Positions 1 through 64,000 of a DNA stretch of 64,000 bases are shown here, in pieces; positions within the stretch are counted from its first letter, which is position 1, and each line of letters begins with the position of its first letter. This DNA is from an uncultured bacterium (GTDB lineage Bacteria; Krumholzibacteriota; Krumholzibacteriia; Krumholzibacteriales; Krumholzibacteriaceae). The position numbers and the translations under genes were made by a program. The DNA lies in contig CAZREW010000006.1 of the NCBI GenBank assembly GCA_964599375.1, positions 28,285-92,284 of the forward strand, written 5' to 3'. The notes below the pieces were generated by a model. It had not been told where the DNA came from, did no database searches, and saw only the letters and a program-made list of their open reading frames with translations.

Positions 1-985
1 ATTCAGCCCTGAAGTAGAACACCAGGCCCTTCGACAGTCCGACCGGGGGGAATCCCAGGTCGTAGAGGATCAGGTGTATGATCTCGTGGTCGTTATACGA
101 CTTGACGTCGTGCAGCTCCTTCTTGTCCCAGCGGGCTGCTGTCCTGTATTTCGGCCTCTCGAGGATCCGCATGAACGTCTCCTCGTCCGGATAAAGGTAG
201 TAATTGATCCTGCCCTCGATCTTCTTGATGCCGGCTTCCTTCGCTATGCCCTCGATCAGGCCGGAGACCCTCTTCATATCCTCCGGAGGGAAGGGACGCT
301 CCTTGAACCAGTTGTAAGTGATAAACTTCGCGTCCTTCGATTCCCATTCGACCTTGTCCTTGATGACGAGAGTGACATCGTCGAAATAGACATACCCCGT
401 CATCTGGTTGATGAGCCCGATCTCCATTATCCGGGCACCATCGGGCGCCTCCGCCTTCTTCTCCGAGCGCCTCCATCCGGTCGTCCCCACCCTCTTCCGT
501 GTCCAGGCGTCCGCGAAGTTCCGCTCGCTGATCCTTTCGCCCTTCCCGTCGAGGAAGAGCACATAAACGCCCGCCCTGCCCTCCTGCCCCTGGTTCTGTT
601 TGAGGTCCTCGGACATGATATCCGCCGAAAATTCTATCTCGTACCCGGGCCGTACAGGAAACCTCTGGGTCGCGACCATCCATCTCTGGGTGTCGTAAAG
701 GCCGCGCAGGAAGAACGAGTATCCTCCGTCCGGATTCCTCGTCTTGTCGCTCTTCCCGTAGAAGGACAGCTTGTTGCCCTCGCCGGCGATCGCCCTCATC
801 GACCATCCAGCGGGCTTGTAGCCTTCCCATTCATCGAATCCCGAGTTGACGACGAGGTTCACGCCGGTCTTTATCGCGGGAAGCGCCTCGGCAGTCTCCC
901 GTTCCTTCTTCCCTCCGCACCCCGCGGAAAGGAAGGCCGCGGCGGCCAGGGCGGCGACCGTTGTCATACGTATATGTCTCTGCAT
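1..985 (-). CDS. Lipoprotein with HExxH zinc-metallopeptidase-like motif (partial: C-terminal end runs off the window start)
   Basis: Hand translation of the minus strand from ATG at 985 (GGAGGA 4 nt upstream) gives 328 codons with no stop down to position 2. N-terminus MQRHIRMTTVAALAAAAFLSAGCGG is a signal peptide plus lipobox (LSAGC). An HEIIH (HExxH) motif lies near position 100. Absent from the supplied ORF track, probably because it is not closed by a stop inside the window. Confidence 0.6.
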   Translation of the reverse strand, partial: MQRHIRMTTVAALAAAAFLSAGCGGKKERETAEALPAIKTGVNLVVNSGFDEWEGYKPAGWSMRAIAGEGNKLSFYGKSDKTRNPDGGYSFFLRGLYDTQRWMVATQRFPVRPGYEIEFSADIMSEDLKQNQGQEGRAGVYVLFLDGKGERISERNFADAWTRKRVGTTGWRRSEKKAEAPDGARIMEIGLINQMTGYVYFDDVTLVIKDKVEWESKDAKFITYNWFKERPFPPEDMKRVSGLIEGIAKEAGIKKIEGRINYYLYPDEETFMRILERPKYRTAARWDKKELHDVKSYNDHEIIHLILYDLGFPPVGLSKGLVFYFRAE

Positions 986-1064
986 CAGGTCCTCCTGTTT
1001 CCCGTATTATACGCCCGCAGGAGCGATTCATTCCATTTCACGAGAGCCGGCCAGCGCGGGGCGC

Positions 1065-3530
1065 TCAGGACTTTTCCTTGTCGTCGCCGTTTTTCGAGCC
1101 GAATCGTTTCCAGCTGATGGCCATGTCGCAGAGGGCCTTCCTGACGAGCTCGTTGACTGTCCCCTTCGGGTATGCGCCGCTCTTGAGCGTTCGCCCTGCA
1201 CTGACGCCGGTCAGGATCTCGATCCCCTGGTCGACGTGCCTGACGGGATAGATGTGGAACTCGCCCTTCGCGACCGAGTCCACCACCTCCTGGTCAAGCA
1301 TGAGGTCGGGGACATTCTGCCACGGGATCATGACTCCCTCTTTGCCCGTGAGCCCTCTGGCCTTGCAGACTGAATAGAATCCTTCGATCTTCTCGTTGAC
1401 CCCGCCTATCGGCTGGATCTCGCCCTTCTGGTTTATAGAGCCCGTAACGGCGATGTCCTGCCTTATCGGAAGGCCGGAGAGGCTCGAAAGTATCGCGTAG
1501 AGTTCGGTGGAGCTGGCGCTGTCTCCATCGACGCCGCCGTACGATTGCTCGAAACAGAGGCTCGCGCTCATGACAAGCGGGCATTCCCGGCCGTACCTGC
1601 CCCTGAGGAACCCGGCGAGGATGAGTACTCCCTTGTTGTGCGTGCTGCCGCTCAGGTCCGCTTCCCTCTCGATGTTTATTACGCCCGAATTTCCGAGCGA
1701 TGTGACCGCGGTTATCCTCGACGGCTTGCCGAACATGTAGTCGCCGAGGTCATAGACCGACAGCGCGTTCACCTGGCCGACGACTGAGCCGGAGGTGTCG
1801 ATCATCAACGTGCCGTCCTCGATCCTCTCCTGGATCTTCTCCTCGATCAGGTTGACCCTCTTGACCCTGTGCTCTATGGCAAGCCGCACGTGTTCGCGCG
1901 TCGCGACCCTCCTGCCCGCCTTTTCGGCATGATAGTGGGCCTCGCGGACTACGTCGGAGATGAGGCTGAACCTGGTCGACAGCTTCGTCTGCCTGCCTGC
2001 GAGCCTGACCCCGTACTCGACTACGGCGGCCACACCTTCGGGATCGAACGGCTTGAGGCTCTCCCTGTCGGAGAGTCCCTTGATGAATCCTGCGTACTGC
2101 CTGATCACCGCCGCCCTGTTGTCGATCTCGCGGTCGAAGTCGGCCCTTATCTTGAATATCTTCCTGAAATCCTCGTCATACGACTGCAGCAGGTAGTAGA
2201 GCCGCGAATCACCTATCAGCACGATCTTGGCCTTGATGCACATCGGTTCGGGCTTGAGAGCCGACGAGCTCAGCATGCTCCAGCCGTCGAAGTTCTGGAT
2301 GACCGCCTCGCAGCTCTTCAGCGTTCTCTTCAGTATCTGCCAGACCCCCGGCTCGATGAACACGTCGAGAGCGTTCAGCACGAGGAACCCGCCGTTCGCC
2401 TTGTGAAATGCTCCGGCGCGGATGTTCATATGGTCCGGCTTGGACCATCCCGACGGCGTGAACTCCCTCTCGATCACCCCGAAGATATTCACGAGGTTCG
2501 GGAAGTTCTCGATGACCACCGGCGGCGCGGTCGTCTCGGAGTTATCCACGACGACGTTGACCCTGAACTCGCGGAACGGGTCCTCCATGCGGCCGTCCTC
2601 TGCGGCGAACGCCGCCATGGCCGACTTGGTCTCCTCTTCGTCCTTGGCCCTGAAGAGATCGAGCCGCTCCATGATCTCCTTCTCTATCAGCTTCAGGGTC
2701 CTGCTGAGCGCCTCGTTCCTGTACTTCCTGTCTATCTCGATGATCATCTCATGGATCGTCGGCTGCACGACGTCCATGTCGAGCTTCTCGAGCTTCTTCT
2801 TCAGATTGCGCTCGAGCTCCTTCATCCTGTCGTATATCTGGGTCATCTCTTCGGAGAGAGACTCCGCCGACAAGCGCATCCTCTCGAATTCCTTCTTCGA
2901 GACCTTTCCCTCCTCGACCATCTGAGTCAGCGTAGCGTAATCGACGGGGTTCCCGTCTACGACAGGCACGAGCTGGGGCTTCATGACCGGCCCGATCTGC
3001 AGGCTGACCATCGCGAAGCCTTCCTTGCCTATCTTCTCCTCGAACGCCGAAGCGACCTTCTTCTGCTTGGTCTGCATCGATTCGATCAGCCTCTTGCGGC
3101 GATTCTGGTAGTACTCGCTCTTGAAGAGGTTCGGAATGGACTTCATAAGGTCGTGAATGAGGTTGTCCATGTCGGAGGCGAGCCTGTTGCCCTGCCCGGC
3201 CTCGAGCTCTATGTATACGGGATTGCCCGGGTGGCGGAAGTTATACATGTAGCAAATATCGGGCGGGATCGGGTCCTTGCGCTCGAGCTTCTCGAGGAGG
3301 TGCTTGATAGTAGAAGTCCTGCCCGTACCTACTAGACCCGTTATGAATATGTTGAATCCGCGATGCTCGAGCGCCAGCCCCATCTCTATCGCGTGAAGCG
3401 CGCGGTCCTGCCCTATGATGTCGGTGCACGGCTTCAGATCGTTAGTAGTCCTGAAATCGAGGTACTTCCCGGGACATCTCCACCTGAGCTTGCCTGCGGG
3501 CAACTCCCTGGGCTTAGGTGCTTTCGCCAT
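1065..3530 (-). CDS. Lon-like ATP-dependent protease (COG1067/LonB-LonC type), Walker A lysine replaced by Arg
   Basis: C-terminal Lon S16 proteolytic domain with Ser (DGDSAS) and Lys (GGVNEKIEG). P-loop reads GLVGTGRTST. Start chosen at MAKAPKPRE (ATG 3530) because GGAGGA lies 5 nt upstream; the ORF-track start at 3671 is probably upstream read-through. Confidence 0.8.
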   Translation of the reverse strand: MAKAPKPRELPAGKLRWRCPGKYLDFRTTNDLKPCTDIIGQDRALHAIEMGLALEHRGFNIFITGLVGTGRTSTIKHLLEKLERKDPIPPDICYMYNFRHPGNPVYIELEAGQGNRLASDMDNLIHDLMKSIPNLFKSEYYQNRRKRLIESMQTKQKKVASAFEEKIGKEGFAMVSLQIGPVMKPQLVPVVDGNPVDYATLTQMVEEGKVSKKEFERMRLSAESLSEEMTQIYDRMKELERNLKKKLEKLDMDVVQPTIHEMIIEIDRKYRNEALSRTLKLIEKEIMERLDLFRAKDEEETKSAMAAFAAEDGRMEDPFREFRVNVVVDNSETTAPPVVIENFPNLVNIFGVIEREFTPSGWSKPDHMNIRAGAFHKANGGFLVLNALDVFIEPGVWQILKRTLKSCEAVIQNFDGWSMLSSSALKPEPMCIKAKIVLIGDSRLYYLLQSYDEDFRKIFKIRADFDREIDNRAAVIRQYAGFIKGLSDRESLKPFDPEGVAAVVEYGVRLAGRQTKLSTRFSLISDVVREAHYHAEKAGRRVATREHVRLAIEHRVKRVNLIEEKIQERIEDGTLMIDTSGSVVGQVNALSVYDLGDYMFGKPSRITAVTSLGNSGVINIEREADLSGSTHNKGVLILAGFLRGRYGRECPLVMSASLCFEQSYGGVDGDSASSTELYAILSSLSGLPIRQDIAVTGSINQKGEIQPIGGVNEKIEGFYSVCKARGLTGKEGVMIPWQNVPDLMLDQEVVDSVAKGEFHIYPVRHVDQGIEILTGVSAGRTLKSGAYPKGTVNELVRKALCDMAISWKRFGSKNGDDKEKS

Positions 3531-3704
3531 CAAATTCCTCCGGACGGTCCGTGTCATTACAGGCGGGTTCTCGTATTGAGCGCCCGGCGGCCGCGGACGG
3601 ACACGGGGCGCGACAAGCAGTCTAGATGTTTTCGCGGGGCCAGTCAAGCGGGCGGTTGCGCGGGCGGCCATAGAAAGAACCGCCCGGGGCCCTCCCGGCA
3701 GAGC

Positions 3705-4899
3705 TTATGAGCGTCTGATCACGACGGCGGTGGTATCGTCCTGCAGCCTGGCGCTACCTGCAAAATCCCTGACGGCGGCGAACAGGCCGCGGATCATCTC
3801 GTGAGCGGGAATCGCCATGTTCGCGCGCATAAATCCCTTCAGGCGCTCCTCGCCGAAGATCTCACCCGCGGCGTTCGTAGCCTCGAGGACCCCATCGGTG
3901 AAAAGCACGAGCATGTCGCCGGGATCGATGAACGCGAACCCGCGGTTGAAATCGGTGGTCTCGAGCGGGCCGAGGATCGTCCCGCCGACATCGAGCTTCT
4001 CGATACGGTCAGCCTTGAACAGCAGTGGAGGAGGATGGCCGGCGTTCACGTATACGAGCGTGCCCCCGGGCTCCAGTTCCCCGTAAAAGAGCGAGATGAA
4101 CCTTGTGGAGAGCTGGCTGCGGTTGATCACCGAGTTGAGCTTGCGAAGCACGCCAGAGATCTTCATCTCCTTCTCCATGCCCATGCGCAGTCCGGTGACG
4201 ACATCGCGGGCCAGCAGCGCGGCGGGCAGGCCATGGCCGCTCGCGTCGCCAACAGCTACGCTCAGCACTCCCTCGGCGAGGACCGAGAAATCATAGAGAT
4301 CGCCGCCGACCCTCTCGGCGGCCTCCATCCTCCCGGCGATCTCATACCCCGGGAAATGAGGCTCTATGCGGGGCAGCAGGCTCTTCTGGATCTCGTACGC
4401 TTCCTGAAGATCGGCCGAGAACCGGCTCGTCGACGAGCTGAAATTCAGCGTTGAGCGGATCGTGTTCAGGGAGAACTCGAGGGTCTCCCGGACCCAGCCG
4501 TCCCCGAGCCTGAAGACCATGAGACGTTCATCGTCCTCACCCAGCATCACGGCGACGCTGTTCTTTCCCCACGGAGGATCGACTGTATCGATGAATATGT
4601 AGTTCTTGTGGTGGGACAGAAGCCTTATGGCCTCGTCTCCGACCGGGATCGATGCGGGCCAGCTTCCCGCCTCAGAGCCGCTGACCTGGTCCGTCCTCCG
4701 GTAGACTTTTCCGTAAAGACGGTAGACGCATCCGCTCTTTATTCCCAGGTCCTCGCCCACGGATTGGACCAGCTCGCTCAAGACGAGAGAGAGCATCTCC
4801 TTCATCGACGCGCCTCTGCCGATCCGTGTCAGAAGAGCGTCGAGCTTCCTGTAGAATGCTTTCGGCTGAAAAACGCCAGGTTCCGACATCGATCCTCTC
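3705..4899 (-). CDS. PP2C-family serine phosphatase (SpoIIE/RsbU-like) with N-terminal GAF-like domain
   Basis: Motifs GGDLYDF, VAVGDASGHG, FTDGVLEA typical of the SpoIIE/PP2C phosphatase domain. Start at MSEPGVF (ATG 4899) with GGAGAGGA upstream. Sits upstream of the Lon-like gene on the same strand. Confidence 0.75.
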
Positions 4900-5084
4900 C
4901 ATCGAAAAACGTGAAGCCGTTCATTAAGCGGACGGTCAGGCCGAATATACCCCGTAAATACCCGCTGCTCCAAATAAACTTTACTGCGCGGCCGGTATTT
5001 AATATTATTTTCACATATCATATCGCGGCAGCCAGCCGCCTGACAGGCCGTTCAAAGCCACGGTTCCCCGAAGGGAAGATCACC

Positions 5085-6005
5085 ATGACGAACAGAAGAG
5101 AATTCCTCAGGATCCTGGCAGCCGGCGCGGCGGGAGCGATGCTTCCCGCACGGCGCCTCGGCGCACTTACCCAGCCGCAGTCCGCGGCCGCATCCTTCGG
5201 GGTGGCCAGGGGGTCGGACACCGTCGCCATAGTAAGGAAAGCGGTGGAGCTGGTCGGCGGGATGGCGTCCTTCGTCGACGAAGGCGACGTCGTGTTCGTC
5301 AAGCCGAACATATCGTGGGACAAGAATCCCGAGCAGGCCGCCACGACCAACCCCGTCGTAGTCGGGACAGTGGTGAGGATGGCCGTGGAGGCGGGCGCGA
5401 AGAAGATCATAGTCGCCGACAACGCGTGCAACGACGCGAGGCGCACCTACAAGAGAAGCGGCATCAAGGAAGCGGCTGAAAGGGCCGGGGCGAGCGTCCC
5501 GTTCATGGAGCAGCGCAGATTCGTCTCGACCGACCTGGGCGGAAGAGTGATGAGCGACTGGGAGGTCTACCGCGACGCGATAGAAGCCGACAAGATCATC
5601 AACGTCCCGATCGCCAAGCAACACGGCCTCTCCGAGGTCACCCTCTCGATGAAGAACCTCATGGGGCTTATCGGGGGAAGGCGCGACCTGCTCCACCAGA
5701 ACCTCCCCGAGTGCGTGGTCGACCTGACCGCCTACTTCAGGCCGACGCTCAACATCCTCGACGCTGTCAGACTGCTAAAGGCCAACGGACCGCAAGGCAG
5801 CACGCTGAAGGACGTCGTCGAGCTGAATACGGTCGCCGCAAGTGCCGACCCGGTGCGCATCGACGCCTTCGGCATTTCGCTTTTCGGGGATGCGCTGTTC
5901 AGCAACGACCCGGCGGCATTCCCCTTCATACAGGAGGCGATCGAGCGGGGGCTCGGCAGATCCGATTTCGCCGGTGAAGGATACATGGAAGTAAACCTCG
6001 GATAG
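5085..6005 (+). CDS. DUF362 domain protein with twin-arginine (Tat) signal peptide
   Basis: Start MTNRREFLRILAAGAAGA (RREFL Tat motif) with GAAGGGA RBS. Body resembles DUF362. Immediately followed by the polyferredoxin gene. Confidence 0.65.
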   Translation: MTNRREFLRILAAGAAGAMLPARRLGALTQPQSAAASFGVARGSDTVAIVRKAVELVGGMASFVDEGDVVFVKPNISWDKNPEQAATTNPVVVGTVVRMAVEAGAKKIIVADNACNDARRTYKRSGIKEAAERAGASVPFMEQRRFVSTDLGGRVMSDWEVYRDAIEADKIINVPIAKQHGLSEVTLSMKNLMGLIGGRRDLLHQNLPECVVDLTAYFRPTLNILDAVRLLKANGPQGSTLKDVVELNTVAASADPVRIDAFGISLFGDALFSNDPAAFPFIQEAIERGLGRSDFAGEGYMEVNLG

Positions 6006-6010
6006 GTGAC

Positions 6011-7567
6011 ATGAAAAACCTCAGAAGATTCTCGCAGATCCTGTTTCTCGCGTTCTTCTTCTACCTCTTCATCCAGACAGAGTACAAGGGGAGCGACGAG
6101 CTGGGGCTCCCGGTGAGGTTCTTCCTCGACTTCGACCCGCTCATCGCGCTGAGCTCGGTGCTGGCGACCCACGCCCTCAGGACGGTCTTCCTCCTCTCCC
6201 TCATCACCGTCGTCGTCTCAGTCTTCTTCGGGAGGGTATTCTGCGGCTGGGTCTGCCCCCTCGGCACGCTGAACACGATAGTAGGCTGGTTCAGGATGAG
6301 AAGGGGAAGGCCATCTCCGGACGACGGCCGCTTTCCGCGGCTGCGGCCGGTCAAGTATTTCATACTGGTATTTATACTCGTCGCGGCTGTATTCGGATGG
6401 AACGCCGCGGGGATCGTCGATCCGATATCGCTTACCATCAGGTCGCTCGCTATCGGCTACAACCCGGGCATCAACCATATCGTGCGAGCGGTCCTTGACA
6501 CGGCTTATGCCTCTAACCTGCCCGGCATCTCGCCTGCCGCCGACGCCGTCTACTCGATGATGGTCGGGACCGTCCTCGCCTTCGAGCAGCCTGTCTTCAG
6601 GCAGATGATCCTGATGGCCCTGCTGTTCTCGGCGATACTGGGGCTCAATCTTCTCGCGCCGCGGTTCTGGTGCAGGTACCTCTGCCCGCTCGGAGCGATG
6701 CTCGGCCTCATCGGCACGAAACAGATGATGGCAAGGGTCGACGTGAACGGCGAGAAATGCATCTCTTGCGGCAGGTGCAACAGGACGTGCCAGGGCGACG
6801 CCACTCCCTTCCCGCCCGGCCAGTGGGCGAGCAGGGAATGCCTCGTCTGCTACAACTGCCAGGACGTATGCCCGGTCACGGCCGTATCGATCCACCCGAC
6901 GACGCGCAGGACAGGCGACGGAAACGTCGACCTCGAGCGGCGCTGGCTCCTATCGACCGGAGCGGCGGCGCTGCTTGCGGTCCCGCTGGTGACACTGGGA
7001 GAGCAGCGCAAGCGCGTCCACCCCGATCTTATCCGTCCGCCTGGCGCGCTGCCCGAGAAGGACTTCGTCAAGACTTGCGTGAAGTGCGGCGAGTGCATGA
7101 AAGTATGCCTCACGAACGGGCTGCAGCCTACCTTCCATCAGGCCGGCCTGGAGGGGCTGTGGACCCCGATCCTCGTCCCGAAGCTCGGTTACTGCGAGTA
7201 CCACTGCAACCTCTGTACGCAGGTCTGCCCGACGGGAGCCATCCGGCACCTAGATATCAACGTTAAGCAGAGGACAAAGATCGGGATGGCGACCATAGAC
7301 AGGAGCAGGTGCATCCCTTACACCTACAACCGCAACTGCGGCGTGTGCGAGGAGCACTGCCCCGCTCAGGGGAAGGCGATACGCTTCACCGAGGAGGAGT
7401 CGTTCGACAGGAGGGGCGACCCGTTCATCCTCAAGAAGCCTCACGTGATCCCGCAGTTATGTATCGGCTGCGGGATCTGCGAGAACAAGTGCCCCGTCGT
7501 GGACATTCCGGCGATAAGGGTCTCCCCGCTCGACGAGAGCCGCAGCGACGCGAGGATCTACTTGTAG
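6011..7567 (+). CDS. Membrane-bound polyferredoxin (NapH/MauN-like; multiple 4Fe-4S clusters)
   Basis: N-terminal TM region with FCGWVCPLGT and CRYLCPLGA motifs. Six CxxCxxCxxxCP ferredoxin motifs in the C-terminal half (CISCGRCNRTC, CLVCYNCQDVCP, CVKCGECMKVC, CNLCTQVCP, CGVCEEHCP, CIGCGICENKCP). Confidence 0.8.
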   Translation: MKNLRRFSQILFLAFFFYLFIQTEYKGSDELGLPVRFFLDFDPLIALSSVLATHALRTVFLLSLITVVVSVFFGRVFCGWVCPLGTLNTIVGWFRMRRGRPSPDDGRFPRLRPVKYFILVFILVAAVFGWNAAGIVDPISLTIRSLAIGYNPGINHIVRAVLDTAYASNLPGISPAADAVYSMMVGTVLAFEQPVFRQMILMALLFSAILGLNLLAPRFWCRYLCPLGAMLGLIGTKQMMARVDVNGEKCISCGRCNRTCQGDATPFPPGQWASRECLVCYNCQDVCPVTAVSIHPTTRRTGDGNVDLERRWLLSTGAAALLAVPLVTLGEQRKRVHPDLIRPPGALPEKDFVKTCVKCGECMKVCLTNGLQPTFHQAGLEGLWTPILVPKLGYCEYHCNLCTQVCPTGAIRHLDINVKQRTKIGMATIDRSRCIPYTYNRNCGVCEEHCPAQGKAIRFTEEESFDRRGDPFILKKPHVIPQLCIGCGICENKCPVVDIPAIRVSPLDESRSDARIYL

Positions 7568-7609
7568 CTCTTTCCTGTCAAATGGGGGAGGTGGCGGCGA
7601 AACGGCCGC

Positions 7610-8557
7610 TCAGCGCTCGCCGGCGCGAGCGAGCGCTCCCACGTGCGCCTCTACCGAGTCGGCAAGGGCGTCGAGGTCGTACCCCCCCTCGAGAAGCGAA
7701 AGTATCCTGCCTTCGCAGTGCCTTTCAGCCGCATCCGCGAGCATTCCGGTCATCTCGCCGAACATCCCCGCTGAGAGCCTTGCGCCGGAGAGAGGATCCT
7801 CAGCGTGGGCGTCGAACCCCGCCGATATCAGGATCATCTGCGGCTCGAACGCGTCGAGCGCGGGGATGACCCTGCTCTCGAACTCCTCCCGGTACTTCCC
7901 ATCGTCCGCGCCTGCGCCGAGCGGGATGTTCAGGGTATAGCCGGTGCCCTCCCCCGTGCCGACCATGTTGAAGTGGCCGGTGCCCGGGTAATGCGGGTAC
8001 TGGTGAAGGCTGATGTAGAGGACCCTCGGATCGTCGAGGAAGATCCTCTCAGTGCCGTTGCCGTGGTGAACATCCCAGTCGACTATGGCGACCCTGTCCA
8101 GCCCCGCCCCTGCGGTCAGCCATCTCGCGGCTATCGCTATGTTGTTGAAGATGCAGAATCCCATTGCCCTGCCGCTTTCCGCGTGGTGCCCGGGCGGCCT
8201 GACTGGGCAGAAGGCGTTCGCGAACCTCCCCCCGAGGATGTCCCCGGCGGCCTGTACCGCGGCTCCCGCGGCGTACAGGGCCGCGCGCGGCGTGGCGGAT
8301 GTCGCGACCGTATCGCCCCAGTCGAGGACGACTGCCTCGTCGATCTCGAGCGAGAGGAAGGTGTCGACATATCCGGTGTCATGCACCGCGGCGATGATGT
8401 CCATTTCAGCGGGAAGAGCCTCGACGAACTCGAGCTGGCCGGTAAAGGGGCAGTTTCTCAGCCTCTCCATCACGACCCGGTACCTCGCCGGACTCTCTAC
8501 GTGTCCATACCCCTCGAGATGCCTGCCGAAGAGATCGTGGTAATATATGCCTGTCAT
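7610..8557 (-). CDS. Histone deacetylase-family amidohydrolase (AcuC/acetylpolyamine amidohydrolase-like)
   Basis: Motifs GFCIFNN, DWDVHHGNGT, SAGFDAH diagnostic of the arginase/deacetylase fold. ATG at 8557 has GGGAGGTG 7 nt upstream; the track start at 8563 is GTG. Confidence 0.8.
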   Translation of the reverse strand: MTGIYYHDLFGRHLEGYGHVESPARYRVVMERLRNCPFTGQLEFVEALPAEMDIIAAVHDTGYVDTFLSLEIDEAVVLDWGDTVATSATPRAALYAAGAAVQAAGDILGGRFANAFCPVRPPGHHAESGRAMGFCIFNNIAIAARWLTAGAGLDRVAIVDWDVHHGNGTERIFLDDPRVLYISLHQYPHYPGTGHFNMVGTGEGTGYTLNIPLGAGADDGKYREEFESRVIPALDAFEPQMILISAGFDAHAEDPLSGARLSAGMFGEMTGMLADAAERHCEGRILSLLEGGYDLDALADSVEAHVGALARAGER

Positions 8558-8612
8558 CGACACACCTCCCGCTTCGATTACCTTCCGCCTTACGCTGGCC
8601 GAGATCAGGCCG

Positions 8613-9257
8613 TCATTCCCCGCCGGTCAGTGGGACGAATCTCACAGCCAGAAGCCCCTCGTCCTCGTACTCCCCGCCGCGCCTTACGATCCTGTGAATG
8701 TATTGCGACATCGTGCCGACAGGGATGACGAGCCTCCCCCCTTCGGCGAGCTGCTCCTGAAGCGCCGGCGGCACGTGTCCGGGAGCCGCCGTGACGATGA
8801 TCCCGTCAAACGGCGCCTCTTCGGGCCATCCCGCCCGGCCGTCGCCTGTCCTGAACTCGATGTTGGAGTAACCCATCGCGCCGAGCGTCTCCCGCGCCCT
8901 CTCCGAGAGTTCCCGGATGATCTCGACCGTGAAGACCCTGTCGGCAAGCTCGGCCAGGACGGCTGTCTGGTACCCGCACCCGGTGCCGATCTCGAGCACC
9001 CGGTCCCTTTTGCCTAGCCCGAGCAGCCCGGTCATGTAGGCGACGATATAGGGCTGTGATATCGTCTGGCCGCACCCGATCGGAAGGGGGCCGTCGTGGA
9101 ATGCCGCGCGGCGGTCCTCGGGCCTGACGAAGAGCTCCCGCGGGACTTTTCGCATCGCATCGAGCACACCACTGTCGGTGATGTCCCTCGAGGCGATCTG
9201 TGTCCTGACCATCTCCTCGCGCCCACCCCTGTCCTCTATGCCCCGCTCGTCCTTCAC
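8613..9257 (-). CDS. pcm: Protein-L-isoaspartate O-methyltransferase
   Basis: GQTISQPY, VLEIGTGCGYQTAVLA (SAM-binding) and C-terminal VPLTGG motifs. Confidence 0.85.
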   Translation of the reverse strand: MKDERGIEDRGGREEMVRTQIASRDITDSGVLDAMRKVPRELFVRPEDRRAAFHDGPLPIGCGQTISQPYIVAYMTGLLGLGKRDRVLEIGTGCGYQTAVLAELADRVFTVEIIRELSERARETLGAMGYSNIEFRTGDGRAGWPEEAPFDGIIVTAAPGHVPPALQEQLAEGGRLVIPVGTMSQYIHRIVRRGGEYEDEGLLAVRFVPLTGGE

Positions 9258-10477
9258 TCCAGCGTCTCCCTTATCTTCTTCTCAGCCGCGTCGAGGGCCT
9301 CCTCCATCCTCGAGGGATCTCCCCCTCCGCCCTGAGCGAAGTCCTTCCCGCCCCCTCCCTTCCCGCCGATCACCGCGGCGGCTTCCCTTAGGGCCGAGCT
9401 CATATCCGCGGGTATCGACGGCTCGCAAGCGAATACCAGCCCGGGAGCCGGCGAGACTATGCCGAAAAGGACGATGTTCTTCCCCGATTCCCTTATCTTC
9501 GACGCCATCTCCCTGACCTCGACCGCGCTGCCCTGCTCGAAGACCTTGCGCACCAGCGCGAATCCGCCGATCTCTCCGGCCGGCTTGCTGATCTCCGCCG
9601 CCCTGAACCCGGCCAGCTCGCGCAAGAGGGCATCGCGCTCTCTGCGCAGCGACTTGTTCTCAGAGACGAGCTTCTCGACTATGTTTCCCAGCTCGCGCCA
9701 GTCAGTGCTCATCCCGCCGCCCAGAGCGGCGAGCAAGGCGTGCTTTTCGCCATAATCGCCGAGTGCCCTGCCGCCGCAGAGGAACTCTACCCTGGTGCCC
9801 CCACGGACATTCTCGGTGCCTGTTATCTTTATGATCCCGACCATCCCCGTCGAGAGGCAGTGCGTGCCGCAACAGGTCGAGCTGTCTGTGTCCTCGATCT
9901 CTACTATCCGGATGCTTCCGACACCGTCGGGAAGCCTCGACCTGACGGCGTCCCCGCTCTCTTTCGCCGACTCGTACTCGTCACGGGTTATGATCCTGGC
10001 CTCTACAGGAAGGTCCTGGAAGACGACCGCGTTCGCTTCTCTCTCGGCCTTCGCTATCGTCTCGTCCGTGACCCTGCCGCTGAGGTCTATAGTGCTCGCC
10101 TTCTCCCCGAGGTGGAATCCGACGGTCATCAGGCCTCCGAGCGAGACGAAGACGCGGGAGAGTATATGCTGCCCTGTATGCTGCTGCATGTGGTCGAAGC
10201 GCCTCGCCATGTCGACGTGTCCGTTGATCTCGTCACCGACTTCCAGAGCCCCCCTGACCAGATGGCATACACCGGGCCCTTCCTCGCTGACCGCCTCGAC
10301 CTTGAATCCCCCGAGCGTCCCGCGGTCGTCCGGCTGGCCGCCGGACTCGGGATAGAAGAGTGTCCTGTCGAGCCACACCTTCCGCGCTCCGTCCCCCGCG
10401 TCCTCGACCTTCGTCACCCTGGCCGTGAACTCACCGAGCAGAGGATCGGACAGATATCCCCGCTGCATTTCATCCAT
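9254..10477 (-). CDS. Alanyl-tRNA editing protein AlaX-L type (AlaRS second additional domain + DHHA1-like C-terminus)
   Basis: Zinc-binding editing motifs HTGQH (HxxxH) and CCGTHC (CxxxH) characteristic of the AlaRS/ThrRS editing domain. Size of 407 aa fits AlaX-L. Confidence 0.7.
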   Translation of the reverse strand: MDEMQRGYLSDPLLGEFTARVTKVEDAGDGARKVWLDRTLFYPESGGQPDDRGTLGGFKVEAVSEEGPGVCHLVRGALEVGDEINGHVDMARRFDHMQQHTGQHILSRVFVSLGGLMTVGFHLGEKASTIDLSGRVTDETIAKAEREANAVVFQDLPVEARIITRDEYESAKESGDAVRSRLPDGVGSIRIVEIEDTDSSTCCGTHCLSTGMVGIIKITGTENVRGGTRVEFLCGGRALGDYGEKHALLAALGGGMSTDWRELGNIVEKLVSENKSLRRERDALLRELAGFRAAEISKPAGEIGGFALVRKVFEQGSAVEVREMASKIRESGKNIVLFGIVSPAPGLVFACEPSIPADMSSALREAAAVIGGKGGGGKDFAQGGGGDPSRMEEALDAAEKKIRETLE

Positions 10478-10512
10478 GCCGTTTCACCTTTGAGAAGACA
10501 GTGAGACAGCGG

Positions 10513-11034
10513 TCAACGATAGAGCCAGAAGCCTAGTATCGCCGCCACCGCTATCGTGTATATCGGATGCACCTTGAGGTACAGGACCACAACGAAGGCT
10601 GCCAGGGCTATGATGAAGGTATCCCACGAGTAGACCGCTTTCGGGGCGAGTTGGGCCACGGTGACCAGGAGCAGCGCGATGACTACCGGACGCACTCCGC
10701 GGACGATGCTCTGCACCGCGGTCAGGTGCTTGTACTTGTAGTAGAGGATGGTGAAGATGACGATGAGGATGCTCGAGGGCAGAAGCATCGCGGTCAGCGC
10801 AACGAAAGCTCCCCAGGGCCCTCCGACCTGCAGCCCGACGCTAATGGCCATCTTCGTAGCTATCGGGCCGGGCAGCGTGTTCGCCATCGCGATGACGTCG
10901 ATGAACTGCTCGCTGGTCAGCCACCCGTAGTTGTCCACGACCTCCTTTTGTATCAGAGGCAGCATCGAGGGCCCGCCTCCGTAGGCGAAGAGCCCGACGC
11001 GAAGGAAAGCCATGAAAAGAGAGAGATACATCAA
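10513..11034 (-). CDS. chrA: Chromate transporter ChrA short-form (single half-size homolog)
   Basis: 173 aa, 4-5 TM. Motifs FAYGGGPSMLPL and NTLPGPIATK typical of the CHR family. Only one copy present, although short ChrA genes usually come in pairs. Confidence 0.65.
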   Translation of the reverse strand: MMYLSLFMAFLRVGLFAYGGGPSMLPLIQKEVVDNYGWLTSEQFIDVIAMANTLPGPIATKMAISVGLQVGGPWGAFVALTAMLLPSSILIVIFTILYYKYKHLTAVQSIVRGVRPVVIALLLVTVAQLAPKAVYSWDTFIIALAAFVVVLYLKVHPIYTIAVAAILGFWLYR

Positions 11035-11221
11035 GTCCGCCTCTGAGAAATTCCACAGTCGCGGCCCGGGCCGCGACGCGAGGATTTTAAATTAAATCCG
11101 GGGCTCGCCACAACTGAATTATCCACAGCTCCATATCGTGTTGACCGCGGCGCCCGGCGCGATTACTCTCGGAGGAAAGGATCGATCTGGCACTAAACCG
11201 GCAGCCTGCCCAGTGGATCAT

Positions 11222-12526
11222 ATGAAGCAGAAGTACATCATGACAGCGATCGCTCTCCTCGCGTCGGCCATCCTGGCCTCCGCTCCCGCCTCCGCCTACC
11301 GCGGGGACGGACAGCCGATCCTGGGGATCGCCGTCTATGGCAACTACAATATCGACCGCGATCTTGTCGTCAGGCAGTTCGGGCTCGCGGCTGGAGACAC
11401 CTGCATGTACGAAGCGGTCCGGGAAGGCCTCGATCGAGTCATGAGCCTGTCCGGTGTCCGCTACGCCACGTACAAGCTCAACGTAGACAGCGAGGGGCGC
11501 GGCGTTTTCGTATTGCTGATGATCGCGGAGGAGGAGAGGACGTGGACCGTCTATCCGCTTATCAGCAGGAACTTCGCCGACAGGATCGCCTTCGGCGCGG
11601 CGTTCAGCGAGACCAACCTGCGCGGGAGGAACGAGCGGCTCTTCCTCTCGGCGATGGTCAACGGTGCGCTCATACTGGAGGCGAAATGGGTCATACCCCG
11701 CACATTCGGGACCGAGCGGCTCAGCGCGGGGATCGAGGCGGCATACAGGGGTTATAGATGGCCGTACCCTTCGTTCGAGCAGAAACTCGTCGATGACAGG
11801 ATAAAGTGGTTCGAGGGATACCTTTTCTTAGGCTTCAGGCTCGCCGGCGGACTTTCGATCTTCCTCGAGCCAGGCCTGGAGGTGATCCGCGCGGGCGACC
11901 CGATGCTCGAGCACCAGGGAGAGGGAGACGTTCCGGACGCGCCGAGCGGCACGCTTCTGACAGTCAACACGGGCCTCGTCATTTCGCGCATCGACCAGAA
12001 ATTCTATCCCGAGTCCGGGGTACAGGCCGGCGTATCGGTCAAGAGCTGGGGGATCGTGCAGAACGACCCCGCGTTCTCGAGCACGAGGCTTTCAGCGGAC
12101 GCCGCAGTCTTTCTCGACATCGGCCGGCCGCTTCTCTCGGTCAGCGCGAGGGGCGTGCTCAACGAGGCAGGCATCCCCGCCTACCTCTACGAGCATCTAG
12201 GCGGGACATCCACCATAAGGGGCCACGAGTTCGGCGTCTTCTACGGAGAGAACAGCGTGCTGATCCGCACCGACCTGCGGGTGCCGCTCAACTTCAGGGA
12301 TATCTCCGAGCTCGGCAATCCGATGATCCTCGTCGATATGAGCGTGTTCGTCGACACTGGCGCCGTCTGGGACGGCGGCGAGACGCTGACCACCGAGCTC
12401 TTCTACAGCGGCGCGGGGCTCGCGATGAGCTTTATCGTCAAGGAGGGCTGGCTGCTCAAGTTCGGATACTCCTGGCCGATGGACCCCGACGGCAGGTTCT
12501 TCTTCGATATCGGCACGATGTTCTGA
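11222..12526 (+). CDS. Omp85/ShlB-family outer-membrane beta-barrel protein with POTRA domain
   Basis: Signal peptide MKQKYIMTAIALLASAILASAPASA, POTRA-like segment, long beta-strand-rich C-terminus ending in an aromatic residue (GTMF). Confidence 0.55.
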   Translation: MKQKYIMTAIALLASAILASAPASAYRGDGQPILGIAVYGNYNIDRDLVVRQFGLAAGDTCMYEAVREGLDRVMSLSGVRYATYKLNVDSEGRGVFVLLMIAEEERTWTVYPLISRNFADRIAFGAAFSETNLRGRNERLFLSAMVNGALILEAKWVIPRTFGTERLSAGIEAAYRGYRWPYPSFEQKLVDDRIKWFEGYLFLGFRLAGGLSIFLEPGLEVIRAGDPMLEHQGEGDVPDAPSGTLLTVNTGLVISRIDQKFYPESGVQAGVSVKSWGIVQNDPAFSSTRLSADAAVFLDIGRPLLSVSARGVLNEAGIPAYLYEHLGGTSTIRGHEFGVFYGENSVLIRTDLRVPLNFRDISELGNPMILVDMSVFVDTGAVWDGGETLTTELFYSGAGLAMSFIVKEGWLLKFGYSWPMDPDGRFFFDIGTMF

Positions 12527-12580
12527 GATCCCCGGGATCGATATCCGCCGCGGCGTTCAGCCCGTCGGCCGCATCCCCGT

Positions 12581-13237
12581 TCACATCCCGAAGAAATGCG
12601 CGAAAGCGGCCATCGCCCCCCCCGCGGCCAGCGGCACTATGATGTTGTCGTCGAGGTAAGGTATGTCGAGCATCTCGGCGACGGCTCCCGCCAGCGCGCC
12701 CACTGCCGCGAGATGGAAGGATCTCACGAAGATGAATATCAGGCAGAACGCCAGGGCGGCGTTGGCAAGGCCTCCCTCGACGCTCTTCCCGCCGATCCTG
12801 AGCTTCCCGTATCTGCGCCCTACTATCGCGGCGATCGGATCGCCGGCCGCGAGGCTGATCACACCCCCGATAGCGGCGTACACGGGGAATACCAGGACGC
12901 AGAGCAGAAGCGAGGCGGCGTAATAGAGCGAGGTCGTAGGCCCCTTTTTCTCCTTCTCGGAGGTGAGAAAGCCGAGATGTTTCCAGAAGAGGCGCTTGCC
13001 CCTGCGGCTGAAATAGCGGACGAGATCGACCGTGAGCATCAGCGCGAGCCCGGCCGAGAGGATCAGGATGGCCCAGATCTTTGACGAGTCGAAGATGACC
13101 AGAGCGCCCACGACCAGGATCCCGCCGCTGAAGTGCCAGAGCTTGCGATGATAGTTGGCGTGCTTGCCCGGCTCAGGTCCTCCTTCGGGCTCACCGCATC
13201 CATCGGCCCAGTTGTTTCTATCGTACCCGTCTTTCAT
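12581..13237 (-). CDS. CTP-transferase superfamily membrane protein (CdsA/dolichol kinase/phytol kinase-like)
   Basis: Multi-TM protein with GDPIAAIVGRRYGK...KSVEGGLANAAL, matching the GDxxAxxxGxxxGxxK...KSxEG signature of that superfamily. Confidence 0.5.
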   Translation of the reverse strand: MKDGYDRNNWADGCGEPEGGPEPGKHANYHRKLWHFSGGILVVGALVIFDSSKIWAILILSAGLALMLTVDLVRYFSRRGKRLFWKHLGFLTSEKEKKGPTTSLYYAASLLLCVLVFPVYAAIGGVISLAAGDPIAAIVGRRYGKLRIGGKSVEGGLANAALAFCLIFIFVRSFHLAAVGALAGAVAEMLDIPYLDDNIIVPLAAGGAMAAFAHFFGM

Positions 13238-13361
13238 CAGTCTGTGCCCGCTCCTCTGTCACAGCCGGACCACGCGTCCCTCCATGACTATATATGCCCT
13301 CAGGCGCGCTTTCTCAACAAGTTGTTGCAGACCGAATACTAAAATGAGCTCACGGAGGGTA

Positions 13362-13391
13362 TTGACCTTGACCTTCTGTTTCTGCTACAAT
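13362..13391 (+). promoter_or_regulatory. Candidate sigma-70 promoter (TTGACC-N18-TACAAT) for the 13459 gene
   Basis: Read directly from the sequence. Lies ~70 nt upstream of the start codon. Confidence 0.35.
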
Positions 13392-13458
13392 CTAATGTAG
13401 TTACATGAATTGCTAAATAAGCTGGCTTTTTTTACCCTTTATACAAGGCAGGAAACAT

Positions 13459-14286
13459 ATGAGGCGCAAAGCTCTTGCACTGCTGTTAGTGCTGTCGGCC
13501 CTGACGGCATCTTCCTCAGTCCTCGCGGTAGGCCCCGACCCGCTGGAGGCTACCGCAGATTGTGACAAGTGGGCATTCGGCGGCACGATGCACTTCGGGA
13601 CATGGGACTACGCGGGCTATGACTTCACAGTCGAATTGTTCCGGGGCGATGAAGTCGTATATACCTATTCAGAGACAGGCACCCTCTATCTCGCAGACGG
13701 GATGGAATTCATGTTCAACGGGGAATGGGACATGGATCTCTGCGGCGAATACAGGATGTTCGTAACCTTCCTGTGGGACGGAGAATATGGAGTCGGAGGC
13801 AAGCATGCCGAGTATCTGTTCTCCTGCGACTGCGCTCCCGCCTGCCCCCACCCGCCGGTTTTCTGGATGAACCACCAGGACATGTGGCCTGCAGATGAGT
13901 TGACCGTCGGTTGCGAGGATTACTCGAAGGATGACCTCGTAAGGATAATGCGCTGCAAGCCTCGTGGCGATATTACGGTATCTCTATTCCGTCAACTCGT
14001 AGCGGCCAAGCTCAACGTCCTGAATGGCGCTGACGACTCCATCGAGGAGTGGGTCTCCGCTGGTGACGACTTCCTCTGCAAGCACCCTCTTAGAAGCAAG
14101 CCGAAGTGCAAGGTCAGGAAGAAGGCTGTAATTATCTGGACCCACCTGGTCGTCTACAACTGGCTCCCGTGCGACAGCGCGGTGTCAGGGGCCTTGTTCT
14201 CGATCGAAGGTTCCGCTTCGGCAGAAAACGCTGAGGCCGCCGTGGAAGAGACTTCCTGGGGTTCGATCAAGAAGATGCACAGGTAG
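13459..14286 (+). CDS. Secreted hypothetical protein (Cys-rich) with C-terminal SWGSIKKMHR tail
   Basis: Signal peptide MRRKALALLLVLSALTASSSVLA. No recognisable domain. Shares its C-terminal motif with the 16244 protein. Confidence 0.6.
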   Translation: MRRKALALLLVLSALTASSSVLAVGPDPLEATADCDKWAFGGTMHFGTWDYAGYDFTVELFRGDEVVYTYSETGTLYLADGMEFMFNGEWDMDLCGEYRMFVTFLWDGEYGVGGKHAEYLFSCDCAPACPHPPVFWMNHQDMWPADELTVGCEDYSKDDLVRIMRCKPRGDITVSLFRQLVAAKLNVLNGADDSIEEWVSAGDDFLCKHPLRSKPKCKVRKKAVIIWTHLVVYNWLPCDSAVSGALFSIEGSASAENAEAAVEETSWGSIKKMHR

Positions 14287-14313
14287 CATTCATCGGACCG
14301 AAAGCCTCTAGAG

Positions 14314-14346
14314 AAAAGGAGCGCTCACACGAGCGCTCCTTTTTTG
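14314..14346. terminator. Bidirectional intrinsic terminator between convergent genes
   Basis: AAAAGGAGCGCTC-ACAC-GAGCGCTCCTTTTTT: perfect 9-bp stem flanked by an A-run and a T-run. Confidence 0.8.
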
Positions 14347-14396
14347 TCCGTGCCCGAGCCGGGGACGAATACCGCGGCTCTTCTGGCTGGGGATCA

Positions 14397-15983
14397 TCAG
14401 CGCCGCCGCCGCGACAAGATGACCCACACGGCTGTCAGGCCGAGGTCAAGCGCTGCCATCCCGAGGAATATCTTCTGCCCGTACCTGGTGTAGGGAGTCA
14501 TCGACGACAAAGTATAGACCGGGACTAGAAGTATCCCCTCGGTGTCGAGTCCGATTGACTCGACAACCCGCCCGGCCGGGTCGATAAACATCGATACGCC
14601 CGTATTGGCGGCGCGCAACACCGTCACCCCGTTCTCGATCGCCCTCTCGATGGCCGACTCGCTGTGCTGCAGGGGCCCCCGTGCTCCGCCGAACCAGCCG
14701 TCGTTGGTGATGTTGACAAGAAAATCCGCCCCGAGCCTCACGTATTCGCGCGCGTAGCCGGAGAATGTCGACTCGAAGCATATAAGCGCGCCGAACTTCC
14801 CGACGGGGGATTCGAAGATCGTCTGGTGCTCTCCACGCTTGAAGTTCGCCTGGCCGAAATCCATACGTTCGAGGAACGGGAACCAGCCGCTGAAAGGCAC
14901 TCTCTCCCCGAACTGCAGGAGATTGATCTTGTCGTACTGCTGGACCAACTCGCCGTTCCGGCCGAACATGCCCGACGAATTGAACGAGCGCCAATTCTCG
15001 CCTTCCTTGATGTGCCTGACGTACCCGATGTAGACGTCGACCCCGGCATCTTCGGCGATGCTTTTCATCCATTCCCTGTACTTGCGGCTGTGGCTCATCG
15101 AAACGGGCGCCGCAGTCTCGGGGAATATCACCAGCTCTGCGCCGAGCGCGGCCGCCCTTCTGGTCAGTTCCTCTATCTCGCCGAATATCGTATCCCTGTA
15201 GACGGGCTGCCATTTCAGGGCAAGGTCGAGGTCGGGCTGGACGATCGCGACATCGGCCGGCCGGTCGACCGCCCCGATCTCCATATCGATCCGCTGGATC
15301 CTGAGATATCCTCCGGTGAGTGTGCCCGCGACCAGGAGTACAAGAAGCAGCGCCGCCTGCACTCTCCTGCTACGCTCCCTGATAAAAAGCGCAGAGGCGA
15401 TGAGCAGGTTCGCAGTGACTATCAGCATCCCGAACCCAAACGGCCCGGTTGCAAAGAGGCCCTGCGAAGCTATCGGGTACTTGATAAGCGTCCCCGAGAT
15501 GATCCCCCAGGAGAAAGCAAGCTCCCCGCTCGATCTCAGGTACTCCGCCAGGGCCCAGAATGCCGGTGCGGCCAGCAGCGCTTTCCTGCCTATGCGCCCG
15601 TGCAAGGCCGCCAGGGCAAGTGTAAAGAGCCCCGTGTAAAGGCCGAGATACATGACGAGCAGGATCAGTCCGGGGATCAGCACCCACCTGAGGCTGATGC
15701 TCGATGCGGGGATGAGGTTGGTGACCCAGAAGAGCAGCATGAGGAAGAACGCCATCCCGAACATCCACCCGGTCACAAAACCCCTCCGAAGGCGGCCCTT
15801 ATTCCCCTCGTATGAGGGAAAAACGACGAGGAAATACCGGAAGACGGGGACAAGCGCAACGAGGGAGAGCAGCCTTGTCGGATAAGGGGGAAAGGAAAGA
15901 GCCATCAGGAAGCCGCCGAGGACTCCCGCGAAGATCTCCTCCCGCCACCGCGTCAGGAACGACTGTGCTCCGGGACCTTTCAA
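14397..15983 (-). CDS. lnt: Apolipoprotein N-acyltransferase
   Basis: N-terminal multi-TM region plus C-terminal CN-hydrolase domain (ELVIFPETA, ICFEST). 528 aa. Confidence 0.85.
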   Translation of the reverse strand: MKGPGAQSFLTRWREEIFAGVLGGFLMALSFPPYPTRLLSLVALVPVFRYFLVVFPSYEGNKGRLRRGFVTGWMFGMAFFLMLLFWVTNLIPASSISLRWVLIPGLILLVMYLGLYTGLFTLALAALHGRIGRKALLAAPAFWALAEYLRSSGELAFSWGIISGTLIKYPIASQGLFATGPFGFGMLIVTANLLIASALFIRERSRRVQAALLLVLLVAGTLTGGYLRIQRIDMEIGAVDRPADVAIVQPDLDLALKWQPVYRDTIFGEIEELTRRAAALGAELVIFPETAAPVSMSHSRKYREWMKSIAEDAGVDVYIGYVRHIKEGENWRSFNSSGMFGRNGELVQQYDKINLLQFGERVPFSGWFPFLERMDFGQANFKRGEHQTIFESPVGKFGALICFESTFSGYAREYVRLGADFLVNITNDGWFGGARGPLQHSESAIERAIENGVTVLRAANTGVSMFIDPAGRVVESIGLDTEGILLVPVYTLSSMTPYTRYGQKIFLGMAALDLGLTAVWVILSRRRR

Positions 15984-16146
15984 TCCGCCTCCATCTCAGC
16001 ATACATTCATCTTCAAGCCCTGGTAAGATACGAGCGGGAGTATATACGACACTGCCTTGACGGACAACTGTTACACGTCCCCGGTCGGCGATTTCCCGCT
16101 GATATCCTGCCTCGTCAGGACTGTCAAATACCGATTACAATAATCA

Positions 16147-16175
16147 TTGTAAATTGATACGAATTATGATACAAT
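16147..16175 (+). promoter_or_regulatory. Candidate sigma-70 promoter (TTGTAA-N17-TACAAT)
   Basis: Read from the sequence, ~70 nt upstream of ATG 16244. Confidence 0.4.
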
Positions 16176-16243
16176 GCCTTTGTATCAGACCGGCACAGCG
16201 GCTATGCCGGATATGTTACTTATGCTTATTGGAGGGGAAGAGA

Positions 16244-16921
16244 ATGAAGGACTGCTTAAGGTTTCTCGCCGTAGTTCTTATCCTGTCGTTCGCCGGCGCC
16301 GCAAGCGCTGATCCGTGCCTAGTAGTGTATCCAGCAGGACCGTGCGAATATCACTACGACACCTCCGAATACTACACGGCAGGTCCCGGAGATCCATACT
16401 ACGACTCCGAGTATGACAGGGGCGGAGAAGTCCTGCTGGAGGTCGGCTCGAACGAGATCGATCTCAGCATCTACCAGGCTCCCATGATCGAGGGATTTGT
16501 TCCCTCGACCGGCGGCAACGAAGGCTATTTCTTCACGGGTACCGATTACGAGCTGATCATCGACGGCTACAGCAACCGCCCCATGACTTACGTGAACATC
16601 CTCGTCGTATTCGACGATTTCGTTCCCGAAGACTGCGTCGCCGAGATCACGGTCGGCGGGATGCCAGTCGTGGGTAACGTCTATGGCGCCGGCGACCTCG
16701 TGGTATCTACCCCGACGCCGGTCGGGAACAAGTACTCCGACACGATGACGATAGATATAGGCTGGCACGGATGCTACGGAGTCCATGTTTGGGCCTACTC
16801 AGACGAGGACTACAGTGGGACCCACGATGGCGGCGAATGCTTCACGGCGTTCTCGCACGACGCGACCATCCCCACGGAGGATTCGACCTGGGGAGCCGTC
16901 AAGTCGCAGTACGATAGATAG
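16244..16921 (+). CDS. Secreted hypothetical protein with C-terminal TWGAVKSQYDR tail
   Basis: Start at MKDCLRFLAVVLILSFAGAASA (GGAGGGGA RBS). Signal peptide. The upstream ORF-track extension has no RBS. Confidence 0.6.
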   Translation: MKDCLRFLAVVLILSFAGAASADPCLVVYPAGPCEYHYDTSEYYTAGPGDPYYDSEYDRGGEVLLEVGSNEIDLSIYQAPMIEGFVPSTGGNEGYFFTGTDYELIIDGYSNRPMTYVNILVVFDDFVPEDCVAEITVGGMPVVGNVYGAGDLVVSTPTPVGNKYSDTMTIDIGWHGCYGVHVWAYSDEDYSGTHDGGECFTAFSHDATIPTEDSTWGAVKSQYDR

Positions 16922-17097
16922 ACAGGCGGCATCTGTCCGCCGGATGACCATACCGTACCGCAGAAGACAGGATCAGTGCGCTGACTCTTGCCGCCCCGTT
17001 CCGCGGTACGGCGTGGCCATCTGATCGATTTGATATCTCAAGCCTTTTCCTATCTCGATAAAGGAATCCGGAGGGAACAGATCAAGGAGCCCCGCCC

Positions 17098-19785
17098 ATG
17101 AAAAAGAACGTGTTCTCCGAATCACGCATCGTCCACAGGATCTTCCTCCTGCTCATCGTGTTCGCCGTCGCCGCCGCGGTACTCATCCCCGAGTCGTCGC
17201 CTTTCGCGAAGAACCCTTACAGGAGGGAGTTCTTCAGCCAGCACCCCGAGGCTGTAGGAACGGCGATAGACGACGTGCCGAGCAATCCGGGCCACTGCGG
17301 CGTATGCCACTTCGACTTCAGCGGATCGGCTGCACGGAATCCTTACGGCCTCTCGGTAGAGGTCGGGTTGAACAACGGACTGACGATAGCCCAGGCGATA
17401 GCCGCGGTTGAATATAATGACGCCGACGGCGATAATTACACAAATCACACTGAAGCGACCGATATCGCGGGATTCTCGAACACCTCGACATTCCCGGGCC
17501 TGAATATCAATAACTATACCCTGGCGGTCAACGTCGACCTCGCCGACATAGTCGGATATCTCACGCCGACCGGCGCAACCGACACGATCCCGCCTTCGGT
17601 GGCCGTGAACGACCCGATGGGCGGAGAGGTCCTCCAGGCCGGCACATACTATTCCGTACTGTACGACGCGAACGACAATACGGGCGTGGACCATGTGAAC
17701 ATCTACCTTTCCGACGACAGCGGCGCTGAATGGTTCAAGACTGTCGCGAAAAACGAGACTCCGGGCACGGGATTCTCCTGGTTCGTCCCGAACTTCCCCG
17801 GAGATTTCAACAGGATAAGGGTCGAGGCCGTAGACATCGCCGCCAATAAGGGCAGCGGCGAAAGCATGGGCGATTTCACGATACTATCCACACCCCCGGG
17901 CTACGTCCCCTCGTCGCTGAGGGACATGGAGCTCCCCGGCACACAGCCTCACGAAGGAGCCATCCTCGACGATCCCGACGTTTCGTGCGCGACCTGCCAC
18001 GGTAACTACGACTCGAACGCCGAACCTTGGTACAACTGGCGAGGCTCGATGATGGCACAGGCGCAGAGGGACCCCATCTTTCTCGCGTGCGTCACCGTAG
18101 CCGAGCAGGACGCGCCTTCCGTAGGAGACATCTGCATAAGGTGCCACTCCCCGGGCGGCTGGCAGGAGGGCCGCTCGATCGACACCAGCGGCGAGATGAT
18201 CAACTCCAAGGACAGGCACTCGGTCCAGTGCGATTTCTGCCACAGGGTGGTCGACTTTAACTACGTCGCCGGGGTGAGCCCGGCGGTCGACGCCGAGGTA
18301 CTCGCGGATATCGACCCGCTTCCGCTCGCTTTCGCGAACGGGCAGTTCATAAACGATCCTTCGCCGCTCAAGCGCGGCCCTTATGCCGACGCCGAAGCGA
18401 GCCACCAGTTCGTCGAGTCTCCGATCCACAGGTCGTCGGAGATGTGCGGCATTTGCCACGACGTGAGCAACCCGGTGTTTCTCCACGTATCGACGGCCGA
18501 TTACGTACCCAGCGACTTCGACGCGGAACATCCCGACATGGACCTCAGGAACATGTTCCCCATAGAGCGCACTTACAGCGAGTGGACTCAGAGCGAATAC
18601 GCGTCGACCGGCGTATACGCCCCTCAGTTCGCCGGGAACAAGGCGGACGGGATCGTCTCATCCTGCCAGGACTGCCACATGAGGGACGTCAATGGCAAAG
18701 GCGCCAACGCCATCGGAGTCAACGACAGGGCGGATCTCGGGCTGCATGATTTCACCGGCGGCAACACGTTCATGCCTTCGACTATTGCGGACAAGTTCCC
18801 CGACGAGGTCAGCCTCGCCCAGCTGCAGGATGCGGAGGCCCGTGCAAGATACATGCTCCAGAACGCGGCTTCAATGACGGTGACTCCCGAAGATTTCGGC
18901 ATAACGGTCAGGGTCACGAACGAGACTGCGCACAAGCTCCCTTCAGGATATCCTGAGGGCCGCAGGATCTGGCTCAACGTCGTCGCTCTCGACGCGGCCG
19001 GCACCCCGATCTACGAGTCGTGCGCCTACGACAACGAGACGGCCGATCTATCGCACGACTCGCAGGCGAAGATATACGAGATCAAACCGGGCCTGAGCCC
19101 CGGTCTGGCTGACGCCCTTGGCCTGCCGGCCGGCAAGTCGTTCCACTTCGTCCTGAACGACACCATTTACGCTGACAACAGGATCCCGCCGAGGGGGTTC
19201 ACGAACGCCGGGTTCGAAAGCATCCAGTCGCCGGCGGTCGCGCATATATACGAGGATGGCCAGTACTGGGACGACACCCCATACTTGCTCCCGGTCGAGT
19301 CCGACTCGGTCATAGTCACTCTCTACTACCAGACGACATCGAAGGAATACACGGAGTTCCTGCGTGACGAGAACGAGACCAACTCCTCCGGGCAGGATTT
19401 CTACGATTCTTGGGTGGCGCACGGAAAGTCGGCTCCGGAGATCATGGTCCGCGTAAGGGCCGCGGTCAATGTGACGGTGACCGACGACGAGGTCGCCGGA
19501 ACGCCGCTGATCTACAACCTCGAGCAGAACTTCCCCAACCCGTTCAATCCGGCGACAAGGATCGATTACTCGATCGCGGAAAAGGCTCATGTCTTCATCG
19601 CCGCCTACGACGTTGCAGGAAGGCGGGTCAGCGTGATCGTAGACGCCGAGCAGGAACCTTCGCGCTACTCGGTGACATGGAACGGCACCGGCGACGACGG
19701 ACGCGCTCTATCCTCGGGTATTTATTTCATAAGATACCGTGCGGGTGGGTACACGTTCACAAGGAAGGCGGTGCTTCTGAGATAA
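17098..19785 (+). CDS. Multiheme c-type cytochrome (six CxxCH) with C-terminal T9SS (Por) sorting domain
   Basis: Signal peptide. CxxCH at CGVCH, CATCH, CIRCH, CDFCH, CGICH, CQDCH. C-terminus QNFPNPFNPATRIDYSI...GIYFIRYRAGGYTFTRKAVLLR matches the T9SS type-A CTD. Confidence 0.8.
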   Translation: MKKNVFSESRIVHRIFLLLIVFAVAAAVLIPESSPFAKNPYRREFFSQHPEAVGTAIDDVPSNPGHCGVCHFDFSGSAARNPYGLSVEVGLNNGLTIAQAIAAVEYNDADGDNYTNHTEATDIAGFSNTSTFPGLNINNYTLAVNVDLADIVGYLTPTGATDTIPPSVAVNDPMGGEVLQAGTYYSVLYDANDNTGVDHVNIYLSDDSGAEWFKTVAKNETPGTGFSWFVPNFPGDFNRIRVEAVDIAANKGSGESMGDFTILSTPPGYVPSSLRDMELPGTQPHEGAILDDPDVSCATCHGNYDSNAEPWYNWRGSMMAQAQRDPIFLACVTVAEQDAPSVGDICIRCHSPGGWQEGRSIDTSGEMINSKDRHSVQCDFCHRVVDFNYVAGVSPAVDAEVLADIDPLPLAFANGQFINDPSPLKRGPYADAEASHQFVESPIHRSSEMCGICHDVSNPVFLHVSTADYVPSDFDAEHPDMDLRNMFPIERTYSEWTQSEYASTGVYAPQFAGNKADGIVSSCQDCHMRDVNGKGANAIGVNDRADLGLHDFTGGNTFMPSTIADKFPDEVSLAQLQDAEARARYMLQNAASMTVTPEDFGITVRVTNETAHKLPSGYPEGRRIWLNVVALDAAGTPIYESCAYDNETADLSHDSQAKIYEIKPGLSPGLADALGLPAGKSFHFVLNDTIYADNRIPPRGFTNAGFESIQSPAVAHIYEDGQYWDDTPYLLPVESDSVIVTLYYQTTSKEYTEFLRDENETNSSGQDFYDSWVAHGKSAPEIMVRVRAAVNVTVTDDEVAGTPLIYNLEQNFPNPFNPATRIDYSIAEKAHVFIAAYDVAGRRVSVIVDAEQEPSRYSVTWNGTGDDGRALSSGIYFIRYRAGGYTFTRKAVLLR

Positions 19786-21235
19786 CCGTCTTTACAGGAT
19801 CCCGATGCCGGTCGGGATCGATATTCATCCTCTTGAGCTTCTTGAGAAGGCCCTGGCGGGTTATCCCCAGGGCCTTCGCAGTGCGGGTTCTGTTTCCCCC
19901 GAAACCCTCCAGCGCATCCACGATCATCCTTCTCTCGAGCCGCATCACGGCCTCGGGCATCGTACCCGCTTCCAGACCGGAATCCGTTACGGGAAGGATG
20001 CTCCCGCGCCCTTCCGGGATCCCCAGCATCGAGGCGGTGATCCTCACGGAGCCCGGGTTCATCGTCAAAACCCTCTCGATCTCGTTTCTCAGCTCTCGGA
20101 CGTTGCCCGGCCAGCGATAGCCGATGAGCCTGGACAGGGCTCCAGCGGTCATCGAGACGGGACGGCCGCTGAGCTGGAGCGAAGACTCGCGAAGGAACCG
20201 CGCCGTCAGGACCGGGACATCCTCGCTCCTCTCCCTGAGCGGCGGGATATGCAGCCTGACAGCACTGAGCCTGAAGTAGAGGTCCTCCCTGAATCTCCCC
20301 GCCCGGACAAGCCCCTCGAGGTCGCGGTTAGTGGCGAACACAAACCGCACATCGACCTTTCTGCTCCGCCCTTCGCCGAGCCTGCGTATCTCTCTCTCCT
20401 GAAGCACACGGAGCAGCGCCGCCTGAAGATGGACGGGAAGCTCCCCGATCTCGTCGAGGAAGAACGTCCCGCCGCCGGCCGCCTCGATCAGCCCCTCGCG
20501 GTCGCGGTCGGCCCCTGTGTAGGCTCCCCTGGCGCTTCCGAACAGCTCGCCCTGGAGAAGGCCCGCCGGCATCTCGAGGCAGTTGACCGCTATGAACGGC
20601 CCGGCGCGCCTCGGCCCGAGCGAATGGATGTTCCTTGCGACAAGCTCCTTGCCCGTCCCGCTTTCCCCGCATATGAGGACATGGATCCTGCCGGCGGCGA
20701 CCTTCCGGATGTCCTCCCTGAGAGAGACGATCGAAGGGGATATCCCGGCGATCGGCGGATCGAAGGGGCGGCCCCCTCCGGCCGCCGCCCCACATCCGCC
20801 GTGACCGGGCGCCAGAACATCGGCCAGCGGGAGAAGATGCTCGAGAAGCCCGAGCAGCTCACCAGCGGCAGAGATCCTTCTCGGAAGGAAGGACGGCGTC
20901 ATCTCGTTGAGCTCGAGGTCGAGAGAGACGGACATGCCTGCGAGCCTGCGCTCGAGGCGCCACTCGTTCCCGTATCCGCTCCCGTCCATCCGCCACACGC
21001 CGAACCCCCCCGCGGTCGATGCCGATTCCCTCAGGGCAAGTTCGGCGCTCTGGTCGGCGGGTACTCCACCGCATATCTCCAGGCCCGGCCCTCCCGGACC
21101 GGGTTCTCCCAAATATAATCGCAGGCGGGCCGCCGAGGCGCCGCACGCGCTGCAGAGAAGCCCCAGGCATTCCTTTATCGCCTTCCTCACCAGGTACTCT
21201 CCCGTCTCTGCTTCTGGTCCCCGCCGACACTTCAC
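19757..21235 (-). CDS. Sigma-54-dependent transcriptional activator (EBP) with N-terminal sensory domain and Fis-type HTH
   Basis: GESGTGKE Walker A, GAYTGA variant of the GAFTGA loop, ESELFGxxxG-type region, RFREDLYFRL, C-terminal HTH. The true start is uncertain (GTG at 21235; internal ATGs possible). Confidence 0.8.
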   Translation of the reverse strand: MKCRRGPEAETGEYLVRKAIKECLGLLCSACGASAARLRLYLGEPGPGGPGLEICGGVPADQSAELALRESASTAGGFGVWRMDGSGYGNEWRLERRLAGMSVSLDLELNEMTPSFLPRRISAAGELLGLLEHLLPLADVLAPGHGGCGAAAGGGRPFDPPIAGISPSIVSLREDIRKVAAGRIHVLICGESGTGKELVARNIHSLGPRRAGPFIAVNCLEMPAGLLQGELFGSARGAYTGADRDREGLIEAAGGGTFFLDEIGELPVHLQAALLRVLQEREIRRLGEGRSRKVDVRFVFATNRDLEGLVRAGRFREDLYFRLSAVRLHIPPLRERSEDVPVLTARFLRESSLQLSGRPVSMTAGALSRLIGYRWPGNVRELRNEIERVLTMNPGSVRITASMLGIPEGRGSILPVTDSGLEAGTMPEAVMRLERRMIVDALEGFGGNRTRTAKALGITRQGLLKKLKRMNIDPDRHRDPVKTVISEAPPSL

Positions 21236-21464
21236 AAGGCAATCCCCGTACCGGCACAGAGAGAGATCGAAAACGCGTTGCGGCAGAGAAAGTTATCCTG
21301 AAACTTCGGCCCGGCCACTGCCGGAATGCCGTCGACTTCTCGACAGTATGAATTCCTTGACTTTGCCAGGAGCCTGTGAATACCATGCCTTGACCCGGAT
21401 AACCGGGTGTCAAATATCTGACTAGGTGGTATTGACCCGTTTCCCGACCTGGAAGGAGGACTGT

Positions 21465-23450
21465 ATGGCCGATGAGTTCAAACCATATGTGTCCGCCGAG
21501 ACAAAGATGAAGGAGTTCACGCTGCCGGCTATCATATTCGGCGCGATACTCTCAGTCATCCTAGGAGCGGCGAACGCCTACCTCGGCCTCGTGGCGGGCA
21601 TGACGGTGGCGGCAACGTTCCCGGCAGCGGTCATGGCCATGGCGGTGCTCAAGCCGCTCAAAGGCACGATCCTCGAGGAGAACACATGCCGTACCACGGC
21701 CGCGGTCGGCGAGGCCGTAGTCGCCGGCGCGATCTTCACGATCCCGGCGTTCCTGATCGCCAAGAACCCCGCGACGGGAGAGCCTATCTGGGAAAACATC
21801 CACTACTGGGAAAGCACTTTCCTGATGCTGGTCGGCGGCATCCTCGGCGTGTTCTTCGTGATCTTCCTAAGGCGGGTGCTGATCGACGACAAGTCGCTCC
21901 CCTTCCCCGAGAGCGTCGCCTGCTCGGAGATCGTCAAGGCGGGCCAGGGAGGGGCGACAGGCGCCAAGTATGTCTTCGGGATGATCGGCGTCGCCGCGCT
22001 TCTCGAGCTCCTGAAGAACAGCTTCGGCCTCCTCATGATCAAGGGATACATCAGGCACTTCTGGGTCCTGCCGACCGTGAAGAACTTCAGGCTGATGACA
22101 AGCGATCTGAAGGCGATCACAGCCGGTTCCAACCCGACCGGGGGGATCTTCGTCGAGTCGCCCGAGGCCTCTCCCGCGATGCTCGGCGTCGGCTACATCA
22201 TCGGCCCGAAGCTCGCCGCGATAGTCTTCGCGGGCGGTGTGTTCGGCCACATGATGATGACGCCGCTGTTCATCTTCATTGCCGGGACATTCGGGCCCGG
22301 CACCGACTGGATGGAGACCACCGGCGCTGTCTGGAACTCGCAGGTCCGCCCGCTCGCGGTCGGCGCGATGCTCGTAGGCGCGTTCTACACCCTGTTCAGG
22401 ATGCGCAAGTCACTCGGAACGGGGATGTCGAGGGCGTTCAAGGACCTCAAACAGATCGGCAAGGTCAAGGAAGGCGCCGAGACGAGCCGTATCGAGAGGG
22501 ACGTCCCCTACTCGATCACGATCATCGGCATCATCGCCCTGGTCATACCGATCTTCTTCCTCTACTGGTACTTCAGCGGCAGCATCATCGGGGCGGCCGT
22601 CTCGGCGATCGTCATGACGGTCGCGGGATTCCTCTTCGCCGCCGTAGCCGGCTTCCTTGTAGGGACGATCGGCTCGAGCAACAATCCGATCTCGGGTCTG
22701 ACGCTTTCGACCCTTATCGTGGCGGCGATACTGATGGTCGCCGTGGGGGTCAAAGGAGCCTTCGGCGTCGCCGCTGTGCTCGGAGTGGCGGCCGTGGTCT
22801 GCTGTTCGAGCGGCGTGGCCGGGGACATCATCCAGGACCTCAAGGCCGGGCACATCCTCGGCGGTACTCCACGGGCGATGGAGCTAGGCTGCATCATCGG
22901 GGTAGTGGCGGCGGCGTTCGTAATGGCGCTTGTCCTCCAGCTCCTCCACACCGGGTACGCTTCGACGGGGGGCATCGGCGGGACCGACCTTCCCGCGCCG
23001 CAGGCCGGACTGATGGCGATGCTCGCACAGGGCATCATCACCGGGCAGATGGCCTGGCCGCTCGTGATCATGGGGGCTATTTTCGCGGTCGCCCTCATCC
23101 TGATCGGCGCTCCTTCGCCGATGCTGATCGCGGTCGGCATGTACCTGCCGTTCCACACCACTTCGGCCATCTTCATCGGCGGGATCATCAAGTGGTTCGC
23201 CGACGGATACATCAAGAAGCGCAAACTCAACAAGGAGAAGGCGGACAACACCGGGATCCTCCTCGCCTCCGGCCTTATAGCGGGCCAGGCCCTGATGGGC
23301 ATCCTCATCGCCGCGACGGTCGTCGCCGGCGGCGGCGAGGGCATACTGCCGGCGATCATCAAGGGCGGCAACCCCTGGCTGGCGCTTATCGTCTTCGCCC
23401 TTCTCGCGTGGATCCTGATAAGGATCCCCGCCAAGAGCGCGTCAGAGTAA
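21465..23450 (+). CDS. OPT-family oligopeptide transporter
   Basis: ~16 TM helices. N-terminal region MADEFKPYVSAETKMKEFTLPAIIFGAILSVILGAANAYLGL is typical of the OPT superfamily. GGAAGGAGGA RBS before ATG 21465. Confidence 0.8.
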   Translation: MADEFKPYVSAETKMKEFTLPAIIFGAILSVILGAANAYLGLVAGMTVAATFPAAVMAMAVLKPLKGTILEENTCRTTAAVGEAVVAGAIFTIPAFLIAKNPATGEPIWENIHYWESTFLMLVGGILGVFFVIFLRRVLIDDKSLPFPESVACSEIVKAGQGGATGAKYVFGMIGVAALLELLKNSFGLLMIKGYIRHFWVLPTVKNFRLMTSDLKAITAGSNPTGGIFVESPEASPAMLGVGYIIGPKLAAIVFAGGVFGHMMMTPLFIFIAGTFGPGTDWMETTGAVWNSQVRPLAVGAMLVGAFYTLFRMRKSLGTGMSRAFKDLKQIGKVKEGAETSRIERDVPYSITIIGIIALVIPIFFLYWYFSGSIIGAAVSAIVMTVAGFLFAAVAGFLVGTIGSSNNPISGLTLSTLIVAAILMVAVGVKGAFGVAAVLGVAAVVCCSSGVAGDIIQDLKAGHILGGTPRAMELGCIIGVVAAAFVMALVLQLLHTGYASTGGIGGTDLPAPQAGLMAMLAQGIITGQMAWPLVIMGAIFAVALILIGAPSPMLIAVGMYLPFHTTSAIFIGGIIKWFADGYIKKRKLNKEKADNTGILLASGLIAGQALMGILIAATVVAGGGEGILPAIIKGGNPWLALIVFALLAWILIRIPAKSASE

Positions 23451-23467
23451 GACTAGAGTCGTTCAAT

Positions 23468-23504
23468 GACCCCGGGGCCTCCCGGCTCCGGGGTCTTCTT
23501 TTCT
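23468..23504 (+). terminator. Intrinsic terminator after the OPT transporter gene
   Basis: GACCCCGG...CCGGGGTC 8-bp stem followed by TTCTTTTCT. It overlaps the ORF-track ATG at 23466, so that start is rejected. Confidence 0.6.
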
Positions 23505-23525
23505 ACAGACGGGACAATCAGCACG

Positions 23526-23918
23526 ATGTTAGGAAGAAAGAAAAAGACTCAGTCCCCGGAAGTGAACCTTCTCGAGCTGGTCCCTGAACGTACTGTCCAG
23601 TCCGAGATGTGCGAGGACGGAATCGTCACGGTCCTGGGACCGAGATTCAAGACTACCCTGATGAAAAAGCTGATCGGTTCGAGGCTGAAGAGCCCGTATT
23701 TCAGGATCAAGCTCGACGACGTAGGCTCGGCAGTCTGGGAAAACATCGACGGCAGACGGAATATCGGCGCTATCGCCGGGATCCTGAGGAACAGGTTCGG
23801 AGAGCGGATCGAGCCATGCAACGACCGCCTGGCGATGTTCTTCACGCAGCTGGAGATGTCCCGCTACATACGCTACAAGAACCTCGAAGAGGTCAAGGCA
23901 AGAGCGACCGGGGACTGA
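23526..23918 (+). CDS. PqqD-family (RiPP recognition element-like) small protein, orphan
   Basis: YFRIKLDDVGSAVWENIDGRRNIGAIAGILRNRFGERIEPCNDRLAMFFTQLEMSRYIRY fits the PqqD pattern (EDG...VWE.IDG.R....I...L...F.......D...F...L). Start taken at MLGRKKK, after the terminator. Confidence 0.55.
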   Translation: MLGRKKKTQSPEVNLLELVPERTVQSEMCEDGIVTVLGPRFKTTLMKKLIGSRLKSPYFRIKLDDVGSAVWENIDGRRNIGAIAGILRNRFGERIEPCNDRLAMFFTQLEMSRYIRYKNLEEVKARATGD

Positions 23919-23982
23919 AGGCCCAGGGCTTCCACGGACGATCCATGCACATGATTTCTCTGGCCTTCCCGTGTCATGATTC

Positions 23983-23997
23983 TGGCACCATAAATGC
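23983..23997 (+). promoter_or_regulatory. Candidate sigma-54 promoter (TGGCAC-N5-ATGC; GG-N10-GC)
   Basis: Perfect -24 TGGCAC and a -12 TGC at the correct spacing, ~57 nt upstream of ATG 24054. Confidence 0.5.
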
Positions 23998-24053
23998 CAT
24001 TATACTGGATATCTTGCACCTTTCTCGCGGTAGATTGCGGGAGTTGAAAAGAA

Positions 24054-25874
24054 ATGAAACAGTACACTTGGGTTATCCTGTTGACAATAATCCTCTTGCC
24101 GGCGTGTGGCCGCGACACAGCACCCGTGCTCGCGCCATCCTTCCCACCGCAGGAGATATCTGCGGACAGCATACTCGTTGCACAATGCGGGCTTCTGGAA
24201 CAGGCTGTTGAAGTGTTCGCGGCGGTCGGCGATGGGGAATATCCGGAAAATATAGACATCGACACGCTCGATACCGGCGAATCGGTCCTCGACCTGATGC
24301 CGGACGGCGGCGTCTATGTCAATCCGTACACGGACAAGGAAACTGTTCCCGTAAACGGACAGGCGACTGGTCCCGGTGCGATCGCCTACGCCCCGATAGT
24401 CGTCGAAGAAACGATATACGGATACATGATCACTGGATTCGGAGAAGAATCGATAGAAGTTCAGCTCTCCAACCTCGCCTCTCCGGAGGAAGCGCTGGTC
24501 CTGGCCAACTGCAGGACGGCAGTCGAGATGCTGCGCGAGCAGCTTGAGGAGATCCTCGCTAATCCATATTCTGGCGATTACTCCAATCTTTACCCTCTCG
24601 ACGAGAAGAGCTGGGACAGGATGACTATCCTAAGCTCCTGGACCAAATACTACGGTAACACGTCTGACAACCCGTTCACCGGAGACGAGGAGCTCATCCT
24701 GAGGACCGCCGACAGTCCGGGCGAGACCGGATACGTATGTATCATGTCCGAAGGAAGAATATACGGGTATGTAGTCACAGGTCACGGGAAGGATTCGGTC
24801 ATCTTCGCCGAATCGAGCTTCGACTGCACGATTGAGGAGGCCGTGGTCATATCCAACTGCAGGACTCTCGAGAAGGCACTGGAAAGATTCGCCTGGAGAA
24901 ACGCCGGCCTGTATCCCTCCGACATCTACAACGACAGGAACGCCGACGGGAAGAGAGTCTTCGACTATCTCCACTCTTCTGCAGGCCTTCTCAACCCCTA
25001 TACCGGCCTGAGAACAGAGCCCTCAGCCAATACATCAGGCATGCCCGGCCAGGTCAGCTACGAAGCGATGGAGTATTTCGGCCTGAGGATGGGGTACCGG
25101 ATCAGGGGATTCGGAGAAGAGTCCCAGGTGCTGGAGCTCACCAATATCGGGACGGTCGAGGAGGCCACAATACGGTACAACTGCTACACCCTTATGGAAG
25201 CGGTCGAAGAATTCGCCGCTGATAACGGAGGAGTGTATCCTGAGGACCTGTTCGCAGACGAGGACATGTCGGGCGAGACGGTCGAGGACCTTCTCCCCCG
25301 CGGCAGGGCCCCCCTTAATCCTTATACCGGGGGAGATGACGGCCTGGTGAACCATACGGCCGTAAGGCCCGGCCAGACAGGATATGCCAGGATGACTGGA
25401 AGGTACTCATCATGGAACTCCGCGAGCGGGACAGAGACAGACAACTACGATCCGGTCTACGTCATCTCGGGCTTTTCCACGCATGGTCACGAGTTCATCA
25501 TATCCAGCGGACGGACCACGCCGGTGGAAGCGATCGTGATCTCTCATTGCAGGACGGTGCAGCTCGCCGTCGAGGAATTCGCCAGCCGAAACGGCGGGAT
25601 ATACCCAGGTAATACCGGCTGTGACTCCAGCTGGTACGGTGACACCGTGATCGACTTCCTACCGGGCCGGGCGCTCCTGGAGAATCCGACCACTGGAGCG
25701 GCCACCGAGCCGGTCGACGGCGCGGCGGCGACTTCAGGCCAGGTTGGGTTCATACCCGTCTGCCTGAACGGCATGAATGTCGGATACGTGATAACGGGAA
25801 CGGCCGAGGTATGCGGCCTCACTACTTGTACGATCTTCTCGGCACCTGATTCCGATCCTTATAAAGTTCGTTGA
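24054..25874 (+). CDS. Lipoprotein composed of five tandem ~110-aa pseudopilin (GspG/pilin-like) globular-domain repeats
   Basis: Signal peptide plus lipobox LLPACG. Five repeats each carrying xNCRTxxxAVEEFAxxNGGxYP ... NPYTG ... GY(V/M)ITG. This resembles the T2SS G / type IV pilin core (LExALDxYxxDNGxYP ... DPWGNPY) but lacks the N-terminal hydrophobic pilin helix. Confidence 0.7.
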   Translation: MKQYTWVILLTIILLPACGRDTAPVLAPSFPPQEISADSILVAQCGLLEQAVEVFAAVGDGEYPENIDIDTLDTGESVLDLMPDGGVYVNPYTDKETVPVNGQATGPGAIAYAPIVVEETIYGYMITGFGEESIEVQLSNLASPEEALVLANCRTAVEMLREQLEEILANPYSGDYSNLYPLDEKSWDRMTILSSWTKYYGNTSDNPFTGDEELILRTADSPGETGYVCIMSEGRIYGYVVTGHGKDSVIFAESSFDCTIEEAVVISNCRTLEKALERFAWRNAGLYPSDIYNDRNADGKRVFDYLHSSAGLLNPYTGLRTEPSANTSGMPGQVSYEAMEYFGLRMGYRIRGFGEESQVLELTNIGTVEEATIRYNCYTLMEAVEEFAADNGGVYPEDLFADEDMSGETVEDLLPRGRAPLNPYTGGDDGLVNHTAVRPGQTGYARMTGRYSSWNSASGTETDNYDPVYVISGFSTHGHEFIISSGRTTPVEAIVISHCRTVQLAVEEFASRNGGIYPGNTGCDSSWYGDTVIDFLPGRALLENPTTGAATEPVDGAAATSGQVGFIPVCLNGMNVGYVITGTAEVCGLTTCTIFSAPDSDPYKVR

Positions 25875-25903
25875 CAGCGGACTATCGATAGGGATGACAT
25901 GAA

Positions 25904-25940
25904 GAGAGGACCGGCCGATGCCGGTCCTCTCTTTCATTTC
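25904..25940 (+). terminator. Intrinsic terminator after the repeat lipoprotein gene
   Basis: GAGGACCGGC-CGAT-GCCGGTCCTC stem followed by TCTTTCATTTC. Confidence 0.55.
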
Positions 25941-25952
25941 GAAAGGATAGTC

Positions 25953-26177
25953 TCACATCGGCGGTGACTGCTTCTTCTCTTTCTTTGCCGTCGATATCTT
26001 CATCGGGATATAGAGCGGGCAGGTGCCCGCGAAACTGGTGAGCAGAAAGATTATCGCGATGATACCGAGGATGATCGCCGCAGTGCCGGAGATCTTCTGC
26101 GTGAAATAGAGGATCCCTATCACTATAGCCAGAAGGATCCTGACTATGCGGTCCGCTCCGCCCATGTTCTTCGTCAT
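25953..26177 (-). CDS. DUF2892 (YgaP-like) small membrane protein
   Basis: 74 aa, two TM helices, GTCPLY motif characteristic of DUF2892. Confidence 0.6.
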   Translation of the reverse strand: MTKNMGGADRIVRILLAIVIGILYFTQKISGTAAIILGIIAIIFLLTSFAGTCPLYIPMKISTAKKEKKQSPPM

Positions 26178-26245
26178 TTTCCACCTCCATTAAGGTATGA
26201 CGCCCCGGAAAATCCGGTTTTACGCATTATACCGAGCCCCTTATC

Positions 26246-26770
26246 CTACGGTCCGAGGACCTCGTATCCACTGACCTCTACAGCATCACCATCGCCCATT
26301 ATCCCCCAGATCCAGGCGCGATGGCCGCCGAAAGCCTCCAATGCCGCTGTCAGAGGCCCTGTCAGCATATACCCGATGTCTTCGGAATTCAACAGGATCG
26401 TTTCGCCGGATATCGAGATCCTTCCCATCACCACGACCATCCCTTCCGGGGGGACCAGTAAATAGCTTTCGACCCTGGCATCTCTCTCGCCACCCCTTCC
26501 CGGGACACCGGAGCAGGTAAGCACAACATCATATCCGTCGAGAAGGCTCAACTCTGCCTCCATCCCCCCGGGGTCGAGGTTCCACTTCACGCCCTGCGGA
26601 TCGGAGAGGACGATCACCCTGTCGAAAGGATGGTCGCCCTCGACCCTGATGGAGCCTTTTAGCTGAAACCGTTCTCCCGATGAAGTGGCGGGTGGAGTGG
26701 AGGCGCATGAGACCGTCGCCAGTAGGATCAGAGCTATCAGAATATCACTGGATCCTGATAAGAGCCGCAT
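26246..26770 (-). CDS. Hypothetical lipoprotein
   Basis: Signal peptide with lipobox ATVSCAS. No recognisable domain. Confidence 0.5.
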   Translation of the reverse strand: MRLLSGSSDILIALILLATVSCASTPPATSSGERFQLKGSIRVEGDHPFDRVIVLSDPQGVKWNLDPGGMEAELSLLDGYDVVLTCSGVPGRGGERDARVESYLLVPPEGMVVVMGRISISGETILLNSEDIGYMLTGPLTAALEAFGGHRAWIWGIMGDGDAVEVSGYEVLGP

Positions 26771-28658
26771 TCATACTCCCGAACAACGCGCTTGAGATAT
26801 TGATATCGTAGACATCGGTACCAGTGAATTCCATGATCAGGAAATCCGGACCGTACGACTTCACATCACCCGTATAGGGACTCCCGCAGATGTTGCTCTG
26901 CCTGATCCTGAGCGGGCCGAAATCGGCCGCGAGATCCAGCGATGTATATGAGTATTTCGGATCGACAGGCGTCACGCCCATGTCCTCGAAATACATAGTA
27001 GCCGCCCAGTCGGTAAAGAGCTCCTTGAAAGCGAAGCCGGTCACATACTCGATATTATCCGTGCCTGTCTTATTCGTCTGCACTATGTCGCGGAATATTC
27101 GATCGCCGAAACGGTCCCCGAGGTACCTGAAGAAGAGGAAACTTGCACCCCTCTCCTCGAGGTCGTCGCCTCCGTGGATCAGGGTGACATTGCCGGGATC
27201 GTTGAGGAAAAGGTTCGCCCGGCTGATATTGCTCCCATCGTGGCCGTTGAGGTCCTCGGCTATGTGAGCGAGCCCCTCGTCTACCCATAGCTCCGCCATA
27301 TACGCGCCGCTGTATCCGTTCCCGAAGATCAGCACCCGGTAGTTGAACATGATCATGTGTTCGAATTCGTGAGCGATCACGCCCACGATCACATCGAGAG
27401 CCTCGTCCTTGGGATGCACGTTCCCGTATAAACCGGTAGGATCGGGGACCATCGAATAGTATATCTCCATCCCGTTCGAAGCGCCTGTCGGAACGTATGC
27501 GGGCAACAGATCGCCCGGCATGAAGAAACCGGCTATATAGCCGGGAGTAGACCCGCCGGAAGGCGTCAGCTCGTTGACTACCGGCGTCAGCAGGATGACG
27601 ACTTTCCCGTCATGGTTGATGTCTGACTCTGACCCGAAACTCGAAGTATTGGTCGGATAGATATGATCCTCGAACTCCTGCCCCAGCGCCGCCGCCTCGT
27701 AATCGGTGATGCAGGAAACGTGCGTAGTCTGGTCGACGTAAAGAAGCGTATGCGTCCCCTCGTATTTAAGGTCAGCTGTCACTAGGGTAAAATCGGCAGG
27801 ATTGATAGTGCTGCCGTCGAAATTGCTGAAAACGAAGAACTCCTGCGCCTGCGGCTTAAGCATCGAAGACCGAGAGGGCGCAGGTTTCGTATAACCTTCA
27901 TCGATACCGGACTGCCCGCCGTGAAGAAGGCCGAGAGCTTCCTCCCACTTCTTCCGCTCGAACGATCTTGTGACCTCTCCGGACCCGGCAAGCAGAAGGG
28001 GGTCGAGCTTTATTGCGTCAGGACCGGCGTCAATTGCAGTATCAGGCCCGTCTGCTGGGGGGGCCGACGTGCAGGGTGTATTGTTGTCTACGGAATAGTT
28101 GACTGTCATATTCCTGTCGGGCGGCGTGGCGCTGTCGAACAGTATGAGGATGTATTCCTCGCCGGCCTGCAACGTCGAAAGAGAAAAATCATAATCCGAA
28201 TCGGCATAATAGATCTTCGCCACATCGCCACGGAGCAGCCTGATCGTGAAATCGAGCGAGTTCGAAGGGATCCTCGGCGGCGTGATATCAAAGGGTCCAC
28301 CGTAGACCGGGAATGGAGCCTCCACTCTGACTCCGCCGGTGAACGAGCCTTCAGGGACCTCTACCGTCAGGCTCGTGCGCGTCACCTCCGAGGGAACGGC
28401 GGTCCTGTTCGCGACGGAGCTTGAAAAGCCTGTAGCGGAAAATGTGACCAGATTCTGCGCGGGCTCTGCGCTGAAACCTTTCCCTTCGATCGTCACTACA
28501 TCCCCGGCGCTTGCCTGAGCCGGCGTTACCGAACTGATGGATATCTGCTCTCCGCCGCTCTGTGGATCATCACTGCAGCCTGACAGGCCGAACGCCGCGA
28601 CCACGAGCAGCAGGGAGTATACTGTGATTCCAGGGGATTTTGTTCCCAGATAACGCAT
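26745..28658 (-). CDS. Lipoprotein with N-terminal IPT/TIG-like domain and HExxH zinc-metalloprotease domain
   Basis: Start MRYLGTKSPGITVYSLLLVVAAFGLSGCSDD (lipobox LSGC; GAGGTAG RBS). ISISSVTPAQASAGDVVTIEGKGF is an IPT-like segment. VIAHEFEHMIMFN (HExxH) and GLAHIAE follow. Confidence 0.65.
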   Translation of the reverse strand: MRYLGTKSPGITVYSLLLVVAAFGLSGCSDDPQSGGEQISISSVTPAQASAGDVVTIEGKGFSAEPAQNLVTFSATGFSSSVANRTAVPSEVTRTSLTVEVPEGSFTGGVRVEAPFPVYGGPFDITPPRIPSNSLDFTIRLLRGDVAKIYYADSDYDFSLSTLQAGEEYILILFDSATPPDRNMTVNYSVDNNTPCTSAPPADGPDTAIDAGPDAIKLDPLLLAGSGEVTRSFERKKWEEALGLLHGGQSGIDEGYTKPAPSRSSMLKPQAQEFFVFSNFDGSTINPADFTLVTADLKYEGTHTLLYVDQTTHVSCITDYEAAALGQEFEDHIYPTNTSSFGSESDINHDGKVVILLTPVVNELTPSGGSTPGYIAGFFMPGDLLPAYVPTGASNGMEIYYSMVPDPTGLYGNVHPKDEALDVIVGVIAHEFEHMIMFNYRVLIFGNGYSGAYMAELWVDEGLAHIAEDLNGHDGSNISRANLFLNDPGNVTLIHGGDDLEERGASFLFFRYLGDRFGDRIFRDIVQTNKTGTDNIEYVTGFAFKELFTDWAATMYFEDMGVTPVDPKYSYTSLDLAADFGPLRIRQSNICGSPYTGDVKSYGPDFLIMEFTGTDVYDINISSALFGSMNAALIRIQ

Positions 28659-28813
28659 TTTATCTACCTCGGGCCGAGGACTTGCCGTGCGTGGCCGCGC
28701 GGATTGTGACGCCCCGCAGGGCCAGCAGATACAACTGTTCAGGAAGATAACAGTTTCGACCCGCCCTTTCAATCCCGACGGAAGCGCCCGCATGGCCAGA
28801 TTCTACGTAATAA

Positions 28814-28828
28814 GGCATATATCTTGCA
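28814..28828 (+). promoter_or_regulatory. Possible sigma-54 promoter (AGGCAT-N5-TTGCA)
   Basis: GG-N10-GC spacing is correct. The -12 TTGCA is perfect but the -24 is imperfect. Lies ~55 nt upstream of ATG 28883. Confidence 0.3.
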
Positions 28829-28882
28829 GTTAACCCCCTGAACCAGTACGCCCTGAACACATACTCGAACCAGGCAACCCGA

Positions 28883-30346
28883 ATGATATCACTTGAACTC
28901 GACATAATATGCTCTGACTCCGATGTCCTGGGGACCACAGCAACAGACTGCGCTGAATCAGGATGGGAAGTGTCGAAGTTCTCCAGCGTGAGCGATTTCG
29001 TATCGAAAAGAGAGAAATCGGCCCCGCCCGCACTTATATTTGCCGGATCGGAAGTCGCCGGAAACAAGGACATCACTCCGGACGTCAAGACTCTGATAAG
29101 CTGGCACGGCCGGAATCCCGCCACCCAGCTTATCCTGCTGATACCGGAGGGCCTGAAAAACGAGGACAATGTCGCGCTGAGCCTGGGTGCGCGGCACCAG
29201 CTTCACATGCCATACGAGAGACGGGGCCTTCATCTTATCCTCAGCCAGATCGCCAGTGGCCTGGGTAAGCGCAAGCTTGATGAGGCCATCCGGGAAAGAG
29301 TGGCTAAACCGGAAGGGTTCGATGACATCATTGGCGTCAGCGATGCAATGCAGGAAATAATCGCCCTGGCGATCAAGGTCGGAAAAAGCGACTGCACATC
29401 GGTCATGATCACCGGCGAGAATGGCACCGGCAAGGGAGCCCTCGCTGGAGCCATCCATCAGATAAGTGCCAGGTCCTCCGGGCCGCTCATAGAGGTCAAC
29501 TGCGCGGCGATCCCTGCCAAGCTGCTTGAAAGCGAGTTCTTCGGCTACGAGAAGGGTGCTTTTACCGATGCCAAGGAAAGAAAGATGGGGCTGTTCGAGG
29601 TCGCCAACGGGGGGTCTATATTTCTCGATGAGGTCGGTGAGATCGACTTCAACCTCCAGGCAAAGCTCCTCAAGTTCCTCGATTCGAGGACTATAAGGAG
29701 GGTCAGCGGCACCCAGTTCCTGCCCGTAGACGTCAGAGTGATCTCAGCTACAAACAGAGACCTGAAGGCTGACGTTGAACTCAAGCGGTTCCGGGCCGAC
29801 CTCTATTACAGGCTCAACGTCGTGGAAATAAGGATCCCTCCGCTTCGAAACCGCAGGGAGGATATCCGCCCCATCGCCGAGACGTACACGAAAAAGTTCT
29901 CCAGCCGCCTGAAGAAGGGGGGTGTCACCCTCTCGAAAGACGCTTTCTCGCTTCTCGAGCGATACTCATGGCCTGGTAACATCAGGGAGCTGATAAATCT
30001 CATCGAGCGCGCAGTCCTCCTCAACACGACCGGGACCATTCATGCTTCCGACCTGCCGATCGACACGGAGACCCGCATTGAGGAAACAACCTGCCATGTC
30101 AAGAAAGAGAACGGAACCCTGAAGATCGATATTCCACCCGAAGGAGTCAGCCTCGAGCAGGTTGAAAAGGCAGTGATCGTAGGGACCCTGCTCAGGACTG
30201 AGGGTAATATCACCCGCGCGGCCCACCTTCTTGGGGTAGAACGGGGAACGCTGAGATACAAGATGAAGAAACACGGAATAGACGCTCACGAGCTTAAGGA
30301 AAAAATCAAAACCGGCGAATATGAGCCGGCTTGTATAACAAACTGA
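28883..30346 (+). CDS. Sigma-54-dependent activator (EBP) with atypical receiver-like N-terminus; GAFTDA loop variant
   Basis: GENGTGKGA P-loop, GAFTDA in place of GAFTGA, RFRADLYYRL, C-terminal HTH (ITRAAHLLGVERGTLRYKMKK). Confidence 0.75.
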   Translation: MISLELDIICSDSDVLGTTATDCAESGWEVSKFSSVSDFVSKREKSAPPALIFAGSEVAGNKDITPDVKTLISWHGRNPATQLILLIPEGLKNEDNVALSLGARHQLHMPYERRGLHLILSQIASGLGKRKLDEAIRERVAKPEGFDDIIGVSDAMQEIIALAIKVGKSDCTSVMITGENGTGKGALAGAIHQISARSSGPLIEVNCAAIPAKLLESEFFGYEKGAFTDAKERKMGLFEVANGGSIFLDEVGEIDFNLQAKLLKFLDSRTIRRVSGTQFLPVDVRVISATNRDLKADVELKRFRADLYYRLNVVEIRIPPLRNRREDIRPIAETYTKKFSSRLKKGGVTLSKDAFSLLERYSWPGNIRELINLIERAVLLNTTGTIHASDLPIDTETRIEETTCHVKKENGTLKIDIPPEGVSLEQVEKAVIVGTLLRTEGNITRAAHLLGVERGTLRYKMKKHGIDAHELKEKIKTGEYEPACITN

Positions 30347-30618
30347 AAACACTGATAGTTACAGCTACAATATCTCACGCACTCGAAAAACTCCCCCGAC
30401 AGATTCAGAAATAATCCCAATCCGGTTTTTCGACCGGACCCTCCGTACCACTCTAATTCCGCAGACGATCACTTTTTCACGGCATCATAGACCCGTTTTT
30501 TCGAACTCGCATCTGCTTGCCTTGCAATGAGTTCCAGCCCGGCTATTTCTGACTGACAACATAAATTGACACGCCGGACCCGTCCAGCGACGCCCTCTGC
30601 CCGCCTGTTTTCGGCCCG

Positions 30619-30633
30619 TGGCACCCGCGTTGC
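30619..30633 (+). promoter_or_regulatory. Sigma-54 promoter (TGGCAC-CCGCG-TTGC), consensus match
   Basis: Perfect -24 and -12 elements with N5 spacing, 62 nt upstream of ATG 30695. Confidence 0.65.
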
Positions 30634-30694
30634 CTTATACCGGTGCAGAGATCGAAAGTAGTTTTTAACCAAAGACCCCAAGGAGGTGGGAGAA

Positions 30695-31246
30695 ATGTCA
30701 GGACGAACCATAGCCCACAAATTCCTCACCGTTTCAACCTTCCTCAGTGTACTGGCTGCCATGGGTTGTGGATCCTACTCTCCTGTAACCCCCTCACAGG
30801 ATGACACTACGCCCGGTGTTGAGTTCCCCGTTTTCGTCCAGGTTCTCACCACCTCCGCGGGATCTTCTGGTCGAGATATGATGCAGACCACCTCAACCTC
30901 CGTCTCCATGGTGATTTCAGCTGAACTGGGCGGGACTGTGACAAACGGCTACGTCAGTTTGTACTTCCCGCCCGGTGCCCTCGATGTGGACACCGAGATA
31001 ACCATGGACATGCCCATGTACCCTCAGGCAATGGTTGAGCTGGGCCCCCACGGCATAGAGTTCAACAAAGCCGTGATCATGACCCTGCCCCTGGACAAGC
31101 TCGACTCAGACGCGACATCCTACAGGACGCTCTGGAACAATGAGATCGAAGGGATATGGGTAGACATAGGTGGACACGTCGAAAACGGCAACATAGTCTC
31201 GAAACTCGAGCACTTCAGTGATTATGGATATTTAGATCAGGGTTGA
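30695..31246 (+). CDS. Hypothetical lipoprotein (sigma-54-dependent by promoter)
   Basis: GGAGGTGG RBS before ATG 30695. Lipobox AAMGCGS. Confidence 0.6.
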   Translation: MSGRTIAHKFLTVSTFLSVLAAMGCGSYSPVTPSQDDTTPGVEFPVFVQVLTTSAGSSGRDMMQTTSTSVSMVISAELGGTVTNGYVSLYFPPGALDVDTEITMDMPMYPQAMVELGPHGIEFNKAVIMTLPLDKLDSDATSYRTLWNNEIEGIWVDIGGHVENGNIVSKLEHFSDYGYLDQG

Positions 31247-31272
31247 TTTAAATAAGAAACCTCACTTCTCTT

Positions 31273-31300
31273 AAAACCCTCTCTTTTGAGAGGGTTTTTT
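31273..31300 (+). terminator. Intrinsic terminator
   Basis: AAAACCCTCTC-TTTT-GAGAGGGTTTTTT. Confidence 0.8.
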
Positions 31301-31337
31301 ATTGATTTTCTCAAAGTACTTCTTAAAATCCCATTCC

Positions 31338-34300
31338 ATGGTTGAGAAGTATGGATTTCCTTTAAGGTACAGCAAGTTATCGACACTGGGTTCTGGTGGA
31401 ATCGGAACGGTTTTCAAAGCTTTCGACTCCCAACTTGACAAAGAAATCGCCATAAAGATTCTGAATAATCTAGATCGCGATCTATCAGCTTCTTTAGAGA
31501 ACGAATTCTCCACGCTGATCTCGCTGAACCATCCCAATTTGATAAAGGTATATGATTTCGGTCAGAGTGATTCAGGGCATTCATACTTCACTATGGATTT
31601 AATTCATGGGCAAAATTTAAATGATTATTTCTCATCTTCTTTGAAAGTCAGTTCTACCACTGATATTCTCGTGGGCATTCTTGATGCCCTTAGCTATTTG
31701 TCAAAAAGAAACATAATACACGGAGATATCAAACCTGAGAACATACTCATTCCTGATGGAAACGATTCACACCCAGTGCTTGTAGATTTTGGGCTTGCTC
31801 TTATTGCAGATTCAAATCAAGACAAAGTGTTCGGGACACCAAGATTTCTTGCTCCGGAGATCCTGTTATCAAAACAGTATTCCTCAAAAAGCGATCTTTA
31901 TGCTCTTGGACACACATTTATAGAAAGCTTAACAAAGCACAAGACAGTACTTGCTCATGAGTTGACTGATAGTTATCTAAGCGATGCATATGAATCTCTA
32001 TGTTACCTCTTCGAAGAGAGGGACATTGAATATCCGAGGAATCTAGCTTCATTCATTGTCAGTCTCTCCAATCCATCTCTTTCTTTACGTCCAGACACTA
32101 TTTCACAAGCTATTCTTAAACTATCGACAATTTCTACGCCTTCATGCGAAGCAAACACAATTCTTAACCCTGAATACGTTGCTCGAGAAGAAATCGACAA
32201 TTCTATTGAAATATTTATAGATAAGAACAGTTTTGACAATAGATCTCTTTTACTTGAAGGCCCTATTGGTACCGGAAAGAGAACACTGATGGGAAGAGCT
32301 ATCAGTAAAGCTCAGTTATTGAAATTCAAGGTTTTAATGTATAGCGATATTCCTGAAGAAAGATTCTCTCTAAATGTTTTTATAGATTCGCTCTCAATGA
32401 ATCTGCCTGCTCCGCTGAGTAATAATTTGTTTGAACAACACAACCGACTTTTAAATAGCATCAAGAAGGCTGAAGCAACTCCAGACCTTGATAACCTGGG
32501 AGTAATTTATAGCAATATCATTGAACATATTTCGCTCCTTTCAAAGGAACAGCCGGTATTAATCGTTATTCCAAACATCGAAAGTCATGGAACTGATACC
32601 TTAAGATTTATCAAGCACTTAGTAGACGAAATAGACTATCTCGGCGCGAAGGCAAAGATTCTCTTATCTCATTCAACAGATCACATTCGTGACAACACTT
32701 TTTACGAACAACTAAGTTCGCTTAAACACAATCTATCTCTCCTACATATTCGAGGATTTAGTGCATCAGAAATAAAACAGTACTGTCACAATATTTTTGG
32801 ATGCGATTTGTTTACAAATGGAGAAATCAATTCCTTTTTGTCTATCACAAATGGGAATCCTCAATATCTTTTCGACTACTTAAACTACCTGATAATGAAC
32901 GGAATCATTACTAAGAATGAGCGAACATATTATGCGGACCATAAACAAATAAATAGGACATATTCTCTGACTAGAAATGATGTAATCGTTGATAGTATAA
33001 TTTCTCATTTACTCCCTGATGAATTGCATTTCCTTCAATTACTTTCTATTTATGATTATCCAATTGACATCACTCATATGAAATTTTTTATCTCCTATGA
33101 TCTGCCAACTATAATCGATACTTGTGAAATTGCATCATTAATAGAAACGCACAACGGCATAATATGTTTGAAGTCCCCAGCCTTTAAATATCACCTCAAT
33201 AATAATATTAATGATTCTTTACAAATATCGCTTAATCGAATCCTTGCTGATTATTCAGTTAAAGCTAACCCAAATAACTACGCATTAATAGCAAATCATT
33301 ATATCAAGGCGCATGCAATAGATGAGGCCTATGAATACGCAACCAGAGCATATGAAAAGCACCTTGCGCAACATGAGTATTATTCAGCCTATAATCTATT
33401 TGTTTCTCTTAGTAATTTGATTGAAGACATTAATAGTACAGAGATCAAAATTGATATATTGGAAAAATTGAGTTCTCTGGAGTTCACACTGGGGTATTCA
33501 GACGATTCTCTAAATAACTATTTAAAGCTAATAGATATATCTACTGACCAAATTTCTATTGCTAGGTATTACAACAAAATCGGGCGTATAGAGCGCTACT
33601 TCAGAGGAAATACGAATAAGGCAGTCGAATATTTTAATCGTGCTCTTGACATAGCCAAAAAGAATGCAGCAACTGAAGTTGAAGCCGAGGCATTGCTGTC
33701 TCTTGGACTCGCATTACAAAATGCTTCGTTTGTGGAAGCATCAGCCGATCTTTCTAAAGGAATTCTTTTAAATCAATATGTTCGTGCTTTAGGAATAGCT
33801 ATGCAATTGTACACTTTTTCAGGGAATTCAGAGAAATGCCAAACAATTGAGGTAGAACTTGATAGGTACCTCTCAACCGATGATCCAACTATTCTTTCAT
33901 ATATATACGATGCAAAATACCTATACTCATTCTATACAGGTGTCTATTCGGTAGCTGACACCATGCTTCGAAACCTTATCGATCTTGCAAAACGCTCATT
34001 TAATGAAACGGCGCGCATCCGACACCTGAATGCTCTGGGAAGCATATATTACTCTCAAGGCAAATTTAGGCTCCAAATCGATACATTAAGGAATGCTTAT
34101 CATCTTGTTAATAAATATCAATTCCCCCTGCATAGAATACTGACTCTTTCCAACATGGCATTAGCCCATGTTGCACTTGCAGAATATTCAATAGCCATTC
34201 GGTTGATTATCGAAGTTAGATCATACGCAGAAAAGCATAAGTTGTCTAATATACCAACTTACCATTATTCTATTGGAGCTGGAGCATTCATGCCACTCGG

Positions 34301-34934
34301 CAAACTACAAAACGTTAATTTTCATAGATATCTAGAGTTGCTCAAGGAAACAGCGGAAAAGTCCAAAAATATTATCAGCCTTGGCCACATGGATCTTAAA
34401 TATGGAGACTATTACTACTTTGCAGATCAGTCCAATGATTCGAAGAAACATTATTTAAAGTCAATCGACATTTTTCGAACCACGAACGCCAAAGACGACA
34501 TGCTGGAGGCTTTGCTGAAGCTTTCGCTTGTGCACAGGAACATTAACGATCACAAAATGGCGCATGACTATGCGAGGCAAGCGGCGAAGATATTCAGGGA
34601 GATTAATTGCGGGTATCTGAAGCCGCTGTACAGCTATGTCATGGCGTTGAACGAGTGCCACGATGATCCCGAGTCCCTGGCCCCGATGCTGGAGGCGATA
34701 AACGTCTCCAGGGCATTCGGGACCAGGGAGTGGACATGGCAGATCCAGTTTCACCTGGCGCGGCTGTACAGAGAGGCTGGCGACATCTCCAATTCAGTGA
34801 AATACTGCAGGGAATCGATCAACACCCTCAAGGAGATAACCGAATCGTTCGACGATCCGGACCAGACATCCTCCTACCTGCAGGTGCCGCTCAGGCGTCA
34901 GGTCTTCGATTTCGTGAAGTCCTTGAGATCCTGA
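31338..34934 (+). CDS. Hanks-type Ser/Thr protein kinase fused to STAND/AAA-like NTPase and TPR repeats (PknK-like architecture); AT-rich, mosaic GC
   Basis: Kinase motifs GSGGIGTVF, IAIKIL, HGDIKPEN (non-RD), DFGLA, GTPRFLAPE. P-loop LLEGPIGTGKRT. Long TPR-like C-terminus. The first ~3.15 kb is AT-rich and the last ~450 nt are GC-rich. ATG 31338 preferred over TTG 31302, which overlaps the upstream terminator. Confidence 0.8.
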   Translation: MVEKYGFPLRYSKLSTLGSGGIGTVFKAFDSQLDKEIAIKILNNLDRDLSASLENEFSTLISLNHPNLIKVYDFGQSDSGHSYFTMDLIHGQNLNDYFSSSLKVSSTTDILVGILDALSYLSKRNIIHGDIKPENILIPDGNDSHPVLVDFGLALIADSNQDKVFGTPRFLAPEILLSKQYSSKSDLYALGHTFIESLTKHKTVLAHELTDSYLSDAYESLCYLFEERDIEYPRNLASFIVSLSNPSLSLRPDTISQAILKLSTISTPSCEANTILNPEYVAREEIDNSIEIFIDKNSFDNRSLLLEGPIGTGKRTLMGRAISKAQLLKFKVLMYSDIPEERFSLNVFIDSLSMNLPAPLSNNLFEQHNRLLNSIKKAEATPDLDNLGVIYSNIIEHISLLSKEQPVLIVIPNIESHGTDTLRFIKHLVDEIDYLGAKAKILLSHSTDHIRDNTFYEQLSSLKHNLSLLHIRGFSASEIKQYCHNIFGCDLFTNGEINSFLSITNGNPQYLFDYLNYLIMNGIITKNERTYYADHKQINRTYSLTRNDVIVDSIISHLLPDELHFLQLLSIYDYPIDITHMKFFISYDLPTIIDTCEIASLIETHNGIICLKSPAFKYHLNNNINDSLQISLNRILADYSVKANPNNYALIANHYIKAHAIDEAYEYATRAYEKHLAQHEYYSAYNLFVSLSNLIEDINSTEIKIDILEKLSSLEFTLGYSDDSLNNYLKLIDISTDQISIARYYNKIGRIERYFRGNTNKAVEYFNRALDIAKKNAATEVEAEALLSLGLALQNASFVEASADLSKGILLNQYVRALGIAMQLYTFSGNSEKCQTIEVELDRYLSTDDPTILSYIYDAKYLYSFYTGVYSVADTMLRNLIDLAKRSFNETARIRHLNALGSIYYSQGKFRLQIDTLRNAYHLVNKYQFPLHRILTLSNMALAHVALAEYSIAIRLIIEVRSYAEKHKLSNIPTYHYSIGAGAFMPLGKLQNVNFHRYLELLKETAEKSKNIISLGHMDLKYGDYYYFADQSNDSKKHYLKSIDIFRTTNAKDDMLEALLKLSLVHRNINDHKMAHDYARQAAKIFREINCGYLKPLYSYVMALNECHDDPESLAPMLEAINVSRAFGTREWTWQIQFHLARLYREAGDISNSVKYCRESINTLKEITESFDDPDQTSSYLQVPLRRQVFDFVKSLRS

Positions 34935-35266
34935 TCCTGGTCCGCGTATCTTCTGGTCCTCAGGAAGGGCGCAACGAATGAGCTGACAAGTATCAACGCG
35001 CCCGCGGACAACGTGTCTTCCACGAACATGCTTGCCACTATTGCGATAATAAGGACCGTCATCGACCATCGATATCCCTTTAACCGCCTGATGACACCCC
35101 TCGAGGTGAAATCGCCGAACAGGAAGAGCGACAGAGCCAGCAGCGGCATAAGGAACAGGTACATCCTTTCACCGGACATACTGCTCGAACTCAGCAGGTC
35201 GACTGTCACTATCAGGATGAAACAGAACAGGTAGCAATAGACGAATCTTGTTGAAGTCTTCATCAT
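34898..35266 (-). CDS. Small hypothetical membrane protein
   Basis: 122 aa, ~3 TM. Overlaps the kinase 3' end by 37 nt. Weak RBS. Confidence 0.35.
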   Translation of the reverse strand: MMKTSTRFVYCYLFCFILIVTVDLLSSSSMSGERMYLFLMPLLALSLFLFGDFTSRGVIRRLKGYRWSMTVLIIAIVASMFVEDTLSAGALILVSSFVAPFLRTRRYADQDQDLKDFTKSKT

Positions 35267-35950
35267 TCACCAACCCATATATACGGTAAAGGCGCAAGAG
35301 ATCATCGCCACGACCAGGGATCCGGTACAGCATTTGGCCGTGCAGGGGCCCCAGGCGGGCCCGGTGATCCAGCATACCGTCGCGCATCCCGAGCAGCCGG
35401 CAACAAACCGGCCGGTGACACACCGCCAGTAACGCTTGCTGGCTTCGCTTCGCTCGATGAGCTCGAGCTTGAGACCCTGGCTAGCCTCATCACCGAGCAT
35501 CGAAAGACCGGTCCTTTCATCTATCGGATGGGCGATCTGGTATTCTTCACATTCGTAGTACTCGGCGGCCGTGACCGCGCATCCCTCATCACCGCGGAAA
35601 TATTCGATAATGGCAACCCTGGAATCATCCCCCGGGACCGAGCATGGGATAAGCGTCATGTGCCCGATCTTTCCCGTGGCCGGATCGACTGCCTTGAAGT
35701 GGGCCGCGTCGCCGGACCAGACCTGATAGCCCTTCTCCTCGAGCAGCCTGTCGAATATCGAGTGCCATGGAGTTTCCCTGAACGAAGCGACTTCACTTGC
35801 GGTCCGGGTCTCGTCGTAGCTCACTACCAGCCTGTCCTCCAGTTTTGTATCGGGTTCAGCGGGACCGGCTGGATCTGGCGATTTCTCGCATGAGACGGCC
35901 AGGGCCAGGATCATCGCGAACAGCAGGAAGAGAAAACCTTTCGATGTCAT
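35267..35950 (-). CDS. Hypothetical lipoprotein with Cys-rich C-terminus
   Basis: GGAGGA RBS 4 nt before ATG. Lipobox LAVSCEK. C-terminal CxxC-rich segment. Confidence 0.6.
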   Translation of the reverse strand: MTSKGFLFLLFAMILALAVSCEKSPDPAGPAEPDTKLEDRLVVSYDETRTASEVASFRETPWHSIFDRLLEEKGYQVWSGDAAHFKAVDPATGKIGHMTLIPCSVPGDDSRVAIIEYFRGDEGCAVTAAEYYECEEYQIAHPIDERTGLSMLGDEASQGLKLELIERSEASKRYWRCVTGRFVAGCSGCATVCWITGPAWGPCTAKCCTGSLVVAMISCAFTVYMGW

Positions 35951-36503
35951 GTCATCCTCCAGAAAAAGGTGAATCGTCCCCCGCTTCTCAAGTCAATGAT
36001 CCAAAGGAATCGCCTCCTCAGTTCGCGCACCGATATAAGACATAAAATAAGAACCACCTTATCTACGGCATTGTTGCGCGATGGGGGGACTCAGAGCGGC
36101 ACCGTAGAAAGCGGATGGTTCTTATTTGAAACACCTTACCTATTGGTCCGGCCTTTCAGAAAGCGTCGCTGTGACGCGGTTTGATACATATGCCAATATC
36201 ACTATCCGTGCCATATTTGCCGGCTGTCCGGACGTCATGGCTCCGCGCCGGGAATGTCTCTGCAATGTCCTGTATATTATTAAGTTACGTTTTCGCGTCG
36301 CTCGATCGGTCTGAGCTGCCTGGATATCCGCGGGACATCGCCTCTGTTCACGGTGTTTCCCGGCATCGGACATGATGACTGGCAACCTTTTGTAACTCGG
36401 GATCTTGCCAGACAAGGCAAGGGTGTTCACGGCATGAACAACATGAACATATCGGGCGTGAACACATTCGGATATTGCGGTAATTGCGGGGCAGTGGGAT
36501 ATA

Positions 36504-38996
36504 TCACGTGCGGCGGTAGTACCTGTCGAGGCCCGTCTTCTTCAGCTCCTTGTACAGCTTGCCTCTAGAGATCCCCAGCCAGCGCGCCGCCGCGCTCTTG
36601 TTGCCCCTGCAGATGTTCATCGCGCTCTCGATCCTGCGCCTGCTGCTGTCGCCGTTTCCCTGGAAATCCAGATCATGCGTACCTGCCGGAACTCCAGTCA
36701 TCCTGTCAGGCAGCATCTCGATCGTGATGGGAGAATCGCTCGCATAGCAGCTCAACCTGTCAGCGATCGATATCAGCTCTCTGACGTTGCCGGGCCAATG
36801 ATATTTCTGGAAGACAGAGAGCACGCCCCGGTCGATCCGCACCGTTCTTCCGCCGTTACCGTTGCCGTTTCCACAGAGGCGCCAGACCATAAGGGGGATG
36901 ATATCCTCACGGCGGTCACGCAGCGGAGGGATATGGATCCTTTCCGAGTTGATCCTGAAGAAAAAATCCTCCCTGAGCGACAAATCGCTCAGTTTGCTTC
37001 CTAGATCCTGATTCGTGGCTGAGACCAGTTTTATATCGACCTCTTGCTCGCCGTTCTCCCCGAGCCTTCTGATCCGCCCTTCCTGCAGCACCCTGAGCAA
37101 CTTGGCCTGGTGAAGCGTCGACAGCTCCCCCACTTCATCGAGAAAGAGCGTGCCTCCACTCGCTTCCTCGAAGAAGCCACGCCTGTCAACGACGGCGCCG
37201 GTGAACGAGCCTTTCCTGTGCCCGAAGAATTCGCTCTCGAAGAGATGGTCCGGGATCGCAGCGCAGTTGACGGCTACGAAGGGACCCGAAGCCCTCTCGC
37301 TCGAATTGTGGATCAGCCTGGCGACAAGCTCCTTTCCCGTTCCGGTCTCTCCCGTCACCAGGACCGGCCCCCTATATGACGCCGCGAACTGTATCCTCTC
37401 CCAGACATCGTGCATGACGGGCGATACGGCTACCATTCCGTTGCAGACCTTGTAGTCGCTCGAGAAACCTACCTCTATCAGATCTGAGTCAGTTTCACCG
37501 CTCTGGTACAGCCTGGCGGGCACCGCGCCGCCCCGTCTTTCGTGGCCGAGCAGGCTGTCTACCCGATCGACCATGAGCTGTGCGTTCATACCGGCGAAAA
37601 GATGGCGGGCTTCCCAGAGCAGGCTCCAGGGCTCAACCGCCTTGCTGTTTCCCGTGATCTCCGCCTTTTGGGCCTTATCCGTCCTCGACAAAAGGGTCTC
37701 CGCATATATGAGGCAGGTCCTGGCCAGCTCGAATGTGCTTCCCGATCTCCTGATAAGAGCCTGCGCGCGCTCAAAAAGTGCCTTTACGGTGTCGAGATCC
37801 ACGCGGCAGGCTTCCGCCCTGCCCATGGCCCTGAAGACAAGACCCAGCTCAAGTGGAGCGTCCAGTCCCCCGGCAATGCTCTCTGCATCCTCGAGACGAT
37901 CCCTTGCCGCTTTAATATCGCCCCGCGCGATCTCGAGCTCGCCCGTCTTCCTGGCGATCTCAGCGGCCACGTCACCGACGGGGGCAATCTCCGACACGAT
38001 GTCCCGAGCCCGGGCCAGGCAGTTCTGCGCCATCACCAGATCGCGCCTGCTGATGTGTATCGAAGCTATGCCGGACAGGGACAGGGCCAGTTCTCGCCTG
38101 TAGCCCTGCTCCTTCGCGAGCCGGGAGGCGTCCGAAAAGAGCTCGAGCGCCTCATCGAGGGCATCGCGCCTGCTGGCCGCGTTTCCCAGGGCAATAAGGC
38201 ACCTGCACCTGCCGATATGCCAGTTTACACGCTCGAAGAGCGAAGTGGCCTTGATGAACGACCGCTCGGCCGAGTCGCTCTCGCCCATGTGGAACTGCGT
38301 TATTCCGAGATTGAGCAGGGCTGCCGCGAGGCCGTACTCATCATCGTTCTTCGAGCATGCGGCAGCCGCCCTTCTGAGGTCGTCGGCGGCTTTTCTCATG
38401 AAGCCGAGCCTTCTGAGGACGAGCCCCATCATCGTCAGGACCCTGGCTCTCAACTTCCAGCTCGACACCGAAGTCGTAAGCCCTAGGGCGGTCTCGAGGA
38501 TCTCCCTGGCACGCAGGGTATCATCGAGGAAATAGCAGCAGGCTCCCTCGATAAGGTATTTCTCCCCCGCCAGCGTTCCGTCGAGACAGTTCTCGACCGA
38601 CCCATCCATATCATCAAGCTCCTGCAGCGCGGCGCGGTATTCTCCCTGCCTCCTGAGGATATTCGCCCTGATCACGGCTGCTTCATAACGCTCGCAGCAG
38701 GCGTCGACCTCGACTGACCGGATAAGCTCTGCAAGCATGTCGAGGTATATCGAGCTTTCGTCGAATCCGCTCAGATAGTAGGAGTTCCTGGCAGCGAGAA
38801 GGAGGACGCGCGCTTCCATCTCGAACGGGACAGGCTCCCGCTCGATGGCGGACAATGCCTCTCTCGTCGCTATAAGCGCACTCCTGTAGTCACCTGTGGC
38901 CTGGTGGCCCTGCGCTTCGGTTATGTACCTGTCCACGGTCTCGTGTCGTTTACGCATGGTATCGGTCGGCCCCGTGCTATCTGAATATCGGTCCAA
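36504..38996 (-). CDS. Sigma-54-dependent activator with large N-terminal TPR-repeat domain (TPR-AAA+-HTH)
   Basis: ETGTGKE, GSFTGA, FFFRINSERIHIPPLRDRRED, C-terminal HTH. ~480-aa N-terminal region of TPR-like helical repeats. Confidence 0.8.
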   Translation of the reverse strand: MDRYSDSTGPTDTMRKRHETVDRYITEAQGHQATGDYRSALIATREALSAIEREPVPFEMEARVLLLAARNSYYLSGFDESSIYLDMLAELIRSVEVDACCERYEAAVIRANILRRQGEYRAALQELDDMDGSVENCLDGTLAGEKYLIEGACCYFLDDTLRAREILETALGLTTSVSSWKLRARVLTMMGLVLRRLGFMRKAADDLRRAAAACSKNDDEYGLAAALLNLGITQFHMGESDSAERSFIKATSLFERVNWHIGRCRCLIALGNAASRRDALDEALELFSDASRLAKEQGYRRELALSLSGIASIHISRRDLVMAQNCLARARDIVSEIAPVGDVAAEIARKTGELEIARGDIKAARDRLEDAESIAGGLDAPLELGLVFRAMGRAEACRVDLDTVKALFERAQALIRRSGSTFELARTCLIYAETLLSRTDKAQKAEITGNSKAVEPWSLLWEARHLFAGMNAQLMVDRVDSLLGHERRGGAVPARLYQSGETDSDLIEVGFSSDYKVCNGMVAVSPVMHDVWERIQFAASYRGPVLVTGETGTGKELVARLIHNSSERASGPFVAVNCAAIPDHLFESEFFGHRKGSFTGAVVDRRGFFEEASGGTLFLDEVGELSTLHQAKLLRVLQEGRIRRLGENGEQEVDIKLVSATNQDLGSKLSDLSLREDFFFRINSERIHIPPLRDRREDIIPLMVWRLCGNGNGNGGRTVRIDRGVLSVFQKYHWPGNVRELISIADRLSCYASDSPITIEMLPDRMTGVPAGTHDLDFQGNGDSSRRRIESAMNICRGNKSAAARWLGISRGKLYKELKKTGLDRYYRRT

Positions 38997-39387
38997 ACAG
39001 CATCTGCAGCGTAATCAACAATTTAGTTTTCACGCGGGAACGCCCCGCCCCTGCCTTGCGACCGGTTTCCCGGTGCCCCCCTGTGATTGCGCTGTCCACG
39101 CCACCTGTCGTGGACGAATATGACCCTCCGATAAGATCCCGGGAGAGCCCGGGCTCCACAAATGGGTCCACTGTCAGATGCGGATCCTCTCCTGGATCTG
39201 CCCCGACGGTTTCGCCGAAGATCGTATATTTTCCGGCGATGGGAGACCTGGCATGCACCGCCCCGGAGAGCGGAAACAGAAGTGTGGCGGCGATAAGGGC
39301 CAGGACTGAAAATGAAAAAAGGCGCCTGATACTGCTTCTCATAAGCAACGCTCCTGTCGCTTTCTGTCGCGACCGGATGTCGATCAT
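38977..39387 (-). CDS. Possible small secreted protein
   Basis: An internal start MRSSIRRLFSFSVLALIAATLLFPLSGAVHA gives a signal peptide. Gly/Ser/Thr-rich. Could be a spurious ORF in the promoter region. Confidence 0.3.
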   Translation of the reverse strand: MIDIRSRQKATGALLMRSSIRRLFSFSVLALIAATLLFPLSGAVHARSPIAGKYTIFGETVGADPGEDPHLTVDPFVEPGLSRDLIGGSYSSTTGGVDSAITGGHRETGRKAGAGRSRVKTKLLITLQMLFGPIFR

Positions 39388-39752
39388 CTTAGTGAAAAAC
39401 CCTGTATCAAACCGCCATGGGCAATCGCTTTCTTGTCATGTAATTTTATCATATAATGGGTATCCGGGTCAACCCGCCTCAAATTTTAATGCACGCGTAA
39501 AAGAAATATTCTTGGGTGTAATATTTTTCTATAATTAGTGGAAACTATTATTTACATTTGTTATAATCATTTTACAGTTGTGTATCTCATTATGTTATTG
39601 ATTGTTAACAAACGTTTCCGGTGGTGAGGTAAATTGTTCTTTACCAATAAATGGGATGCCCGTGGTGAATCCGGGCGGCCGCGTGTGGTGTCCTCTGGTT
39701 TATCATATTGCAATAAATGCAGTTGCAAGCATTGTTTCCGGCCCACAAATGA

Positions 39753-39767
39753 TGGCACGCACCTTGC
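39753..39767 (+). promoter_or_regulatory. Sigma-54 promoter (TGGCAC-GCACC-TTGC), consensus match
   Basis: Perfect -24/-12 elements with N5 spacing, inside a ~500-nt AT-rich leader, ~130 nt upstream of ATG 39899. Confidence 0.6.
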
Positions 39768-39898
39768 GGAAGTAATCAATGCCAGTAAACTGTACTTTAC
39801 ACCATGAGTCAGCACCGCCCGGACTGCATCAATTATCGATGTAACCTGTTGAAAAGACAGGGCCGGGGAAAAACCGGATAAAGGGGGTTTCCGGTAAG

Positions 39899-41548
39899 AT
39901 GAGCACGAAAAAGAAGGACCCGACGAAGGATTTTTACGAGGATGTCGAGAGTGACCTCGACCATCTCGAGGGATCAGTAGCGGTCAGACAGAGCAAGGAT
40001 ATTTCGGGCCAGCTCGCTGAAAGCAGGCATCGCGTGCAAAAGCTCGAGATGCTGACAGAGATCACGCAGGCGATGAACTCGACCCTCAATCTCAACGAGC
40101 TCCTGTCGCACATCGTCGATTCGACGATCAAGATCGCCGACATGGACCGCGGGTTCCTGATGCTCAGGAACAAGGCCGGCGAGCTCGAGTTCCGGATAGC
40201 GAGAAGCAGCAGGCAGCAGAATCTCGGCGAAAACGACTTCGAGGTCAGCCATACGATCATAGGGGAAGCCGCAGACAAGGGCAAACCCCTCTTCATCTCC
40301 AATCTGGACAAGAACGGCAGGTACAAGGACCAGGAGAGCGTGCTCGACCTGCAGCTCAAGACTGCCGTCTGCCTCCCCCTTATACGCGACGATGTGGTGA
40401 TCGGCGTCATCTATACCGACGCCAGCAGGCTCAGTATCGAGATCGAGAAGGAGGACATGCCGATCTTCGAGGCATTTGCCGTCCAGGCTGCGATCGCGAT
40501 CGAGAACGCGCGGCTTCACGGCGAGCTGCTTCTTTCCAAGGAGAACCTCACAAGGGAGAACCTCGAGCTCAGGGCGGTCCTTTCCGAGAAGTACGAATTC
40601 TCCGGTATAATCGGCAAGAGCAAGGCGATGCAGGAGATCTTCACCACGATAAGGAAGATCTCCCCGTTCGATACGACCGTCCTGATCACCGGTGCCACAG
40701 GGACAGGCAAGGAGCTCATTGCCAAAGCCATCCATTTCAACGGTCCCCGCAAGACGAATCCTCTGGTCACGATAAACTGCGGAGCGATGGCGCCCGAGCT
40801 CCTCGAGAGTGAGCTCTTCGGACACAAGAAGGGGTCGTTCACAGGCGCAGTCAGCGACAAGCCCGGACTGTTCGAGACCGCAAGCGGCGGCACCCTCTTT
40901 CTAGACGAGATAGGCGACATGCCGCAACCGCTGCAGGTAAAGCTCCTGCGCGCCCTTCAGGAAGGTGAGATAAGGAGGATCGGGGAGAATACAAACCGTC
41001 ACGTGGATGTCCGGGTCATAGCAGCGACAAACCGCGACCTCAAGGAGGACATCGAGGCCGGCAGGTTCCGCCAGGACCTCTACTACAGGCTCAACGTGGT
41101 CCCCATCACCATACCGCCTCTGAATGAGAGGGGGGAGGATATACTGCCCCTGACTCAGCATTTCCTCGAGAAGTACTCCGCGAAGATGAACAAGGGCGAA
41201 GTCGGGATAGCCCCCGATGTCATGAAGATGATACTTGCCAATCCGTGGCCCGGTAACGTAAGGGAGCTCGAGAACACTGTCGAGAGGGCGCTCGCGCTCT
41301 GCGGCGACTCCACCACCCTGTCGATGATCCATTTCCCGCAACTCGGTCACGGCGGCCTAATACTAGGCGGCGTGGATTCTGGACGTTCGCTGAAGGAAAA
41401 GATGCGGGTGGTCGAGAAGCAGTTCATCATCGAGGCCCTGGAGGAAACGGGCGGAAAGATAACTAGGGCGGCGGAACTGCTTGATGTGACACGTCAGCAC
41501 CTTCATAATAAGATCCGGCAGTACGAGCTCAACAGAAAGAAGCGCTGA
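39899..41548 (+). CDS. Sigma-54-dependent activator with N-terminal GAF domain
   Basis: GAF-like region (GFLMLRNKAGELEF...VCLPLIRDDVVIGVIYTD), GATGTGKE, GSFTGA, RFRQDLYYRL, C-terminal HTH. Confidence 0.85.
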   Translation: MSTKKKDPTKDFYEDVESDLDHLEGSVAVRQSKDISGQLAESRHRVQKLEMLTEITQAMNSTLNLNELLSHIVDSTIKIADMDRGFLMLRNKAGELEFRIARSSRQQNLGENDFEVSHTIIGEAADKGKPLFISNLDKNGRYKDQESVLDLQLKTAVCLPLIRDDVVIGVIYTDASRLSIEIEKEDMPIFEAFAVQAAIAIENARLHGELLLSKENLTRENLELRAVLSEKYEFSGIIGKSKAMQEIFTTIRKISPFDTTVLITGATGTGKELIAKAIHFNGPRKTNPLVTINCGAMAPELLESELFGHKKGSFTGAVSDKPGLFETASGGTLFLDEIGDMPQPLQVKLLRALQEGEIRRIGENTNRHVDVRVIAATNRDLKEDIEAGRFRQDLYYRLNVVPITIPPLNERGEDILPLTQHFLEKYSAKMNKGEVGIAPDVMKMILANPWPGNVRELENTVERALALCGDSTTLSMIHFPQLGHGGLILGGVDSGRSLKEKMRVVEKQFIIEALEETGGKITRAAELLDVTRQHLHNKIRQYELNRKKR

Positions 41549-41580
41549 GCGATTCATATCCTTTGCGCTGGAGGATGGCC

Positions 41581-42063
41581 ATGGAACTGAAGACGGTGAA
41601 GATCGAGAAGCCGTCGGAGATCAACTTCATCCTCGGACAATCTCATTTCATCAAAACAGTGGAGGATCTCCACGAGGTCGCGATAGCCTCAGCCCCCGGG
41701 ATCAAGTTCGGCATAGCATTCTGCGAGGCTTCCGGGGACTGCCTGATCCGCATCTCGGGTAACGACGACGAGATGGTAGAGCTGGCCAAAAGCAACGCCG
41801 CGGCGATCGGGGCGGGACACTCGTTCATAATGTTCATGAAGGATGCGTTCCCGATACACATCCTCAACGCGGTCAAGGATGTCCCTGAGGTCTGCGGCAT
41901 ATTCTGCGCGACAGCAAACCCGGTCGAGGTCATAGTCGCAGTGTCGAAGCAGGGCCGCGGGATACTCGGCGTCATCGACGGAGAAAAACCGAAGGGCACC
42001 GAGGACGAAGAGGGAAAGGCCTGGCGGCACGACATCCTGAGGAAATTCGGATACAAGCTCTGA
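41581..42063 (+). CDS. Adenosine-specific kinase family (PF04008-like) protein
   Basis: MELKTVKIEKP...ILGQSHFIKTVEDL...GIKFGIAFCEASG...IGAGHSF...CATANPVEV...GRGILGVIDG pattern. GGAGG 6 nt before ATG 41581. Confidence 0.55.
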   Translation: MELKTVKIEKPSEINFILGQSHFIKTVEDLHEVAIASAPGIKFGIAFCEASGDCLIRISGNDDEMVELAKSNAAAIGAGHSFIMFMKDAFPIHILNAVKDVPEVCGIFCATANPVEVIVAVSKQGRGILGVIDGEKPKGTEDEEGKAWRHDILRKFGYKL

Positions 42064-42082
42064 CGCCGGCGATCATGACCGG

Positions 42083-43093
42083 TCAGCAGTCCTTCTTCTC
42101 CCGTAACACTATGCCGTGCCTGCGCATACGATACAGGAGAGTCGTCCTCTTCAGGCCGAGGATCGACGCCGCCCTGCTGTGGTTCGACCCAGCCCTCCTG
42201 AGGGCGCCCAGTATCTCCTCCCTCTCAAACCTGCGGAGCTTTCCGTCGAGCCCTGTCTGGTCCCCGGGCGTGGGATCGAGGAGACCGGACACTATCCCTG
42301 CCGGGAGATCCGTCATCTCGAGCCTGCCCGAACACTTTCTCAGGGCCGCCGCGACTACCTCGTTCTGAAGCTGCCTGACATTGCCCGGCCAATCGAACGA
42401 CTCGAGGGCAAGCTGTGCCGCGGGCGAGACCGTCAGCGGCCCTATCGAGTATTCAGAGACCAGGCGTGATATGAAATGAGAGGAGAGAGGCATTATGTCG
42501 GCTTTGCGCTCACGCAGCGGGGGAATCCGGAAAACGACCGCGGACAGCCTGTAATACAGGTCGTCCCTGAAGGAACCCAGCTCTATTTCAGCTGGCAGGT
42601 CGCGGTTTGTGGCCGCGACGACCCTCGCGCCAGATCTTCTCGCGACACTCTCGCCTACAGGCATATACTCCCCTGAATCGAGGAATCTCAGGAGTCTTGC
42701 CTGGGCCCCGGGATCCGCTTCACCGATCTCATCGAGAAACAGCGTACCTCTGTCGGCTGCGGCGGCGAGGCCGGACTGATGCCTCACGGCGCCGGTGAAC
42801 GCTCCCTTGACATGACCGAAAAGGAAACTCTCGAACAGGTCTCCACGGAGAGTGGAAGCATTAACGGGGATAAAAGGGGATCTCGCCCTGCCGCTCCATC
42901 TGTGGATAAGCCTGGCAACGACTTCCTTGCCCGTGCCGGACTCTCCCGTTATAAGGACCGGCACCGGAAACGGGGATATCCTGCGGATCTCATCGAGGAG
43001 TCCCTTCATGGCTGGATCAGCTGTGATGAAGGCTGGCGATTTTTCCTTCTGCATATCGGTCGGTCCGCCCAGCCGGATGCCCGCATCCGACAC
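42083..43093 (-). CDS. Sigma-54 activator lacking a sensory domain (AAA+ plus HTH only; PspF/HrpS-like)
   Basis: GESGTGKE, canonical GAFTGA, FRDDLYYRL, C-terminal HTH. Only ~25 residues precede the AAA+ core. GTG at 43093 has GGGGGAG 7 nt upstream; ATG 43054 is an alternative. Confidence 0.8.
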   Translation of the reverse strand: MSDAGIRLGGPTDMQKEKSPAFITADPAMKGLLDEIRRISPFPVPVLITGESGTGKEVVARLIHRWSGRARSPFIPVNASTLRGDLFESFLFGHVKGAFTGAVRHQSGLAAAADRGTLFLDEIGEADPGAQARLLRFLDSGEYMPVGESVARRSGARVVAATNRDLPAEIELGSFRDDLYYRLSAVVFRIPPLRERKADIMPLSSHFISRLVSEYSIGPLTVSPAAQLALESFDWPGNVRQLQNEVVAAALRKCSGRLEMTDLPAGIVSGLLDPTPGDQTGLDGKLRRFEREEILGALRRAGSNHSRAASILGLKRTTLLYRMRRHGIVLREKKDC

Positions 43094-43292
43094 TCCCGGT
43101 CTCCCCCGGACACAGAAACGGGAAGACGAAAGTGTCCCCCCTTTTCGCTGTCTCGGGCGGCCTCACGGATGTGCCGCCGTATGTTCAGGTTTCGGAAGGG
43201 ATTATACCAGCAATGGCAGTATCTGTCAAATGCGCTGACATAGGTATAACTCCTCAACTTATTGTGATATTTACCGTTAGTCTTGTTGGATA

Positions 43293-43321
43293 TTGACAAA
43301 AAGGAACCGTTATGGTATACT
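43293..43321 (+). promoter_or_regulatory. Consensus sigma-70 promoter TTGACA-N17-TATACT
   Basis: Read directly from the sequence. No ORF follows it. Confidence 0.6.
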
Positions 43322-43327
43322 GCACCA

Positions 43328-43452
43328 CGATTAGCAACAGGTTCCGAGGGGTTGCTTGAAGACCTGACATCTTAGGATTACTTGAATTACTGACACCAGT
43401 TCGGCCTAGATTGCTTATCTCGCGCCCGCCTCACGGCGGGCGCTCCTTTTTT
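43328..43452 (+). ncRNA. Candidate small non-coding RNA (~125 nt), family unknown
   Basis: Bounded by a consensus sigma-70 promoter and an intrinsic terminator (GCGCCCGCC-TCAC-GGCGGGCGC + TCCTTTTTT at 43422..43452). No ATG and no RBS inside. Internal hairpin GCAAC-AGGUUCCGAGGG-GUUGC. Confidence 0.45.
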
Positions 43453-45032
43453 CAGTGCTCCTGTAGATCGAGCCCCTTCCCCGTGCGCTTCGTGACGGAC
43501 CGCTCCCAGAGATAGAAAGCCATGAAGACGACGGCGAAGCAGAAGTAGCCGAACGCCCAGGGCCCGCCGGCGTTCCATCCGAGCACGCTTACCGTCTCGT
43601 TCCCCGAAAACTCGTAGGTGTGGATCACGCCGAAGAAAGCCATTATCGCCGCGGCGAGGGACCAGAGCGAGGCCTTGCGGAATTCCCGTTCGATAAGGAA
43701 GACGCTGATCGCGGCGATGATCATCGATGTGAATATGAACCCCCGCTCGAGGGCGAGCATCCCCCTGAACCCGTTAATAGGGACACCCTTTGCCGCCTCC
43801 TTCGTGAGCGTCGTTCCAGCCCCCTGGTATCCCAGCTTGAGCAGATTGATGCCCCACGCGGCGAAGGCGGGGAAGAGGCCGACCACTACCGCGGGAGCAT
43901 GGTTCCTCGGCGTAGCCTGGAACGCCTGGGCCGAGATGATTATACCGATCCACAGGACGATCGCGATACCCGCCTCCATCGGTATGATCGTATTTATCAG
44001 ACGGACCATCCCGAACAATGCGACGATGACGAAGAAGATGCCGTTGAGAACCGAGTATCCCGTCCTCGCGCCCAGCCCCTTCCAGCCCGGATGCCCGATA
44101 TATATCGTTGTCGGGAAGCACGAGCCGAAGAACGCGGCGATCAGGGTCCCGATCCCGTTGACCGCGAGCGATGGCCTGGTCTCATACCTATCGCCGGCAG
44201 CCTCGGCGCTCTCGAGGTTCTGCAGCGACCCGAGGACATTAAACAGCGCCATAGGGATGATGATGGAGAAATACTTCCACATGTAGGGGCTCCTGAGGAT
44301 ATCGAAAAGGTCCGCTCCGGCGAACCTGGGAGTGTAGAACCCGACCTGCGACGCGGCCGCCGATACTGCTCCGCCGTCCATCAATCCGAACACCCATGCC
44401 AGCACGGTCCCCGCCGCAAGGGCGACCGCTCCCCCGGGCAGGCCGAACGGGAACTTCACGCGCGCGAAGTACTGGATCAATATGATCGCCAGAGGCAACA
44501 TCGCGATGAGCGGTTTCTCGAATGTCTGGAACGCGAAATCCATCGATATGAATGTTATCGCTATACCGGCCAGCGTCGAGAGCAGAGCGGCCCTCGGCGT
44601 TATCCGCCTGAGGACGTCGACGAAGAAGGCCCCCGAGAACTCGATTATCCCGCTGCCGAGACAGGCTAAAAGGCCTACTTTCCAGGCCATCTCGTAGCTT
44701 CCCGTCTCCCTGTAGACCGGCCCCATTATGAAGATCAGGTAGGCGAAGAGGCTGACCGTGTTGATACCGTAGGGAAGCGCCGTGACGTCAGTGCGCCTCT
44801 CCCTTTTAGCGAGCTTTCTCGCCTGCCATGAATAGAAGAGATTGCCTATGATGACCGAAAGCGCCGCGCCGGGCATAATCCTCGTGAAAACGAACTCGGA
44901 CGGGATGCCGGCGATGATCGGGCAGAGCGTCGCGATGAGAAGAAACTGGATGAGATTGTCGATGGCCAGCCCGAAGAAGCCGTCGATATCGCGTTTCACG
45001 ATCCATGGATACGCGAATGAGCTGTCTTCCAT
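43452..45032 (-). CDS. NCS2-family nucleobase permease-like transporter (AzgA/COG2252-like)
   Basis: 526 aa, ~13-14 TM. C-terminal half shows the GSxFxxTxYxG...GARTG...IPxEAxxAxLxWxG pattern seen in AzgA-type permeases. Family assignment is tentative. Confidence 0.45.
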   Translation of the reverse strand: MEDSSFAYPWIVKRDIDGFFGLAIDNLIQFLLIATLCPIIAGIPSEFVFTRIMPGAALSVIIGNLFYSWQARKLAKRERRTDVTALPYGINTVSLFAYLIFIMGPVYRETGSYEMAWKVGLLACLGSGIIEFSGAFFVDVLRRITPRAALLSTLAGIAITFISMDFAFQTFEKPLIAMLPLAIILIQYFARVKFPFGLPGGAVALAAGTVLAWVFGLMDGGAVSAAASQVGFYTPRFAGADLFDILRSPYMWKYFSIIIPMALFNVLGSLQNLESAEAAGDRYETRPSLAVNGIGTLIAAFFGSCFPTTIYIGHPGWKGLGARTGYSVLNGIFFVIVALFGMVRLINTIIPMEAGIAIVLWIGIIISAQAFQATPRNHAPAVVVGLFPAFAAWGINLLKLGYQGAGTTLTKEAAKGVPINGFRGMLALERGFIFTSMIIAAISVFLIEREFRKASLWSLAAAIMAFFGVIHTYEFSGNETVSVLGWNAGGPWAFGYFCFAVVFMAFYLWERSVTKRTGKGLDLQEH

Positions 45033-45128
45033 GCTTCCTCCTTGATTGCTGCGTCCGGTTACGCGGCCCTGACTTTACAGATGAACGGGCGAACGTTCAA
45101 ACAGGAATTTTTATCATCGTTGACGTGG

Positions 45129-45157
45129 AGGAAGTATTCTCATAGAGTCTCCATGAA
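45129..45157 (+). promoter_or_regulatory. Possible sigma-70 promoter (TTGACG-N17-TAGAGT)
   Basis: Read from the sequence upstream of ATG 45202. Confidence 0.3.
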
Positions 45158-45201
45158 TAAACGATGTTCCGGGGGATACTGACCAGGGATGGTGTCCTGT
45201 C

Positions 45202-46524
45202 ATGAGCACTTCGAACAAGACCGCTTCGATCCTCTTCATCCTGATTTTTCCATTCTCGCTTCTCGTTTCATGCAGCGGCGACAAGACTGACGACGATCTG
45301 GAAGGCCTGTCGAGGATAATCATCTCTGGGGGCGATCACCAGACCGAAAGGGTCGGCGCGGTACTGCCTGAGCCGATGATCGTGAGAGTGACTGATATCG
45401 CAGGGCAGCCGAAGCCCGGAGCGCCCGTCTTCTTCAGCACCCAGAACCCGGGCGCCGCCGTAGACCCGTCGATGGCGTACACCGACAAGAACGGGTACGC
45501 GTCGGCTATCTTCATGCTTGGCTCGGTCGCTGGAGCACAGGCGGTCGGAGTCAGATCGGGCAGCGATTCCACTACGTTCAATCATACCGCCAAAGCGCTC
45601 GGATGCACCGAGGAAAACCCGGAGGGAGCCTGCCAGTGGCCGGCCGGGCACGTGTTCATAACGACGACCTCGTCCTCGATGCTCACCGTGGTCGGATCGG
45701 TCCTGATCGATTTCGATCCCGAGACAGGCACCACGGAGAAGGTCCTGGAGACCGACCTGATCCTCCGTGACATCGGTTTCTCATCGAGGGGAGAGATGTT
45801 CGTCGCCACGAACGAGAAAGTATACAAGGTGGGGCCCGCGACCAAAGCTCTCACGGAGTATGCCGACATCCCCGTGCTGACCGGCAGCGAGATAGAATTC
45901 AACATGGGTGGAGTGCTGCTGCTCGTCGGCAATACGAACTTGTACACGATAGGATGCCCCGGACAGGACGTCTCGCTGCTCTCCGAATACTACCTCGTGA
46001 ACTACGAGAACCTCGCCGTGGACCCGGTGACACGCGACTTCTACATCGCGACCGGCAGCGGGCCGCTATACAACATCGACTACAACGAATGGGACGGGAT
46101 AGGCGAAGTGACCGGCAGCGTCAGGTTCGAACTCAATACCGGCGCCGGCTCGCCGAAAGGGATGTGCGTCGACATGGAGGAATTCCTCTACATCACGATC
46201 GACAGCAACGACAACGCGAGAAGCGTAGCGAGGATAAAGCCCGGTATGGAAAACGACCCCAAATGGTTCGACTTCTACGATTATTTCGGTGGCAACAACC
46301 AGCTTGCCGGCCGCTGGGGAGACATCACCGTTCACGGAGACTATCTGTACCTGATCGATACGCGGATGAACAGGCTCGTGGTCCTGGACGCTACGGGCAC
46401 CACGGACGAAGAGAAGTTCGTCACCGAATATCCAGACGAGGTGTTCTCCCGCAGCAACTCCGATTCGGAGAGGTACGGGATCGCCGCCGTGCCGGAGTGG
46501 ATCGTGTGCCTTGGGGAGGACTGA
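45202..46524 (+). CDS. Hypothetical lipoprotein (Ig-like N-terminal domain plus beta-rich C-terminal domain)
   Basis: Signal peptide plus lipobox LLVSCSG. No catalytic motif recognised. Confidence 0.55.
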   Translation: MSTSNKTASILFILIFPFSLLVSCSGDKTDDDLEGLSRIIISGGDHQTERVGAVLPEPMIVRVTDIAGQPKPGAPVFFSTQNPGAAVDPSMAYTDKNGYASAIFMLGSVAGAQAVGVRSGSDSTTFNHTAKALGCTEENPEGACQWPAGHVFITTTSSSMLTVVGSVLIDFDPETGTTEKVLETDLILRDIGFSSRGEMFVATNEKVYKVGPATKALTEYADIPVLTGSEIEFNMGGVLLLVGNTNLYTIGCPGQDVSLLSEYYLVNYENLAVDPVTRDFYIATGSGPLYNIDYNEWDGIGEVTGSVRFELNTGAGSPKGMCVDMEEFLYITIDSNDNARSVARIKPGMENDPKWFDFYDYFGGNNQLAGRWGDITVHGDYLYLIDTRMNRLVVLDATGTTDEEKFVTEYPDEVFSRSNSDSERYGIAAVPEWIVCLGED

Positions 46525-46548
46525 TCCTCGAGGCCCGCAGGATATCTG

Positions 46549-48603
46549 TCAGCCTTCGCCTTTCAAGTACTGGTCCATCCACCCGATGAACTGCCCATAA
46601 TAGAAGATGTTGTTTTCCGGCTTGAGGATCCAGTGCCCCTCATCCGGGAAGTACAGGAGCCTCGAAGGCACTCCCTGCCTCTGCAGGGCCGTGAACATCT
46701 GCAGCCCCTCCCCCACCGGCACCCTGAAATCGAGCTCGCCGTGCACGACCAGGGTCGGCGTGCTGAACGCCGAGGCATAGCTATGCGGGCTCCATTTCTC
46801 GTAATCCTCGGGGTCGTCCCACGGAGTTCCGCCGAGGTCCCATTCGGGGAACCACAGCTCCTCTGTGACTCCGTACTTGCTCACAAGGTTGTACGCTCCC
46901 GCCATCGAGACGAGCGCGGCGAAACGGTCCGTGTGCCCCGCTATCCAGTTGACCATGTATCCACCGTACGACGCTCCCGCCGCACCTATCCTTGCGGAGT
47001 CGACGTAATCCCGGGCCGATAGCCAGTCGAGGCCCCGCATTATATCCTCGTAGCACTTCCCGCCCCAGTCGCGGCTGATCGAGTTGACGAACTCCTGGCC
47101 GAACCCGTCGCTGCCGTGGAAGTTAGGGATGAATATCACGTATCCGGCCGCCGCGAAGGTCTGGGCGTTCCAGTTCGTGAACCACGAGTCGGTGAATGCC
47201 GACTGCGGCCCCCCGTGGATCAGCATTATCGCCGGATAGCGCCGCGACGGATCGAATCCGGGCGGCTTAATCAGGAAGGCCTGGATCGTAGCTCCCCCGG
47301 CGCCTTCGTACCTGACGTCCTCGGCGGAGTTCATCTCGAGTTTCGAGAGAAGGGGCTGGTTGAACGTGCTTATCCTCTCAGGGTCTCCTCCGCCTGATGG
47401 GACCTTCCAGATCGAGTGCGGGTAGTCAAAACTGCTCCGCGCGAAGACGAGCGTCCTCCCGTCCGGCGATACCCGTGGGGAGGAGTTGTTCGAGTGCTCG
47501 ACCAGCTTCGTGACCGTGCGCTTCTTGATATCAAGGCTGAAGAGCGGCTTTTGGCCTTCGTCGCCCGCGGTGAAATAGATCTTTTTCGACCGCGGGCCCC
47601 AGACGAACTCCATCACCCATCTGTCCAGCCGCGGGGTGAGCTCGACTGTCTCGCCGTTCTTCCTGTCCATGAGCATGAGCCGCCACCTGTCGGCCTCGAA
47701 ACCGGGGACCGACTGCGCTCTCCAGGCGAGCCAGCGCCCATCGGGGCTGTACGCCGGCGATTCGTCAGCGGCGGGATTATCGCCGAGCCGCTTCATCTCC
47801 CCCGTTTCGAGATCGATGACAAACAGCTCGGTATCAGTCGAGACCGCTTCCATCTCGCCGGTCTTCGATACGCAGCAGATCTCCCCGCCATCCGGCGAGA
47901 ACGCGTAATCGCCGGAGCCTCCCCAGGGGAACGGAGGGAAATCGCGGTCGAGCCCTGTGGTCAGGTCCCTCGTGACGCCGGACCCCACATCGACTATGAA
48001 CAGATGGTTACGCCTGCCTTCCTTCCATGTGTCCCAGTGCCTGTAGAGCAGATGGTCGATGACCCTCGCCTTGACCGGATCGTCCTCCATCTCCTTCTCC
48101 CTCGCCGCGTTGCACGAGTCATCGGGGCATCCGGGATGGACGAAGGAATAGAACGCGACCCTGTCCCCGTCAGGCGACCAGACGGGGTCGTGAGCGCCGG
48201 TGGAGATATCGGTAAGCCTGACCGCCTCTCCACCGGAGGCAGGGATCATCCAGATCTGCGAAGATCCGCCCCTGGTAGACACAAAAGCGATCCTGTCCCC
48301 GTCAGGCGACCATCGCGGATGGGAATCGGCACCCTGACCCGACACAAACCTCACCACCGGGCCGCCACCGAGCGGCGCGACCCAGATGTGAGTCTCGTTC
48401 CTGTTCGCCGCGATGTCCGGCACGGACACCGTGAACGCGACCTTCCTGCCGTCCGGCGATATCTGGGGGTCCGAGCAGCGCGTCATCGACGCGAACTTCT
48501 CGACTGTAAGAACCTCCGAGCCGCGGGCAGACCCCGCGGCTGTCACTGATGCCGCAACTGACAGCAGCAGCAGAGCCAGTGTCACTGTTATCCGGTCCTT
48601 CAA
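46549..48603 (-). CDS. S9-family serine peptidase (prolyl oligopeptidase/acylaminoacyl-peptidase) with N-terminal beta-propeller, periplasmic
   Basis: Signal peptide. Repeated WSPDG propeller motifs. GASYGG nucleophile elbow (GxSxGG). C-terminal Asp/His region (GELDFRVP...EGH). Confidence 0.8.
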   Translation of the reverse strand: MKDRITVTLALLLLSVAASVTAAGSARGSEVLTVEKFASMTRCSDPQISPDGRKVAFTVSVPDIAANRNETHIWVAPLGGGPVVRFVSGQGADSHPRWSPDGDRIAFVSTRGGSSQIWMIPASGGEAVRLTDISTGAHDPVWSPDGDRVAFYSFVHPGCPDDSCNAAREKEMEDDPVKARVIDHLLYRHWDTWKEGRRNHLFIVDVGSGVTRDLTTGLDRDFPPFPWGGSGDYAFSPDGGEICCVSKTGEMEAVSTDTELFVIDLETGEMKRLGDNPAADESPAYSPDGRWLAWRAQSVPGFEADRWRLMLMDRKNGETVELTPRLDRWVMEFVWGPRSKKIYFTAGDEGQKPLFSLDIKKRTVTKLVEHSNNSSPRVSPDGRTLVFARSSFDYPHSIWKVPSGGGDPERISTFNQPLLSKLEMNSAEDVRYEGAGGATIQAFLIKPPGFDPSRRYPAIMLIHGGPQSAFTDSWFTNWNAQTFAAAGYVIFIPNFHGSDGFGQEFVNSISRDWGGKCYEDIMRGLDWLSARDYVDSARIGAAGASYGGYMVNWIAGHTDRFAALVSMAGAYNLVSKYGVTEELWFPEWDLGGTPWDDPEDYEKWSPHSYASAFSTPTLVVHGELDFRVPVGEGLQMFTALQRQGVPSRLLYFPDEGHWILKPENNIFYYGQFIGWMDQYLKGEG

Positions 48604-48727
48604 TATTCCACCTCCGGAAAAAAAGACGCCCGGCAGGTACCGGGCATCGTGTCGTCATATCCTGTTTCGGCCGCCGCGGCGCGGCGGCCCGCTTTCGGGG
48701 ACAGCCGGCCATGCAGGCGCTCACCGG

Positions 48728-49069
48728 TCACTTCTGAAGGCTTTCGATAGCCTCCTTCTCATTGTCGAATACGTCGAATATGAGGTTAAGCCGTGTCACC
48801 TGGAGGATGCCGAGGACCCTGTCGTTCGGATGCGCCAGCTTTATGACGCCGCCCTTTTTCGCGAACTTCGACCTGGCGGACACCATGATCCCCAGACCCG
48901 TACTCGAGATCCATTTCACCTTTGAGAGATTGATCACGAGGTCGAGTGTTCCCTCTTCTGCCAGTTCCATGACCATGTCTACCAGCTTCATGTTCTCCGG
49001 ACCGCCGTACATCTCTCCCGAAAGCTCGAGAACGGTGACTCCGTCGACTTCCTTCTTCTTGATCTTCAT
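48728..49069 (-). CDS. STAS-domain anti-sigma-factor antagonist (SpoIIAA-like)
   Basis: MKIKKKEVDGVTVLELSGEM...KWISSTGLGIMV... Start at 49069 with AGGAAG RBS. Confidence 0.7.
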   Translation of the reverse strand: MKIKKKEVDGVTVLELSGEMYGGPENMKLVDMVMELAEEGTLDLVINLSKVKWISSTGLGIMVSARSKFAKKGGVIKLAHPNDRVLGILQVTRLNLIFDVFDNEKEAIESLQK

Positions 49070-49112
49070 CCTGTCTTCCTTTGCGCTAAAACTCCGGCTG
49101 CATGGGTGCCGG

Positions 49113-49454
49113 TCAGAAACTAGTGACGGCCTCGGCCTCATCCTCGAATGTCTCGAATACCTCGGGGATCAGTCCGCAGGTCTTCAGTACAACGCCCACG
49201 CGATCAGAAACGGACAGGAGCTTGAGAGCCGCCGTTTCTCTCTTCGCCGAAGCGTATGAAGCGATTAGCACACCAGCGCCCAGGGAGTTGAGCCACTTGA
49301 CATCCTTCAGGTTGAGCAGAAACTTCCTCTGCCCTTCCTCGATATTGTGCTTGATGATCTCCTGTATCTTCTCTGAATCAGGACCGCCGTCGATCTGACC
49401 CTCGAGGTCCAGGATCAGGACTCCGCCTTCATCTCTCAAAGAGATGTTGAGCAT
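49113..49454 (-). CDS. STAS-domain anti-sigma-factor antagonist (second tandem copy)
   Basis: MLNISLRDEGGVLILDLEGQIDGG...KWLNSLGAGVLIA... GAGGGAGGAG RBS. Confidence 0.7.
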   Translation of the reverse strand: MLNISLRDEGGVLILDLEGQIDGGPDSEKIQEIIKHNIEEGQRKFLLNLKDVKWLNSLGAGVLIASYASAKRETAALKLLSVSDRVGVVLKTCGLIPEVFETFEDEAEAVTSF

Positions 49455-49638
49455 CTCGAACTCCTCCCTCTAGGTGTTCCCATATTCTTTATTTTCAAGC
49501 GCACTTACACCAATAATAAGAATATCCGCAGTCCCAGACAAACGGAAAATCTCGTGTTTTTTTATCGTATCACCGGTCCAGGAGGCTGTCAAGCGCAGTC
49601 GGCCCCGCTCTGGCATTCCGGGGTCTTTATTCCGGCCT

Positions 49639-50658
49639 TCAGACGATCTTGACGCCTTCAGCTCCCCCAGAAACACGTCCTATCCTGAACGGGGCCCAGC
49701 GGTAATCCCCGCCGGGGACTCTCCCCGAATCGGCCTGCGGCACTATCGCTACCATCCCGATCCCCATATTGAAGACCCTGTACATCTCCAGGCTCTCCAC
49801 ATCTCCCTCTCCGGCCAGCCACTCGAACAGTGGGGGGACCTCCCAGGCGGAGCTCTCGATGATCACTCCGAGCCCCTCGGGAAGAATCCTGGGGATGTTG
49901 TCGATAAGGCCGCCTCCGGTTATATGAGCCAGCCCCCTGACGTCGACGAGCTGCCTAAGTGCACATACCTCGGGAAGATAGCTCCTGTGGACCTCGAGCA
50001 GCAGGTCGGCCAACGTGCCGCCCGCACCCGGGATCCCGTCTTCCACCGAAAGGCCCGCCTCCTCGAAGACGATCTTTCTGGCCAGTGAATATCCGTTGGT
50101 ATGCAGCCCGCTCGACGGGAACGCCCAGACCTCGTCCCCATCCTCTATACGCTCGCCGGTTATCAGCTCACCGCGCTCGACCACCCCGATAATGCAGCCG
50201 GCGAGGTCATACTCGCCCTCGGCGTAGAATCCCGGCATCTCGGCAGTCTCGCCGCCTATCAGCGCGCAGCCGTTATTGCTGCATCCCCTTGCCAGTCCCG
50301 CGACTACAGCCTCGATCACATCTCCCTCGAGCTTTCCGCACCCGAAATAGTCTAGGAAGAAGAGTGGATCCGCCCCCTGGACGAGGATATCGTTCACGCA
50401 GTGATTGACGAGGTCCTCGCCGATCGTGTCATGCCTGCCTGTCATGAACGCAAGCCTCAGTTTGGTCCCGACCCCGTCGATGCTCGAGACGAGCACGGGC
50501 TCCTTCAACCCTTCCGGCATGGCGAACAGTCCCCCGAAATTGCCTATCCGTGAAAGGACCTCGCTTCTGAACGTCCCCCGGACGAGTTCGCCTATACCCT
50601 TGAGCGCCTTTCCGGCGGCGTCTATATCGACTCCCGAATCCTTATACCTGGAACTCAA
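49639..50658 (-). CDS. purM: Phosphoribosylformylglycinamidine cyclo-ligase
   Basis: SSRYKDSGVDIDAAGKALKGI N-terminus and the AIR-synthase fold pattern. TTG start (first start codon after the upstream stop). Confidence 0.85.
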   Translation of the reverse strand: MSSRYKDSGVDIDAAGKALKGIGELVRGTFRSEVLSRIGNFGGLFAMPEGLKEPVLVSSIDGVGTKLRLAFMTGRHDTIGEDLVNHCVNDILVQGADPLFFLDYFGCGKLEGDVIEAVVAGLARGCSNNGCALIGGETAEMPGFYAEGEYDLAGCIIGVVERGELITGERIEDGDEVWAFPSSGLHTNGYSLARKIVFEEAGLSVEDGIPGAGGTLADLLLEVHRSYLPEVCALRQLVDVRGLAHITGGGLIDNIPRILPEGLGVIIESSAWEVPPLFEWLAGEGDVESLEMYRVFNMGIGMVAIVPQADSGRVPGGDYRWAPFRIGRVSGGAEGVKIV

Positions 50659-50766
50659 TCTTAAGACCTTTCTCGAAAGATACAGCGTAAGGACAACGAA
50701 TACGGGCGTATTATAATCGAACCGGGGCGGGGTTCAAAGCGATGTTTGAGGATCCGCGGGAGCGGC

Positions 50767-52080
50767 TCAGATCTGGACGTGCTCGACCAGCGAATCGTAT
50801 ATCTCGGTGGTCGCGTCTGTCTCGACGATCAGCGTGAAATCGCCGCGGAAGTACATATCGAGAAGGATGTCGGTCACCTTCGAGTGGAACTGCGTTCCCC
50901 TGTACCTGCGAAGCTCGTCGAGCACCCTCTCGATCGGTAACGACTTCCTGTACGGCCTGTCCGAGGTCATCGCGTCGAACGCGTCGACGACGTTCAGGAT
51001 GTGGGCGAGCAGCGGGATCTCGTCCTCCTTCAGCCCTCTCGGATAGCCGGTCCCGTCCGGACGCTCATGGTGGCACCTGATCACCTCGACCGCGACCTTG
51101 AGGAACTTCAGCTGCTCGACTATGTCCGCCCCTATGTCAGGGTGGGACCGCAGCGAAGCCCATTCCTCCTCCGTCAGGGGCCCGACCTTGAGAAGGACGT
51201 CGTTCTGGATGGCGATCTTTCCGATGTCGTGCAGCAGGGAGGCATACTCGAGCGTCTCAAGGTCCTTCGACGACATCCCCATCTCTCTGGCGATCCTCAT
51301 CGCGTACCTCGACACCCTGAACGAATGTCCATGCGTGAACGGGTCTGAGGCGTCTATCGCAGATGTCAGGGCGGCAACCGTGTTGATGTGCGTCTCGCGC
51401 ATGTCGAGATATAGCTGGAAAGAGTATCTCGCCAGAAAGAGAGGGATTATAAAGAGCGCTATCGTCCACACGCCCGAATTCTTGTAAAGCAGGGCCACAA
51501 CGGCGCCGATCGGCAGGAAGGCGAGGATGTGAAAGAAATTCCACATGTAGTTCTGTTTCCAGACATGCATCGGGTTCTTCGAGTTTCTCAGGGCGATGAT
51601 GATGCTTACTGACCAGGTATTGAACAGGTAATAGACCATCCCGGCAGCGAAGAGAGGCACGAGGAAAAGAGGCGAATCGGTGGAGGTCAGGCTGCCGAAG
51701 GACTCGTAGACAAGCCCCGACAGGCCGACGGTCATCACGAGAAGCGGTATATTAAAGAGCAGCTTGATGATCGGCCGTCTCTGAAAGATCCCCTCCGTGA
51801 TAAGGGTGGAAACCGCCTCGCAGACTGCCATCACCGCCGGACCGAAGAGGATGATGCCGGCAAGGTCGATCGGTGATGAGGCGTAGATCGACGCTCCGCC
51901 CCTCGGGAGGGAGATCTGGACCGAATCGGCTATGATTATCAGGATTATGAACAGGGTTATGTCGCGCCACTGGCCGCCCGGCAGGTTTCCCGCGAACCAG
52001 GCCAGGCACAGGAATCCCGCGATCACATACAGGGCGTAGTATGCCTTGAATCCGAAACCGGTCTTGTTCTGCTCTTCCAT
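50767..52080 (-). CDS. HD-GYP-type phosphodiesterase with N-terminal 7TM sensor domain
   Basis: ~7 TM helices, then HD domain (LLHDIGKIAI...HHERPDGTGYPRGL...AMTSDRPYRK). Confidence 0.8.
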   Translation of the reverse strand: MEEQNKTGFGFKAYYALYVIAGFLCLAWFAGNLPGGQWRDITLFIILIIIADSVQISLPRGGASIYASSPIDLAGIILFGPAVMAVCEAVSTLITEGIFQRRPIIKLLFNIPLLVMTVGLSGLVYESFGSLTSTDSPLFLVPLFAAGMVYYLFNTWSVSIIIALRNSKNPMHVWKQNYMWNFFHILAFLPIGAVVALLYKNSGVWTIALFIIPLFLARYSFQLYLDMRETHINTVAALTSAIDASDPFTHGHSFRVSRYAMRIAREMGMSSKDLETLEYASLLHDIGKIAIQNDVLLKVGPLTEEEWASLRSHPDIGADIVEQLKFLKVAVEVIRCHHERPDGTGYPRGLKEDEIPLLAHILNVVDAFDAMTSDRPYRKSLPIERVLDELRRYRGTQFHSKVTDILLDMYFRGDFTLIVETDATTEIYDSLVEHVQI

Positions 52081-52156
52081 CCGGGCAATCCTGCTGACCG
52101 AGCGTCAGGTAGAAGCCTTGTCCCCCCCGTATGTGACAGCATGTATCTGCGCTGTC

Positions 52157-52174
52157 TTGCAGTAATTATGCCAA
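52157..52174 (-). promoter_or_regulatory. Candidate sigma-54 promoter on minus strand (TTGGCAT-N5-TGCAA) upstream of the HD-GYP gene
   Basis: The reverse complement of 52157..52174 reads TTGGCATAATTACTGCAA. GG-N10-GC spacing is correct. Lies ~70 nt upstream of start 52080. Confidence 0.45.
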
Positions 52175-52281
52175 TAACTTACAATGCGGCATGGATATAT
52201 CCACCCATTTATCGCAATTGCGGGTCCCGGTGGAAAAAAAGGATGAAAAAGAGGACGAAGCCCCTCTGAGAAAAGTCTGCG

Positions 52282-53238
52282 CTATCTTATGCGGTAATGG
52301 ATTTCCCGTCTTGACTTCCATCTGCCAAACGGCCTGTTAACTGCGTCGAGGACCGCCATGACGGCCGCTTCGCCGGAATCCCGCCCGATGAACGCGCATC
52401 CGGAGAAACTGTTCGAATCGCGCCCTCTGATCATGTCCACCACGGCTACAACAGCCTTGCGGCCCTTCAGTTCCATCTCTCTGACCTCAGATAAACATAG
52501 ATGGAATTTTTCGTCAAGCAGTTCTGCCAGCGCTTTCACCGCCGCCCCGGCTACCGTCTCGACCACGGGCCTTGCGCCGCAGCAGTCGTCCAGGCACCCG
52601 ATGACCTCTAGGCCGTTGCTCGCAAGCCTTACCTCGGCCTTTATCGATTCCTCTTCCATCGACAGGTTCAGTCCGCGGAATCCTATCCTCGTGCTGTCCT
52701 CGAGGAACTCCACGTCGGGAAGGATGCCACCGGCTCTCTCTTCGCCCTCTGCCATCTCGGGCAGCGGGAGATGGACGGTCGTCTTGACTGGTTCCGGAGG
52801 GGTTCCCTTCGTCTTCATTTCGAAGAATGCCCCGGACTCGGGCTTTCTGGCGCCGGATGGAACGGCTGTGCCCGCGGCGGCCTCGCTGAAGCGGTCATCT
52901 ACCAGCTCGTCCAACGACACGGTCTCGCTGCCTGTGCCGCCCAGAGGCCGGCCGGCCGGCCGTGAGTCCTTCTTCTCATCGTCTCCGCTGCCAATCGGGT
53001 CCATCAGAACGACACCGATCTTCCTGTAATCGATCTGCAGACCGAGCTCTGCCTTGAGCGCAGTCTCGACATCCCTCGCGATCAACTTGGGGGACCTGTC
53101 GGAGGAAGCGACCACATGGATCTCGCTGATCGCGCCTGTCTCGTCAGTTATTATCCGGCATGACCTGATGTCCCTCAGTCTGAGTATCAGGTCCTCGGCT
53201 CTGTATACGATCTCTCGTTCGGAGAATCCGTCACGCAT
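52282..53238 (-). CDS. Hypothetical protein with two related ~75-100-aa domains separated by a low-complexity linker
   Basis: Good coding composition. No motif recognised. Confidence 0.4.
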   Translation of the reverse strand: MRDGFSEREIVYRAEDLILRLRDIRSCRIITDETGAISEIHVVASSDRSPKLIARDVETALKAELGLQIDYRKIGVVLMDPIGSGDDEKKDSRPAGRPLGGTGSETVSLDELVDDRFSEAAAGTAVPSGARKPESGAFFEMKTKGTPPEPVKTTVHLPLPEMAEGEERAGGILPDVEFLEDSTRIGFRGLNLSMEEESIKAEVRLASNGLEVIGCLDDCCGARPVVETVAGAAVKALAELLDEKFHLCLSEVREMELKGRKAVVAVVDMIRGRDSNSFSGCAFIGRDSGEAAVMAVLDAVNRPFGRWKSRREIHYRIR

Positions 53239-53370
53239 GCGATCCCTCCGGCATGCAGGAATAGACTATTACTAATCCATTTTATCACAAACGGTTGGAA
53301 AACTCAAGCCCCGGACTGCAATGGGCCGGAAATCGTGCGGGCCGCGCCGCGGACTGGGGGGGGTTCCCCG

Positions 53371-54282
53371 TTATTCCCTGTCGAATCTCGTCATGTCCGA
53401 GAGTCTGTTATAACGCCTTTTGATTTCTTCGATATCGAGGGCTCTGAGCCTCTCCACGGAGAATTTCTCACAGGTGAAACTTGCGGAGACGGTCCCGTAG
53501 ACCATCGCTTTTTTCAAGGTGCCGCTGTTTATGTCTCCGGCCGAAGCGAGGTATCCCATGAATCCGCCGGCAAAGGTGTCCCCCGCGCCTGTCGGGTCGA
53601 GCACGTCATCGAGGGCGAATGCCGACGAGATGAACTGGAAGTCCCGCGTGAAGAGGTGAGCCCCGTTCTCTCCCTTCTTTATCACGACGACCTCCGGTCC
53701 CATTGAAAGGACCTTGTCCGCGGCCCTGAGCAGGTTCTTTTCTCCGCTGAGCTGTCTTGCCTCGCCGTCGTTTATGAACACGATGTCGACCTTCTCGAGA
53801 ACGCGCCTGAGCTCTTCGGGTTTTCCCTCGATCCAGAAGTTCATCGTGTCGATTCCGGTCACAGGCTTTTCGGGGAACTGCTCGAGGACGGACAGCTGGA
53901 GTTCGGGGTCTATGTTGCCGAGAAAAAGATATTCCGCCGACAGGTAACTCCCGGGCAGCTTCGGGCTGAAGTCCTCGAATACGTTGAGTTCGGTCACGAT
54001 AGTGTCGCGCTCATTGGGATCCGCTCCGTACCGGCCCTCCCAGAAGAATGTCTTTCCGCCCGGCACGGTCGCGAGCCCCTCTAGGTCGACGCCCCTCTCC
54101 TCCAGGATGCCCCTGTGCTCAGCGGTGAAATCCTCGCCGACGACTCCGACAAGCATCGGCCTGCAGAACCTGCTGGCGATCATCGATGAATATACGGCAG
54201 ATCCGCCTATCGCCCTTTCCACCCTGCCCCTTGGCGTCACGATAGTATCGAATGCTACCGAACCGACTATGACCAGGCTCAT
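53371..54282 (-). CDS. PfkB-family carbohydrate/nucleoside kinase
   Basis: N-terminal GG-containing motif plus C-terminal DPTGAGDTFAGGF. Confidence 0.8.
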   Translation of the reverse strand: MSLVIVGSVAFDTIVTPRGRVERAIGGSAVYSSMIASRFCRPMLVGVVGEDFTAEHRGILEERGVDLEGLATVPGGKTFFWEGRYGADPNERDTIVTELNVFEDFSPKLPGSYLSAEYLFLGNIDPELQLSVLEQFPEKPVTGIDTMNFWIEGKPEELRRVLEKVDIVFINDGEARQLSGEKNLLRAADKVLSMGPEVVVIKKGENGAHLFTRDFQFISSAFALDDVLDPTGAGDTFAGGFMGYLASAGDINSGTLKKAMVYGTVSASFTCEKFSVERLRALDIEEIKRRYNRLSDMTRFDRE

Positions 54283-54320
54283 CGAGCGACTCCCTTCATC
54301 TGATTATCCGAGCAGGCTAC

Positions 54321-56003
54321 CTACATCCGTTCCGGAGCCGAGACCCCGAGCAGGCGGAGGGTCTCCGAGAGAACGATCCGCGTAGCGCTGGCCAGGAGCA
54401 GCCTCGCCTCGCTGAGTCTCCTGTCGCTGGAGACGATCCTGCATATGTGGTAGAACCTGTGGAACGAGCCCGCCAGCTGCTGGCCGTAAGCCGTAAGCCG
54501 GTGCGGTTCGTACGACTCCGCCGCTCCCTCTATCAGCTGCGGGAAGATGACGAGGTTCCTTATCAGCTCTTTCTCCTCGGGCTCGGCGAGAAGCCTGACG
54601 CATGAGACGTCCTCGGGGAAATCCACTCCCTCGCCTCGGGCGTACGAGATTACGCTGCATATCCTCGCGTGCGCGTACTGCACGTAATAAACGGGGTTCT
54701 CGTCCGACTCCTTGCGCGCGAGCGTCAGGTTGAAATCGAGATGGGCGCTCACCTTCCTCATCAGGAAAAAGAACTTCGCCGCGTCCTCCCCGACATCGGT
54801 GACCAGGTCGGCGAGCGTCTCGAACTCGCCGCCGCGCTTTGACATCTTTACCTGCCTGCCGTCCTCCATCAGCCTGACCCATTGCACGGTCAGCACCGTG
54901 AGCCAGTCGTCCGGCGCCCCGAAGACCGCCGCGGCGGCCTTTAGCCTCGCTATATGACCGTGATGGTCCGGGCCGAATATATCTATCACGCGGTCGAATC
55001 CGCGCCTGAACTTGTTGAGGTGATATGCCGCGTCGGCGAGGAAATACGTGGGCGTCCCGTCGCTCCGCACGAGGACGCGGTCCTTCTCGTCGCCGAAGTC
55101 GGTCGAGCGGAACCAGACAGCTCCATCCTTCTCGTACACCGAATCCTTTTCCCTGTAGAGAGCGTGGACCTCCTCTATCTCGGCACCCTTCGCGTGCAGG
55201 GCCGATTCCCTGAAAAACGCGTCGAAAGAGACCCCGAACCCGTCGAGGTCGCTCTTGATCCACGCGATCATCCTGTCGAGCGTGTAGTCTCCGAATGCCT
55301 CCGCCGCCCCGTCTTCGCCTTTTTCGAGCCAGGCGCGCCCCTCGTCTTCGGGGATCTCCCCGGCGAGATCGACAAGGTACTGCCCCGGGTAACCGTCCTC
55401 GGGCAGCGTCACATCCTCCCCGATCCTCTGCCTGAACCTCGTCATCGTAGAGACCCCGAGCTTTCGGACCTGGCTGCCTGCGTCATTCAGATAGTACTCG
55501 GCTTCGACATCGTAGCCTGCTTTCTTCAGGATATTGACCAGCGACGCGCCGACCGCCGCCGCCCGAGCGGAAACGATGACGAGAGGGCCCGTGGGGTTGG
55601 CTGATACGAACTCGACCTGCACCTTCCTGCCGGCGCCGAGGTCCGAGTCACCGTAAGAATCGCCGAGCCTGTTTATCTCAGCTACCTGCCCGGTCAGATA
55701 TGCGTCAGAGAAGGAAAGGTTGATGAATCCCGGCCCCGCGACCTCCACCCGGTCGATGAACGACTCGTCGAGCTCGACAGCCCCGGCGAGCCTGGAGGCA
55801 AGCTCCCTCGGGCTGATGCCGACCTTCTTCGCCGTCACCAGAGCGATATTGCAGCTCAGGTCGCCGTGGGAAGGATCGTTCGGCCGCTCGAGAACGACCG
55901 AGGAGCGGTCTTCGGCATCTATATCCAGCTTCTTCAGAGCTGCGGTGATGGCGGTGGTGACTGCCTCCCTCGCCGAAAAGGCGTTCTTTCCGCTAGACAC
56001 CAT
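54321..56003 (-). CDS. argS: Arginine--tRNA ligase
   Basis: ArgS N-terminal domain and HIGH-like region (PTGPLVIV...). Start MVSSGK at 56003 has AGGAGGA 8 nt upstream. 11-nt overlap with the rsfS stop. Confidence 0.8.
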   Translation of the reverse strand: MVSSGKNAFSAREAVTTAITAALKKLDIDAEDRSSVVLERPNDPSHGDLSCNIALVTAKKVGISPRELASRLAGAVELDESFIDRVEVAGPGFINLSFSDAYLTGQVAEINRLGDSYGDSDLGAGRKVQVEFVSANPTGPLVIVSARAAAVGASLVNILKKAGYDVEAEYYLNDAGSQVRKLGVSTMTRFRQRIGEDVTLPEDGYPGQYLVDLAGEIPEDEGRAWLEKGEDGAAEAFGDYTLDRMIAWIKSDLDGFGVSFDAFFRESALHAKGAEIEEVHALYREKDSVYEKDGAVWFRSTDFGDEKDRVLVRSDGTPTYFLADAAYHLNKFRRGFDRVIDIFGPDHHGHIARLKAAAAVFGAPDDWLTVLTVQWVRLMEDGRQVKMSKRGGEFETLADLVTDVGEDAAKFFFLMRKVSAHLDFNLTLARKESDENPVYYVQYAHARICSVISYARGEGVDFPEDVSCVRLLAEPEEKELIRNLVIFPQLIEGAAESYEPHRLTAYGQQLAGSFHRFYHICRIVSSDRRLSEARLLLASATRIVLSETLRLLGVSAPERM

Positions 56004-56367
56004 CGGGGAATTCCTCCTTAGGGGCATCGCCCCAGAACTTTTCGAGGCTGTAATATTCCCTGGTCTCCGCCGTGAATATGTGCAGGACGACATCGAAGCA
56101 GTCGATAAGCACCCAGTGGCCGGTCTCCAGCCCCTCGACGTGGAGTATGAGGCCCGTCCCCTTCAGCTTGTCCGAAACGGCGTCGGCAAGCACCTTCGCG
56201 TGGATACCGCTCCCAGCGGTGCAGATGACGAAATAATCGGTGACTCCCGAGACCTTCTTGAGGTTTAGCAGGACGATATTCTCGGCCTTCTTGTCCCAGA
56301 CCGCCTTGATGATCCTCCTGGCCAGCGCCTTGGGCTGGACCTTCCTTGCTGTCGCGCCTTTACTCAA
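55993..56367 (-). CDS. rsfS: Ribosome silencing factor RsfS (Iojap)
   Basis: 124 aa. DYFVICTAGS...HAKVLADAV pattern typical of RsfS. Confidence 0.75.
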   Translation of the reverse strand: MSKGATARKVQPKALARRIIKAVWDKKAENIVLLNLKKVSGVTDYFVICTAGSGIHAKVLADAVSDKLKGTGLILHVEGLETGHWVLIDCFDVVLHIFTAETREYYSLEKFWGDAPKEEFPDGV

Positions 56368-57369
56368 TTAACTCCAGACCCCCTTGACTTGATGGCCGCA
56401 TGACCGGCATATCCCCCCAGCGGCAACGAGCTCGGCCGAATAACCTGACCGGAGGACCACGTCGGCGCCGCATGACGGGCACACGGTGTTCTCCGTGCCT
56501 TCGATGAATATATTACCGACGTAGACATAATCAAGATATTCCCGCGCCTCACTGTATGCCATCTCCAGGGTCTCCTGCGGAGTAGGCGTACGGTCATCCA
56601 TCCTGAACTGCGGGAAGAACCTCGAAAGATGGAGCGGGATCTCCCTCGAGACGCCTGAGAGCCATCGGGCCATCTTCCCTATCTCTTCTTTCGTGTCGTT
56701 CAGCCCGGGGATCACCAGACAGGTCACCTCGACGTGAGCCCGGCCGGCGGCCAGCTCGATGAACGACTTGACCGGCTCGATGCTTCCCCCGCAGTACCGG
56801 CGGTAGAATCCATCGTCGAACGACTTGAGATCGACGTTGAAGGCGTCTACTAGAGGGACGATCCGTCGCGCCGGTTCCTCGTTGAGATATCCGTTGGTCA
56901 CCAGAACCGACTTGAGGCCGGCCTGCGAGAGCAGGGGCAGGACATCGAGGAGGTACTCGAACCAGATAAGAGGCTCGGTGTACGTGAACGCTACCCCGAT
57001 CGATCCGTCCATACCTCCCAGCCTGGTGAGCTCCTCAGGGGAGATGTATCTCACCGGGGCCTCCTCCTGGGAGATCCTCCAGTTCTGGCAGTGGTCGCAT
57101 GTCAGCGTACATCCGTTCGGCCCGATAGAAAGGATCGTGCTCCCGGGAAGGAAATGGTAGAGCGGCTTTTTCTCTATCGGATCGAGCGCCACAGTCACGG
57201 TGTTGCCATACGAGAGCGTAAGCAGCCTGCCCGACTCGTTCCGGCGCACCATGCAGCGCCCGGACGCGCCGTCCCTGATCAGGCAGAAGTTCGGACAGAG
57301 CCGGCAACTCACGCTGCCATCGTCGAGTTTTTCGTAAAAGAGAGCTTCCCTTGCATTTCCGGTGACCAT
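56368..57369 (-). CDS. AmmeMemoRadiSam-system radical SAM enzyme
   Basis: CRLCPNFC...GRC N-terminal Cys motif and radical-SAM CxxxCxxC-like GCTLTCDHCQNW. Confidence 0.75.
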   Translation of the reverse strand: MVTGNAREALFYEKLDDGSVSCRLCPNFCLIRDGASGRCMVRRNESGRLLTLSYGNTVTVALDPIEKKPLYHFLPGSTILSIGPNGCTLTCDHCQNWRISQEEAPVRYISPEELTRLGGMDGSIGVAFTYTEPLIWFEYLLDVLPLLSQAGLKSVLVTNGYLNEEPARRIVPLVDAFNVDLKSFDDGFYRRYCGGSIEPVKSFIELAAGRAHVEVTCLVIPGLNDTKEEIGKMARWLSGVSREIPLHLSRFFPQFRMDDRTPTPQETLEMAYSEAREYLDYVYVGNIFIEGTENTVCPSCGADVVLRSGYSAELVAAGGICRSCGHQVKGVWS

Positions 57370-57451
57370 CGACGGGATTATACATCCTTTCCGGCCGGTT
57401 TTACAGGTATAAAGACAGGTCCCGGTGGATGAGCGGCACAGTCGTCCTGGA

Positions 57452-58456
57452 TCAGGAAGTGAACGGGCTTACCCTCTGGACGATATAGTCCGCGGCAAAG
57501 CAGAGCGCGTCTCTCTCCGGAGACCGAGAGACCGGACCGAGGGCATCCTTGGCCTTGGAACCCAGCTCACGGGCCTTACCAAGGCTGTACTCTATCCCGC
57601 CGTATTCCCGTATGAACGAGACCACCTCGTTCCAGCGGGCTTCATCGTCGAAGCTGCTGCGAAATAGGTCGCTCACGCGTTTTCTGCTCTTTCCCGGAGC
57701 GCTGCGGAAAGCGGCGATCAGCGGGAGCGTGACCCTGCCCTCCGTGAAATCGCTCGCTATCGGCTTGCCGATCTTCACGTCGGCGGCGAGATAATCCAGG
57801 AGATCGTCGGTGATCTGGAAGGCCATCCCGATATTTCCGCCGAAGTCCGCCAACTCAGATCGGAACCTCTCCGATCCGTTCCCGGTCAACGCGCCGCACT
57901 CGCTGGAGGCGGCGAACAGCGAGGCGGTCTTGCGGTAGATCAACTCCATATAATCGTCCTCGCTCACATCGATATCCTTCCTGCGCTGCAGCTGGATCAG
58001 CTCGCCGATGCTCATCAGGTTGGTCACCCTGGCAAGGACCTCTATCGCTTCAAACAGGCCGGCCTCGCCGAGGCGGGAAAAGGCCTTGGAAAAGAGGAAA
58101 TCGCCCATAATGATCGCCGTGTCCGATCCCCATCTTGCGAACACCGTCGATTTACCTCGCCGTGTCATATGGCTGTCGAGGATATCGTCATGAAGAAGAG
58201 TGGCGGTATGGATAAGTTCAACCGCCAGCGCAGCCACTGCGGCCTTCCCGGGCGACCCTCCCGTGCTCCGGGAGGCAAGCAGCAGGATATTCGGACGGAT
58301 ACGCTTGCCGGGAGCCCCGGCAAGGGCAGTGGAAAGCTCCCTGAGCAGCGGCAGGTCCGACTTCAACGCTTCCCTGAAATCCTCCTCGAGGACGGCGAGT
58401 TCCCTCATGACGGGAGCCTGGAAACGGTTCAGATCTCTTGCTTCAGGGGTTTTCAT
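57452..58456 (-). CDS. Polyprenyl diphosphate synthase (trans-IPPS; IspB/GGPPS-like)
   Basis: First and second Asp-rich motifs LLHDDILD and FQITDDLLD. Confidence 0.85.
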   Translation of the reverse strand: MKTPEARDLNRFQAPVMRELAVLEEDFREALKSDLPLLRELSTALAGAPGKRIRPNILLLASRSTGGSPGKAAVAALAVELIHTATLLHDDILDSHMTRRGKSTVFARWGSDTAIIMGDFLFSKAFSRLGEAGLFEAIEVLARVTNLMSIGELIQLQRRKDIDVSEDDYMELIYRKTASLFAASSECGALTGNGSERFRSELADFGGNIGMAFQITDDLLDYLAADVKIGKPIASDFTEGRVTLPLIAAFRSAPGKSRKRVSDLFRSSFDDEARWNEVVSFIREYGGIEYSLGKARELGSKAKDALGPVSRSPERDALCFAADYIVQRVSPFTS

Positions 58457-58653
58457 CGAAATGGGTGACCCGATTCCTATATGCCGGCAGCGGCGGAAAA
58501 AGCATTATCCGAGACGCCTGCCGCATCTCTATCCCGCGGCAACCGACCCGGATGGCCATAATCTATCACGAAGTCGGATTTTCTGTCAAGATTCAGGGAT
58601 GTGAACGGGATCCTGGATGATTTCCGACATTGACCGGCGCGGCCATCGGCGAA

Positions 58654-58681
58654 TTGACATCAGGCGGGAATCTGCTATAAT
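58654..58681 (+). promoter_or_regulatory. Near-consensus sigma-70 promoter TTGACA-N16-TATAAT upstream of the NadE-like/carrier/ligase cassette
   Basis: Read directly, ~55 nt upstream of start 58734. Confidence 0.55.
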
Positions 58682-58733
58682 ATTCCGGTATGTAAAAGCA
58701 GCCAGGGGGAGATAGAAACAGGGGACAGGTCTA

Positions 58734-59699
58734 TTGAATTTCAATAAGGACAGCCTAAAGATCGATGCCGGCCGTGTTGCCGAAGAACTGGCCCGGTCCG
58801 TGCGGACGCAGATCCGGAGCAAACTCAGGAAAACCGGGGCGGTAGTAGGTATTTCAGGTGGGCTGGATTCATCGGTGGTAGCGGCCCTTTGTGTCAAGGC
58901 GCTGGGGCCCAAACGGGTTGTCGGGATCATGATGCCGGAAGAGGATTCCTCTCCGGACAGCCAGAAACTGGCGCAGGACCTGGCTGACAGGCTCGGCATA
59001 GAAACGGTCGTCGAGAACATCACGCCGGGTCTCGAGGGCCTGAAGTGCTACAGCCGTAGAGATGAAGCGATCAGGCAGATCTTCCCGGAATACGACAGCA
59101 CATACAAGAACAAGATAACGATCTCCACCAACATCCTCGAGGATGAGACTTTCAATTTCTTCAACCTCACGATCGAGAGCCCGGGCGGCGAGGAAAAAAC
59201 GATGCGCATGCCAGTCTCGGCGTATCTCCAGATCGTGGCAGCCTCCAACCTCAAGCAGAGGCTCCGCATGACTATGCTCTATTATCACGCGGAGAAACGC
59301 AACTATGCCGTGGCAGGCACCGGCAACAAGGACGAACACGAACAGGGATTCTTCGTCAAATACGGCGACGGCGGCGCAGATCTGAAACCGATCGCGCATC
59401 TGTTCAAGATGCAGGTCTTCCAGCTTGCCGAAGAGCTGTCCGTAGGCCACGATATAATCGGGCGCATCCCGACTACGGATACTTACAGCGCCGGTTCCAC
59501 CCAGGAAGAGTTTTTCTTCGGTCTCGACTTCTTCCGGATGGACATGCTGTGGTATGCGATGGAAAACAAGGTTTCTTCTGCCGAAGCCGCCGCTGTGCTT
59601 GGTCTTACGCCGCATCAGGTCGAGAGAGGGTACGCCAATATCCAGCGAAAGATCGACGCCACGGAATATCTCCGGATGTATCCGCTTGAAATAGAGTAG
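58734..59699 (+). CDS. NAD synthetase-family PP-loop ATP pyrophosphatase (NadE-like, no glutaminase domain), copy 1
   Basis: PP-loop VGISGGLDSS and NadE-specific FFVKYGDGGADLKPI. TTG start. Confidence 0.7.
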   Translation: MNFNKDSLKIDAGRVAEELARSVRTQIRSKLRKTGAVVGISGGLDSSVVAALCVKALGPKRVVGIMMPEEDSSPDSQKLAQDLADRLGIETVVENITPGLEGLKCYSRRDEAIRQIFPEYDSTYKNKITISTNILEDETFNFFNLTIESPGGEEKTMRMPVSAYLQIVAASNLKQRLRMTMLYYHAEKRNYAVAGTGNKDEHEQGFFVKYGDGGADLKPIAHLFKMQVFQLAEELSVGHDIIGRIPTTDTYSAGSTQEEFFFGLDFFRMDMLWYAMENKVSSAEAAAVLGLTPHQVERGYANIQRKIDATEYLRMYPLEIE

Positions 59700-59791
59700 C
59701 GTACCGACTGACAAAGCAGATTGTGTCCTAAAATGAATGTACACTGTAAAAGATGATTAAGAGGCCCGGGGAACAGAGGTAAGTATCGGCT

Positions 59792-60049
59792 ATGGCACAA
59801 AAAGAAAAGATCCGCAAGGATATCAGGGATTTCATCACTAAGTCGTTTTTAACGGGTGATGAAAACGAAAATCTCAGCGACTCTGATTCGTTCATGAAGG
59901 AAGGCATAATAGATTCGACCGGCGTGCTGGAACTGGTATCCTTTCTCGAGAAACAATACGGCTTTGCTGTCAAAGATGACGAGATGACTCCGGGCAATCT
60001 TGATTCGATAGACAATCTGGTGATATTCATATCGGGGAAACTCGGCTGA
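59792..60049 (+). CDS. DltC-like carrier protein (phosphopantetheine attachment site EGIIDS)
   Basis: 85 aa. EGIIDSTGVLELVSFLE closely resembles the D-alanyl carrier protein motif EGIIDSF..V.LL. Confidence 0.65.
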   Translation: MAQKEKIRKDIRDFITKSFLTGDENENLSDSDSFMKEGIIDSTGVLELVSFLEKQYGFAVKDDEMTPGNLDSIDNLVIFISGKLG

Positions 60050-60095
60050 CCGCATCTCAGGGCGATCATCCTTAAATAAGAGCGTTCGTGGGATA

Positions 60096-61640
60096 ATGAC
60101 TGTATTCCAATTATTATCAAAAAGCGTGGAGATGTTTCCTGACAGGACGGCGGTCACTCATGACGGCCGTCACACGGATTTCAGCCAGCTTTACAGTGCC
60201 GCATGCCACCTTTCAGACCGCCTCGGAAGGCTTTCGCTTCCCGAGGGATCTCCAGTCGGACTGCTTTACGAGAATTCGCTGGAATACGTCATCTCATTCT
60301 TCGCCATCCTGAGGGCAGGCCTCGTGGCCGTGCCCCTGGACACTTCGCTGGACCTCGACAGCCTGAGGTTCGTCTTGTCAGACTGTGACGCGAGGGTCCT
60401 TCTGGTCGATTCAAGGTTCCGCCGTATCCTTCCCGGGATAGTTGCCGGGAATTCCCCCGTTGAGCGTATCTTCTCAGACAAAAAGATCGGCAGCGGGCGC
60501 GATGACCTGGAAGTCGAAGCCGTGATAAATACTGAGGAAGAATCTCTGCCAGACATGGATTCCCTGCCACTCGGCGACACGGAAGACGATGAAGAAAAGC
60601 TCGCCGCCATCTTTTACACTTCCGGCAGCACGGGCACACCAAAGGGCGTGATGCTATCGCACCGTAACCTCGTCAGCAATACACTGGCGACGATAGAGTA
60701 TCTGAAACTGACCAGAGATGACAGCGTGATAGTCATCCTTCCATTTTATTACATCTACGGCAATTCCCTGCTTCTCACCCATGTCGGATGCGGCGGCAGG
60801 CTGGTGATCGATAATCGATTCCTGTACCCTGAAGCGATCCTCGATACGATGGAAAGCGAGAACGTGACCGGCTTTTCGGGAGTACCTTCGAATTTCATGA
60901 TCCTTCTCGGCAAATCCACCTTCGCCAAACGTGAATTGCCGGCGTTGAGATATTTCACGCAGGCCGGTGGCGCCATGGCGCCGGAGATCGTCAGGCAGCT
61001 CATGGATGCCTTCCCGGAAAAAGAGATCTATATCATGTACGGCCAGACCGAGGCCGCTCCGCGAGTGACCTGGCTTCCCCCGGAGATGCTGAAAGAGAAG
61101 CTTGGATCGATAGGCATAGCCGTGCCCGGCGTCACTGTTTTAGTCGCGGACGATAAAGGAAATGAGCTTCCCACCGGAAAGGTGGGTGAGATCGTGGTGG
61201 ATGGCCCGAATGTGATGATGGGCTATTGGAATCACGCGGATGAAGAGCGTGAAGTCCTCAGGAACGGACGGCTGTTCACTGGTGACCTGGCAAAAAAAGA
61301 CGAGGATGGCTACATCTATGTCGTGGGCCGCAGGAAAGAGATCATAAAGACAGGGGGCAATCGAGTCAGTGTAAAAGAGGTCGAAGAGTGCATCCTGGAA
61401 AGCAACGGGATCCTGGAGGTCGCCGTGTTCGGTGTGGATGATCCCGTTCTGGGCGAGGCAATAAAGGCTGTGATTGTCAACAAGAAGGGCTGCAGTGCCG
61501 ACACTGTTGAAATCACCGACTTTTGCCGCTCTCGGCTCGCGGCACATAAAGTGCCCAAGATCATAGAGTTTGCCCAGTCGTTACCCAAGACGAAATCCGG
61601 CAAGCTGGACAAGAAAAAACTGAAAGACCAATGTCGATAG
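60096..61640 (+). CDS. Adenylate-forming (AMP-binding) ligase, DltA/acyl-ACP-synthetase-like
   Basis: YTSGSTGTPKGV, YGQTE, GDL, and C-terminal catalytic Lys region KSGKLDKKKL. Confidence 0.8.
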   Translation: MTVFQLLSKSVEMFPDRTAVTHDGRHTDFSQLYSAACHLSDRLGRLSLPEGSPVGLLYENSLEYVISFFAILRAGLVAVPLDTSLDLDSLRFVLSDCDARVLLVDSRFRRILPGIVAGNSPVERIFSDKKIGSGRDDLEVEAVINTEEESLPDMDSLPLGDTEDDEEKLAAIFYTSGSTGTPKGVMLSHRNLVSNTLATIEYLKLTRDDSVIVILPFYYIYGNSLLLTHVGCGGRLVIDNRFLYPEAILDTMESENVTGFSGVPSNFMILLGKSTFAKRELPALRYFTQAGGAMAPEIVRQLMDAFPEKEIYIMYGQTEAAPRVTWLPPEMLKEKLGSIGIAVPGVTVLVADDKGNELPTGKVGEIVVDGPNVMMGYWNHADEEREVLRNGRLFTGDLAKKDEDGYIYVVGRRKEIIKTGGNRVSVKEVEECILESNGILEVAVFGVDDPVLGEAIKAVIVNKKGCSADTVEITDFCRSRLAAHKVPKIIEFAQSLPKTKSGKLDKKKLKDQCR

Positions 61641-61659
61641 AAGGAAGAGAGGGCCGCGG

Positions 61660-62649
61660 ATGAGACCGATCAGAGATATTCTGAAGACAGACCCAAAACG
61701 TGAGAGCGTCATCGTTCAGGAATTCTTGTCAGCGCATACTAAAGGGACACCCAAGAGAGACGGCATAATCGTCGGCGTAAGCGGCGGGATCGATTCCGCG
61801 GTGGTCGCGGCGCTGGCCGTTGCGGCGGTAGGAAAAGACAAGGTCTTCGGCATGATCCTTCCCGAAAAGGATTCGAACCCTGATTCGGCTAAATTCGCCC
61901 GGCTGGTCATTAACAACCTCGGCATCAGGCACGAGACGATGGACCTGACAGACGCCGTCGGCAGCTTCGGCGCTTACCGGACGAGAGATGAGGTCATCAG
62001 ATCGATATTCCCTGAATATGACGAAAGTTACAAATTCAACATACGCCTGCCCCAGAACCTGCTCGAGGTAGACCGATACAATTTCTATACGCTGCGTATC
62101 GATAACGGCAAAGGTGACACCAGGGAGACACGCCTTGCGAAGAGTCAGTTCCTGGCCATCACCGCCGCCGCCAACGTGAAGATCCGTTCCAGGATGATCG
62201 CCCTTTATTTCCTTGGCGAACAGATGAACTACATGGTGGCTGGCACGACCAACAAGACGGAATTCCTGCTTGGCGATTTCTGCAAGTACGGCGACGGCGG
62301 AACAGACGTCGAGTGCGTCTCGCATCTGTACAAGACGCAGATCTACCAGCTCGGCGAGTTTTTCGGGACGCCAAAGGAGATCATGGACCGTACCCCGAGC
62401 CCGGACACATTCAGCCTGGCAGTATCCGACAAGGATTTCTATTTCTGCCTTCCGTTCGACATACTCGATCCCCTGCTGTACGCGTGGGAATACAAGCTGG
62501 ATACAGATGCCGTGGCGGGAGAGCTGGGCCTTGAGCCCGAGCAGATCGAACGAGCCTACCGCGATTTCGACTCCAAGCACTCAACGACGGAGCATATCCG
62601 GAGGCTCCCCCCGGCGATCGAACGCGACTGGCGGGAATACGCGGGGTGA
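61660..62649 (+). CDS. NAD synthetase-family PP-loop ATP pyrophosphatase (NadE-like), copy 2
   Basis: VGVSGGIDSA PP-loop and FCKYGDGGTDVECV. Paralogous to the copy at 58734. Confidence 0.7.
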   Translation: MRPIRDILKTDPKRESVIVQEFLSAHTKGTPKRDGIIVGVSGGIDSAVVAALAVAAVGKDKVFGMILPEKDSNPDSAKFARLVINNLGIRHETMDLTDAVGSFGAYRTRDEVIRSIFPEYDESYKFNIRLPQNLLEVDRYNFYTLRIDNGKGDTRETRLAKSQFLAITAAANVKIRSRMIALYFLGEQMNYMVAGTTNKTEFLLGDFCKYGDGGTDVECVSHLYKTQIYQLGEFFGTPKEIMDRTPSPDTFSLAVSDKDFYFCLPFDILDPLLYAWEYKLDTDAVAGELGLEPEQIERAYRDFDSKHSTTEHIRRLPPAIERDWREYAG

Positions 62650-62652
62650 TCA

Positions 62653-63411
62653 TCATTCTTCCCCATCCCCACCATCTTCCTCTTCCCTCGCCTTTCTCTT
62701 TCTATCGAAGATAAGCGACAGGAGGACGCTGCCCAGAAAGAGTACTACCAGCGGTATCGCCATCATGAGCTGGCTGGCCGGATCGGGTGGAGTGAGGATG
62801 GCGGCGGCTATGAATATTATCACGATAGCCCCGCGCCACTGGCGAAGCAGGGTCTTCGGGGAGACGATTCCGATCCATGTGAGGAAGATGATAGCCAGCG
62901 GAAGCTGGAAGACCACGCCGAAAGCGAAGCAGAGGCGGGCGACAAACTCGAAGTACTTTGAGACTGACAGGAGCGGCTCGAGCATCGCGGTCCCGAACCT
63001 CAGCAGGAACCCGAGAACAACCGGCACCATCACCCAGTAGGCGAATAGCGCGCCGGTGTAGAACAGTATCGCCGAGGGAGCGATCATCGGGATGATCACC
63101 CGCTTTTCGCGGGAGAAGAGGCCGGGCGATACGAACGCCCACAGCTTGAACAGGGCGAATGGAAAAGCGAGAAGCGCTCCTATGATGAAGCTCAGTTTGA
63201 GCCTCACCATGAAGGCTTCGATCGGCGCGTTGAAATAGAGTCTGTCGACCGGTATGGTCGAAAGAAGCATATCGAGGAGCTGCCCGGAAAAGAACCAGAG
63301 CACGATCGAGGAACCGAGCCAGACGACGAGGATCCATATTATCGTCGCACGCAACTCAAGGAGATGATCGAGGAACCCCATCTCCTTGAGATTCTCTTCC
63401 TTTTCGGACAA
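62653..63411 (-). CDS. tatC: Sec-independent protein translocase TatC
   Basis: Six TM helices. N-terminal FLDHLLELR and conserved TatC architecture. Confidence 0.8.
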   Translation of the reverse strand: MSEKEENLKEMGFLDHLLELRATIIWILVVWLGSSIVLWFFSGQLLDMLLSTIPVDRLYFNAPIEAFMVRLKLSFIIGALLAFPFALFKLWAFVSPGLFSREKRVIIPMIAPSAILFYTGALFAYWVMVPVVLGFLLRFGTAMLEPLLSVSKYFEFVARLCFAFGVVFQLPLAIIFLTWIGIVSPKTLLRQWRGAIVIIFIAAAILTPPDPASQLMMAIPLVVLFLGSVLLSLIFDRKRKAREEEDGGDGEE

Positions 63412-63436
63412 TACTCCTCCCCGTCCGCCCGGGAAC

Positions 63437-63991
63437 CTACTTCTCCAGCTTTATCTCGTGTGACTCGGTCCTGGTGACTTCGTTCTCGGTCTCCTTGCCG
63501 TTCTCGTCCTGGCTGACCATCTTGCCCTTTATCTCGGCGCTGCTGCTGCCTTCGACGATATATCCACCATCGATGGCGATATAGATCTTCTGTTTCGACC
63601 TGGACCTGCCGTCGAATACCCCCTGTCGGCTGTCCGAATGGATCTCCACATCGGCCTCGCCCTCTATCTCGGCGACCATCACGCCGTTTTTCTTTTCGAT
63701 CTTATTCACCTTGAACTTGCCCGCCCCCTTGACGGTATAGACCTCCTCATCGCCTTCCCCGCCCTTCTCGTCGATCGTAACCTCCCAGGCCGAGCCGGGG
63801 CCGACCGCCTCCTCAGGCAGTTCGAAAAACCACATCTCCATGTAGCTGTCAAGGGCTCTGCCCTTCTTGACACCCATTATGAACCCGAGTGCCTCGACGA
63901 CTTTGCCCTTCGGATCTACTTCCACTTTTATTGTCCTGCCCTCGGGCTTTACCCGCGGTTCCTGCTCTATCAGGTTCCCCATCCTCATCAT
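63437..63991 (-). CDS. Hypothetical Lys/Glu-rich protein (5' end may extend beyond the window)
   Basis: Good coding composition. No upstream stop before the window edge. Confidence 0.4.
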   Translation of the reverse strand: MMRMGNLIEQEPRVKPEGRTIKVEVDPKGKVVEALGFIMGVKKGRALDSYMEMWFFELPEEAVGPGSAWEVTIDEKGGEGDEEVYTVKGAGKFKVNKIEKKNGVMVAEIEGEADVEIHSDSRQGVFDGRSRSKQKIYIAIDGGYIVEGSSSAEIKGKMVSQDENGKETENEVTRTESHEIKLEK

Positions 63992-64000
63992 CTTGGTCGA

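Follow-up and report, generated by a model that had tools for sequence, protein, structure and literature searches.

A six-heme c-type cytochrome with a pentaheme/Ig-like core and a putative T9SS sorting domain in Krumholzibacteriota

The gene at positions 17098..19785 (+) of the window, by which we mean the whole 64-kb stretch of DNA that was analysed, encodes an 895-aa product whose sequence supports its identification as a secreted-type six-heme c-type cytochrome, and which is probably a cell-surface redox protein from a large unstudied family. The fuller architecture that we propose for this cytochrome, consisting of a Sec signal peptide, an N-terminal extension, a PHC (pentaheme cytochrome) core and a T9SS type A C-terminal domain, is put forward, together with export for electron transfer at the cell surface, with roughly even confidence. 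The N-terminal extension, which comprises one heme and an Ig-like domain, is lineage-restricted. The features of the gene and its product are the following:

17084..17089 (+), Shine-Dalgarno-like AAGGAG, seen in the sequence 8 nt 5' of the ATG
17098..19785 (+), whole gene, six-heme c-type cytochrome precursor of 895 aa, from the ORF list, translation and motif count; the stop codon lies within the coordinates
17098..17178 (+), predicted Sec signal peptide, aa 1-27, with a basic N-terminus, a hydrophobic IFLLLIVFAVAAAVLI and AAA preceding the likely cleavage site
17206..17577 (+), first part of the N-terminal extension, holding a single heme and, at aa 108-113, a DxDxDG-type motif; its invariant residues were seen across 57 and 117 homologues
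17593..17886 (+), second part of the N-terminal extension, an Ig-like beta-sandwich, from a weak Big_7 match and an all-beta model
17905..18777 (+), pentaheme domain, aa ~270-560, with CxxCH at aa 297, 346, 378, 450 and 523
18820..19467 (+), Ig-like beta-sandwich, aa ~575-790, packing against the heme domain, from alignments to MccSep (9wt8), ExtKL and 5ze8 and from conservation
19525..19782 (+), putative T9SS type A C-terminal sorting domain, aa ~810-895, from TIGR04183, family tails and PDB profile matches

The open reading frame starts with ATG, and its translation carries CxxCH motifs at aa 67, 297, 346, 378, 450 and 523, which account for 12 of the 14 cysteines of the protein; C331 and C642 are the only cysteines outside the motifs. 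Against the six motifs observed, 5000 residue shuffles yielded a mean of 0.0048 and a maximum of 1, and all six are retained in 119 of 120 close homologues. At the N-terminus, a hydrophobic, signal-like stretch occupies aa 15-30 and the signal region forms a single helix in the structure model (aa 8-28), the putative cleavage site being read from the sequence. The first-pass annotation, which had described a secreted protein of 895 aa with six CxxCH motifs, is borne out in this respect by the reading frame, its six motifs and a signal-like N-terminus.

Within the N-terminal extension, the monoheme motif H66-C67GVC70H71 (nt 17293-17310) is followed by a region, aa 167-263, that consists of beta strands only in the structure model and for which Pfam PF17957 (Big_7) gave a match under threshold (E 0.01). 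Five-heme relatives lack the N-terminal extension and, among six-heme members, the sixth heme is accompanied by H66 (63 of 63) and H444 (62 of 63). His478 was considered as a ligand of the extra heme and rejected, being uncorrelated with the six-heme form.

The core adopts the fold of PHC proteins and Thermochromatium tepidum c552, in which a five-heme alpha-helical domain is followed by an Ig-like beta-sandwich; it can be superposed on 5ZE8, which the family profile matches at E 2.1e-10. The core-only structure model, built from a diverse alignment, reached a pLDDT of 95.4 and a pTM of 0.93; the full-length model had low confidence over the hemes, with a pLDDT of 67.6 there. Candidates for distal ligands in the pentaheme domain are M319, H436, H550 and possibly H444, and the Ig-like domain contains the H612-KLPSG-Y618-PEGRR loop (nt 18931-18966), H683 and a DNRIPPRG motif (aa 693-700). 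Across 191 members, M319 is conserved in 183, H436 in 184, H550 in 187, H612 in 186 and H683 in 173, with His instead of Met at position 319 in 4 members and in 5ze8. These five conserved non-motif residues are candidate ligands for the five core hemes.

The same core could belong to a redox enzyme rather than to a conduit. As a MccSep-like enzyme, the protein would take up its substrate through a channel that separates the heme domain from the Ig-like domain, and would act on it at core heme 2. The part of the Sec/Cys pair of MccSep would fall to the Tyr618 loop together with a ligand that is His/Met or labile, and the substrates would be soluble compounds outside the cell or in the periplasm, for instance polysulfide, peroxide or oxyanions of sulfur or nitrogen; we regard this as possible but on the unlikely side. 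MccSep, a proven enzyme, has the same pentaheme cap and Ig-like architecture, and Tyr618, which is kept in 62 of 63 six-heme members and 164 of 191 overall, aligns exactly with its Sec325 (HKLPSGYPEGRR vs HSIPDGUPTPNR). The Ig-like domain holds the invariant, Arg-rich EGRR and DNRIPPRG, the small number of hemes per length and the very strong cross-phylum conservation count against a simple conduit, and at 4 loci, drawn from 3 phyla, the adjoining gene belongs to the CCP_MauG diheme peroxidase family and in one case has a T9SS tail of its own. However, both catalytic residues of MccSep are absent, with no Cys at the C239-equivalent segment; of the cysteines outside the motifs only C331 is conserved, and most of the wider family has Ala, Thr or Asn in its place, while C642 is not conserved there either; and substrate-related genes are not linked at 81 loci. 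In addition, every heme has enough conserved ligand candidates, and therefore no open coordination site is evident.

The reading that we prefer, a cytochrome exported for electron transfer at the cell surface, draws on its C-terminal domain. The first-pass annotation had quoted a C-terminal tail, which we located in the protein as '...LEQNFPNPFNPATRIDYS...SSGIYFIRYRAGGYTFTRKAVLLR*', and had assigned it to T9SS. This assignment stood up in the profile searches, in which NCBIfam TIGR04183 scored 26.2 bits on the whole protein and 31.8 bits on the tail alone against a cutoff of 23 and matched 38 of 38 family tails (E <= 0.01), although Pfam PF18962 (Por_Secre_tail) stayed below its gathering score (21.8 vs 27). 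The domain, modelled with a pLDDT of ~90, sits at the extreme C-terminus without exception and carries the motifs PNPF and G-x-Y-F before a basic terminus; in related genomes, many unrelated neighbouring proteins end in the same tail type.

Homologues number 2414, more than 100 of them being full-length proteins with 60-90% identity; the family forms 710 clusters at 50% identity (E <= 1e-30), and relatives occur in at least 586 species genomes. Identity across phyla is 50% or higher, and the heme density is about one per 100 aa. In public annotation the family appears only as "T9SS type A sorting domain-containing protein" or "hypothetical", and outside the window the identical protein has a single known occurrence, on a 7.4-kb contig. 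A T9SS tail is present in at least 47 of 80 genome loci, almost only in FCB-type lineages, and these loci include those of the cultured carriers Mangrovibacterium marinum DSM 28823 and Gilvirhabdus luticola MJ-SS3; cultured Bacteroidota orthologues bear the same tail type at 28-48 bits against the TIGR04183 cutoff of 23. Planctomycete orthologues carry dockerin-like (Dockerin_1-like) repeats at the C-terminus, and other orthologues carry different C-terminal tags. Because a C-terminal sorting or anchoring tag is common across lineages, the destination is read as non-periplasmic, and the pattern of tags, T9SS in FCB-type phyla and dockerin-like in Planctomycetes, argues for a surface or extracellular location.

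It is improbable, when set against these tails, that the domain is unused for T9SS in this lineage or is a mere FlgD-like Ig module, which would leave the cytochrome as a periplasmic carrier like T. tepidum c552. Such a location would agree with the Por_Secre_tail score under its gathering value, with the resemblance of the query tail to FlgD_ig (25.6 against a threshold of 27), and with the PDB matches of the tail profile, which comprise the CTDs of PorU, PorZ and gingipain as well as FlgD, the last (E 4e-6) being stronger than the PorU tail (E 0.003). The two PHC relatives that have been characterised are soluble or periplasmic proteins, the ORFs scanned in the 64-kb window include no T9SS core gene, and the literature searched yielded no report tying Krumholzibacteriota to T9SS. 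Yet the curated TIGR04183 cutoff is passed and all family tails tested match, the position and motifs of the domain are those given above, Bacteroidota orthologues bear canonical tails scoring 38-47 bits, dockerin-like or other tags replace the tail outside FCB-type lineages, and the tail recurs on unrelated neighbour proteins. The likeness to FlgD is confined to its Ig-like part (aa 822-878), with no FlgD N-terminal domain in the protein and no flagellar gene nearby.

In its genomic neighbourhood, the cytochrome is the sole CxxCH protein among window ORFs of at least 100 aa, and its surroundings in the 64-kb window encode neither a second cytochrome nor a quinol dehydrogenase nor an outer-membrane conduit. 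No conserved operon partner was found over 81 loci, no neighbour family occurring in more than about 6 of the 81; at 6 loci the gene immediately upstream codes for a CRP/FNR-type regulator. Apart from these regulators and the 4 CCP_MauG genes, the repeats among the neighbours were antisense shadow ORFs alone. The organism belongs to Krumholzibacteriota, and a Krumholzibacteria MAG has been enriched in an iron-fed reactor (PMC7914226). The upstream 255-aa ORF (16154-16921) of the window gave no family match and has no homologue among the ORFs of four of the loci (L001-L004), and a sigma-54 promoter consensus is absent upstream of the gene, despite a convergent sigma-54 activator.

Proteins that bear dockerin tags or leave the cell through T9SS are typically surface enzymes or enzymes that degrade polymers. 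An electron-shuttling accessory for extracellular polymer breakdown (e.g. for polysaccharide, lignin or humic oxidative enzymes), as opposed to a respiratory terminal reductase, would suit this background, the Dockerin_1-like repeats of the Planctomycete orthologues, the lack of linked respiratory genes at 81 loci and the carrier lineages, whose secreted CAZymes and numerous secreted multiheme proteins have been pointed out (PMC11495043), but it is speculation built on sorting tags, neither CAZyme nor oxidase genes adjoin the cytochrome gene with any consistency, and we give it a very low likelihood.

For the preferred reading of an exported electron-transfer cytochrome, we infer both export and the extracellular role from domain architecture, because there is no conserved neighbour, and no T9SS machinery gene in the window. 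The precursor would cross the inner membrane by Sec and receive its six hemes in the periplasm, as the predicted signal peptide and the CxxCH motifs suggest; the folded holo-protein would be recognised via its C-terminal domain and moved across the outer membrane by T9SS, to which the tail match and the lineage-matched tails of the relatives point; and, after transit, the tail would be removed and the cytochrome released or tethered at the cell surface. There, a chain of six-coordinate hemes, probably four bis-His and one His/Met in the core plus the extra N-terminal heme, could pass electrons from the cell to an extracellular acceptor, or to the cell from an extracellular donor, possibly at a specific site next to the conserved Tyr618 loop.

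A broader reading, which is tentative and in our estimate has less than an even chance by a clear distance, is that PHC cores with lineage-specific surface tags constitute a widespread, undescribed class of extracellular penta-/hexaheme oxidoreductases, that the T9SS of FCB-type bacteria exports fully heme-loaded cytochrome, and that the His/Met heme and the Tyr618 loop form a new catalytic or docking site. To our knowledge, envelope electron transfer outside Shewanella and Geobacter is largely unknown, including in Bacteroidota and uncultured FCB-type phyla. Uncultured FCB-type phyla dominate sediments, soils and sludge; if the class reading is true, many uncultured sediment and soil phyla would gain an extracellular redox route independent of Mtr/Omc. 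If the cytochrome is exported, T9SS would carry covalently heme-loaded cargo, and the protein would represent an extracellular redox candidate that is testable because cultured carriers exist. The earlier remark that fusions of multiheme cytochromes with T9SS tails are rarely discussed agrees with the literature searched, in which we found no paper treating multiheme cytochromes together with T9SS or T9SS export of a holo-cytochrome.

Among known systems, MtrC is a lipoprotein whose export runs through type II secretion, and a porin partner is encoded alongside it. The cytochrome resembles the Shewanella decahemes MtrC and OmcA in combining multiple hemes with beta-sandwich domains and in the surface location proposed here, but differs from them in heme number and arrangement, and a porin partner of the MtrC kind is absent from the window and not recurrent at 81 loci. 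Homology to OmcA/MtrC and OmcZ, which had been raised as a check for this protein, was not significant: the Pfam family for MtrC/MtrF domain II/IV (PF22113) scored 25.8 on aa 294-384 against a threshold of 30, the Foldseek comparison with MtrC 6qyc gave E 0.17 and TM 0.16, and no significant fold or PDB sequence match to MtrC/OmcA was obtained. OmcS and OmcZ were likewise rejected, with no chain of either among the PDB sequence matches at E <= 1 or the top fold matches.

T9SS type A cargo of Porphyromonas gingivalis (gingipains, PorU, PorZ) combines a signal peptide with a C-terminal beta-sandwich of ~80 aa matching TIGR04183, a plan that the cytochrome, given its predicted signal peptide, would share. 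Known T9SS cargo consists mainly of hydrolases, adhesins and motility proteins, whereas the cargo here would be a covalently heme-loaded cytochrome, for which no report was found in the literature searched.

In the PHC family of cable bacteria and Geobacter, sPHC proteins are ExtKL and LPC-like and lPHC proteins are GSU2801-like; the members are described as periplasmic, and some have truncated-hemoglobin domains (PMC11976967). The domain plan of the cytochrome, pentaheme plus Ig-like, is that of PHC, and its large core fits the description of 'large' PHC, a likeness drawn by description and not by sequence; in contrast to the truncated-hemoglobin domains of some PHC proteins, it carries the putative T9SS tail. 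With MccSep/ExtKL (GSU2937-2936, Geobacter sulfurreducens, PDB 9WT8), it has in common the pentaheme cap and Ig-like stem, a similar last heme motif region (CQDCHM in the cytochrome vs CQECHM in MccSep) and an aligned loop of the Ig-like domain that reaches the active-site heme. The alignment to 9wt8 is weak and partial (E 0.016), and NF040886 (ExtKL), which matches at E 8e-9 and covers no more than aa 516-641, scores 34.5 bits where its equivalog cutoff is 250. MccSep is a polysulfide reductase selenoprotein and forms a periplasmic homotetramer without a sorting tail (10.1101/2025.11.18.688581). An identity as a MccSep-type polysulfide reductase was rejected for the cytochrome: Sec325 is replaced by Tyr618, never by Cys or Sec among the residues listed for the 191 members, the heme-ligating Cys239 is missing, and aa 490-522 contain no Cys. 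The newly characterised MccSep/PHC family would thereby gain a branch with Tyr replacing selenocysteine.

The core fold itself is that of the low-potential pentaheme cytochrome c552 of T. tepidum (LPC, 5ZE8). LPC is a soluble protein of ~385 aa without an assigned function, whereas the core here spans ~520 aa with long insertions and has Met instead of His at position 319 and Tyr instead of Ala at position 618; to this shared fold the cytochrome adds an N-terminal monoheme/Ig-like extension and a putative T9SS tail, both of which LPC lacks.

The cytochrome gene and the motif preceding its start codon are as follows:

17098-19785, + strand: intact ORF from the ORF list, encoding the 895-aa cytochrome
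8 nt 5′ of its ATG, + strand: AAGGAG, read from the sequence

The encoded protein contains CxxCH motifs at residues 67, 297, 346, 378, 450 and 523, which account for 12 of its 14 cysteines; residue shuffles of the same protein gave a mean of 0.005 motifs and at most one. Its N-terminus, a basic stretch followed by a hydrophobic one, resembles a Sec signal peptide. The first-pass annotation had described an 895-aa secreted-type protein with six CxxCH motifs, which the ORF, the motif census against shuffles and the signal-like N-terminus bear out, and the C-terminal sequence that it quoted is present (...NFPNPFNPATRIDYS...SSGIYFIRYRAGGYTFTRKAVLLR).

The NCBIfam model TIGR04183 (T9SS type A sorting domain; cutoff 23 bits) gives 26.2 bits for the full-length protein, 31.8 bits when the tail is scored alone, and matches 38 of 38 diverse family tails (best E 2.4e-11), in agreement with the earlier claim of a Por-secretion-type tail. 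Pfam Por_Secre_tail stays below its threshold on this protein (21.8 against 27), FlgD_ig scores similarly, and the tail profile retrieves FlgD Ig-like domains from the PDB, with PorU, PorZ and gingipain tails as weaker matches. The domain always occupies the extreme end of the protein, and unrelated neighbouring proteins in related genomes share this tail type (four consecutive ones in locus L002, one 1154-aa ORF in L001); this is how a modular sorting tag behaves. On profile evidence, the sorting tail of the cytochrome is judged to be real. One Krumholzibacteriota homologue (locus L083, match 6001-7594 plus downstream sequence) keeps six hemes and has an aberrant C-terminus other than the sorting domain (…RLRHLPASSAGERADSHPEGDAHA), likely a frameshift or assembly error; the closely similar L017 has a normal T9SS tail.

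Pfam hints for the heme region were all sub-threshold (MtrC/MtrF domains, cytochrome c7, c554), the ExtKL selenoprotein model matched partially (E 8e-9, residues 516-641), and the best PDB sequence match was Geobacter MccSep (9WT8, E 0.016). A first AlphaFold model of the full-length protein was poor in the heme region; a core-only model (residues 266-800, 54 diverse relatives in the alignment) reached a pLDDT of 95.4 and a pTM of 0.93, and the family profile recovers LPC c552 of Thermochromatium tepidum (5ZE8) by sequence at E 2.1e-10, with collinear segments. Because of this model and profile match, the core, a pentaheme domain plus an Ig-like domain, is assigned to the pentaheme cytochrome (PHC) group, which takes in LPC c552 and ExtKL/MccSep (PMC11976967; bioRxiv 10.1101/2025.11.18.688581). 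An MtrC/OmcA-, OmcS- or OmcZ-type identity is ruled out, and the OmcA/MtrC/OmcZ homology raised by the first-pass annotation proved wrong, which leaves its interpretation supported in part. An iron-fed reactor was enriched for a Krumholzibacteria MAG that carried Cyc2 and an "OmcS" marker match (PMC7914226).

Candidate distal ligands were counted over 191 family members. M319 is present in 183 and replaced by His in four, as also in 5ZE8; axial-ligand positions typically show such a Met-to-His exchange. Together with H436 (184/191), H550 (187/191), H612 (186/191) and H683 (173/191), this gives five conserved candidates for the five core hemes, and H66 (63/63 six-heme members) and H444 (62/63 six-heme against 96/128 five-heme forms) go with the sixth heme. 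From conservation, not coordinates, we infer that all hemes are six-coordinate and that the core combines four bis-His hemes with one His/Met heme.

A word-indexed search returned 2414 homologues, among them over 100 full-length proteins with 60-90% identity; the named entries bear the title "T9SS type A sorting domain-containing protein" and come from Candidatus Krumholzibacteriota, and the window ArgS places the organism in Krumholzibacteriota. Exhaustive searching (E <= 1e-30) yielded 710 clusters at 50% identity, and a species-genome scan found at least 586 genomes with relatives. Two architectures occur, the five-heme core alone and a six-heme form with an N-terminal monoheme-plus-Ig extension of ~255 aa, and the C-terminus differs by lineage. 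T9SS tails, present in at least 47 of 80 loci, are found in Krumholzibacteriota, Eisenbacteria, Latescibacterota, Zixibacteria, Gemmatimonadetes, Fibrobacteraceae, Ignavibacteria and Bacteroidota, including the cultured Gilvirhabdus luticola and Mangrovibacterium marinum (28-48 bits against TIGR04183). Planctomycetes homologues carry dockerin-like repeats (Dockerin_1 25.8 bits), Verrucomicrobia and some further groups have other tails, and a few contigs bearing the sorting domain fall, by MAG labels only, outside FCB-type lineages (Hyphomicrobiales, Thermoleophilia, Deferrimicrobium). The strongest evidence here that the protein works outside the periplasm is this pairing of a single conserved core with sorting tags suited to each lineage. 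Among six family representatives (P0181, P0190, P0196, P0259, P0262, P0237), some end in a short '...YLPLVLR'-type motif and others in a hydrophobic helix and then an Arg run, each a putative sorting or anchoring signal.

The cytochrome gene appears to stand alone. The 255-aa ORF on its 5′ side is unconserved, and the sigma-54 activator gene on its 3′ side is convergent with a 29-nt overlap; among window ORFs of 100 aa or more, no other contains CxxCH, no T9SS component was found among the window ORFs scanned, and clustering of flanking ORFs from 81 loci found no conserved partner gene. Only two neighbours recur in these loci, a CRP/FNR-type regulator in six and a diheme CCP_MauG peroxidase-family gene in four:

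L030 5012-5782, CRP/FNR-family regulator
L034 4951-5676, CRP/FNR-family regulator
L035 269-988, CRP/FNR-family regulator
L050 1452-2153, CRP/FNR-family regulator
L058 3284-3979 (-), CRP/FNR-family regulator
L065 4381-5100, CRP/FNR-family regulator
L037 4158-5699 (+), diheme CCP_MauG
L034 3030-4499 (-), diheme CCP_MauG
L047 3840-5015 (+), diheme CCP_MauG
L054 3832-5013 (+), diheme CCP_MauG

The regulator, in some cases with an N-terminal Cys-rich stretch, lies directly upstream of the homologue in several phyla and hints at oxygen- or redox-dependent control. CCP_MauG genes adjoin the homologue in three phyla (Bacteroidales, Eisenbacteria, Planctomycetes); the Bacteroidales product scores 27.7 bits against Por_Secre_tail (Pfam threshold 27), and the tail of the Eisenbacteria product is similar. 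A further class of c-type heme protein thus carries a T9SS tag, which suggests that the cytochrome is not an isolated case.

Five sigma-54 enhancer-binding proteins are encoded within ~23 kb of the window:

19757-21235 (-), sigma-54 enhancer-binding protein
28883-30346 (+), sigma-54 enhancer-binding protein
36504-38996 (-), sigma-54 enhancer-binding protein
39899-41548 (+), sigma-54 enhancer-binding protein
42083-43093 (-), sigma-54 enhancer-binding protein

TGGCAC-N5-TTGC-like (sigma-54) sites occur in the window at 23983, 30619 and 39753, none of those found lying upstream of the cytochrome gene. A fused NapH-like/NapG-like polyferredoxin (518 aa, 6011-7567, +) is encoded ~10 kb 5′ of the cytochrome gene and could form a quinol-oxidising module in the membrane; the other loci showed no link between the two. 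Two paralogous NAD synthase-family genes (58734-59699, +; 61660-62649, +) flank an acyl-CoA ligase gene (60096-61640). A low-GC island of ~3.6 kb (31100-34700; 32-39% GC against ~60% background) coincides with a single 1210-aa ORF (31302-34934, +). This ORF combines a Ser/Thr kinase at the N-terminus (PknB-like, 3e-41; partially matching the MADS6 antiphage kinase) with a P-loop (GPIGTGKRT) and a C-terminus of TPR-like type. It resembles a STAND-type protein gained by horizontal transfer and may serve in defence.

Alongside the demonstrated architecture, fold, tail match, conservation and distribution, we infer a route to the extracellular electron transfer first proposed. The precursor would be exported by Sec and receive its hemes in the periplasm, the folded holo-protein would be translocated by the T9SS and displayed at the surface, and the six-heme chain would exchange electrons with an external partner. 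The main rival is an enzyme acting at a Tyr618/His-Met site, a role favoured by the enzyme-like heme density, the very high conservation across phyla, the invariant Arg-rich motifs and the CCP_MauG genes that sometimes adjoin it. That the protein stays periplasmic and leaves its tail unused is less likely, because the sorting tags match the lineage.

Among known systems, MccSep is a periplasmic polysulfide reductase whose Sec325, carried by a D-G-U-P loop in its Ig-like domain, lies beside heme 2, which is ligated by Cys239 (bioRxiv 10.1101/2025.11.18.688581). In the cytochrome, by contrast, the Sec position is occupied by Tyr (aligned loop H612-KLPSG-Y618-PEGRR), a residue kept in all 117 close homologues and in 164 of the 191 wider members, and the segment equivalent to Cys239 contains no Cys; both defining features of an MccSep-type catalytic site are thus absent, and the non-motif cysteines of the protein are not conserved across the wider family. 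No paper on multiheme cytochromes combined with T9SS was found in the literature searched. PHC cytochromes and T9SS tails are each already known by themselves; what is new is that the two occur together, with an added heme module at the N-terminus and in a branch that has Tyr in place of Sec.

Follow-up and report, generated by a model that had tools for sequence, protein, structure and literature searches.

The region described herein was studied in a window of 64 kb, the whole stretch of DNA analysed, from a member of Candidatus Krumholzibacteriota. This is a candidate phylum without a cultured member. The window contains five genes for enhancer-binding proteins (EBPs), designated E1 to E5, all of which are complete open reading frames with Pfam matches to Sigma54_activat (E 1e-57 to 1e-72), AAA_lid_14 and HTH_8, in agreement with the count given in a preliminary description of this DNA. 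The variety of sensory modules noted there was also found. E1 (19757–21235, minus strand), divergent from an OPT transporter gene (21426–23450), begins with an unassigned region of about 160 residues which gave no Pfam or PDB match. E2 (28883–30346, plus strand) combines a pseudo-receiver with an AAA+ core and an HTH domain. E3 (36504–38996, minus strand) is of the TPR type and is preceded by a gene for a small secreted protein (38977–39342, minus strand), conserved in an alignment across three loci. E4 (39899–41548, plus strand) is of the GAF type and is followed by an adenosine-kinase-like gene (41563–42063). E5 (42083–43093, minus strand) has no sensor module, since its AAA+ domain begins at residue 23; its orthologue in locus L008 is a protein of 630 residues with an additional N-terminal domain, of which no remnant was found in the window. 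The NCBIfam equivalog cut-off was reached by none of the five proteins, E1 included, and no named orthologue could be assigned.

Alignment of the AAA+ cores, which are 36–49% identical, showed Walker A, Walker B, sensor I, the arginine fingers and the WPGNVRE motif intact in each protein, and all five contain the AAA+ domain of the class, with sensors I and II, and an L1 loop in which position 3 is aromatic and position 4 is Thr or Ser. The loops read exactly as described before, GAYTGA (E1), GAFTDA (E2), GSFTGA (E3 and E4) and GAFTGA (E5), and a six-frame scan of the window found GAFTGA-type motifs at these five places only. GAYTGA, GSFTGA and GAFTDA have each been published as variants that function; the replacements of A2 by S and of F3 by Y occur in validated activators too (PMC3162934). 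E1 orthologues were found in L088, L170 and L171; those of L170 and L171 have GAFTGA as their loop, and that of L170 has no N-domain. E3 orthologues were found in L088, L170 and L008. The five EBPs are predicted to be ATP-dependent activators of the sigma-54 holoenzyme, with loops of types known to work. A Sigma54 (rpoN) domain was not found among the window genes scanned, which comprise all but the last two (62653–63991).

Sigma-54 sites were sought with a weight matrix (PWM) that was built on the consensus in the literature instead of being taken from a curated set, and the bit scores given below are relative to it. Over both strands (128,000 positions) five matches of at least 10.5 bits were obtained, and these five best matches in the window are the same five sites that had been proposed before. 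Each shows GG-N10-GC in a consensus context (10.9–16.5 bits), and all are intergenic, co-oriented with the following gene and 52–131 bp before a start codon. Sites of this kind, between genes, on the strand of the following gene and no more than 300 bp from a start, account for 4.9% of the positions, and the location of all five top sites among them has a probability of about 3e-7. In dinucleotide shuffles of the intergenic DNA, matches of at least 14 bits numbered 0.08 (3 in the real sequence) and those of at least 10.5 bits 0.87 (5 in the real sequence); five were reached in 0/300 shuffles. The condition set beforehand for rejecting the sites, PWM scores no better than background, was not borne out. 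A cruder rule, TGGCAYR-N4-YTGCW with at most one mismatch, gave three matches, all upstream of genes. Three other candidates were set aside: the sixth PWM match, 11188 (plus strand), lies within an Omp85 open reading frame, has the -12 context CGGCA and was taken as chance; the weak site 21238 near E1 leaves just 3 bp to the start codon; and 36198, before gene 35950, is weak at 8.4 bits.

The first of the five sites, P1 (23983–23998, plus strand, TGGCACCATAAATGCC, 11.2 bits), lies 56 bp before its putative target, a gene (24054–25874, plus strand) for a lipoprotein of 606 residues with a signal peptide including Cys18 and about five divergent internal repeats, seen as NCRT...EEFA...NGGxYP blocks, for which Pfam and NCBIfam gave no match. 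L088, L170 and L171 lack this gene, and L091 has only a partial homologue without the upstream region. P2 (28813–28828, plus strand, AGGCATATATCTTGCA, 15.0 bits) is located 55 bp before E2. It had been called weak, but it is the second-best match and the best conserved: it is present at 10/10 orthologous loci, and GGCA...TTGC is the sole invariant block in the alignment of the 10 orthologous intergenic regions. P3 (30619–30634, plus strand, TGGCACCCGCGTTGCC, 10.9 bits), 61 bp before the ATG of a lipoprotein gene, has TGG...TTGCC at the same position in 10/10 loci that carry this gene. P4 (39753–39768, plus strand, TGGCACGCACCTTGCG, 14.6 bits), 131 bp before E4, is kept as TGGCACATACCTTGCG in the close relative L088, the sole relative that supports it, and was not found before the 63–64% identical E4 orthologues of L008 and L009. 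P5 (52158–52173, minus strand, TGGCATAATTACTGCA, 16.5 bits) is the best match of the window and precedes by 78 bp a gene (50767–52080, minus strand; Pfam MASE9, HD_5 and HD) for a membrane-bound (MASE9) HD-GYP protein. The HD motif at residue 284 and GYP at 345 place this protein, with its four transmembrane segments, among the HD-GYP c-di-GMP phosphodiesterases. P5 is conserved in two of three loci, at -80 in L173 (protein 76% identical) and at -72 in L174 (72%), and was not found in L175. Since P4 is missing in L008 and L009 and P5 in L175, the links that these two sites would make are clade-specific.

It may be asked whether the -24/-12 matches are chance occurrences. The raw consensus TGGCAC-N5-TTGCW, with up to two mismatches, was seen 14 times in the whole window against 17.1 expected, which is not above chance, and such a count is informative only once the position of the sites is considered; moreover, P1 is not significant on its own, as 0.63 matches of at least 11 bits occur per shuffle. 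Against a chance origin stand the upstream and co-oriented position of all five top matches and the retention of P2, P3 and P5 while the surrounding intergenic DNA diverged. This explanation is thus exceedingly improbable for the set as a whole, and for P2, P3 and P5 the comparison of sequences already refutes it. Of the five promoters claimed at the outset, P2 to P5 are backed by relatives and, by matrix score, position and phylogenetic footprint, are predicted to be real -24/-12 promoters, whereas P1 remained unsupported. As read from the sequence, the genes of five sigma-54 activators and no fewer than four genuine sigma-54 promoters lie within a stretch of 33 kb.

The gene behind P3 (30695–31246, plus strand) has a strong ribosome-binding site (AAGGAGGTG) and encodes a lipoprotein of 183 residues with invariant G24-C25 and H173-F174-S175, the HFS motif being invariant in 42 sequences. 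The AF2 model of this protein is a ZU5-like beta-sandwich, whose top 17 Foldseek matches were ZU5-containing ankyrin/UNC5b structures (E 9e-6); as modelled, it would, like autoproteolytic ZU5 domains, have the ZU5 fold and, ahead of the terminal strand, an HF/S site. An intrinsic terminator (31273–31298, plus strand; 11-bp stem, then a T run) follows the gene, and terminators occur there in 6 loci with stem sequences that differ yet still pair. On the other side of E2 lies a divergent lipoprotein gene (26745–28658, minus strand), the start of which was revised from 28793 to 28658; the product has an LSGC lipobox, an IPT/TIG domain (Pfam TIG) and a HEFEH motif at residue 430, and in 8 loci its gene is paired divergently with E2. 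Downstream, a PknK-like Ser/Thr kinase with STAND NTPase and TPR regions is encoded at 31302–34934 (plus strand; Pfam Pkinase, NPHP3_N/AAA_16 and TPR). The kinase gene has a GC content of 38.5%, is syntenic in 6 loci (with low GC in 4 of them) and is fast-evolving. Its assignment as a defence system was rejected, the PADLOC matches spanning the generic kinase domain only. NCBIfam gave no names for the unknown target proteins.

The N-terminal domain of E2 matched receiver domains (RR468, CheY, PhoP; E 1e-5) when its profile was compared with the PDB. Its AF2 model is a (beta-alpha)5 fold with a pLDDT of 87, and Foldseek related it to the CheY and NtrC1 receivers (TMq 0.65–0.75), so that the CheY-like fold of NtrC-type response regulators is present. 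Ala or Ser stands where the acceptor Asp would be, Lys109 varies and is replaced by Met in the window, and neither the acceptor nor the acidic pocket nor the Lys is among the conserved columns; for these reasons E2 was not classed as a canonical NtrC-type response regulator. The Pfam families listed for E2 do not include the FleQ domain. In Walker A, E2 has GxxGTGKG rather than GKE.

The GAFTDA loop of E2 had been singled out as a notable substitution at a Gly-Ala contact with sigma-54. The residues reported as critical are instead the central Phe and Thr, and GAFTDA is invariant among the E2 homologues listed (120/120), so that the loop is a family trait, not a defect. The opposite reading, in which the sigma-54 contact is lost and E2 is a sigma-70-type regulator or a repressor, like TyrR or the questioned VfmH, can draw on VfmH of Dickeya, which carries GAFTDA and for which no sigma-54 interaction was detected (PMC10714721). 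However, the exchange of G5 for D is natural to the functional FlgR of Campylobacter, a validated sigma-54 activator (PMC3162934), and DVU2106, with GAFTDA, is listed in the Desulfovibrio regulome paper among variants that retain activation, with an assigned regulon (PMC4641369). F3 and T4 are intact in E2, and two conserved -24/-12 elements flank every E2 orthologue, all of which makes a lost contact very unlikely.

Synteny of the cluster extends to relatives with as little as 56% protein identity, with E1, E2 and E3 together to 56% E2 identity. The order E1, OPT, PqqD-like gene, TIG lipoprotein, E2, ZU5-like lipoprotein, kinase, E3 is kept among orthologues that are about 50% identical, and the order E4, AdoK-like gene, E5 is kept in L008 and L009. 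A metagenome scan for E2 gave mostly paralogues and only 7 orthologous loci. Since the five AAA+ cores share only 36–49% identity, the EBPs are regarded as old paralogues, and from these comparisons their arrangement is an inherited syntenic block, not a recent expansion. Taken together, the region is probably a chromosomal regulatory island in which five anciently diverged EBPs are set among genes under their control, and these genes are likely to be mostly those of lipoproteins and other envelope proteins, together with the HD-GYP-type c-di-GMP phosphodiesterase.

Among the five EBP genes, only E2 and E4 have sigma-54 promoters; E1, E3 and E5, with no such site, are presumably transcribed from ordinary promoters. 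Transcription of E2 and E4 by sigma-54 polymerase would create positive feedback. The autoregulation suggested earlier for the GAF-type EBP stands in so far as E4, like E2, lies behind a sigma-54 promoter; this arrangement fits autoregulation or a cascade. Most likely, as judged from the gene and promoter arrangement, E2 autoregulates and drives the monocistronic gene for the ZU5-like lipoprotein. E2 would bind upstream of P2 and P3 and remodel the closed sigma-54 complex through ATP hydrolysis, whereby its own level would be raised and a short transcript produced that has the strong ribosome-binding site, encodes the lipoprotein and ends at the terminator. Because its receiver-fold domain has no phospho-acceptor Asp, E2 would not be switched by a histidine kinase; the TIG/HExxH lipoprotein and the PknK-like kinase travel with the E2 unit and may supply the signal. 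Inverted repeats that could act as activator sites were sought within each promoter region, and k-mers common to the P2 and P3 regions across the 10 loci; none was conserved. As no activator motif common to the upstream regions of P2 and P3 was found, the assignment of EBPs to promoters is based on their co-occurrence only.

Two other arrangements were weighed against autoregulation by E2. The five EBPs may belong to independent one-regulator circuits, neighbours by chance that are inherited together. This has an appreciable but minor probability: the cores are those of old paralogues, and the modules occur apart, E2 alone in L089 and E3-E4-E5 without E1 or E2 in L008, but the order from E1 through E3 is kept between genomes with orthologues about 50% identical, and two of the EBP genes depend on an EBP to be transcribed themselves. 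Somewhat more doubtful is a hierarchical cascade, likened to the way EBPs co-regulate in a cascade during the development of Myxococcus xanthus, in which E1, E3 and/or E5 would sense signals and activate P2 and P4, leaving E2 and E4 as a second tier. The restriction of sigma-54 promoters to E2 and E4 would suit it, as would the cohesion of E1, E2 and E3 over such a range of E2 identity and of E3, E4 and E5 in L008. E2 and its sites, however, travel together even in L089 and L172, where P2 is kept with no other EBP within 10 kb, and no shared upstream motifs were found, which also argues against a cascade.

It is tempting to speculate further that the E2 unit works as a signalling device specific to this phylum, composed of the pseudo-receiver EBP with its fixed GAFTDA loop and own conserved sigma-54 promoter, a self-cleaving ZU5-like lipoprotein as the one product under tight control, the divergent TIG/HExxH lipoprotein and a fast-evolving, AT-rich STAND kinase that controls the EBP. 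In this improbable reading, the STAND kinase, not a histidine kinase, would act on E2 through the degenerate receiver. If it were true, the ZU5 lipoprotein would be a cleavable envelope signal or sensor, in a bacterial ZU5-STAND protein pairing that recalls NLRP1/CARD8.

All parts of the island belong to well-known kinds; it is a tidy and fairly ordinary regulatory island, and it offers no new principle of sigma-54 regulation. In the literature no paper on sigma-54 in Krumholzibacteriota was found, and the data herein provide a first worked example of such circuitry in this phylum. They yield four promoter–gene pairs open to direct testing and delimit a small module, made up of E2, P2, P3 and the ZU5-like lipoprotein, which lends itself to reconstruction in a heterologous host. 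They also show that loop variants of the GAFTDA kind are to be taken for family traits and not for defects.

The comparison with known systems shows that the EBPs belong to the NtrC/PspF/NifA class (PF00158), with which they share the AAA+ core, Walker A and B, the GAFTGA-type L1 loop, the arginine fingers and the C-terminal Fis-type HTH. The sensors vary in this class likewise (receiver-like, GAF, TPR), and E5 has none, as in PspF; E2 differs in its receiver without acceptor Asp and in its GxxGTGKG Walker A. FleQ-type EBPs have a non-phosphorylatable receiver-like N-domain, and the same combination in E2 would imply control by partner proteins or ligands. With FlgR of Campylobacter/Helicobacter and DVU2106 of Desulfovibrio vulgaris, E2 shares the change of G5 to D, a likeness in the loop only, the sensor domains and regulons being unrelated. 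The ZU5-like lipoprotein resembles the autoproteolytic ZU5 domains of PIDD, as well as Nup98 with its HF/S site, in that an invariant HFS comes just before the last strand, a position that agrees with the description for PIDD. By this analogy self-cleavage is putative, and the protein differs in being a bacterial lipoprotein with only 9 residues after the motif and no UPA or death domain. The EBP network of Myxococcus xanthus and the regulome of Desulfovibrio vulgaris (37 EBPs) also have many EBPs per genome, EBP genes behind sigma-54 promoters and targets at the envelope or exterior, whereas the five EBPs of the window form a physical cluster whose synteny extends across a candidate phylum. 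That the targets in the island are lipoproteins agrees with a theme in the literature, the control of the cell exterior by sigma-54 (PMC3162934).

The genes of the window were mapped with a codon-usage caller and annotated by means of Pfam, NCBIfam and the genes already called on contigs that match it; the encoded proteins find exact matches in metagenome contigs, and the closest relatives with a name are MAGs assigned to Candidatus Krumholzibacteriota and Latescibacterota. Five sigma-54 enhancer-binding proteins (EBPs) are encoded, E1 (19757-21235, minus strand), E2 (28883-30346, plus), E3 (36504-38996, minus), E4 (39899-41548, plus) and E5 (42083-43093, minus), and their sigma-54-contacting loops read GAYTGA, GAFTDA, GSFTGA, GSFTGA and GAFTGA, respectively, exactly as given in the preliminary description. 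All five are domain-complete, comprising Sigma54_activat, AAA_lid_14 and HTH_8 (Pfam), and alignment of the AAA+ cores located the Walker A, Walker B, sensor I, arginine finger and WPGNVRE motifs in each of them, while a six-frame scan of the window gave no sixth loop motif. The cores are only 36-49% identical in pairs, which indicates old paralogues rather than recent duplicates. Lineage DNA not picked for EBPs (the window outside the cluster and the related loci L173, L174 and L175), about 93 kb in all, contained a single EBP, so that five in 23 kb represent a real local cluster, although against a rough baseline.

The loop variants are less remarkable than had been supposed. The GAFTDA loop of E2, singled out earlier as notable, is invariant in 120 of 120 E2 homologues among the matches listed (51% to 100% identical). 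According to Francke et al., validated activators include LevR with Ser in place of A2, TouR with Tyr in place of F3 and Campylobacter FlgR with Asp in place of G5, the critical residues being the central Phe and Thr (PMC3162934), and Kazakov et al. included GAFTDA (DVU2106) and GSFTGA among the variants retaining activity (PMC4641369); the only published doubt on such a loop concerns VfmH (PMC10714721). In view of these functional variants, GAYTGA, GSFTGA and GAFTDA are ordinary.

The sensory modules differ. The N-region of E1, about 160 residues, is weakly conserved, missing from one orthologue and without a match in Pfam or PDB. E3 carries TPR repeats and E4 a GAF domain (Pfam). The AAA+ domain of E5 is preceded by 22 residues only; its L008 orthologue has an additional N-domain of 310 residues, no remnant of which was traced in the window. 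The E2 N-domain gave no Pfam match; its profile, built from 18 orthologues, matched solved receiver domains over the full length (E 1e-5), and its AlphaFold model, a (beta-alpha)5 fold with pLDDT 87, retrieved the CheY, PhoP and NtrC1 receivers in Foldseek. The position of the phospho-acceptor Asp is occupied by Ala or Ser and that of the conserved Lys is variable, and by sequence and model the domain is a pseudo-receiver.

Several neighbouring genes were also characterized. The gene immediately preceding E5, in the same orientation, encodes a 526-aa membrane protein (43452-45032, minus) with at least nine TM segments, 76-80% identical to its L008 and L174 counterparts and without a family match. 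Upstream of E3, a conserved gene (38977-39342, minus) encodes a small secreted protein in which a PGEDPHL motif occurs; some contigs have an ORF called there on the plus strand (39056-39538), which is probably spurious. The 895-aa product of 17098-19785 (plus) shows weak multihaem-cytochrome matches (MtrC-like, cytochrome c7) and a C-terminal Por_Secre_tail, a type IX secretion sorting domain.

The promoters were searched with a 16-column matrix, which approximates the published sigma-54 consensus and is not a curated one. Over the two strands of the window, no more than five positions scored 10.5 bits or higher, and these were the five sites previously found by hand: P5 (52158, minus, 16.5 bits) before the HD-GYP gene 50767-52080 (minus), P2 (28813, plus, 15.0 bits) before E2, P4 (39753, plus, 14.6 bits) before E4, P1 (23983, plus, 11.2 bits) before the gene of a 606-aa lipoprotein (24054-25874, plus) and P3 (30619, plus, 10.9 bits) before that of a 183-aa ZU5-like lipoprotein (30695-31246, plus). 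All are intergenic, co-oriented and 52-131 bp ahead of a start codon, a placement open to only 4.9% of positions (P about 3e-7 for five of five). In dinucleotide-shuffled intergenic DNA, 0.08 hits were expected at 14 bits or more against 3 observed, and 0.87 at 10.5 bits or more against 5, none of the 300 shuffles giving more than 4. A cruder IUPAC rule gave three matches, each upstream of a gene; a plain count of consensus mismatches did not rise above the chance level. The remaining intergenic regions of the island contained no convincing site, and E1, E3 and E5 are therefore without sigma-54 promoters.

Comparison with relatives upheld four of the five sites. GGCA and TTGC of P2 are the only invariant columns upstream of E2 across 10 loci, and before the ZU5-like lipoprotein gene the invariant blocks are TGG and TTGCC of P3 and the ribosome-binding site, which is strong; if the weaker-scoring copies that L094 and L096 have at this position are counted, P3 is present in 10 of 10 loci. 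P4 is kept in L088; in L008 and L009, where E4 is 63-64% identical, the E4 gene lacks it. P5 is kept ahead of the HD-GYP orthologues in L173 and L174 and absent in L175. L088, L170 and L171 lack the P1 target gene, and L091 has a partial homologue whose upstream region falls outside the locus; P1 is a candidate only.

Around P5, GCAATTGC precedes a perfect 12-bp palindrome, TGGATATATCCA (52185-52196, minus), 12 bp upstream of the -24 element and not conserved in L173 or L174. Components of a partner-switching system, namely a SpoIIE-type PP2C phosphatase gene (3705-5021, minus) and two adjacent STAS-domain genes (48728-49454, minus), lie in or near the transcription unit of P5. L175, a complete Latescibacterota genome, encodes a GAF-type EBP, 48% identical to E4, 4.5 kb from its HD-GYP/purM pair, with a 15-bit -24/-12 site (13531-13546, plus) 316 bp upstream.

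In the island, E1 is followed by OPT, a gene for a PqqD-like protein, a small gene and the gene of the TIG lipoprotein; E2, the ZU5-like lipoprotein and a kinase come next in divergent orientation, and after two small genes come E3 and E4. L088 (E2 83% identical) has the same order, and so, through to E3, does L170 (E2 56% identical); L171 retains E1 through E2, L008 retains E3, E4, an AdoK-like gene and E5, and the complete genome L089 has only TIG, E2, lipoprotein and kinase. The island is thus inherited and assembled from separable modules. E2, P2 and P3 always co-occur, also in loci with no other EBP nearby, and the simplest reading of this constancy is that E2 would activate its own gene from P2 and the lipoprotein gene from P3. 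No upstream motif common to the P2 and P3 regions was found, and a cascade in which E1, E3 or E5 drives these promoters may operate instead.

A strong hairpin terminator (31273-31298, plus) separates the lipoprotein and kinase genes and is found in six loci, where the stem sequences differ and still pair; the sigma-54 transcription unit of the lipoprotein gene is thus monocistronic, and the kinase gene probably has a transcript of its own. The kinase gene (31302-34934, plus) encodes a cytoplasmic, PknK-like Ser/Thr kinase-STAND-TPR protein, occupies one syntenic slot in six loci and has 38.5% GC against 57.5% in the window, being AT-rich in four of the six (window, L088, L091 and L089; not L170 or L096). 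It diverges far more than its neighbours (53% identity to L088 against 75-94%), and metagenome contigs often end at it. The TIG lipoprotein (26745-28658, minus), divergent from E2 and likely starting at 28658 and not 28793, contains the zincin motif HEFEH and weakly matches the MXAN_6640 putative metalloprotease family.

The earlier observation is confirmed and its interpretation partly right. The 109 members of the ZU5-like lipoprotein family all come from Krumholzibacteriota or Latescibacterota. Two elements of the family are invariant, the lipobox Cys and HFS, the latter part of an LxHFSxY motif 9 residues from the C-terminus. The lipoprotein is modelled as a beta-sandwich, for which the best matches in PDB are without exception structures that contain ZU5, and its gene adjoins that of a STAND protein. 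PIDD cleaves itself at HF/S directly following its ZU5 domains (PMC3210808), and the HFS of the lipoprotein occupies the position of that site; by this analogy the bacterial lipoprotein may likewise cleave itself. Every part of the system is of a known type.

Follow-up and report, generated by a model that had tools for sequence, protein, structure and literature searches.

The 64,000-nucleotide stretch of DNA analysed here (the window, 64 kb) encodes a 606-aa protein in which a lipoprotein signal is followed by five tandem copies of a domain homologous to the head of the type IV major pilin PilA. The anatomy of this five-head protein is secure, and our results establish its homology to PilA heads, its fold, the conservation of its promoter, purifying selection on its repeats and the breadth of the family to which it belongs. 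Its function is inferred, not shown.

Organization of the gene and its control region

The first-pass annotation, made from the letters of this DNA alone, had described a 606-aa open reading frame with a lipobox and five repeats. This description held up for the reading frame at 24054-25874, since a repeat profile matched each of the five repeats with E values of 1e-26 to 1e-40. The features of the locus are as follows:

23983..23997, plus strand: sigma-54 type -24/-12 element TGGCACCATAAATGC (GG-N10-GC); same element in all 10 loci examined
24010..24020, plus strand: conserved TATCTTGCACC motif, predicted transcript start and 5' leader; identical in L001
24039..24043, plus strand: ribosome-binding site GGGAG, 10 nt ahead of the ATG (sequence inspection)
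24054..25874, plus strand: coding sequence of the 606-aa five-head lipoprotein, stop codon included (homologues, dN/dS)
24054..24107, plus strand: signal peptide with lipobox L-P-A-C and predicted lipidation site Cys18, which is invariant in 16 orthologues; prepilin motif absent
24108..24152, plus strand: Pro-rich flexible tether (aa 19-33) with G-R-D, resembling a lipoprotein export signal, at its start; pLDDT <50 for aa 16-33, Arg20 invariant
24153..24473, plus strand: pilin-head repeat 1 (aa 34-140); profile E 3e-37, helix 37-58 plus strands
24474..24821, plus strand: pilin-head repeat 2 (aa 141-256), most divergent of the five; variable insertion at aa ~170-205; profile E 1.5e-26, low pLDDT at aa 173-203
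24822..25145, plus strand: pilin-head repeat 3 (aa 257-364), modelled singly
25146..25511, plus strand: pilin-head repeat 4 (aa 365-486), which carries an additional inserted beta-hairpin; profile E 2e-34, extra strands at aa 450-464
25512..25871, plus strand: pilin-head repeat 5 (aa 487-606), closest to genuine PilA; 55% identical to PilA P0238 (residues 38-142, 105 aa aligned)
25903..25939, no strand assigned: hairpin terminator with a 13-bp perfect stem, AGAGAGGACCGGC-CGAT-GCCGGTCCTCTCT, then TTCATTT (sequence inspection; inner part found by a terminator scan)

The five repeats share 25-39% pairwise identity, and the repeat profile detected no second copy of the domain elsewhere in the 64-kb window. 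The motifs that had been quoted for every repeat represent a consensus. Repeats 3-5 contain them exactly; repeat 1 (AQCG..., NPYTD) and repeat 2, which has a long insertion and reads NPFTG, have degenerate versions.

A protein search yielded 16 colinear five-repeat homologues of 548-610 aa with 37-67% identity, and a genome scan added five MAG loci, three of which are assigned to Candidatus Krumholzibacteriota or Krumholzibacteriia. Between non-saturated orthologue pairs, dN/dS was 0.26-0.33 overall and 0.14-0.48 per repeat. Only pairs among loci L008, L009 and L010 were usable; the comparisons of the window protein with its orthologues were saturated (dS > 1.4). The per-repeat values indicate that all five repeats are maintained by selection, so that the test for purifying selection proposed in the first-pass annotation gave a positive answer for these pairs. 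Full-length homologues and purifying selection on every repeat identify the 606-aa reading frame as a real gene.

The element TGGCACCATAAATGC ends 56 nt upstream of the ATG, and the -24/-12 promoter that had been noticed there is conserved in 10 of 10 loci. For the form TGGCAC-N5-WTGC, the window contains three sites where 0.14 would be expected by chance. GG[C/A]-N6-[A/T]ATGC stands at -44 to -97 from the start codon at every one of the 10 loci; with both strands taken together, 312 kb of positions contain it 20 times, 10 of these being the promoter sites, and its background rate is about 3e-5 per position. In nine orthologous loci, the window included, GG-N10-GC lies 65-97 nt upstream within regions that cannot otherwise be aligned. 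The elements read:

Window: CTGGCACCATAAATGC
L001: CTGGCACCGGATATGC
L007: GTGGAACGGGAAATGC
L006: TTGGCTTAATAAATGC
L003: TTGGCTCAGTTTATGC
L008: CAGGCCCGCTCTATGC
L009: TTGGCCTGCTCTATGC
L010: CTGGCCCGCTTTATGC
L011: CAGGCACTGTTTATGC
L018, a two-head family member from another lineage, at -44: GTGGCACGGGATATGC

Sequences similar to the downstream motif TATCTTGCACC are ATCATGCACC in L007 and TTCATGCATC in L003. The conservation of the GG-N10-GC element is strong evidence, of a sequence-based kind, that the five-head gene depends on sigma-54. The responsible activator was not identified, and no conserved upstream activator-binding site was found. The five sigma-54 activator genes said to lie within 20 kb were all located:

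19757-21235, minus strand: sigma-54 activator gene
28883-30346, plus strand: sigma-54 activator gene, syntenic in L001 and L007
36504-38996, minus strand: sigma-54 activator gene
39899-41548, plus strand: sigma-54 activator gene
42083-43093, minus strand: sigma-54 activator gene

Upstream, a gene encoding a PqqD-like protein ends 65 nt short of the promoter, and downstream the hairpin at 25903-25939 sits between convergent genes. Because it has its own promoter, a hairpin terminator and a convergent next gene, the five-head gene is its own transcription unit.

Relationship of the repeats to PilA

Searches of Pfam and NCBIfam with the whole protein and with each repeat returned nothing relevant, even at E<=10. 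The T2SSG/GspG models PF08334 and TIGR01710 matched neither the whole protein nor any repeat at that threshold, PF07596 (DUF1559) gave no match, and the PDB sequences, searched as a whole with a 76-repeat profile, yielded noise only. The relationship emerged from prepilins that match the repeat profile. With the family member P0164 as query, more than 7,000 matches were obtained; the best 120 listed are prepilins of 136-217 aa (most 142-147 aa) with 55-65% identity, named 'type IV pilus assembly protein PilA' or 'prepilin-type N-terminal cleavage/methylation domain-containing protein'. The repeat profile aligns to residues ~35-141 of 22 prepilins, namely 20 PilA proteins together with P0161 and P0164, with E values of 1e-31 to 1e-42. 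The PilA proteins matched in this way are genuine major pilins of 142-145 aa with a GFTLIEL N-terminus, and they belong to a very large family. Over 105 aa, repeat 5 shares 55% identity with residues 38-142 of P0238; identity to PilA is 35-42% for repeats 1, 3 and 4 and about 32% for repeat 2.

Each repeat begins at the equivalent of PilA precursor residue ~35-38, past alpha1-N, in agreement with the first-pass remark that the hydrophobic N-terminal pilin helix is missing. Judged by sequence comparison, the repeat thus corresponds to a major pilin from which the leader peptide and roughly the first 29 mature residues, which make up alpha1-N, are missing. Neither PF07963 nor TIGR02532 matched the five-head protein, and a regular-expression search found no G/(F,M)xxxE prepilin motif in it; the true prepilin relatives P0161, P0164 and P0230 do match PF07963/TIGR02532.

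On two long contigs, the genes of the PilA cluster are ordered pilB, pilT, pilC, pilS, pilR, pilA, ABC transporter, pilD, pilM, pilN, pilO, an unassigned gene of 155-156 aa, and pilQ. The pilR gene of these clusters encodes a sigma-54 activator, and a TTGGCAT-N5-TTGCCA element lies 92-94 nt upstream of pilA. Since the repeats match PilA genes that are sited in canonical pilus clusters, their closest relative is PilA and not GspG. The suggestion of a pilin- or pseudopilin-like core, to be checked against PF08334, PF07596 and pilin folds, therefore stands, with PilA in place of the pseudopilin GspG as the closest relative.

The PilA proteins, for example P0250 from a Candidatus Latescibacter-like genome (CP070677), have a head that is homologous to the repeats along its whole length. 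Both share the alpha1-C sequence SNC(H/R)T..AVE(D/E)F..NxGxYP, the NPFT loop and the GY.ITG strand, and both genes have an upstream sigma-54 -24/-12 promoter. PilA, however, has a class III signal peptide, Glu5, a hydrophobic alpha1-N and one head, and is encoded beside pilS/pilR and the pilus machine, whereas the five-head protein has a lipoprotein signal, lacks alpha1-N, carries five fused heads and is encoded by an orphan gene. GspG/EpsG differs in that its models (PF08334, TIGR01710) are not matched by the repeats, and T2SS genes are absent nearby. A catalytic, metal-binding or disulfide role of the helix Cys was considered and set aside, as this residue is Ser or Ala in some family members and in repeat 3 of some orthologues.

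An AlphaFold2 model of repeat 3, built with the 76-repeat alignment, reached a pLDDT of 91.9 and a pTM of 0.85. In it, an N-terminal helix of 22 residues is accompanied by a loop that includes a short helix and by a sheet of four strands; alpha1-C is packed on the antiparallel beta-sheet, as in a pilin head. The single-repeat prediction proposed in the first-pass annotation thus returned the pilin-like helix and sheet. Among the top 20 structural matches of this model, 16 were of the pilin-like kind; Foldseek ranked EpsG first, with E-values that were not significant. The full-length model (pLDDT 78, pTM 0.71) contains five modules of helix and sheet, and its confidence is low only in the tether (aa 16-33), the insertion in repeat 2 (aa 173-203) and the C-terminal tail. 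The helices are 22-26 residues long and amphipathic. A connector of only 4-5 residues leads from the C-terminal strand (…ELTN) into the alpha1-C helix of the next head (IES.EEA…). The full-length pTM suggests that the five domains are held in a fixed arrangement in the model, and a rod-like shape is inferred from connector length and pTM only.

Family breadth and genomic neighbourhood

A search of 1.84 billion cluster representatives with the repeat profile yielded at least 524 proteins at E<=1e-3, with 1-6 copies of the domain. Among the best 164 of these 524, 121 have a lipoprotein-type signal, two heads being the commonest arrangement; 19 are fragments and 22 were classed as 'other', including P0159 with a degenerate prepilin N-terminus. 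By a motif test, only two of the 164 (P0161 and P0164) have a true prepilin N-terminus, both with PF07963 above the cut-off. Most members of this family of at least 524 clusters are, as far as their sequences indicate, lipoproteins with 1-6 heads, and the five-head gene belongs to a family that is both sizeable and uncharacterised. On the short contigs that carry the family members P0027 and P0035, we observed an adjacent paralogue and another sigma-54 element. No description of a tandem pilin-head lipoprotein was found in our literature searches or in Pfam, NCBIfam or PADLOC, which agrees with the earlier statement that a membrane-tethered concatemer of pilin heads is undescribed.

The gene order OPT transporter, PqqD-like protein, five-head gene, YgaP-like protein, 174-aa lipoprotein, TIG/HExxH protein and EBP is kept in L001, L002 and L007 (46-60% identity), except that the YgaP-like gene is missing from L007. 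Orthologues of ~40% identity keep none of these neighbours. An operon or system with a conserved gene partner was rejected, as synteny is confined to L001, L002 and L007, and in the absence of a partner conserved across the family the genomic context yields no clue to function. No T4P or T2SS genes and no N_methyl protein were found in the 64-kb window, no pilin or pilus gene adjoins the five-head gene in 12 orthologue loci (L001-L012), and no PADLOC defence model matched the five-head protein or its neighbours. The five-head gene has diverged faster than its neighbours, with 60% identity to L001 against 71-93%. The window also encodes a protein with a T9SS sorting tail.

Inferred anchoring, probable display and possible function

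The protein begins MKQYTWVILLTIILLPAC18GRD, with a single basic residue, a hydrophobic stretch and L-P-A-C. Its lipobox signal peptide, MKQYTWVILLTIILLPAC, satisfies the criterion for a bacterial lipoprotein signal, and the lipobox recognized in the first-pass annotation (LLPACG) is supported by the invariance of Cys18 and Arg20 in 16 of 16 five-repeat homologues. Lipidation at Cys18 is inferred, without direct evidence. The Pro at lipobox position -2 is atypical; in the orthologues this residue is S, L, G or C. The window also encodes an Lnt homologue, at 14397-15983.

Across the family, a hydrophobic stretch followed by [GASC]C is present in 121 of the best 164 representatives (of 524). Acidic residues are enriched at +3/+4 after the Cys, with D/E at +4 in 79 of the 121. 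The orthologues read C-G-R-D-E, C-S-R-E-E or C-G-R-D-D, i.e. C-x-R-(D/E)(D/E), and the window protein C-G-R-D-T, with one acidic residue only. In Bacteroidetes, a lipoprotein export signal of the form K-(D/E)2 or Q-A-(D/E)2 right after the lipid Cys drives surface exposure (PMC5080379). The acidic residues found here resemble the K-(D/E)2 signal, an analogy that is limited because the signal has been tested only in Bacteroidetes and the window version is a weak match. Bacteroidota surface lipoproteins share with the orthologues a lipobox Cys followed by a basic and then an acidic motif (C-x-R-D/E-D/E in the orthologues), and differ in their passenger domains, which are unrelated, Sus-like as opposed to pilin heads.

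The reading we favour, although with little better than an even chance, is that of a lipid-anchored lipoprotein of five PilA heads that displays them at the cell surface as an adhesin or ligand-binding rod under the control of an activator; lipidation, surface exposure and binding are all inferred. Transcription would start at the gene's own sigma-54 promoter, as for the pilA genes of the PilA family, and end at the hairpin terminator. The lipid on Cys18 and the short, flexible, Pro-rich tether would anchor the pre-joined rod of five heads to the membrane. Without a class III signal, Glu5 and alpha1-N, processing by prepilin peptidase and polymerisation into a pilus are impossible, and because the protein cannot enter a pilus, the pilin-head surfaces would be presented directly on the envelope. 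The heads may be displayed on its outer face without pilus machinery and serve there in adhesion or ligand binding.

Cell-surface exposure is probable, by inference and in the absence of localisation data, for several reasons. The acidic post-Cys residues of the family resemble the export signal. Krumholzibacteriota are treated as a phylum of the FCB group, like Bacteroidota, and the window holds a protein with a T9SS tail; both points favour exposure. So do the fast evolution of the gene relative to its neighbours, the variation in head number (1-6) and the occurrence of adjacent paralogues. Variable domain number and adjacent paralogues are typical of surface adhesins.

The heads might instead face the periplasm and act on the type IV pilus, binding PilA heads or proteins of the alignment complex as a chaperone, buffer or regulator. 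Such a role has been proposed for Geobacter PilA-C (GSU1497), a head-like beta-sheet protein without alpha1-N, whose gene follows pilA-N directly in an operon and which is described as working with PilA-N (PMC6201914). The five-head protein is like PilA-C in being a pilin head without alpha1-N, and this precedent, the close homology of the heads to the major pilin and the sigma-54 control common to the five-head and pilA genes speak for a pilus-directed role. Unlike the single-head PilA-C, it has five heads, a lipid anchor and no adjacent pilin gene, and the Geobacter-type split pilin layout is absent, the upstream gene being PqqD-like with a promoter in between. A pilin or pilus gene adjoins the five-head gene in none of the 12 orthologue loci, five rigidly joined heads in a family with 1-6 copies are unexpected for a stoichiometric chaperone, and the acidic post-Cys motif points outward and not to periplasmic retention. 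We therefore regard a periplasmic role as unlikely, though deserving of consideration. Mimicry of a pilus surface, whether as a decoy that draws off phages or predators which bind pili, or as a site where the pili of neighbouring cells dock in adhesion or kin recognition, would fit the presentation of pilus head surfaces without retraction machinery, the fast divergence and the variable copy number. It rests on inference alone, the PADLOC search gave no defence-model match for the protein or its neighbours, and the per-repeat dN/dS of 0.14-0.48 reflects purifying, not diversifying, selection, which leaves it improbable.

A pilin-like head fold and sequence would also be expected of a genuine pilin or pseudopilin subunit, one that prepilin peptidase cleaves and that a T4P or T2SS machine assembles. 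We rejected this as scarcely credible because the class III signal and alpha1-N are absent: the protein lacks the G-F-T-L-I-E motif and the PF07963 and TIGR02532 domains of the true prepilin members, has a lipobox signal with an invariant Cys at its N-terminus, and carries alpha1-N in none of its five heads. PilJ of Clostridioides difficile (4ixj) is a pilin with two pilin-like domains. It retains a prepilin N-terminus and is built into pili; it differs from the five-head protein in being a prepilin, in having two domains and not five, and in not being a lipoprotein. That the repeats belong to an unrelated fold (lectin, SCP or other), or that the reading frame is a chance or assembly artefact, could be argued from their lack of matches in Pfam, NCBIfam and PDB sequences and from the non-significant Foldseek E-values. 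The pilin-like structural matches, the PilA homology and the dN/dS values refute it, and practically no likelihood remains. Our preferred reading continues to be the surface-displayed, lipid-anchored protein of five PilA heads.

Few bacterial surface proteins have been studied as much as type IV pilins, and to our knowledge everything known of them presumes a hydrophobic N-terminal helix, processing by prepilin peptidase and a dedicated assembly machine. Here, the pilin head occurs alone, multiplied on a lipoprotein scaffold, in at least 524 sequence clusters that neither Pfam nor NCBIfam covers; this suggests an independent role for the head outside the filament, for instance in binding or recognition. 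It is a doubtful but conceivable extension that they form a widespread, undescribed envelope class in which a pilin head without its polymerisation helix, lipid-anchored and copied 1-6 times, acts as a machinery-independent surface 'pilus stub' under pilA-like sigma-54 logic, perhaps for docking or as a decoy. The protein offers a natural soluble-head construct for finding out what PilA heads bind, and it extends the pilin superfamily by a new architecture, in FCB-group phyla that are poorly known. The promoter comparison further provides a phylogenetically footprinted sigma-54 consensus for Krumholzibacteriota, TGGC-N7-(A/T)ATGC.

Region upstream of the five-head lipoprotein gene and further sigma-54-type sites

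The sequence TATCTTGCACC is located at 24010-24020 (+) in the window, approximately 13 nt 3' of the -12 element of the promoter preceding the five-head lipoprotein gene. The copy in L001, a close relative with conserved gene order, is identical, and similar sequences are present at the orthologous loci L007 and L003; this element may correspond to the start of the transcript or to part of its leader. Further upstream, a strong GC-rich hairpin with a T-run (23468-23495, +) lies directly 3' of the OPT transporter gene and overlaps the beginning of the PqqD-like open reading frame as called mechanically (23466). Translation of this frame probably begins instead at the ATG at 23526, consistent with the length of its orthologues (131-132 amino acids).

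Two additional perfect matches to TGGCAC-N5-TTGC were found in the window:

30619-30633 (+), TGGCAC-N5-TTGC site 5' of a 186-aa open reading frame (30686-31246), which is itself 5' of a Ser/Thr kinase gene
39753-39767 (+), TGGCAC-N5-TTGC site 5' of the gene for a GAF-domain sigma-54 activator (39899-41548)

Given the position of the second site, this activator may be autoregulated. The kinase gene (31302-34934, +) encodes a Ser/Thr protein kinase of 1210 amino acids with TPR repeats and is a sharp compositional island, with a GC content of 38.5%, whereas the window as a whole has 57.5% and the genes around it 56-63%; its synteny is nonetheless retained in L001.

Pilin-head genes and type IV pilus clusters in other genomes

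In contig L017 (1-2138), the pilin-head domain occurs in the products of two adjoining genes separated by 9 nt, a truncated upstream gene and the gene encoding the five-head protein P0027, indicating that gene duplication is also a route of family expansion. Within the T4aP clusters of L014 and L015, both encoding a related PilA, an ABC-transporter gene set is located between pilA and pilD (7559-10030 and 7557-10010, respectively), an order reminiscent of the Myxococcus pilGHI arrangement.

Predicted surface proteins, lipoprotein processing and other genes

A gene pair at 26246-28793 (-), whose synteny is conserved in L001 and L007, encodes a 174-aa lipoprotein and a TIG-domain protein in which an HExxH motif is found at residue 475. 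Initiation of the TIG-domain protein is likely at Met46, giving a lipobox LSGC followed by SDD, and the pair may constitute a surface metalloprotease module. A homologue of apolipoprotein N-acyltransferase (Lnt) is encoded at 14397-15983 (-); therefore, the organism probably makes triacylated lipoproteins.

An 895-aa protein with six CxxCH motifs (17098-19785, +), conserved in L001, shows weak similarity, below the cut-offs, to MtrC/MtrF domain II/IV and cytochrome c7, and to an FlgD Ig-like domain and a T9SS C-terminal sorting domain. These features suggest a multihaem cytochrome that leaves the cell through the type IX system. Finally, the region 58734-62649 (+) contains a gene for an AMP-binding (acyl-adenylate-forming) enzyme between two paralogous NAD-synthase-like genes.

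Follow-up and report, generated by a model that had tools for sequence, protein, structure and literature searches.

How does AT-rich DNA come to fill most of a gene, and to stop inside its reading frame, in a GC-rich bacterial genome? The question arises in a window of 64,000 nucleotides from an uncultured bacterium, the window being the whole stretch of DNA that was analysed. A first-pass annotation had described an AT-rich island occupied by a single kinase gene, explained either by homologous replacement of the 5′ part of a native gene by a foreign allele or by a recent fusion. The favoured explanation, with a probability of roughly 70%, is a hypervariable cassette of the replacement type (about 31146-34484) whose locus is fixed and conserved across the phylum. 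The features concerned are the following.

28883..30346, plus strand: gene for a 487-aa sigma-54 enhancer-binding protein (bEBP487), directly upstream in all nine loci
30619..30634, plus strand: sigma-54-type promoter-like site, TGGCAC-N5-TTGC with one mismatch, about 50 nt upstream of p186
30686..31246, plus strand: p186 lipoprotein gene, 186 aa, with a ZU5-like domain, the lipobox LAAMGC and conserved synteny
31146..34484, plus strand: proposed hypervariable allele cassette (replacement islet), comprising the last about 33 p186 codons, the terminator and kinase codons 1-1049
31273..31298, plus strand: intrinsic-terminator hairpin between p186 and the kinase gene
31338..34934, plus strand: kinase gene, encoding a 1198-aa cytoplasmic protein with a Hanks-type (non-RD, HGD) Ser/Thr kinase, a STAND P-loop NTPase and a TPR-like solenoid
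31368..32132, plus strand: kinase domain, residues about 11-265, from Pfam and the AlphaFold model
32226..33203, plus strand: STAND NTPase module, with a P-loop alpha/beta core (about 297-470) and helical/winged-helix-like segments (about 476-622)
33213..34484, plus strand: variable part of the TPR-like sensor solenoid, residues about 626-1049, where alleles diverge most
34485..34931, plus strand: constant C-terminal module, residues 1050-1198, the final eight solenoid helices, GC3 0.77
34898..35263, minus strand: convergent 121-aa gene in the constant flank, its 3′ end overlapping the kinase stop by 37 nt

The compositional contrast is strong. GC content is 36% in 31214-34479 versus 59% elsewhere in the 64-kb window; in 300-nt windows, the interior (31250-34450) averages 0.363 (range 0.30-0.40), the remaining 1202 windows average 0.587 (sd 0.045), and the sole further stretch below 0.42 lies at 39301-39800. 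The profile is thus not uniform, and the island of the first-pass annotation stands, as does its terminator at 31273. Maximum-likelihood borders fall at 31214 on the left (interval 31130-31243) and at 34476 on the right. In the kinase frame itself the change-point is at 34479 (2-lnL interval 34458-34485; log-likelihood gain 54.9), GC3 passing from 0.33 in codons 1-1047, with 0.30-0.42 in the kinase domain, to 0.77 in codons 1048-1198. Forty-three other genes of the window have a GC3 of 0.754 ± 0.059 (minimum 0.64). The break lies within the reading frame, as had been proposed, and the 3′ part is back at host-like values. Codons of the 3′ part are likewise host-like, whereas usage in the 5′ part is approximately the inverse of the host's (TTA from 1% to 21%, CAA from 7% to 77%). 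The cassette as a whole covers 3.3 kb, takes in the 5′ 87% of the kinase gene and is AT-rich from about 31214 on; its GC content is 36%, and 29% at four-fold sites, while intergenic DNA is far higher, at 53%.

ORF calling and translation agree on the single frame reported to fill the stretch, which runs from an ATG at 31338 to 34934 (1198 aa plus stop). It has no in-frame stops where shuffles of the same composition give about 70, which indicates a maintained gene. Pfam places Pkinase at residues 11-235 (4.8e-42; PF00069 at 144.6 bits against a cut-off of 31.7), and the motifs GSGGIG, IAIK (K40), HGDIKPEN, DFG and APE, invariant or nearly so among 22 sequences, mark the 1198-aa protein as a Hanks-type Ser/Thr kinase. 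Its HGD catalytic loop is that of a non-RD kinase in all 22 family members. Every kinase motif noted earlier, together with the P-loop GPIGTGKRT, was located in the translation. This Walker A motif is invariant over G308-K314, window-clade proteins have Asn or Thr in place of the Walker B Asp, and the AAA_16 and NPHP3_N matches at 297-431 are weak, under the Pfam cut-offs. The AlphaFold model (mean pLDDT 84.4) has an alpha/beta core at 303-470, then helical and winged-helix-like parts, then a solenoid; the top Foldseek match in the PDB is 6mfv, a STAND-TPR protein (E = 6e-13), with kinases next. Walker A, the AlphaFold model and Foldseek together give the P-loop core, helical and winged-helix modules and repeat sensor of STAND proteins, with the Walker B Asp replaced. 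The solenoid is of the TPR-repeat type, with unbroken helical hairpins modelled from 626 to 1196, a TPR_12 match (3e-18; 66.2 bits against a cut-off of 30.1), and TPR_10 and TPR_8 above their cut-offs; TPR_MalT, at 31.1 bits, is under its cut-off of 45. No PknK or MalT model of NCBIfam matched the 1198-aa protein, and the non-kinase part had no sequence match in the PDB. Judged by domain order, the architecture resembles PknK and MalT, a likeness that does not imply orthology.

The break in composition corresponds, in the AlphaFold model, to the turn between helices 1032-1049 and 1052-1068, inside one continuous TPR-like solenoid, and the same family aligns throughout with the C-terminal 149 aa. 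The recent gene fusion suggested at first was rejected on these grounds. Equally, no flanking direct repeats, tRNA gene or Rfam match were found at the AT-rich stretch, and no integrase or transposase among its ORFs and those of its immediate neighbours by an ORF and Pfam look; for mobility genes and direct repeats, this is the same outcome as that of the first reading. The marks of a classical genomic island (mobility genes, a tRNA or repeat boundary, patchy distribution) are not those of this locus, where synteny is conserved.

Nine loci from Krumholzibacteriota, an uncultured phylum, share the order TIG682 (a TIG-domain protein), bEBP487, p186 and kinase, and every recovered locus occupies this position, with no second genomic location of the kinase gene among them. 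The relatives thus carry the same locus throughout, as a polymorphic locus would. Full-length relatives come only from contigs labelled Krumholzibacteriota or unclassified, none from another named phylum. The trough and its 3′ recovery recur in every full-length locus (8/8): GC3 of the 5′ part is lower than in neighbouring genes in 8/8, and that of the 3′ part equal or higher in 8/8. Deep clades are saturated at four-fold sites, where identity matches the value expected from composition, and the trough persists nonetheless, which points to an ongoing force and not to a relic. Nor does GC of the cassette follow that of the host (0.364 where the host has 0.586, 0.39 with 0.545, 0.40 with 0.517). 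The L012/L025 clade has a shallow trough, and its cassette evolves no faster than the flanks. At the deepest level, cassette and flanks agree on the three clades; given this congruence, allele exchange may be limited to related lineages.

A single horizontal acquisition, ancient or recent, from an AT-rich donor (a classical genomic island still short of host composition), or a recent fusion, would account for the contrast in composition and for the mismatch in codon usage. It is contradicted by synteny in nine loci, by the lack of any full-length relative in a contig labelled as another phylum, by a trough kept in all lineages despite saturated synonymous sites, by neighbouring ORFs without mobility genes and a stretch without repeats or a tRNA gene, and by a break within one continuous helical-repeat fold; it is very improbable. 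A recent, single import from a foreign phylum is therefore abandoned. The first-pass annotation had itself named synteny in relatives, and the same best hits for both halves, as observations against its account; formally, both hold.

Evidence for replacement within a population comes from contigs almost identical to the window. L173 belongs to the same population as the window. Down to 34485, only 6 of its 11,466 nt are mismatched (99.95% identity), the protein of residues 1050-1198 being 100% identical, and upstream of 34485 its identity falls to about 57% at the nucleotide and 43-44% at the amino acid level. The allele changes at 34484/34485, which defines the right border. L177 ends 4 nt past this border with L173-type bases, and the alignment of L168 begins at 34486, so that, in three independent contigs, a stop or a switch falls no more than 2 nt from one junction. 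On the left, L169 has 12 mismatches in 26947-31145, then 26 in 31146-31222, placing the border within the last 33 p186 codons. The composition change-points coincide with both cassette borders. L170 and L172 carry the window allele (99.97% identity). Assemblies tend to break at the borders: 10 of the 11 partial contigs begin at residues 824-1042, and contigs of the population end at 31227, 34485 and 34578. A near-clonal population thus holds at least two cassette alleles, with about 44% protein identity where both are known and flanks at 99.9%. These hyperdivergent alleles in near-identical backgrounds, with sharp borders, are read from contig ends of short-read assemblies, the alternative allele being represented by 353 nt (L173), 4 nt (L177) and 82 nt (L169). 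For these three contigs, a de Bruijn mis-join at the conserved junction is possible.

Complete genes tell the same story independently of the L173, L177 and L169 contigs, since only fully assembled genes enter this comparison. In five of them, from independent assemblies, relationships of the N-part and of the C-part are incongruent: the C-part of P0002 groups with P0004 and the window (83-85%), its N-part with P0001 and P0003 (68-69% versus 57-61%). For nine window-clade sequences, the variable and the constant side give unrelated relationships (Mantel r = -0.29), and none of the nine keeps its nearest neighbour from one side to the other. Between the window and the alternative allele of L173 (L173alt), identity is 99% for the constant and 43% for the variable side; for L009 and P0004, the values are 92% and 40%. 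Kinase domains of window-clade alleles are 66-78% identical. The C-terminal module diverges at the rate of the flanks; compared with L001, it is 83% identical and residues 1-1047 are 54% identical. Allele genealogy is decoupled from flank genealogy. In the window clade, alleles do not follow their flanks, and are therefore older than the species or moving between them.

These comparisons also bear on a strictly vertical history without exchange, in which the 5′ part evolves fast and is selected to be AT-rich, and the switches are assembly chimeras of co-occurring related species; host-rare codons or AT-rich DNA would, for example, hold a costly STAND kinase at a low level. Congruent deep clades, codon usage inverted relative to the host and cassette GC below the intergenic level are consistent with it. 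So are the contig-end source of the alternative-allele evidence and the equal synonymous divergence between the window and L001 (0.41 in the 5′ part, 0.44 in the 3′ part, 0.38-0.41 in downstream genes). However, the five complete genes are incongruent too; four-fold identity between L001 and L002 is 0.43 in the 5′ part and 0.70 in the 3′ part, with flanks at 0.53-0.77; the three contigs converge on one junction; and a chimera itself requires an organism with an identical constant module beside a different 5′ part. Such a history is improbable. Of the original proposal of homologous replacement, what holds is allelic replacement with a breakpoint in frame at the composition break, as seen in L173, in L169 and in the decoupled genealogies. 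This replacement is an ancient, recurrent polymorphism rather than a one-off import.

In the replacement cassette, alleles would be swapped when ordinary homologous recombination crosses over in conserved flanking sequence, to the left in the body of the p186 gene and to the right in the constant C-terminal TPR module. Crossovers placed there would leave borders that are razor-sharp and lie within reading frames. What maintains the polymorphism is probably balancing selection, of the negative frequency-dependent kind, acting on a specificity function. AT-richness of all alleles most likely reflects AT-biased mutation unopposed by GC-biased gene conversion, which would be weak because highly divergent alleles rarely meet a partner; that partner-poor divergent alleles escape GC-biased gene conversion is the hypothesis of PMC4450053. 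Simple relaxation does not predict a cassette GC so far under the intergenic 53%, and selection for host-rare codons or AT-rich DNA may be an alternative cause.

What would such a cassette specify? Near-identical strains with versions only about 44% alike are the mark of a specificity-determining gene, and the kinase gene most likely sets specificity in sigma-54-linked signalling. Sigma-54 activators flank it on either side, bEBP487 being its likely output partner, and fusion proteins such as P0029 unite Pkinase, AAA_16, TPR, GAF, Sigma54_activat and HTH_8 in one chain. The promoter pattern upstream of p186 has 14 matches window-wide versus 17 expected, without enrichment, and position alone favours the site listed.

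The tail of p186 lies physically within the cassette. The ZU5 match of the protein (PF00791) reaches 23 bits against a cut-off of 21, over 20 residues only, and is found in five of the five orthologues tested; a profile search of the PDB retrieved Ankyrin-2 ZU5 at only E = 0.98, and the structure model (pLDDT 32) is unusable. Its C-terminal motif HFS[DE][YF]G is invariant, with HFS at 31211-31219 and the variable tail SDYGYLDQG at 31217-31243. The orthologues with an intact 3′ end (8/9) keep the lipobox and this motif, followed by a variable tail, L025 being frameshifted. The window tail is nearly that of the distant L006 (SDYGYLDEG), though the kinases share only 25-41% identity. PIDD and Nup98 have HFS as their autocleavage motif (PMC3210808), and from its motif p186 is a candidate self-cleaving pro-peptide.

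It is tempting to propose, at somewhat less than even odds, a cytoplasmic STAND receptor kinase in a pherotype-like signal/receptor pair carried as one cassette. HF|S self-cleavage of the ZU5-like p186 would free a short peptide, re-imported possibly via the neighbouring OPT transporter, whose gene lies upstream in the window, L001 and L006. The TPR sensor may bind the re-imported peptide; the kinase would then be switched on through assembly that depends on nucleotide, and would have the flanking sigma-54 activators as its targets. Against this model, the variable unit also takes in the kinase and NTPase domains, of which co-variation with a ligand is not required.

The same cassette structure, with only the selective agent and the output changed, would suit an innate-immune (conflict) sensor, an NLR/Avs-like STAND protein that senses through its TPRs and has the kinase as N-terminal effector, and whose variability is driven by phages or competitors. 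The effector-STAND-TPR design fits, the 6mfv fold match supporting its STAND-TPR part, and so do the hyperdivergent alleles in near-identical backgrounds and the AT-richness, both typical of defence loci. The non-RD loop in 22/22 family members fits as well, non-RD kinases being associated with pattern-recognition signalling in eukaryotes. ZU5 autopeptidases also occur in bacterial conflict systems (PMC3482391). The kinase domain matches the PADLOC models mad6 (1e-52) and PD-T4-6 (1e-44), but these matches and that to MkoA are limited to the generic kinase domain (residues about 10-286), and among the best 25 of 35 families none covers the STAND/TPR part beyond about residue 286. Moreover, the gene has one fixed position next to regulators in every locus, whereas defence genes are usually patchy in presence and absence; the fusions tie the architecture to sigma-54 transcription activators; and p186, exported as a lipoprotein, is no obvious cytoplasmic partner. 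An immune role is the leading alternative, though unlikely.

Compared with known systems, the cassette-encoded protein shares with MalT, PH0952 (Pyrococcus, PDB 6mfv) and PknK of M. tuberculosis the series of effector, P-loop NTPase with helical/winged-helix parts and TPR solenoid, and with PknB and StkP the Hanks-type kinase. Unlike MalT and PknK, the 1198-aa protein is without a DNA-binding domain, and to our knowledge allelic hypervariability is not a described feature of MalT/PH0952/PknK-type proteins. Avs/NLR-like defence proteins have the same effector, STAND and TPR design and strain-level variability; here, in contrast, the best 25 of 35 PADLOC families yield no defence-model match beyond the generic kinase domain, the site by the regulators is conserved, and fusions to sigma-54 activators occur. 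With RRNPP-type receptors the likeness is one of analogy only: neither HTH nor Rap-type domains are detected by Pfam and NCBIfam, and next to the kinase gene stands a gene for a 186-aa lipoprotein instead of a small pro-peptide.

Replacement-type flexible genomic islands (O-antigen and capsule loci, the fliC central region, hsdS target-recognition domains) also combine a fixed position, deeply divergent versions and sharp borders; their GC is under that of the genome and they are exchanged by homologous recombination. Unlike them, the present cassette concerns a single cytoplasmic signalling gene, not a cell-surface structure, and its right border lies inside the coding frame of that gene. In comP and agrC, too, borders lie inside genes and the output end of the receptor is conserved. 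By analogy, the cassette resembles pherotype loci such as agr and comQXP. It differs from comQXP, agr and PlcR-PapR in that the receptor is a cytoplasmic Hanks kinase/STAND/TPR protein, not a membrane histidine kinase or HTH regulator, that the candidate signal forms the tail of a lipoprotein with a ZU5-like domain instead of having a small pro-peptide ORF of its own, and that the catalytic kinase and NTPase domains are spanned as well. Divergence of this kind is known from Bacillus, where comQ clusters are 65-70% identical and gyrA about 100% (PMC4408185). As in comQXP, agr and PlcR-PapR, a signalling locus stands at the same place in all strains, its candidate signal-coding part and receptor sensor part are hyperdivergent in one block between near-identical neighbours, and the variants share one habitat.

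The AT-rich stretch, which starts where the upstream gene ends and reaches ~34480, has a mean GC content of 0.363 (range 0.30–0.40, 300-nt windows), against a mean of 0.587 (sd 0.045) in the remaining 1202 windows across the 64 kb. Maximum likelihood places its composition borders at 31214 (interval 31130–31243) and 34476. The stretch is a single ORF (31338–34934, plus strand, 1198 aa) encoding a Ser/Thr kinase, without any in-frame stop where shuffles of the same composition contain ~70; the gene is therefore under purifying selection. GC3 is 0.33 over codons 1–1047 and 0.77 over codons 1048–1198, with a change-point at 34479 (interval 34458–34485; log-likelihood gain 54.9), the 43 other genes of the window having a GC3 of 0.754 ± 0.059. 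Codon usage in the 5′ part is approximately the inverse of the host preference (TTA from 1% to 21%, CAA from 7% to 77%, ATT from 5% to 41%) and amino acids with AT-rich codons (FYMINK) account for 0.34 of residues versus 0.24, codon usage in the 3′ part being host-like. GC windows, GC3 change-point and codon usage thus bear out the AT-rich island, with a composition break inside the reading frame, that the first-pass annotation had read from the sequence.

The sole other short patch of the window below 0.42 GC is intergenic (39301–39800, GC 0.36–0.38); it lies upstream of a GAF/sigma-54 activator gene (39899–41548) and contains a sigma-54-like promoter match (39753–39768). A scan of 30200–36200 gives 19 sigma-70-like promoter matches, versus 11.2 ± 3.3 in shuffles; 13 of them are antisense and nearly all fall inside the AT-rich cassette (31302–34478, mostly minus strand). 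Such an excess is expected of AT-rich DNA within a GC-rich genome and could give rise to spurious transcription.

In the encoded protein, Pfam detects a protein kinase domain (residues 11–235, E = 4.8e-42), TPR repeats and weak P-loop NTPase matches (residues 297–431). Every kinase motif claimed at first reading is present, as is the Walker A motif, and all are conserved across a 22-sequence family alignment. In the AlphaFold model (mean pLDDT 84.4), the kinase is followed by an NTPase core of alpha/beta type, then by helical and winged-helix-like segments, and finally by a helical-repeat solenoid that runs unbroken from 626 to 1196; the model's top match among solved structures is the TPR-sensor STAND ATPase 6mfv (E = 6e-13), and PDB sequences gave no match to the non-kinase part. 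Neither signal peptide nor membrane segment is found, so the protein is cytoplasmic. The composition break is predicted to occupy a turn between helices 1032–1049 and 1052–1068, within the solenoid and away from domain boundaries, which argues against the recent fusion initially envisaged. The catalytic loop HGDIKPEN (31719–31742) is of the non-RD type (HGD, not HRD) in 21 of the 22 family members, P0008 having HSD; non-RD kinases are linked to pattern-recognition signalling in eukaryotes. The Walker B segment VLIVIPNIE lies at residues ~407–415 (window 32598–32615; region given as ~421–426). The canonical Walker B Asp is Asn in the window and in the close relatives P0001–P0003 and Thr in P0004, all of the window clade, and is kept in 15 of 17 more distant relatives (Asn in P0012, Glu in P0014). 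Judged from these replacements, hydrolysis by the NTPase switch may differ in the window clade.

The gene belongs to its locus. Its closest database proteins (P0001–P0004) share 57–61% identity and are all ~1198 aa long, followed by a second full-length tier at ~30%; metagenome and genome scans revealed no close full-length relatives outside the 57–61% set. The taxonomic label of the relatives' contigs, where present, is Krumholzibacteriota, the others being unclassified, and no full-length relative labelled as another phylum was found. Nine loci have in common the gene order TIG-domain protein, sigma-54 activator, ~180-aa lipoprotein and kinase. Among the eight full-length loci, whose hosts span 43% to 66% GC, the 5′ 87% of the kinase gene invariably has a lower GC3 than neighbouring genes, and the last 13% invariably has a GC3 equal to or above theirs. 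With labels, synteny and trough all agreeing, a source in a foreign phylum and a recent date both fall. Four-fold sites are saturated between deep clades (observed identity equals the composition expectation) and the trough is still present; some force therefore still maintains it, and it is no import relic. In one clade (L012/L025) the trough is shallow and the cassette is not fast-evolving. Repeats, tRNA genes and Rfam elements are absent from the borders, and no integrase, transposase or mobility gene occurs among the neighbouring ORFs examined. A literature search found nothing on this kinase gene in Krumholzibacteriota.

Exact-sequence look-ups with two flanking proteins of the window retrieved, from several JGI samples, contigs of the window's own population (99.1–99.97% nucleotide identity). 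One of them, L173, has 6 mismatches with the window over the 11,466 positions between 45950 and 34485, beyond which, in the upstream direction, nucleotide identity falls sharply to ~57%; its frame runs on into a homologous protein segment that is 43–44% identical and has 35% GC. The first identical base, 34485, is in codon 1050 (N-A-K-D-D), inside the GC3 change-point interval. In a different sample, L177 stops 4 nt past the junction and has L173-type bases there, and the alignment of L168, a relative 75% identical, begins at 34486. On the left side, L169 has 12 mismatches in 26947–31145, then 26 in 31146–31222, where the contig ends. Two further contigs, L170 and L172, carry the window allele. 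The right border (L173, L177, L168) and the left border (L169) therefore delimit a variable unit.

Variable unit defined by contig switches
~31146–34484, plus strand, AT-rich cassette: last ~33 codons of the lipoprotein gene, terminator and kinase codons 1–1049

The alternative allele is known only from contig ends of short-read assemblies, and a search with its fragment gave no match. A search with residues 1048–1198 alone returned three fragments only, from contigs starting at the junction. These own-population contigs overturn a purely vertical inheritance with a conserved trough. Of the replacement scenario first put forward, allelic exchange with an in-frame breakpoint survives, given the L173 switch at 34485, without the foreign phylum, the recent event or the fusion.

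Genealogies differ on the two sides of the junction. In nine window-clade sequences compared over residues ~887–1049 and 1050–1198, none of the nine has the same nearest neighbour on both sides, and the identity matrices are uncorrelated (Mantel r = -0.29). The window and the alternative allele of L173 are 99% identical on the constant side and 43% on the variable side; the corresponding values are 92% and 40% for L009 and P0004, and 74% and 65% for P0003 and P0004. When only the five completely assembled genes are considered, the constant module (83–85%) and the flanks place P0002 with P0004 and the window, and residues 1–1048 place it with P0001 and P0003 (68–69% versus 57–61%). Cassette GC is not in step with host GC (0.364 in 0.586, 0.39 in 0.545 and 0.40 in 0.517). 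The three deep clades stay congruent, so that exchange, or retention of ancestral alleles, takes place among related lineages. Collectively, the locus is fixed, its borders are sharp and in frame, hyperdivergent alleles co-occur with decoupled genealogies, and every allele is AT-rich. Most likely, the AT-rich trough is an ancient balanced allele cassette at a conserved locus. We infer that alleles are swapped through homologous recombination in the conserved flanks and retained by balancing selection on a specificity function.

Rates of evolution follow the same partition. Between the window and L001, identity is 70–93% for flanking proteins, 83% for kinase residues 1048–1198 and 54% for residues 1–1047; in the comparison of L001 and L002, four-fold sites reach an identity of 0.43 within the cassette, versus 0.70 within the constant module and 0.53–0.77 in the flanks. 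The fastest-evolving neighbour is a 606-aa secreted protein (24054–25874) with internal repeats and without Pfam match, 60% identical to its L001 counterpart. Taken as a control, it evolves nearly as fast as the kinase 5′ part and has a normal GC3 (0.69).

Several causes of the composition pattern were rejected. Protein conservation is not sufficient for the GC3 recovery, since the kinase domain has low GC3 although it is conserved to the same degree as the C-terminus; weak correlations and the fast 606-aa neighbour also speak against it. Strand-specific deamination is dismissed by symmetric four-fold sites (A 0.35, T 0.36, G 0.14, C 0.15). As to an antisense gene overlapping the GC-rich 3′ end (ORF 34461–34754, minus strand), the open frame is the codon-aligned one expected from high GC3, and the low-GC relative L004 does not keep it open. 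Our preferred reading is that AT-biased mutation would go unopposed in the cassette, since gene conversion seldom takes place between very divergent alleles; according to one proposal, GC-biased conversion raises the GC of recombining bacterial genes (PMC4450053). Selection for AT-rich DNA or rare codons stays a candidate, because cassette GC (0.36) is well under intergenic GC (0.53).

Allelic divergence probably also leaves traces in short-read assemblies. Ten of 11 partial contigs start at kinase residues 824–1042, and own-population contigs end at 31227, 34485 and 34578. Contigs ending at or just inside the cassette borders come from many samples and MAGs and are L009, L010, L016, L026, L089, L091, L102, L125, L168, L169 and L173–L177. 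Coverage collapse is an unlikely cause at 36% GC, and assembly-graph branching where alleles diverge fits better. Kinase or lipoprotein frames are interrupted in L013 (10001–13647), L088 (7757–11377) and L025 (lipoprotein), L013 and L025 being from the same MFD sample; these are real pseudogenes or else frameshifts from sequencing errors in AT-rich homopolymers. With assemblies breaking at the borders, most metagenome-assembled genomes have the kinase gene cut short or lack it altogether, which leaves its diversity poorly sampled. Downstream, two genes convergent to the kinase have a conservation confined to the window clade, and a sigma-54-like match with two mismatches lies at 36198–36213 (minus strand).

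Convergent downstream genes
34898–35263, minus strand, 121-aa partner without Pfam match, overlapping the kinase 3′ end by 37 nt
35267–35950, minus strand, 227-aa lipoprotein-like protein whose hydrophobic C-terminus (CSGCATVCWITGPAWGPCTAKCCTG...) is rich in Cys, without Pfam match

The left border is so placed that the tail of the upstream lipoprotein, p186, travels with the kinase, its candidate receptor.

Upstream lipoprotein and sigma-54 enhancer-binding proteins
30686–31246, plus strand, lipoprotein p186 (orthologues: L001 9360–9908, L002 1107–1655, L004 9370–9909, L006 9313–9945)
19757–21235, minus strand, sigma-54 enhancer-binding protein
28883–30346, plus strand, sigma-54 enhancer-binding protein
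36504–38996, minus strand, sigma-54 enhancer-binding protein with TPR_MalT
39899–41548, plus strand, sigma-54 enhancer-binding protein with GAF
42083–43093, minus strand, sigma-54 enhancer-binding protein

In p186 the lipobox is conserved, and a short ZU5 profile match exceeds the Pfam cut-off in 5 of 5 orthologues tested, the ZU5 assignment being weak. Every orthologue with an intact 3′ end has HFS[DE][YF]G near the C-terminus, then a variable tail of 6–13 aa (SDYGYLDQG in the window, SEYGASPFG in L001, SDYAISPHG in L002, SDYGYLDEG in L006). The window tail is almost the same as that of the distant L006. A single-sequence structure model of p186 has a pLDDT of 32, too low to be of use. HFS serves as the autocleavage motif in both PIDD and Nup98 (PMC3210808), and ZU5 autopeptidases process bacterial surface proteins (PMC3482391). 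By its motifs, p186 looks like a candidate self-cleaving pro-peptide.

The surroundings are regulatory. A sigma-54-like promoter (30619–30634) lies ~50 nt upstream of p186, sigma-54 activators flank the kinase gene on both sides in the window, and five enhancer-binding proteins within ~23 kb (19757–43093) represent an unusual density. In other bacteria, related kinase, STAND and TPR modules are joined in fusion proteins with modules of the GAF, sigma-54 activator and HTH types, as in P0029. An OPT-family oligopeptide transporter gene, followed by one for a PqqD-like protein (21426–23918), is upstream of the kinase locus in the window, L001 and L006, the pair being adjacent in the latter two as well; the transporter is 93% identical to that of L001. 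The PqqD-like domain is a peptide-binding domain known from RiPP pathways.

It is tempting to propose, tentatively, that the p186 tail and the TPR kinase form a pherotype-like pair of peptide and receptor. The ZU5-like lipoprotein would cut itself at HF|S, freeing a short allele-specific C-terminal peptide that the cell would import and that the TPR sensor of the cytoplasmic STAND Ser/Thr kinase would read; the activated kinase would then drive sigma-54-dependent transcription. Signal tail and receptor would pass on as one AT-rich cassette, giving ancient trans-species ‘pherotypes’. We give about one chance in four to this reading as a whole, i.e. a previously undescribed peptide-based system of cell-to-cell signalling or kin discrimination in Krumholzibacteriota. 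Its main rival, an immune sensor under phage-driven selection, is somewhat less likely; its PADLOC matches are to the generic kinase domain only.

The signal and receptor hypothesis is testable, for an uncultured phylum, and the data point to the kinase as the one gene setting strain-level specificity in a conserved regulatory neighbourhood. A strong GC and codon anomaly is usually taken for recent horizontal transfer; at this conserved locus it most likely signals a balanced polymorphism of ancient origin. As its border can be placed to the nucleotide in frame, the cassette is a natural test case for whether AT-richness comes from escape from GC-biased conversion or from selection. The polymorphism is of the pherotype or replacement type; what is new is the protein architecture and the uncultured phylum that carries it.
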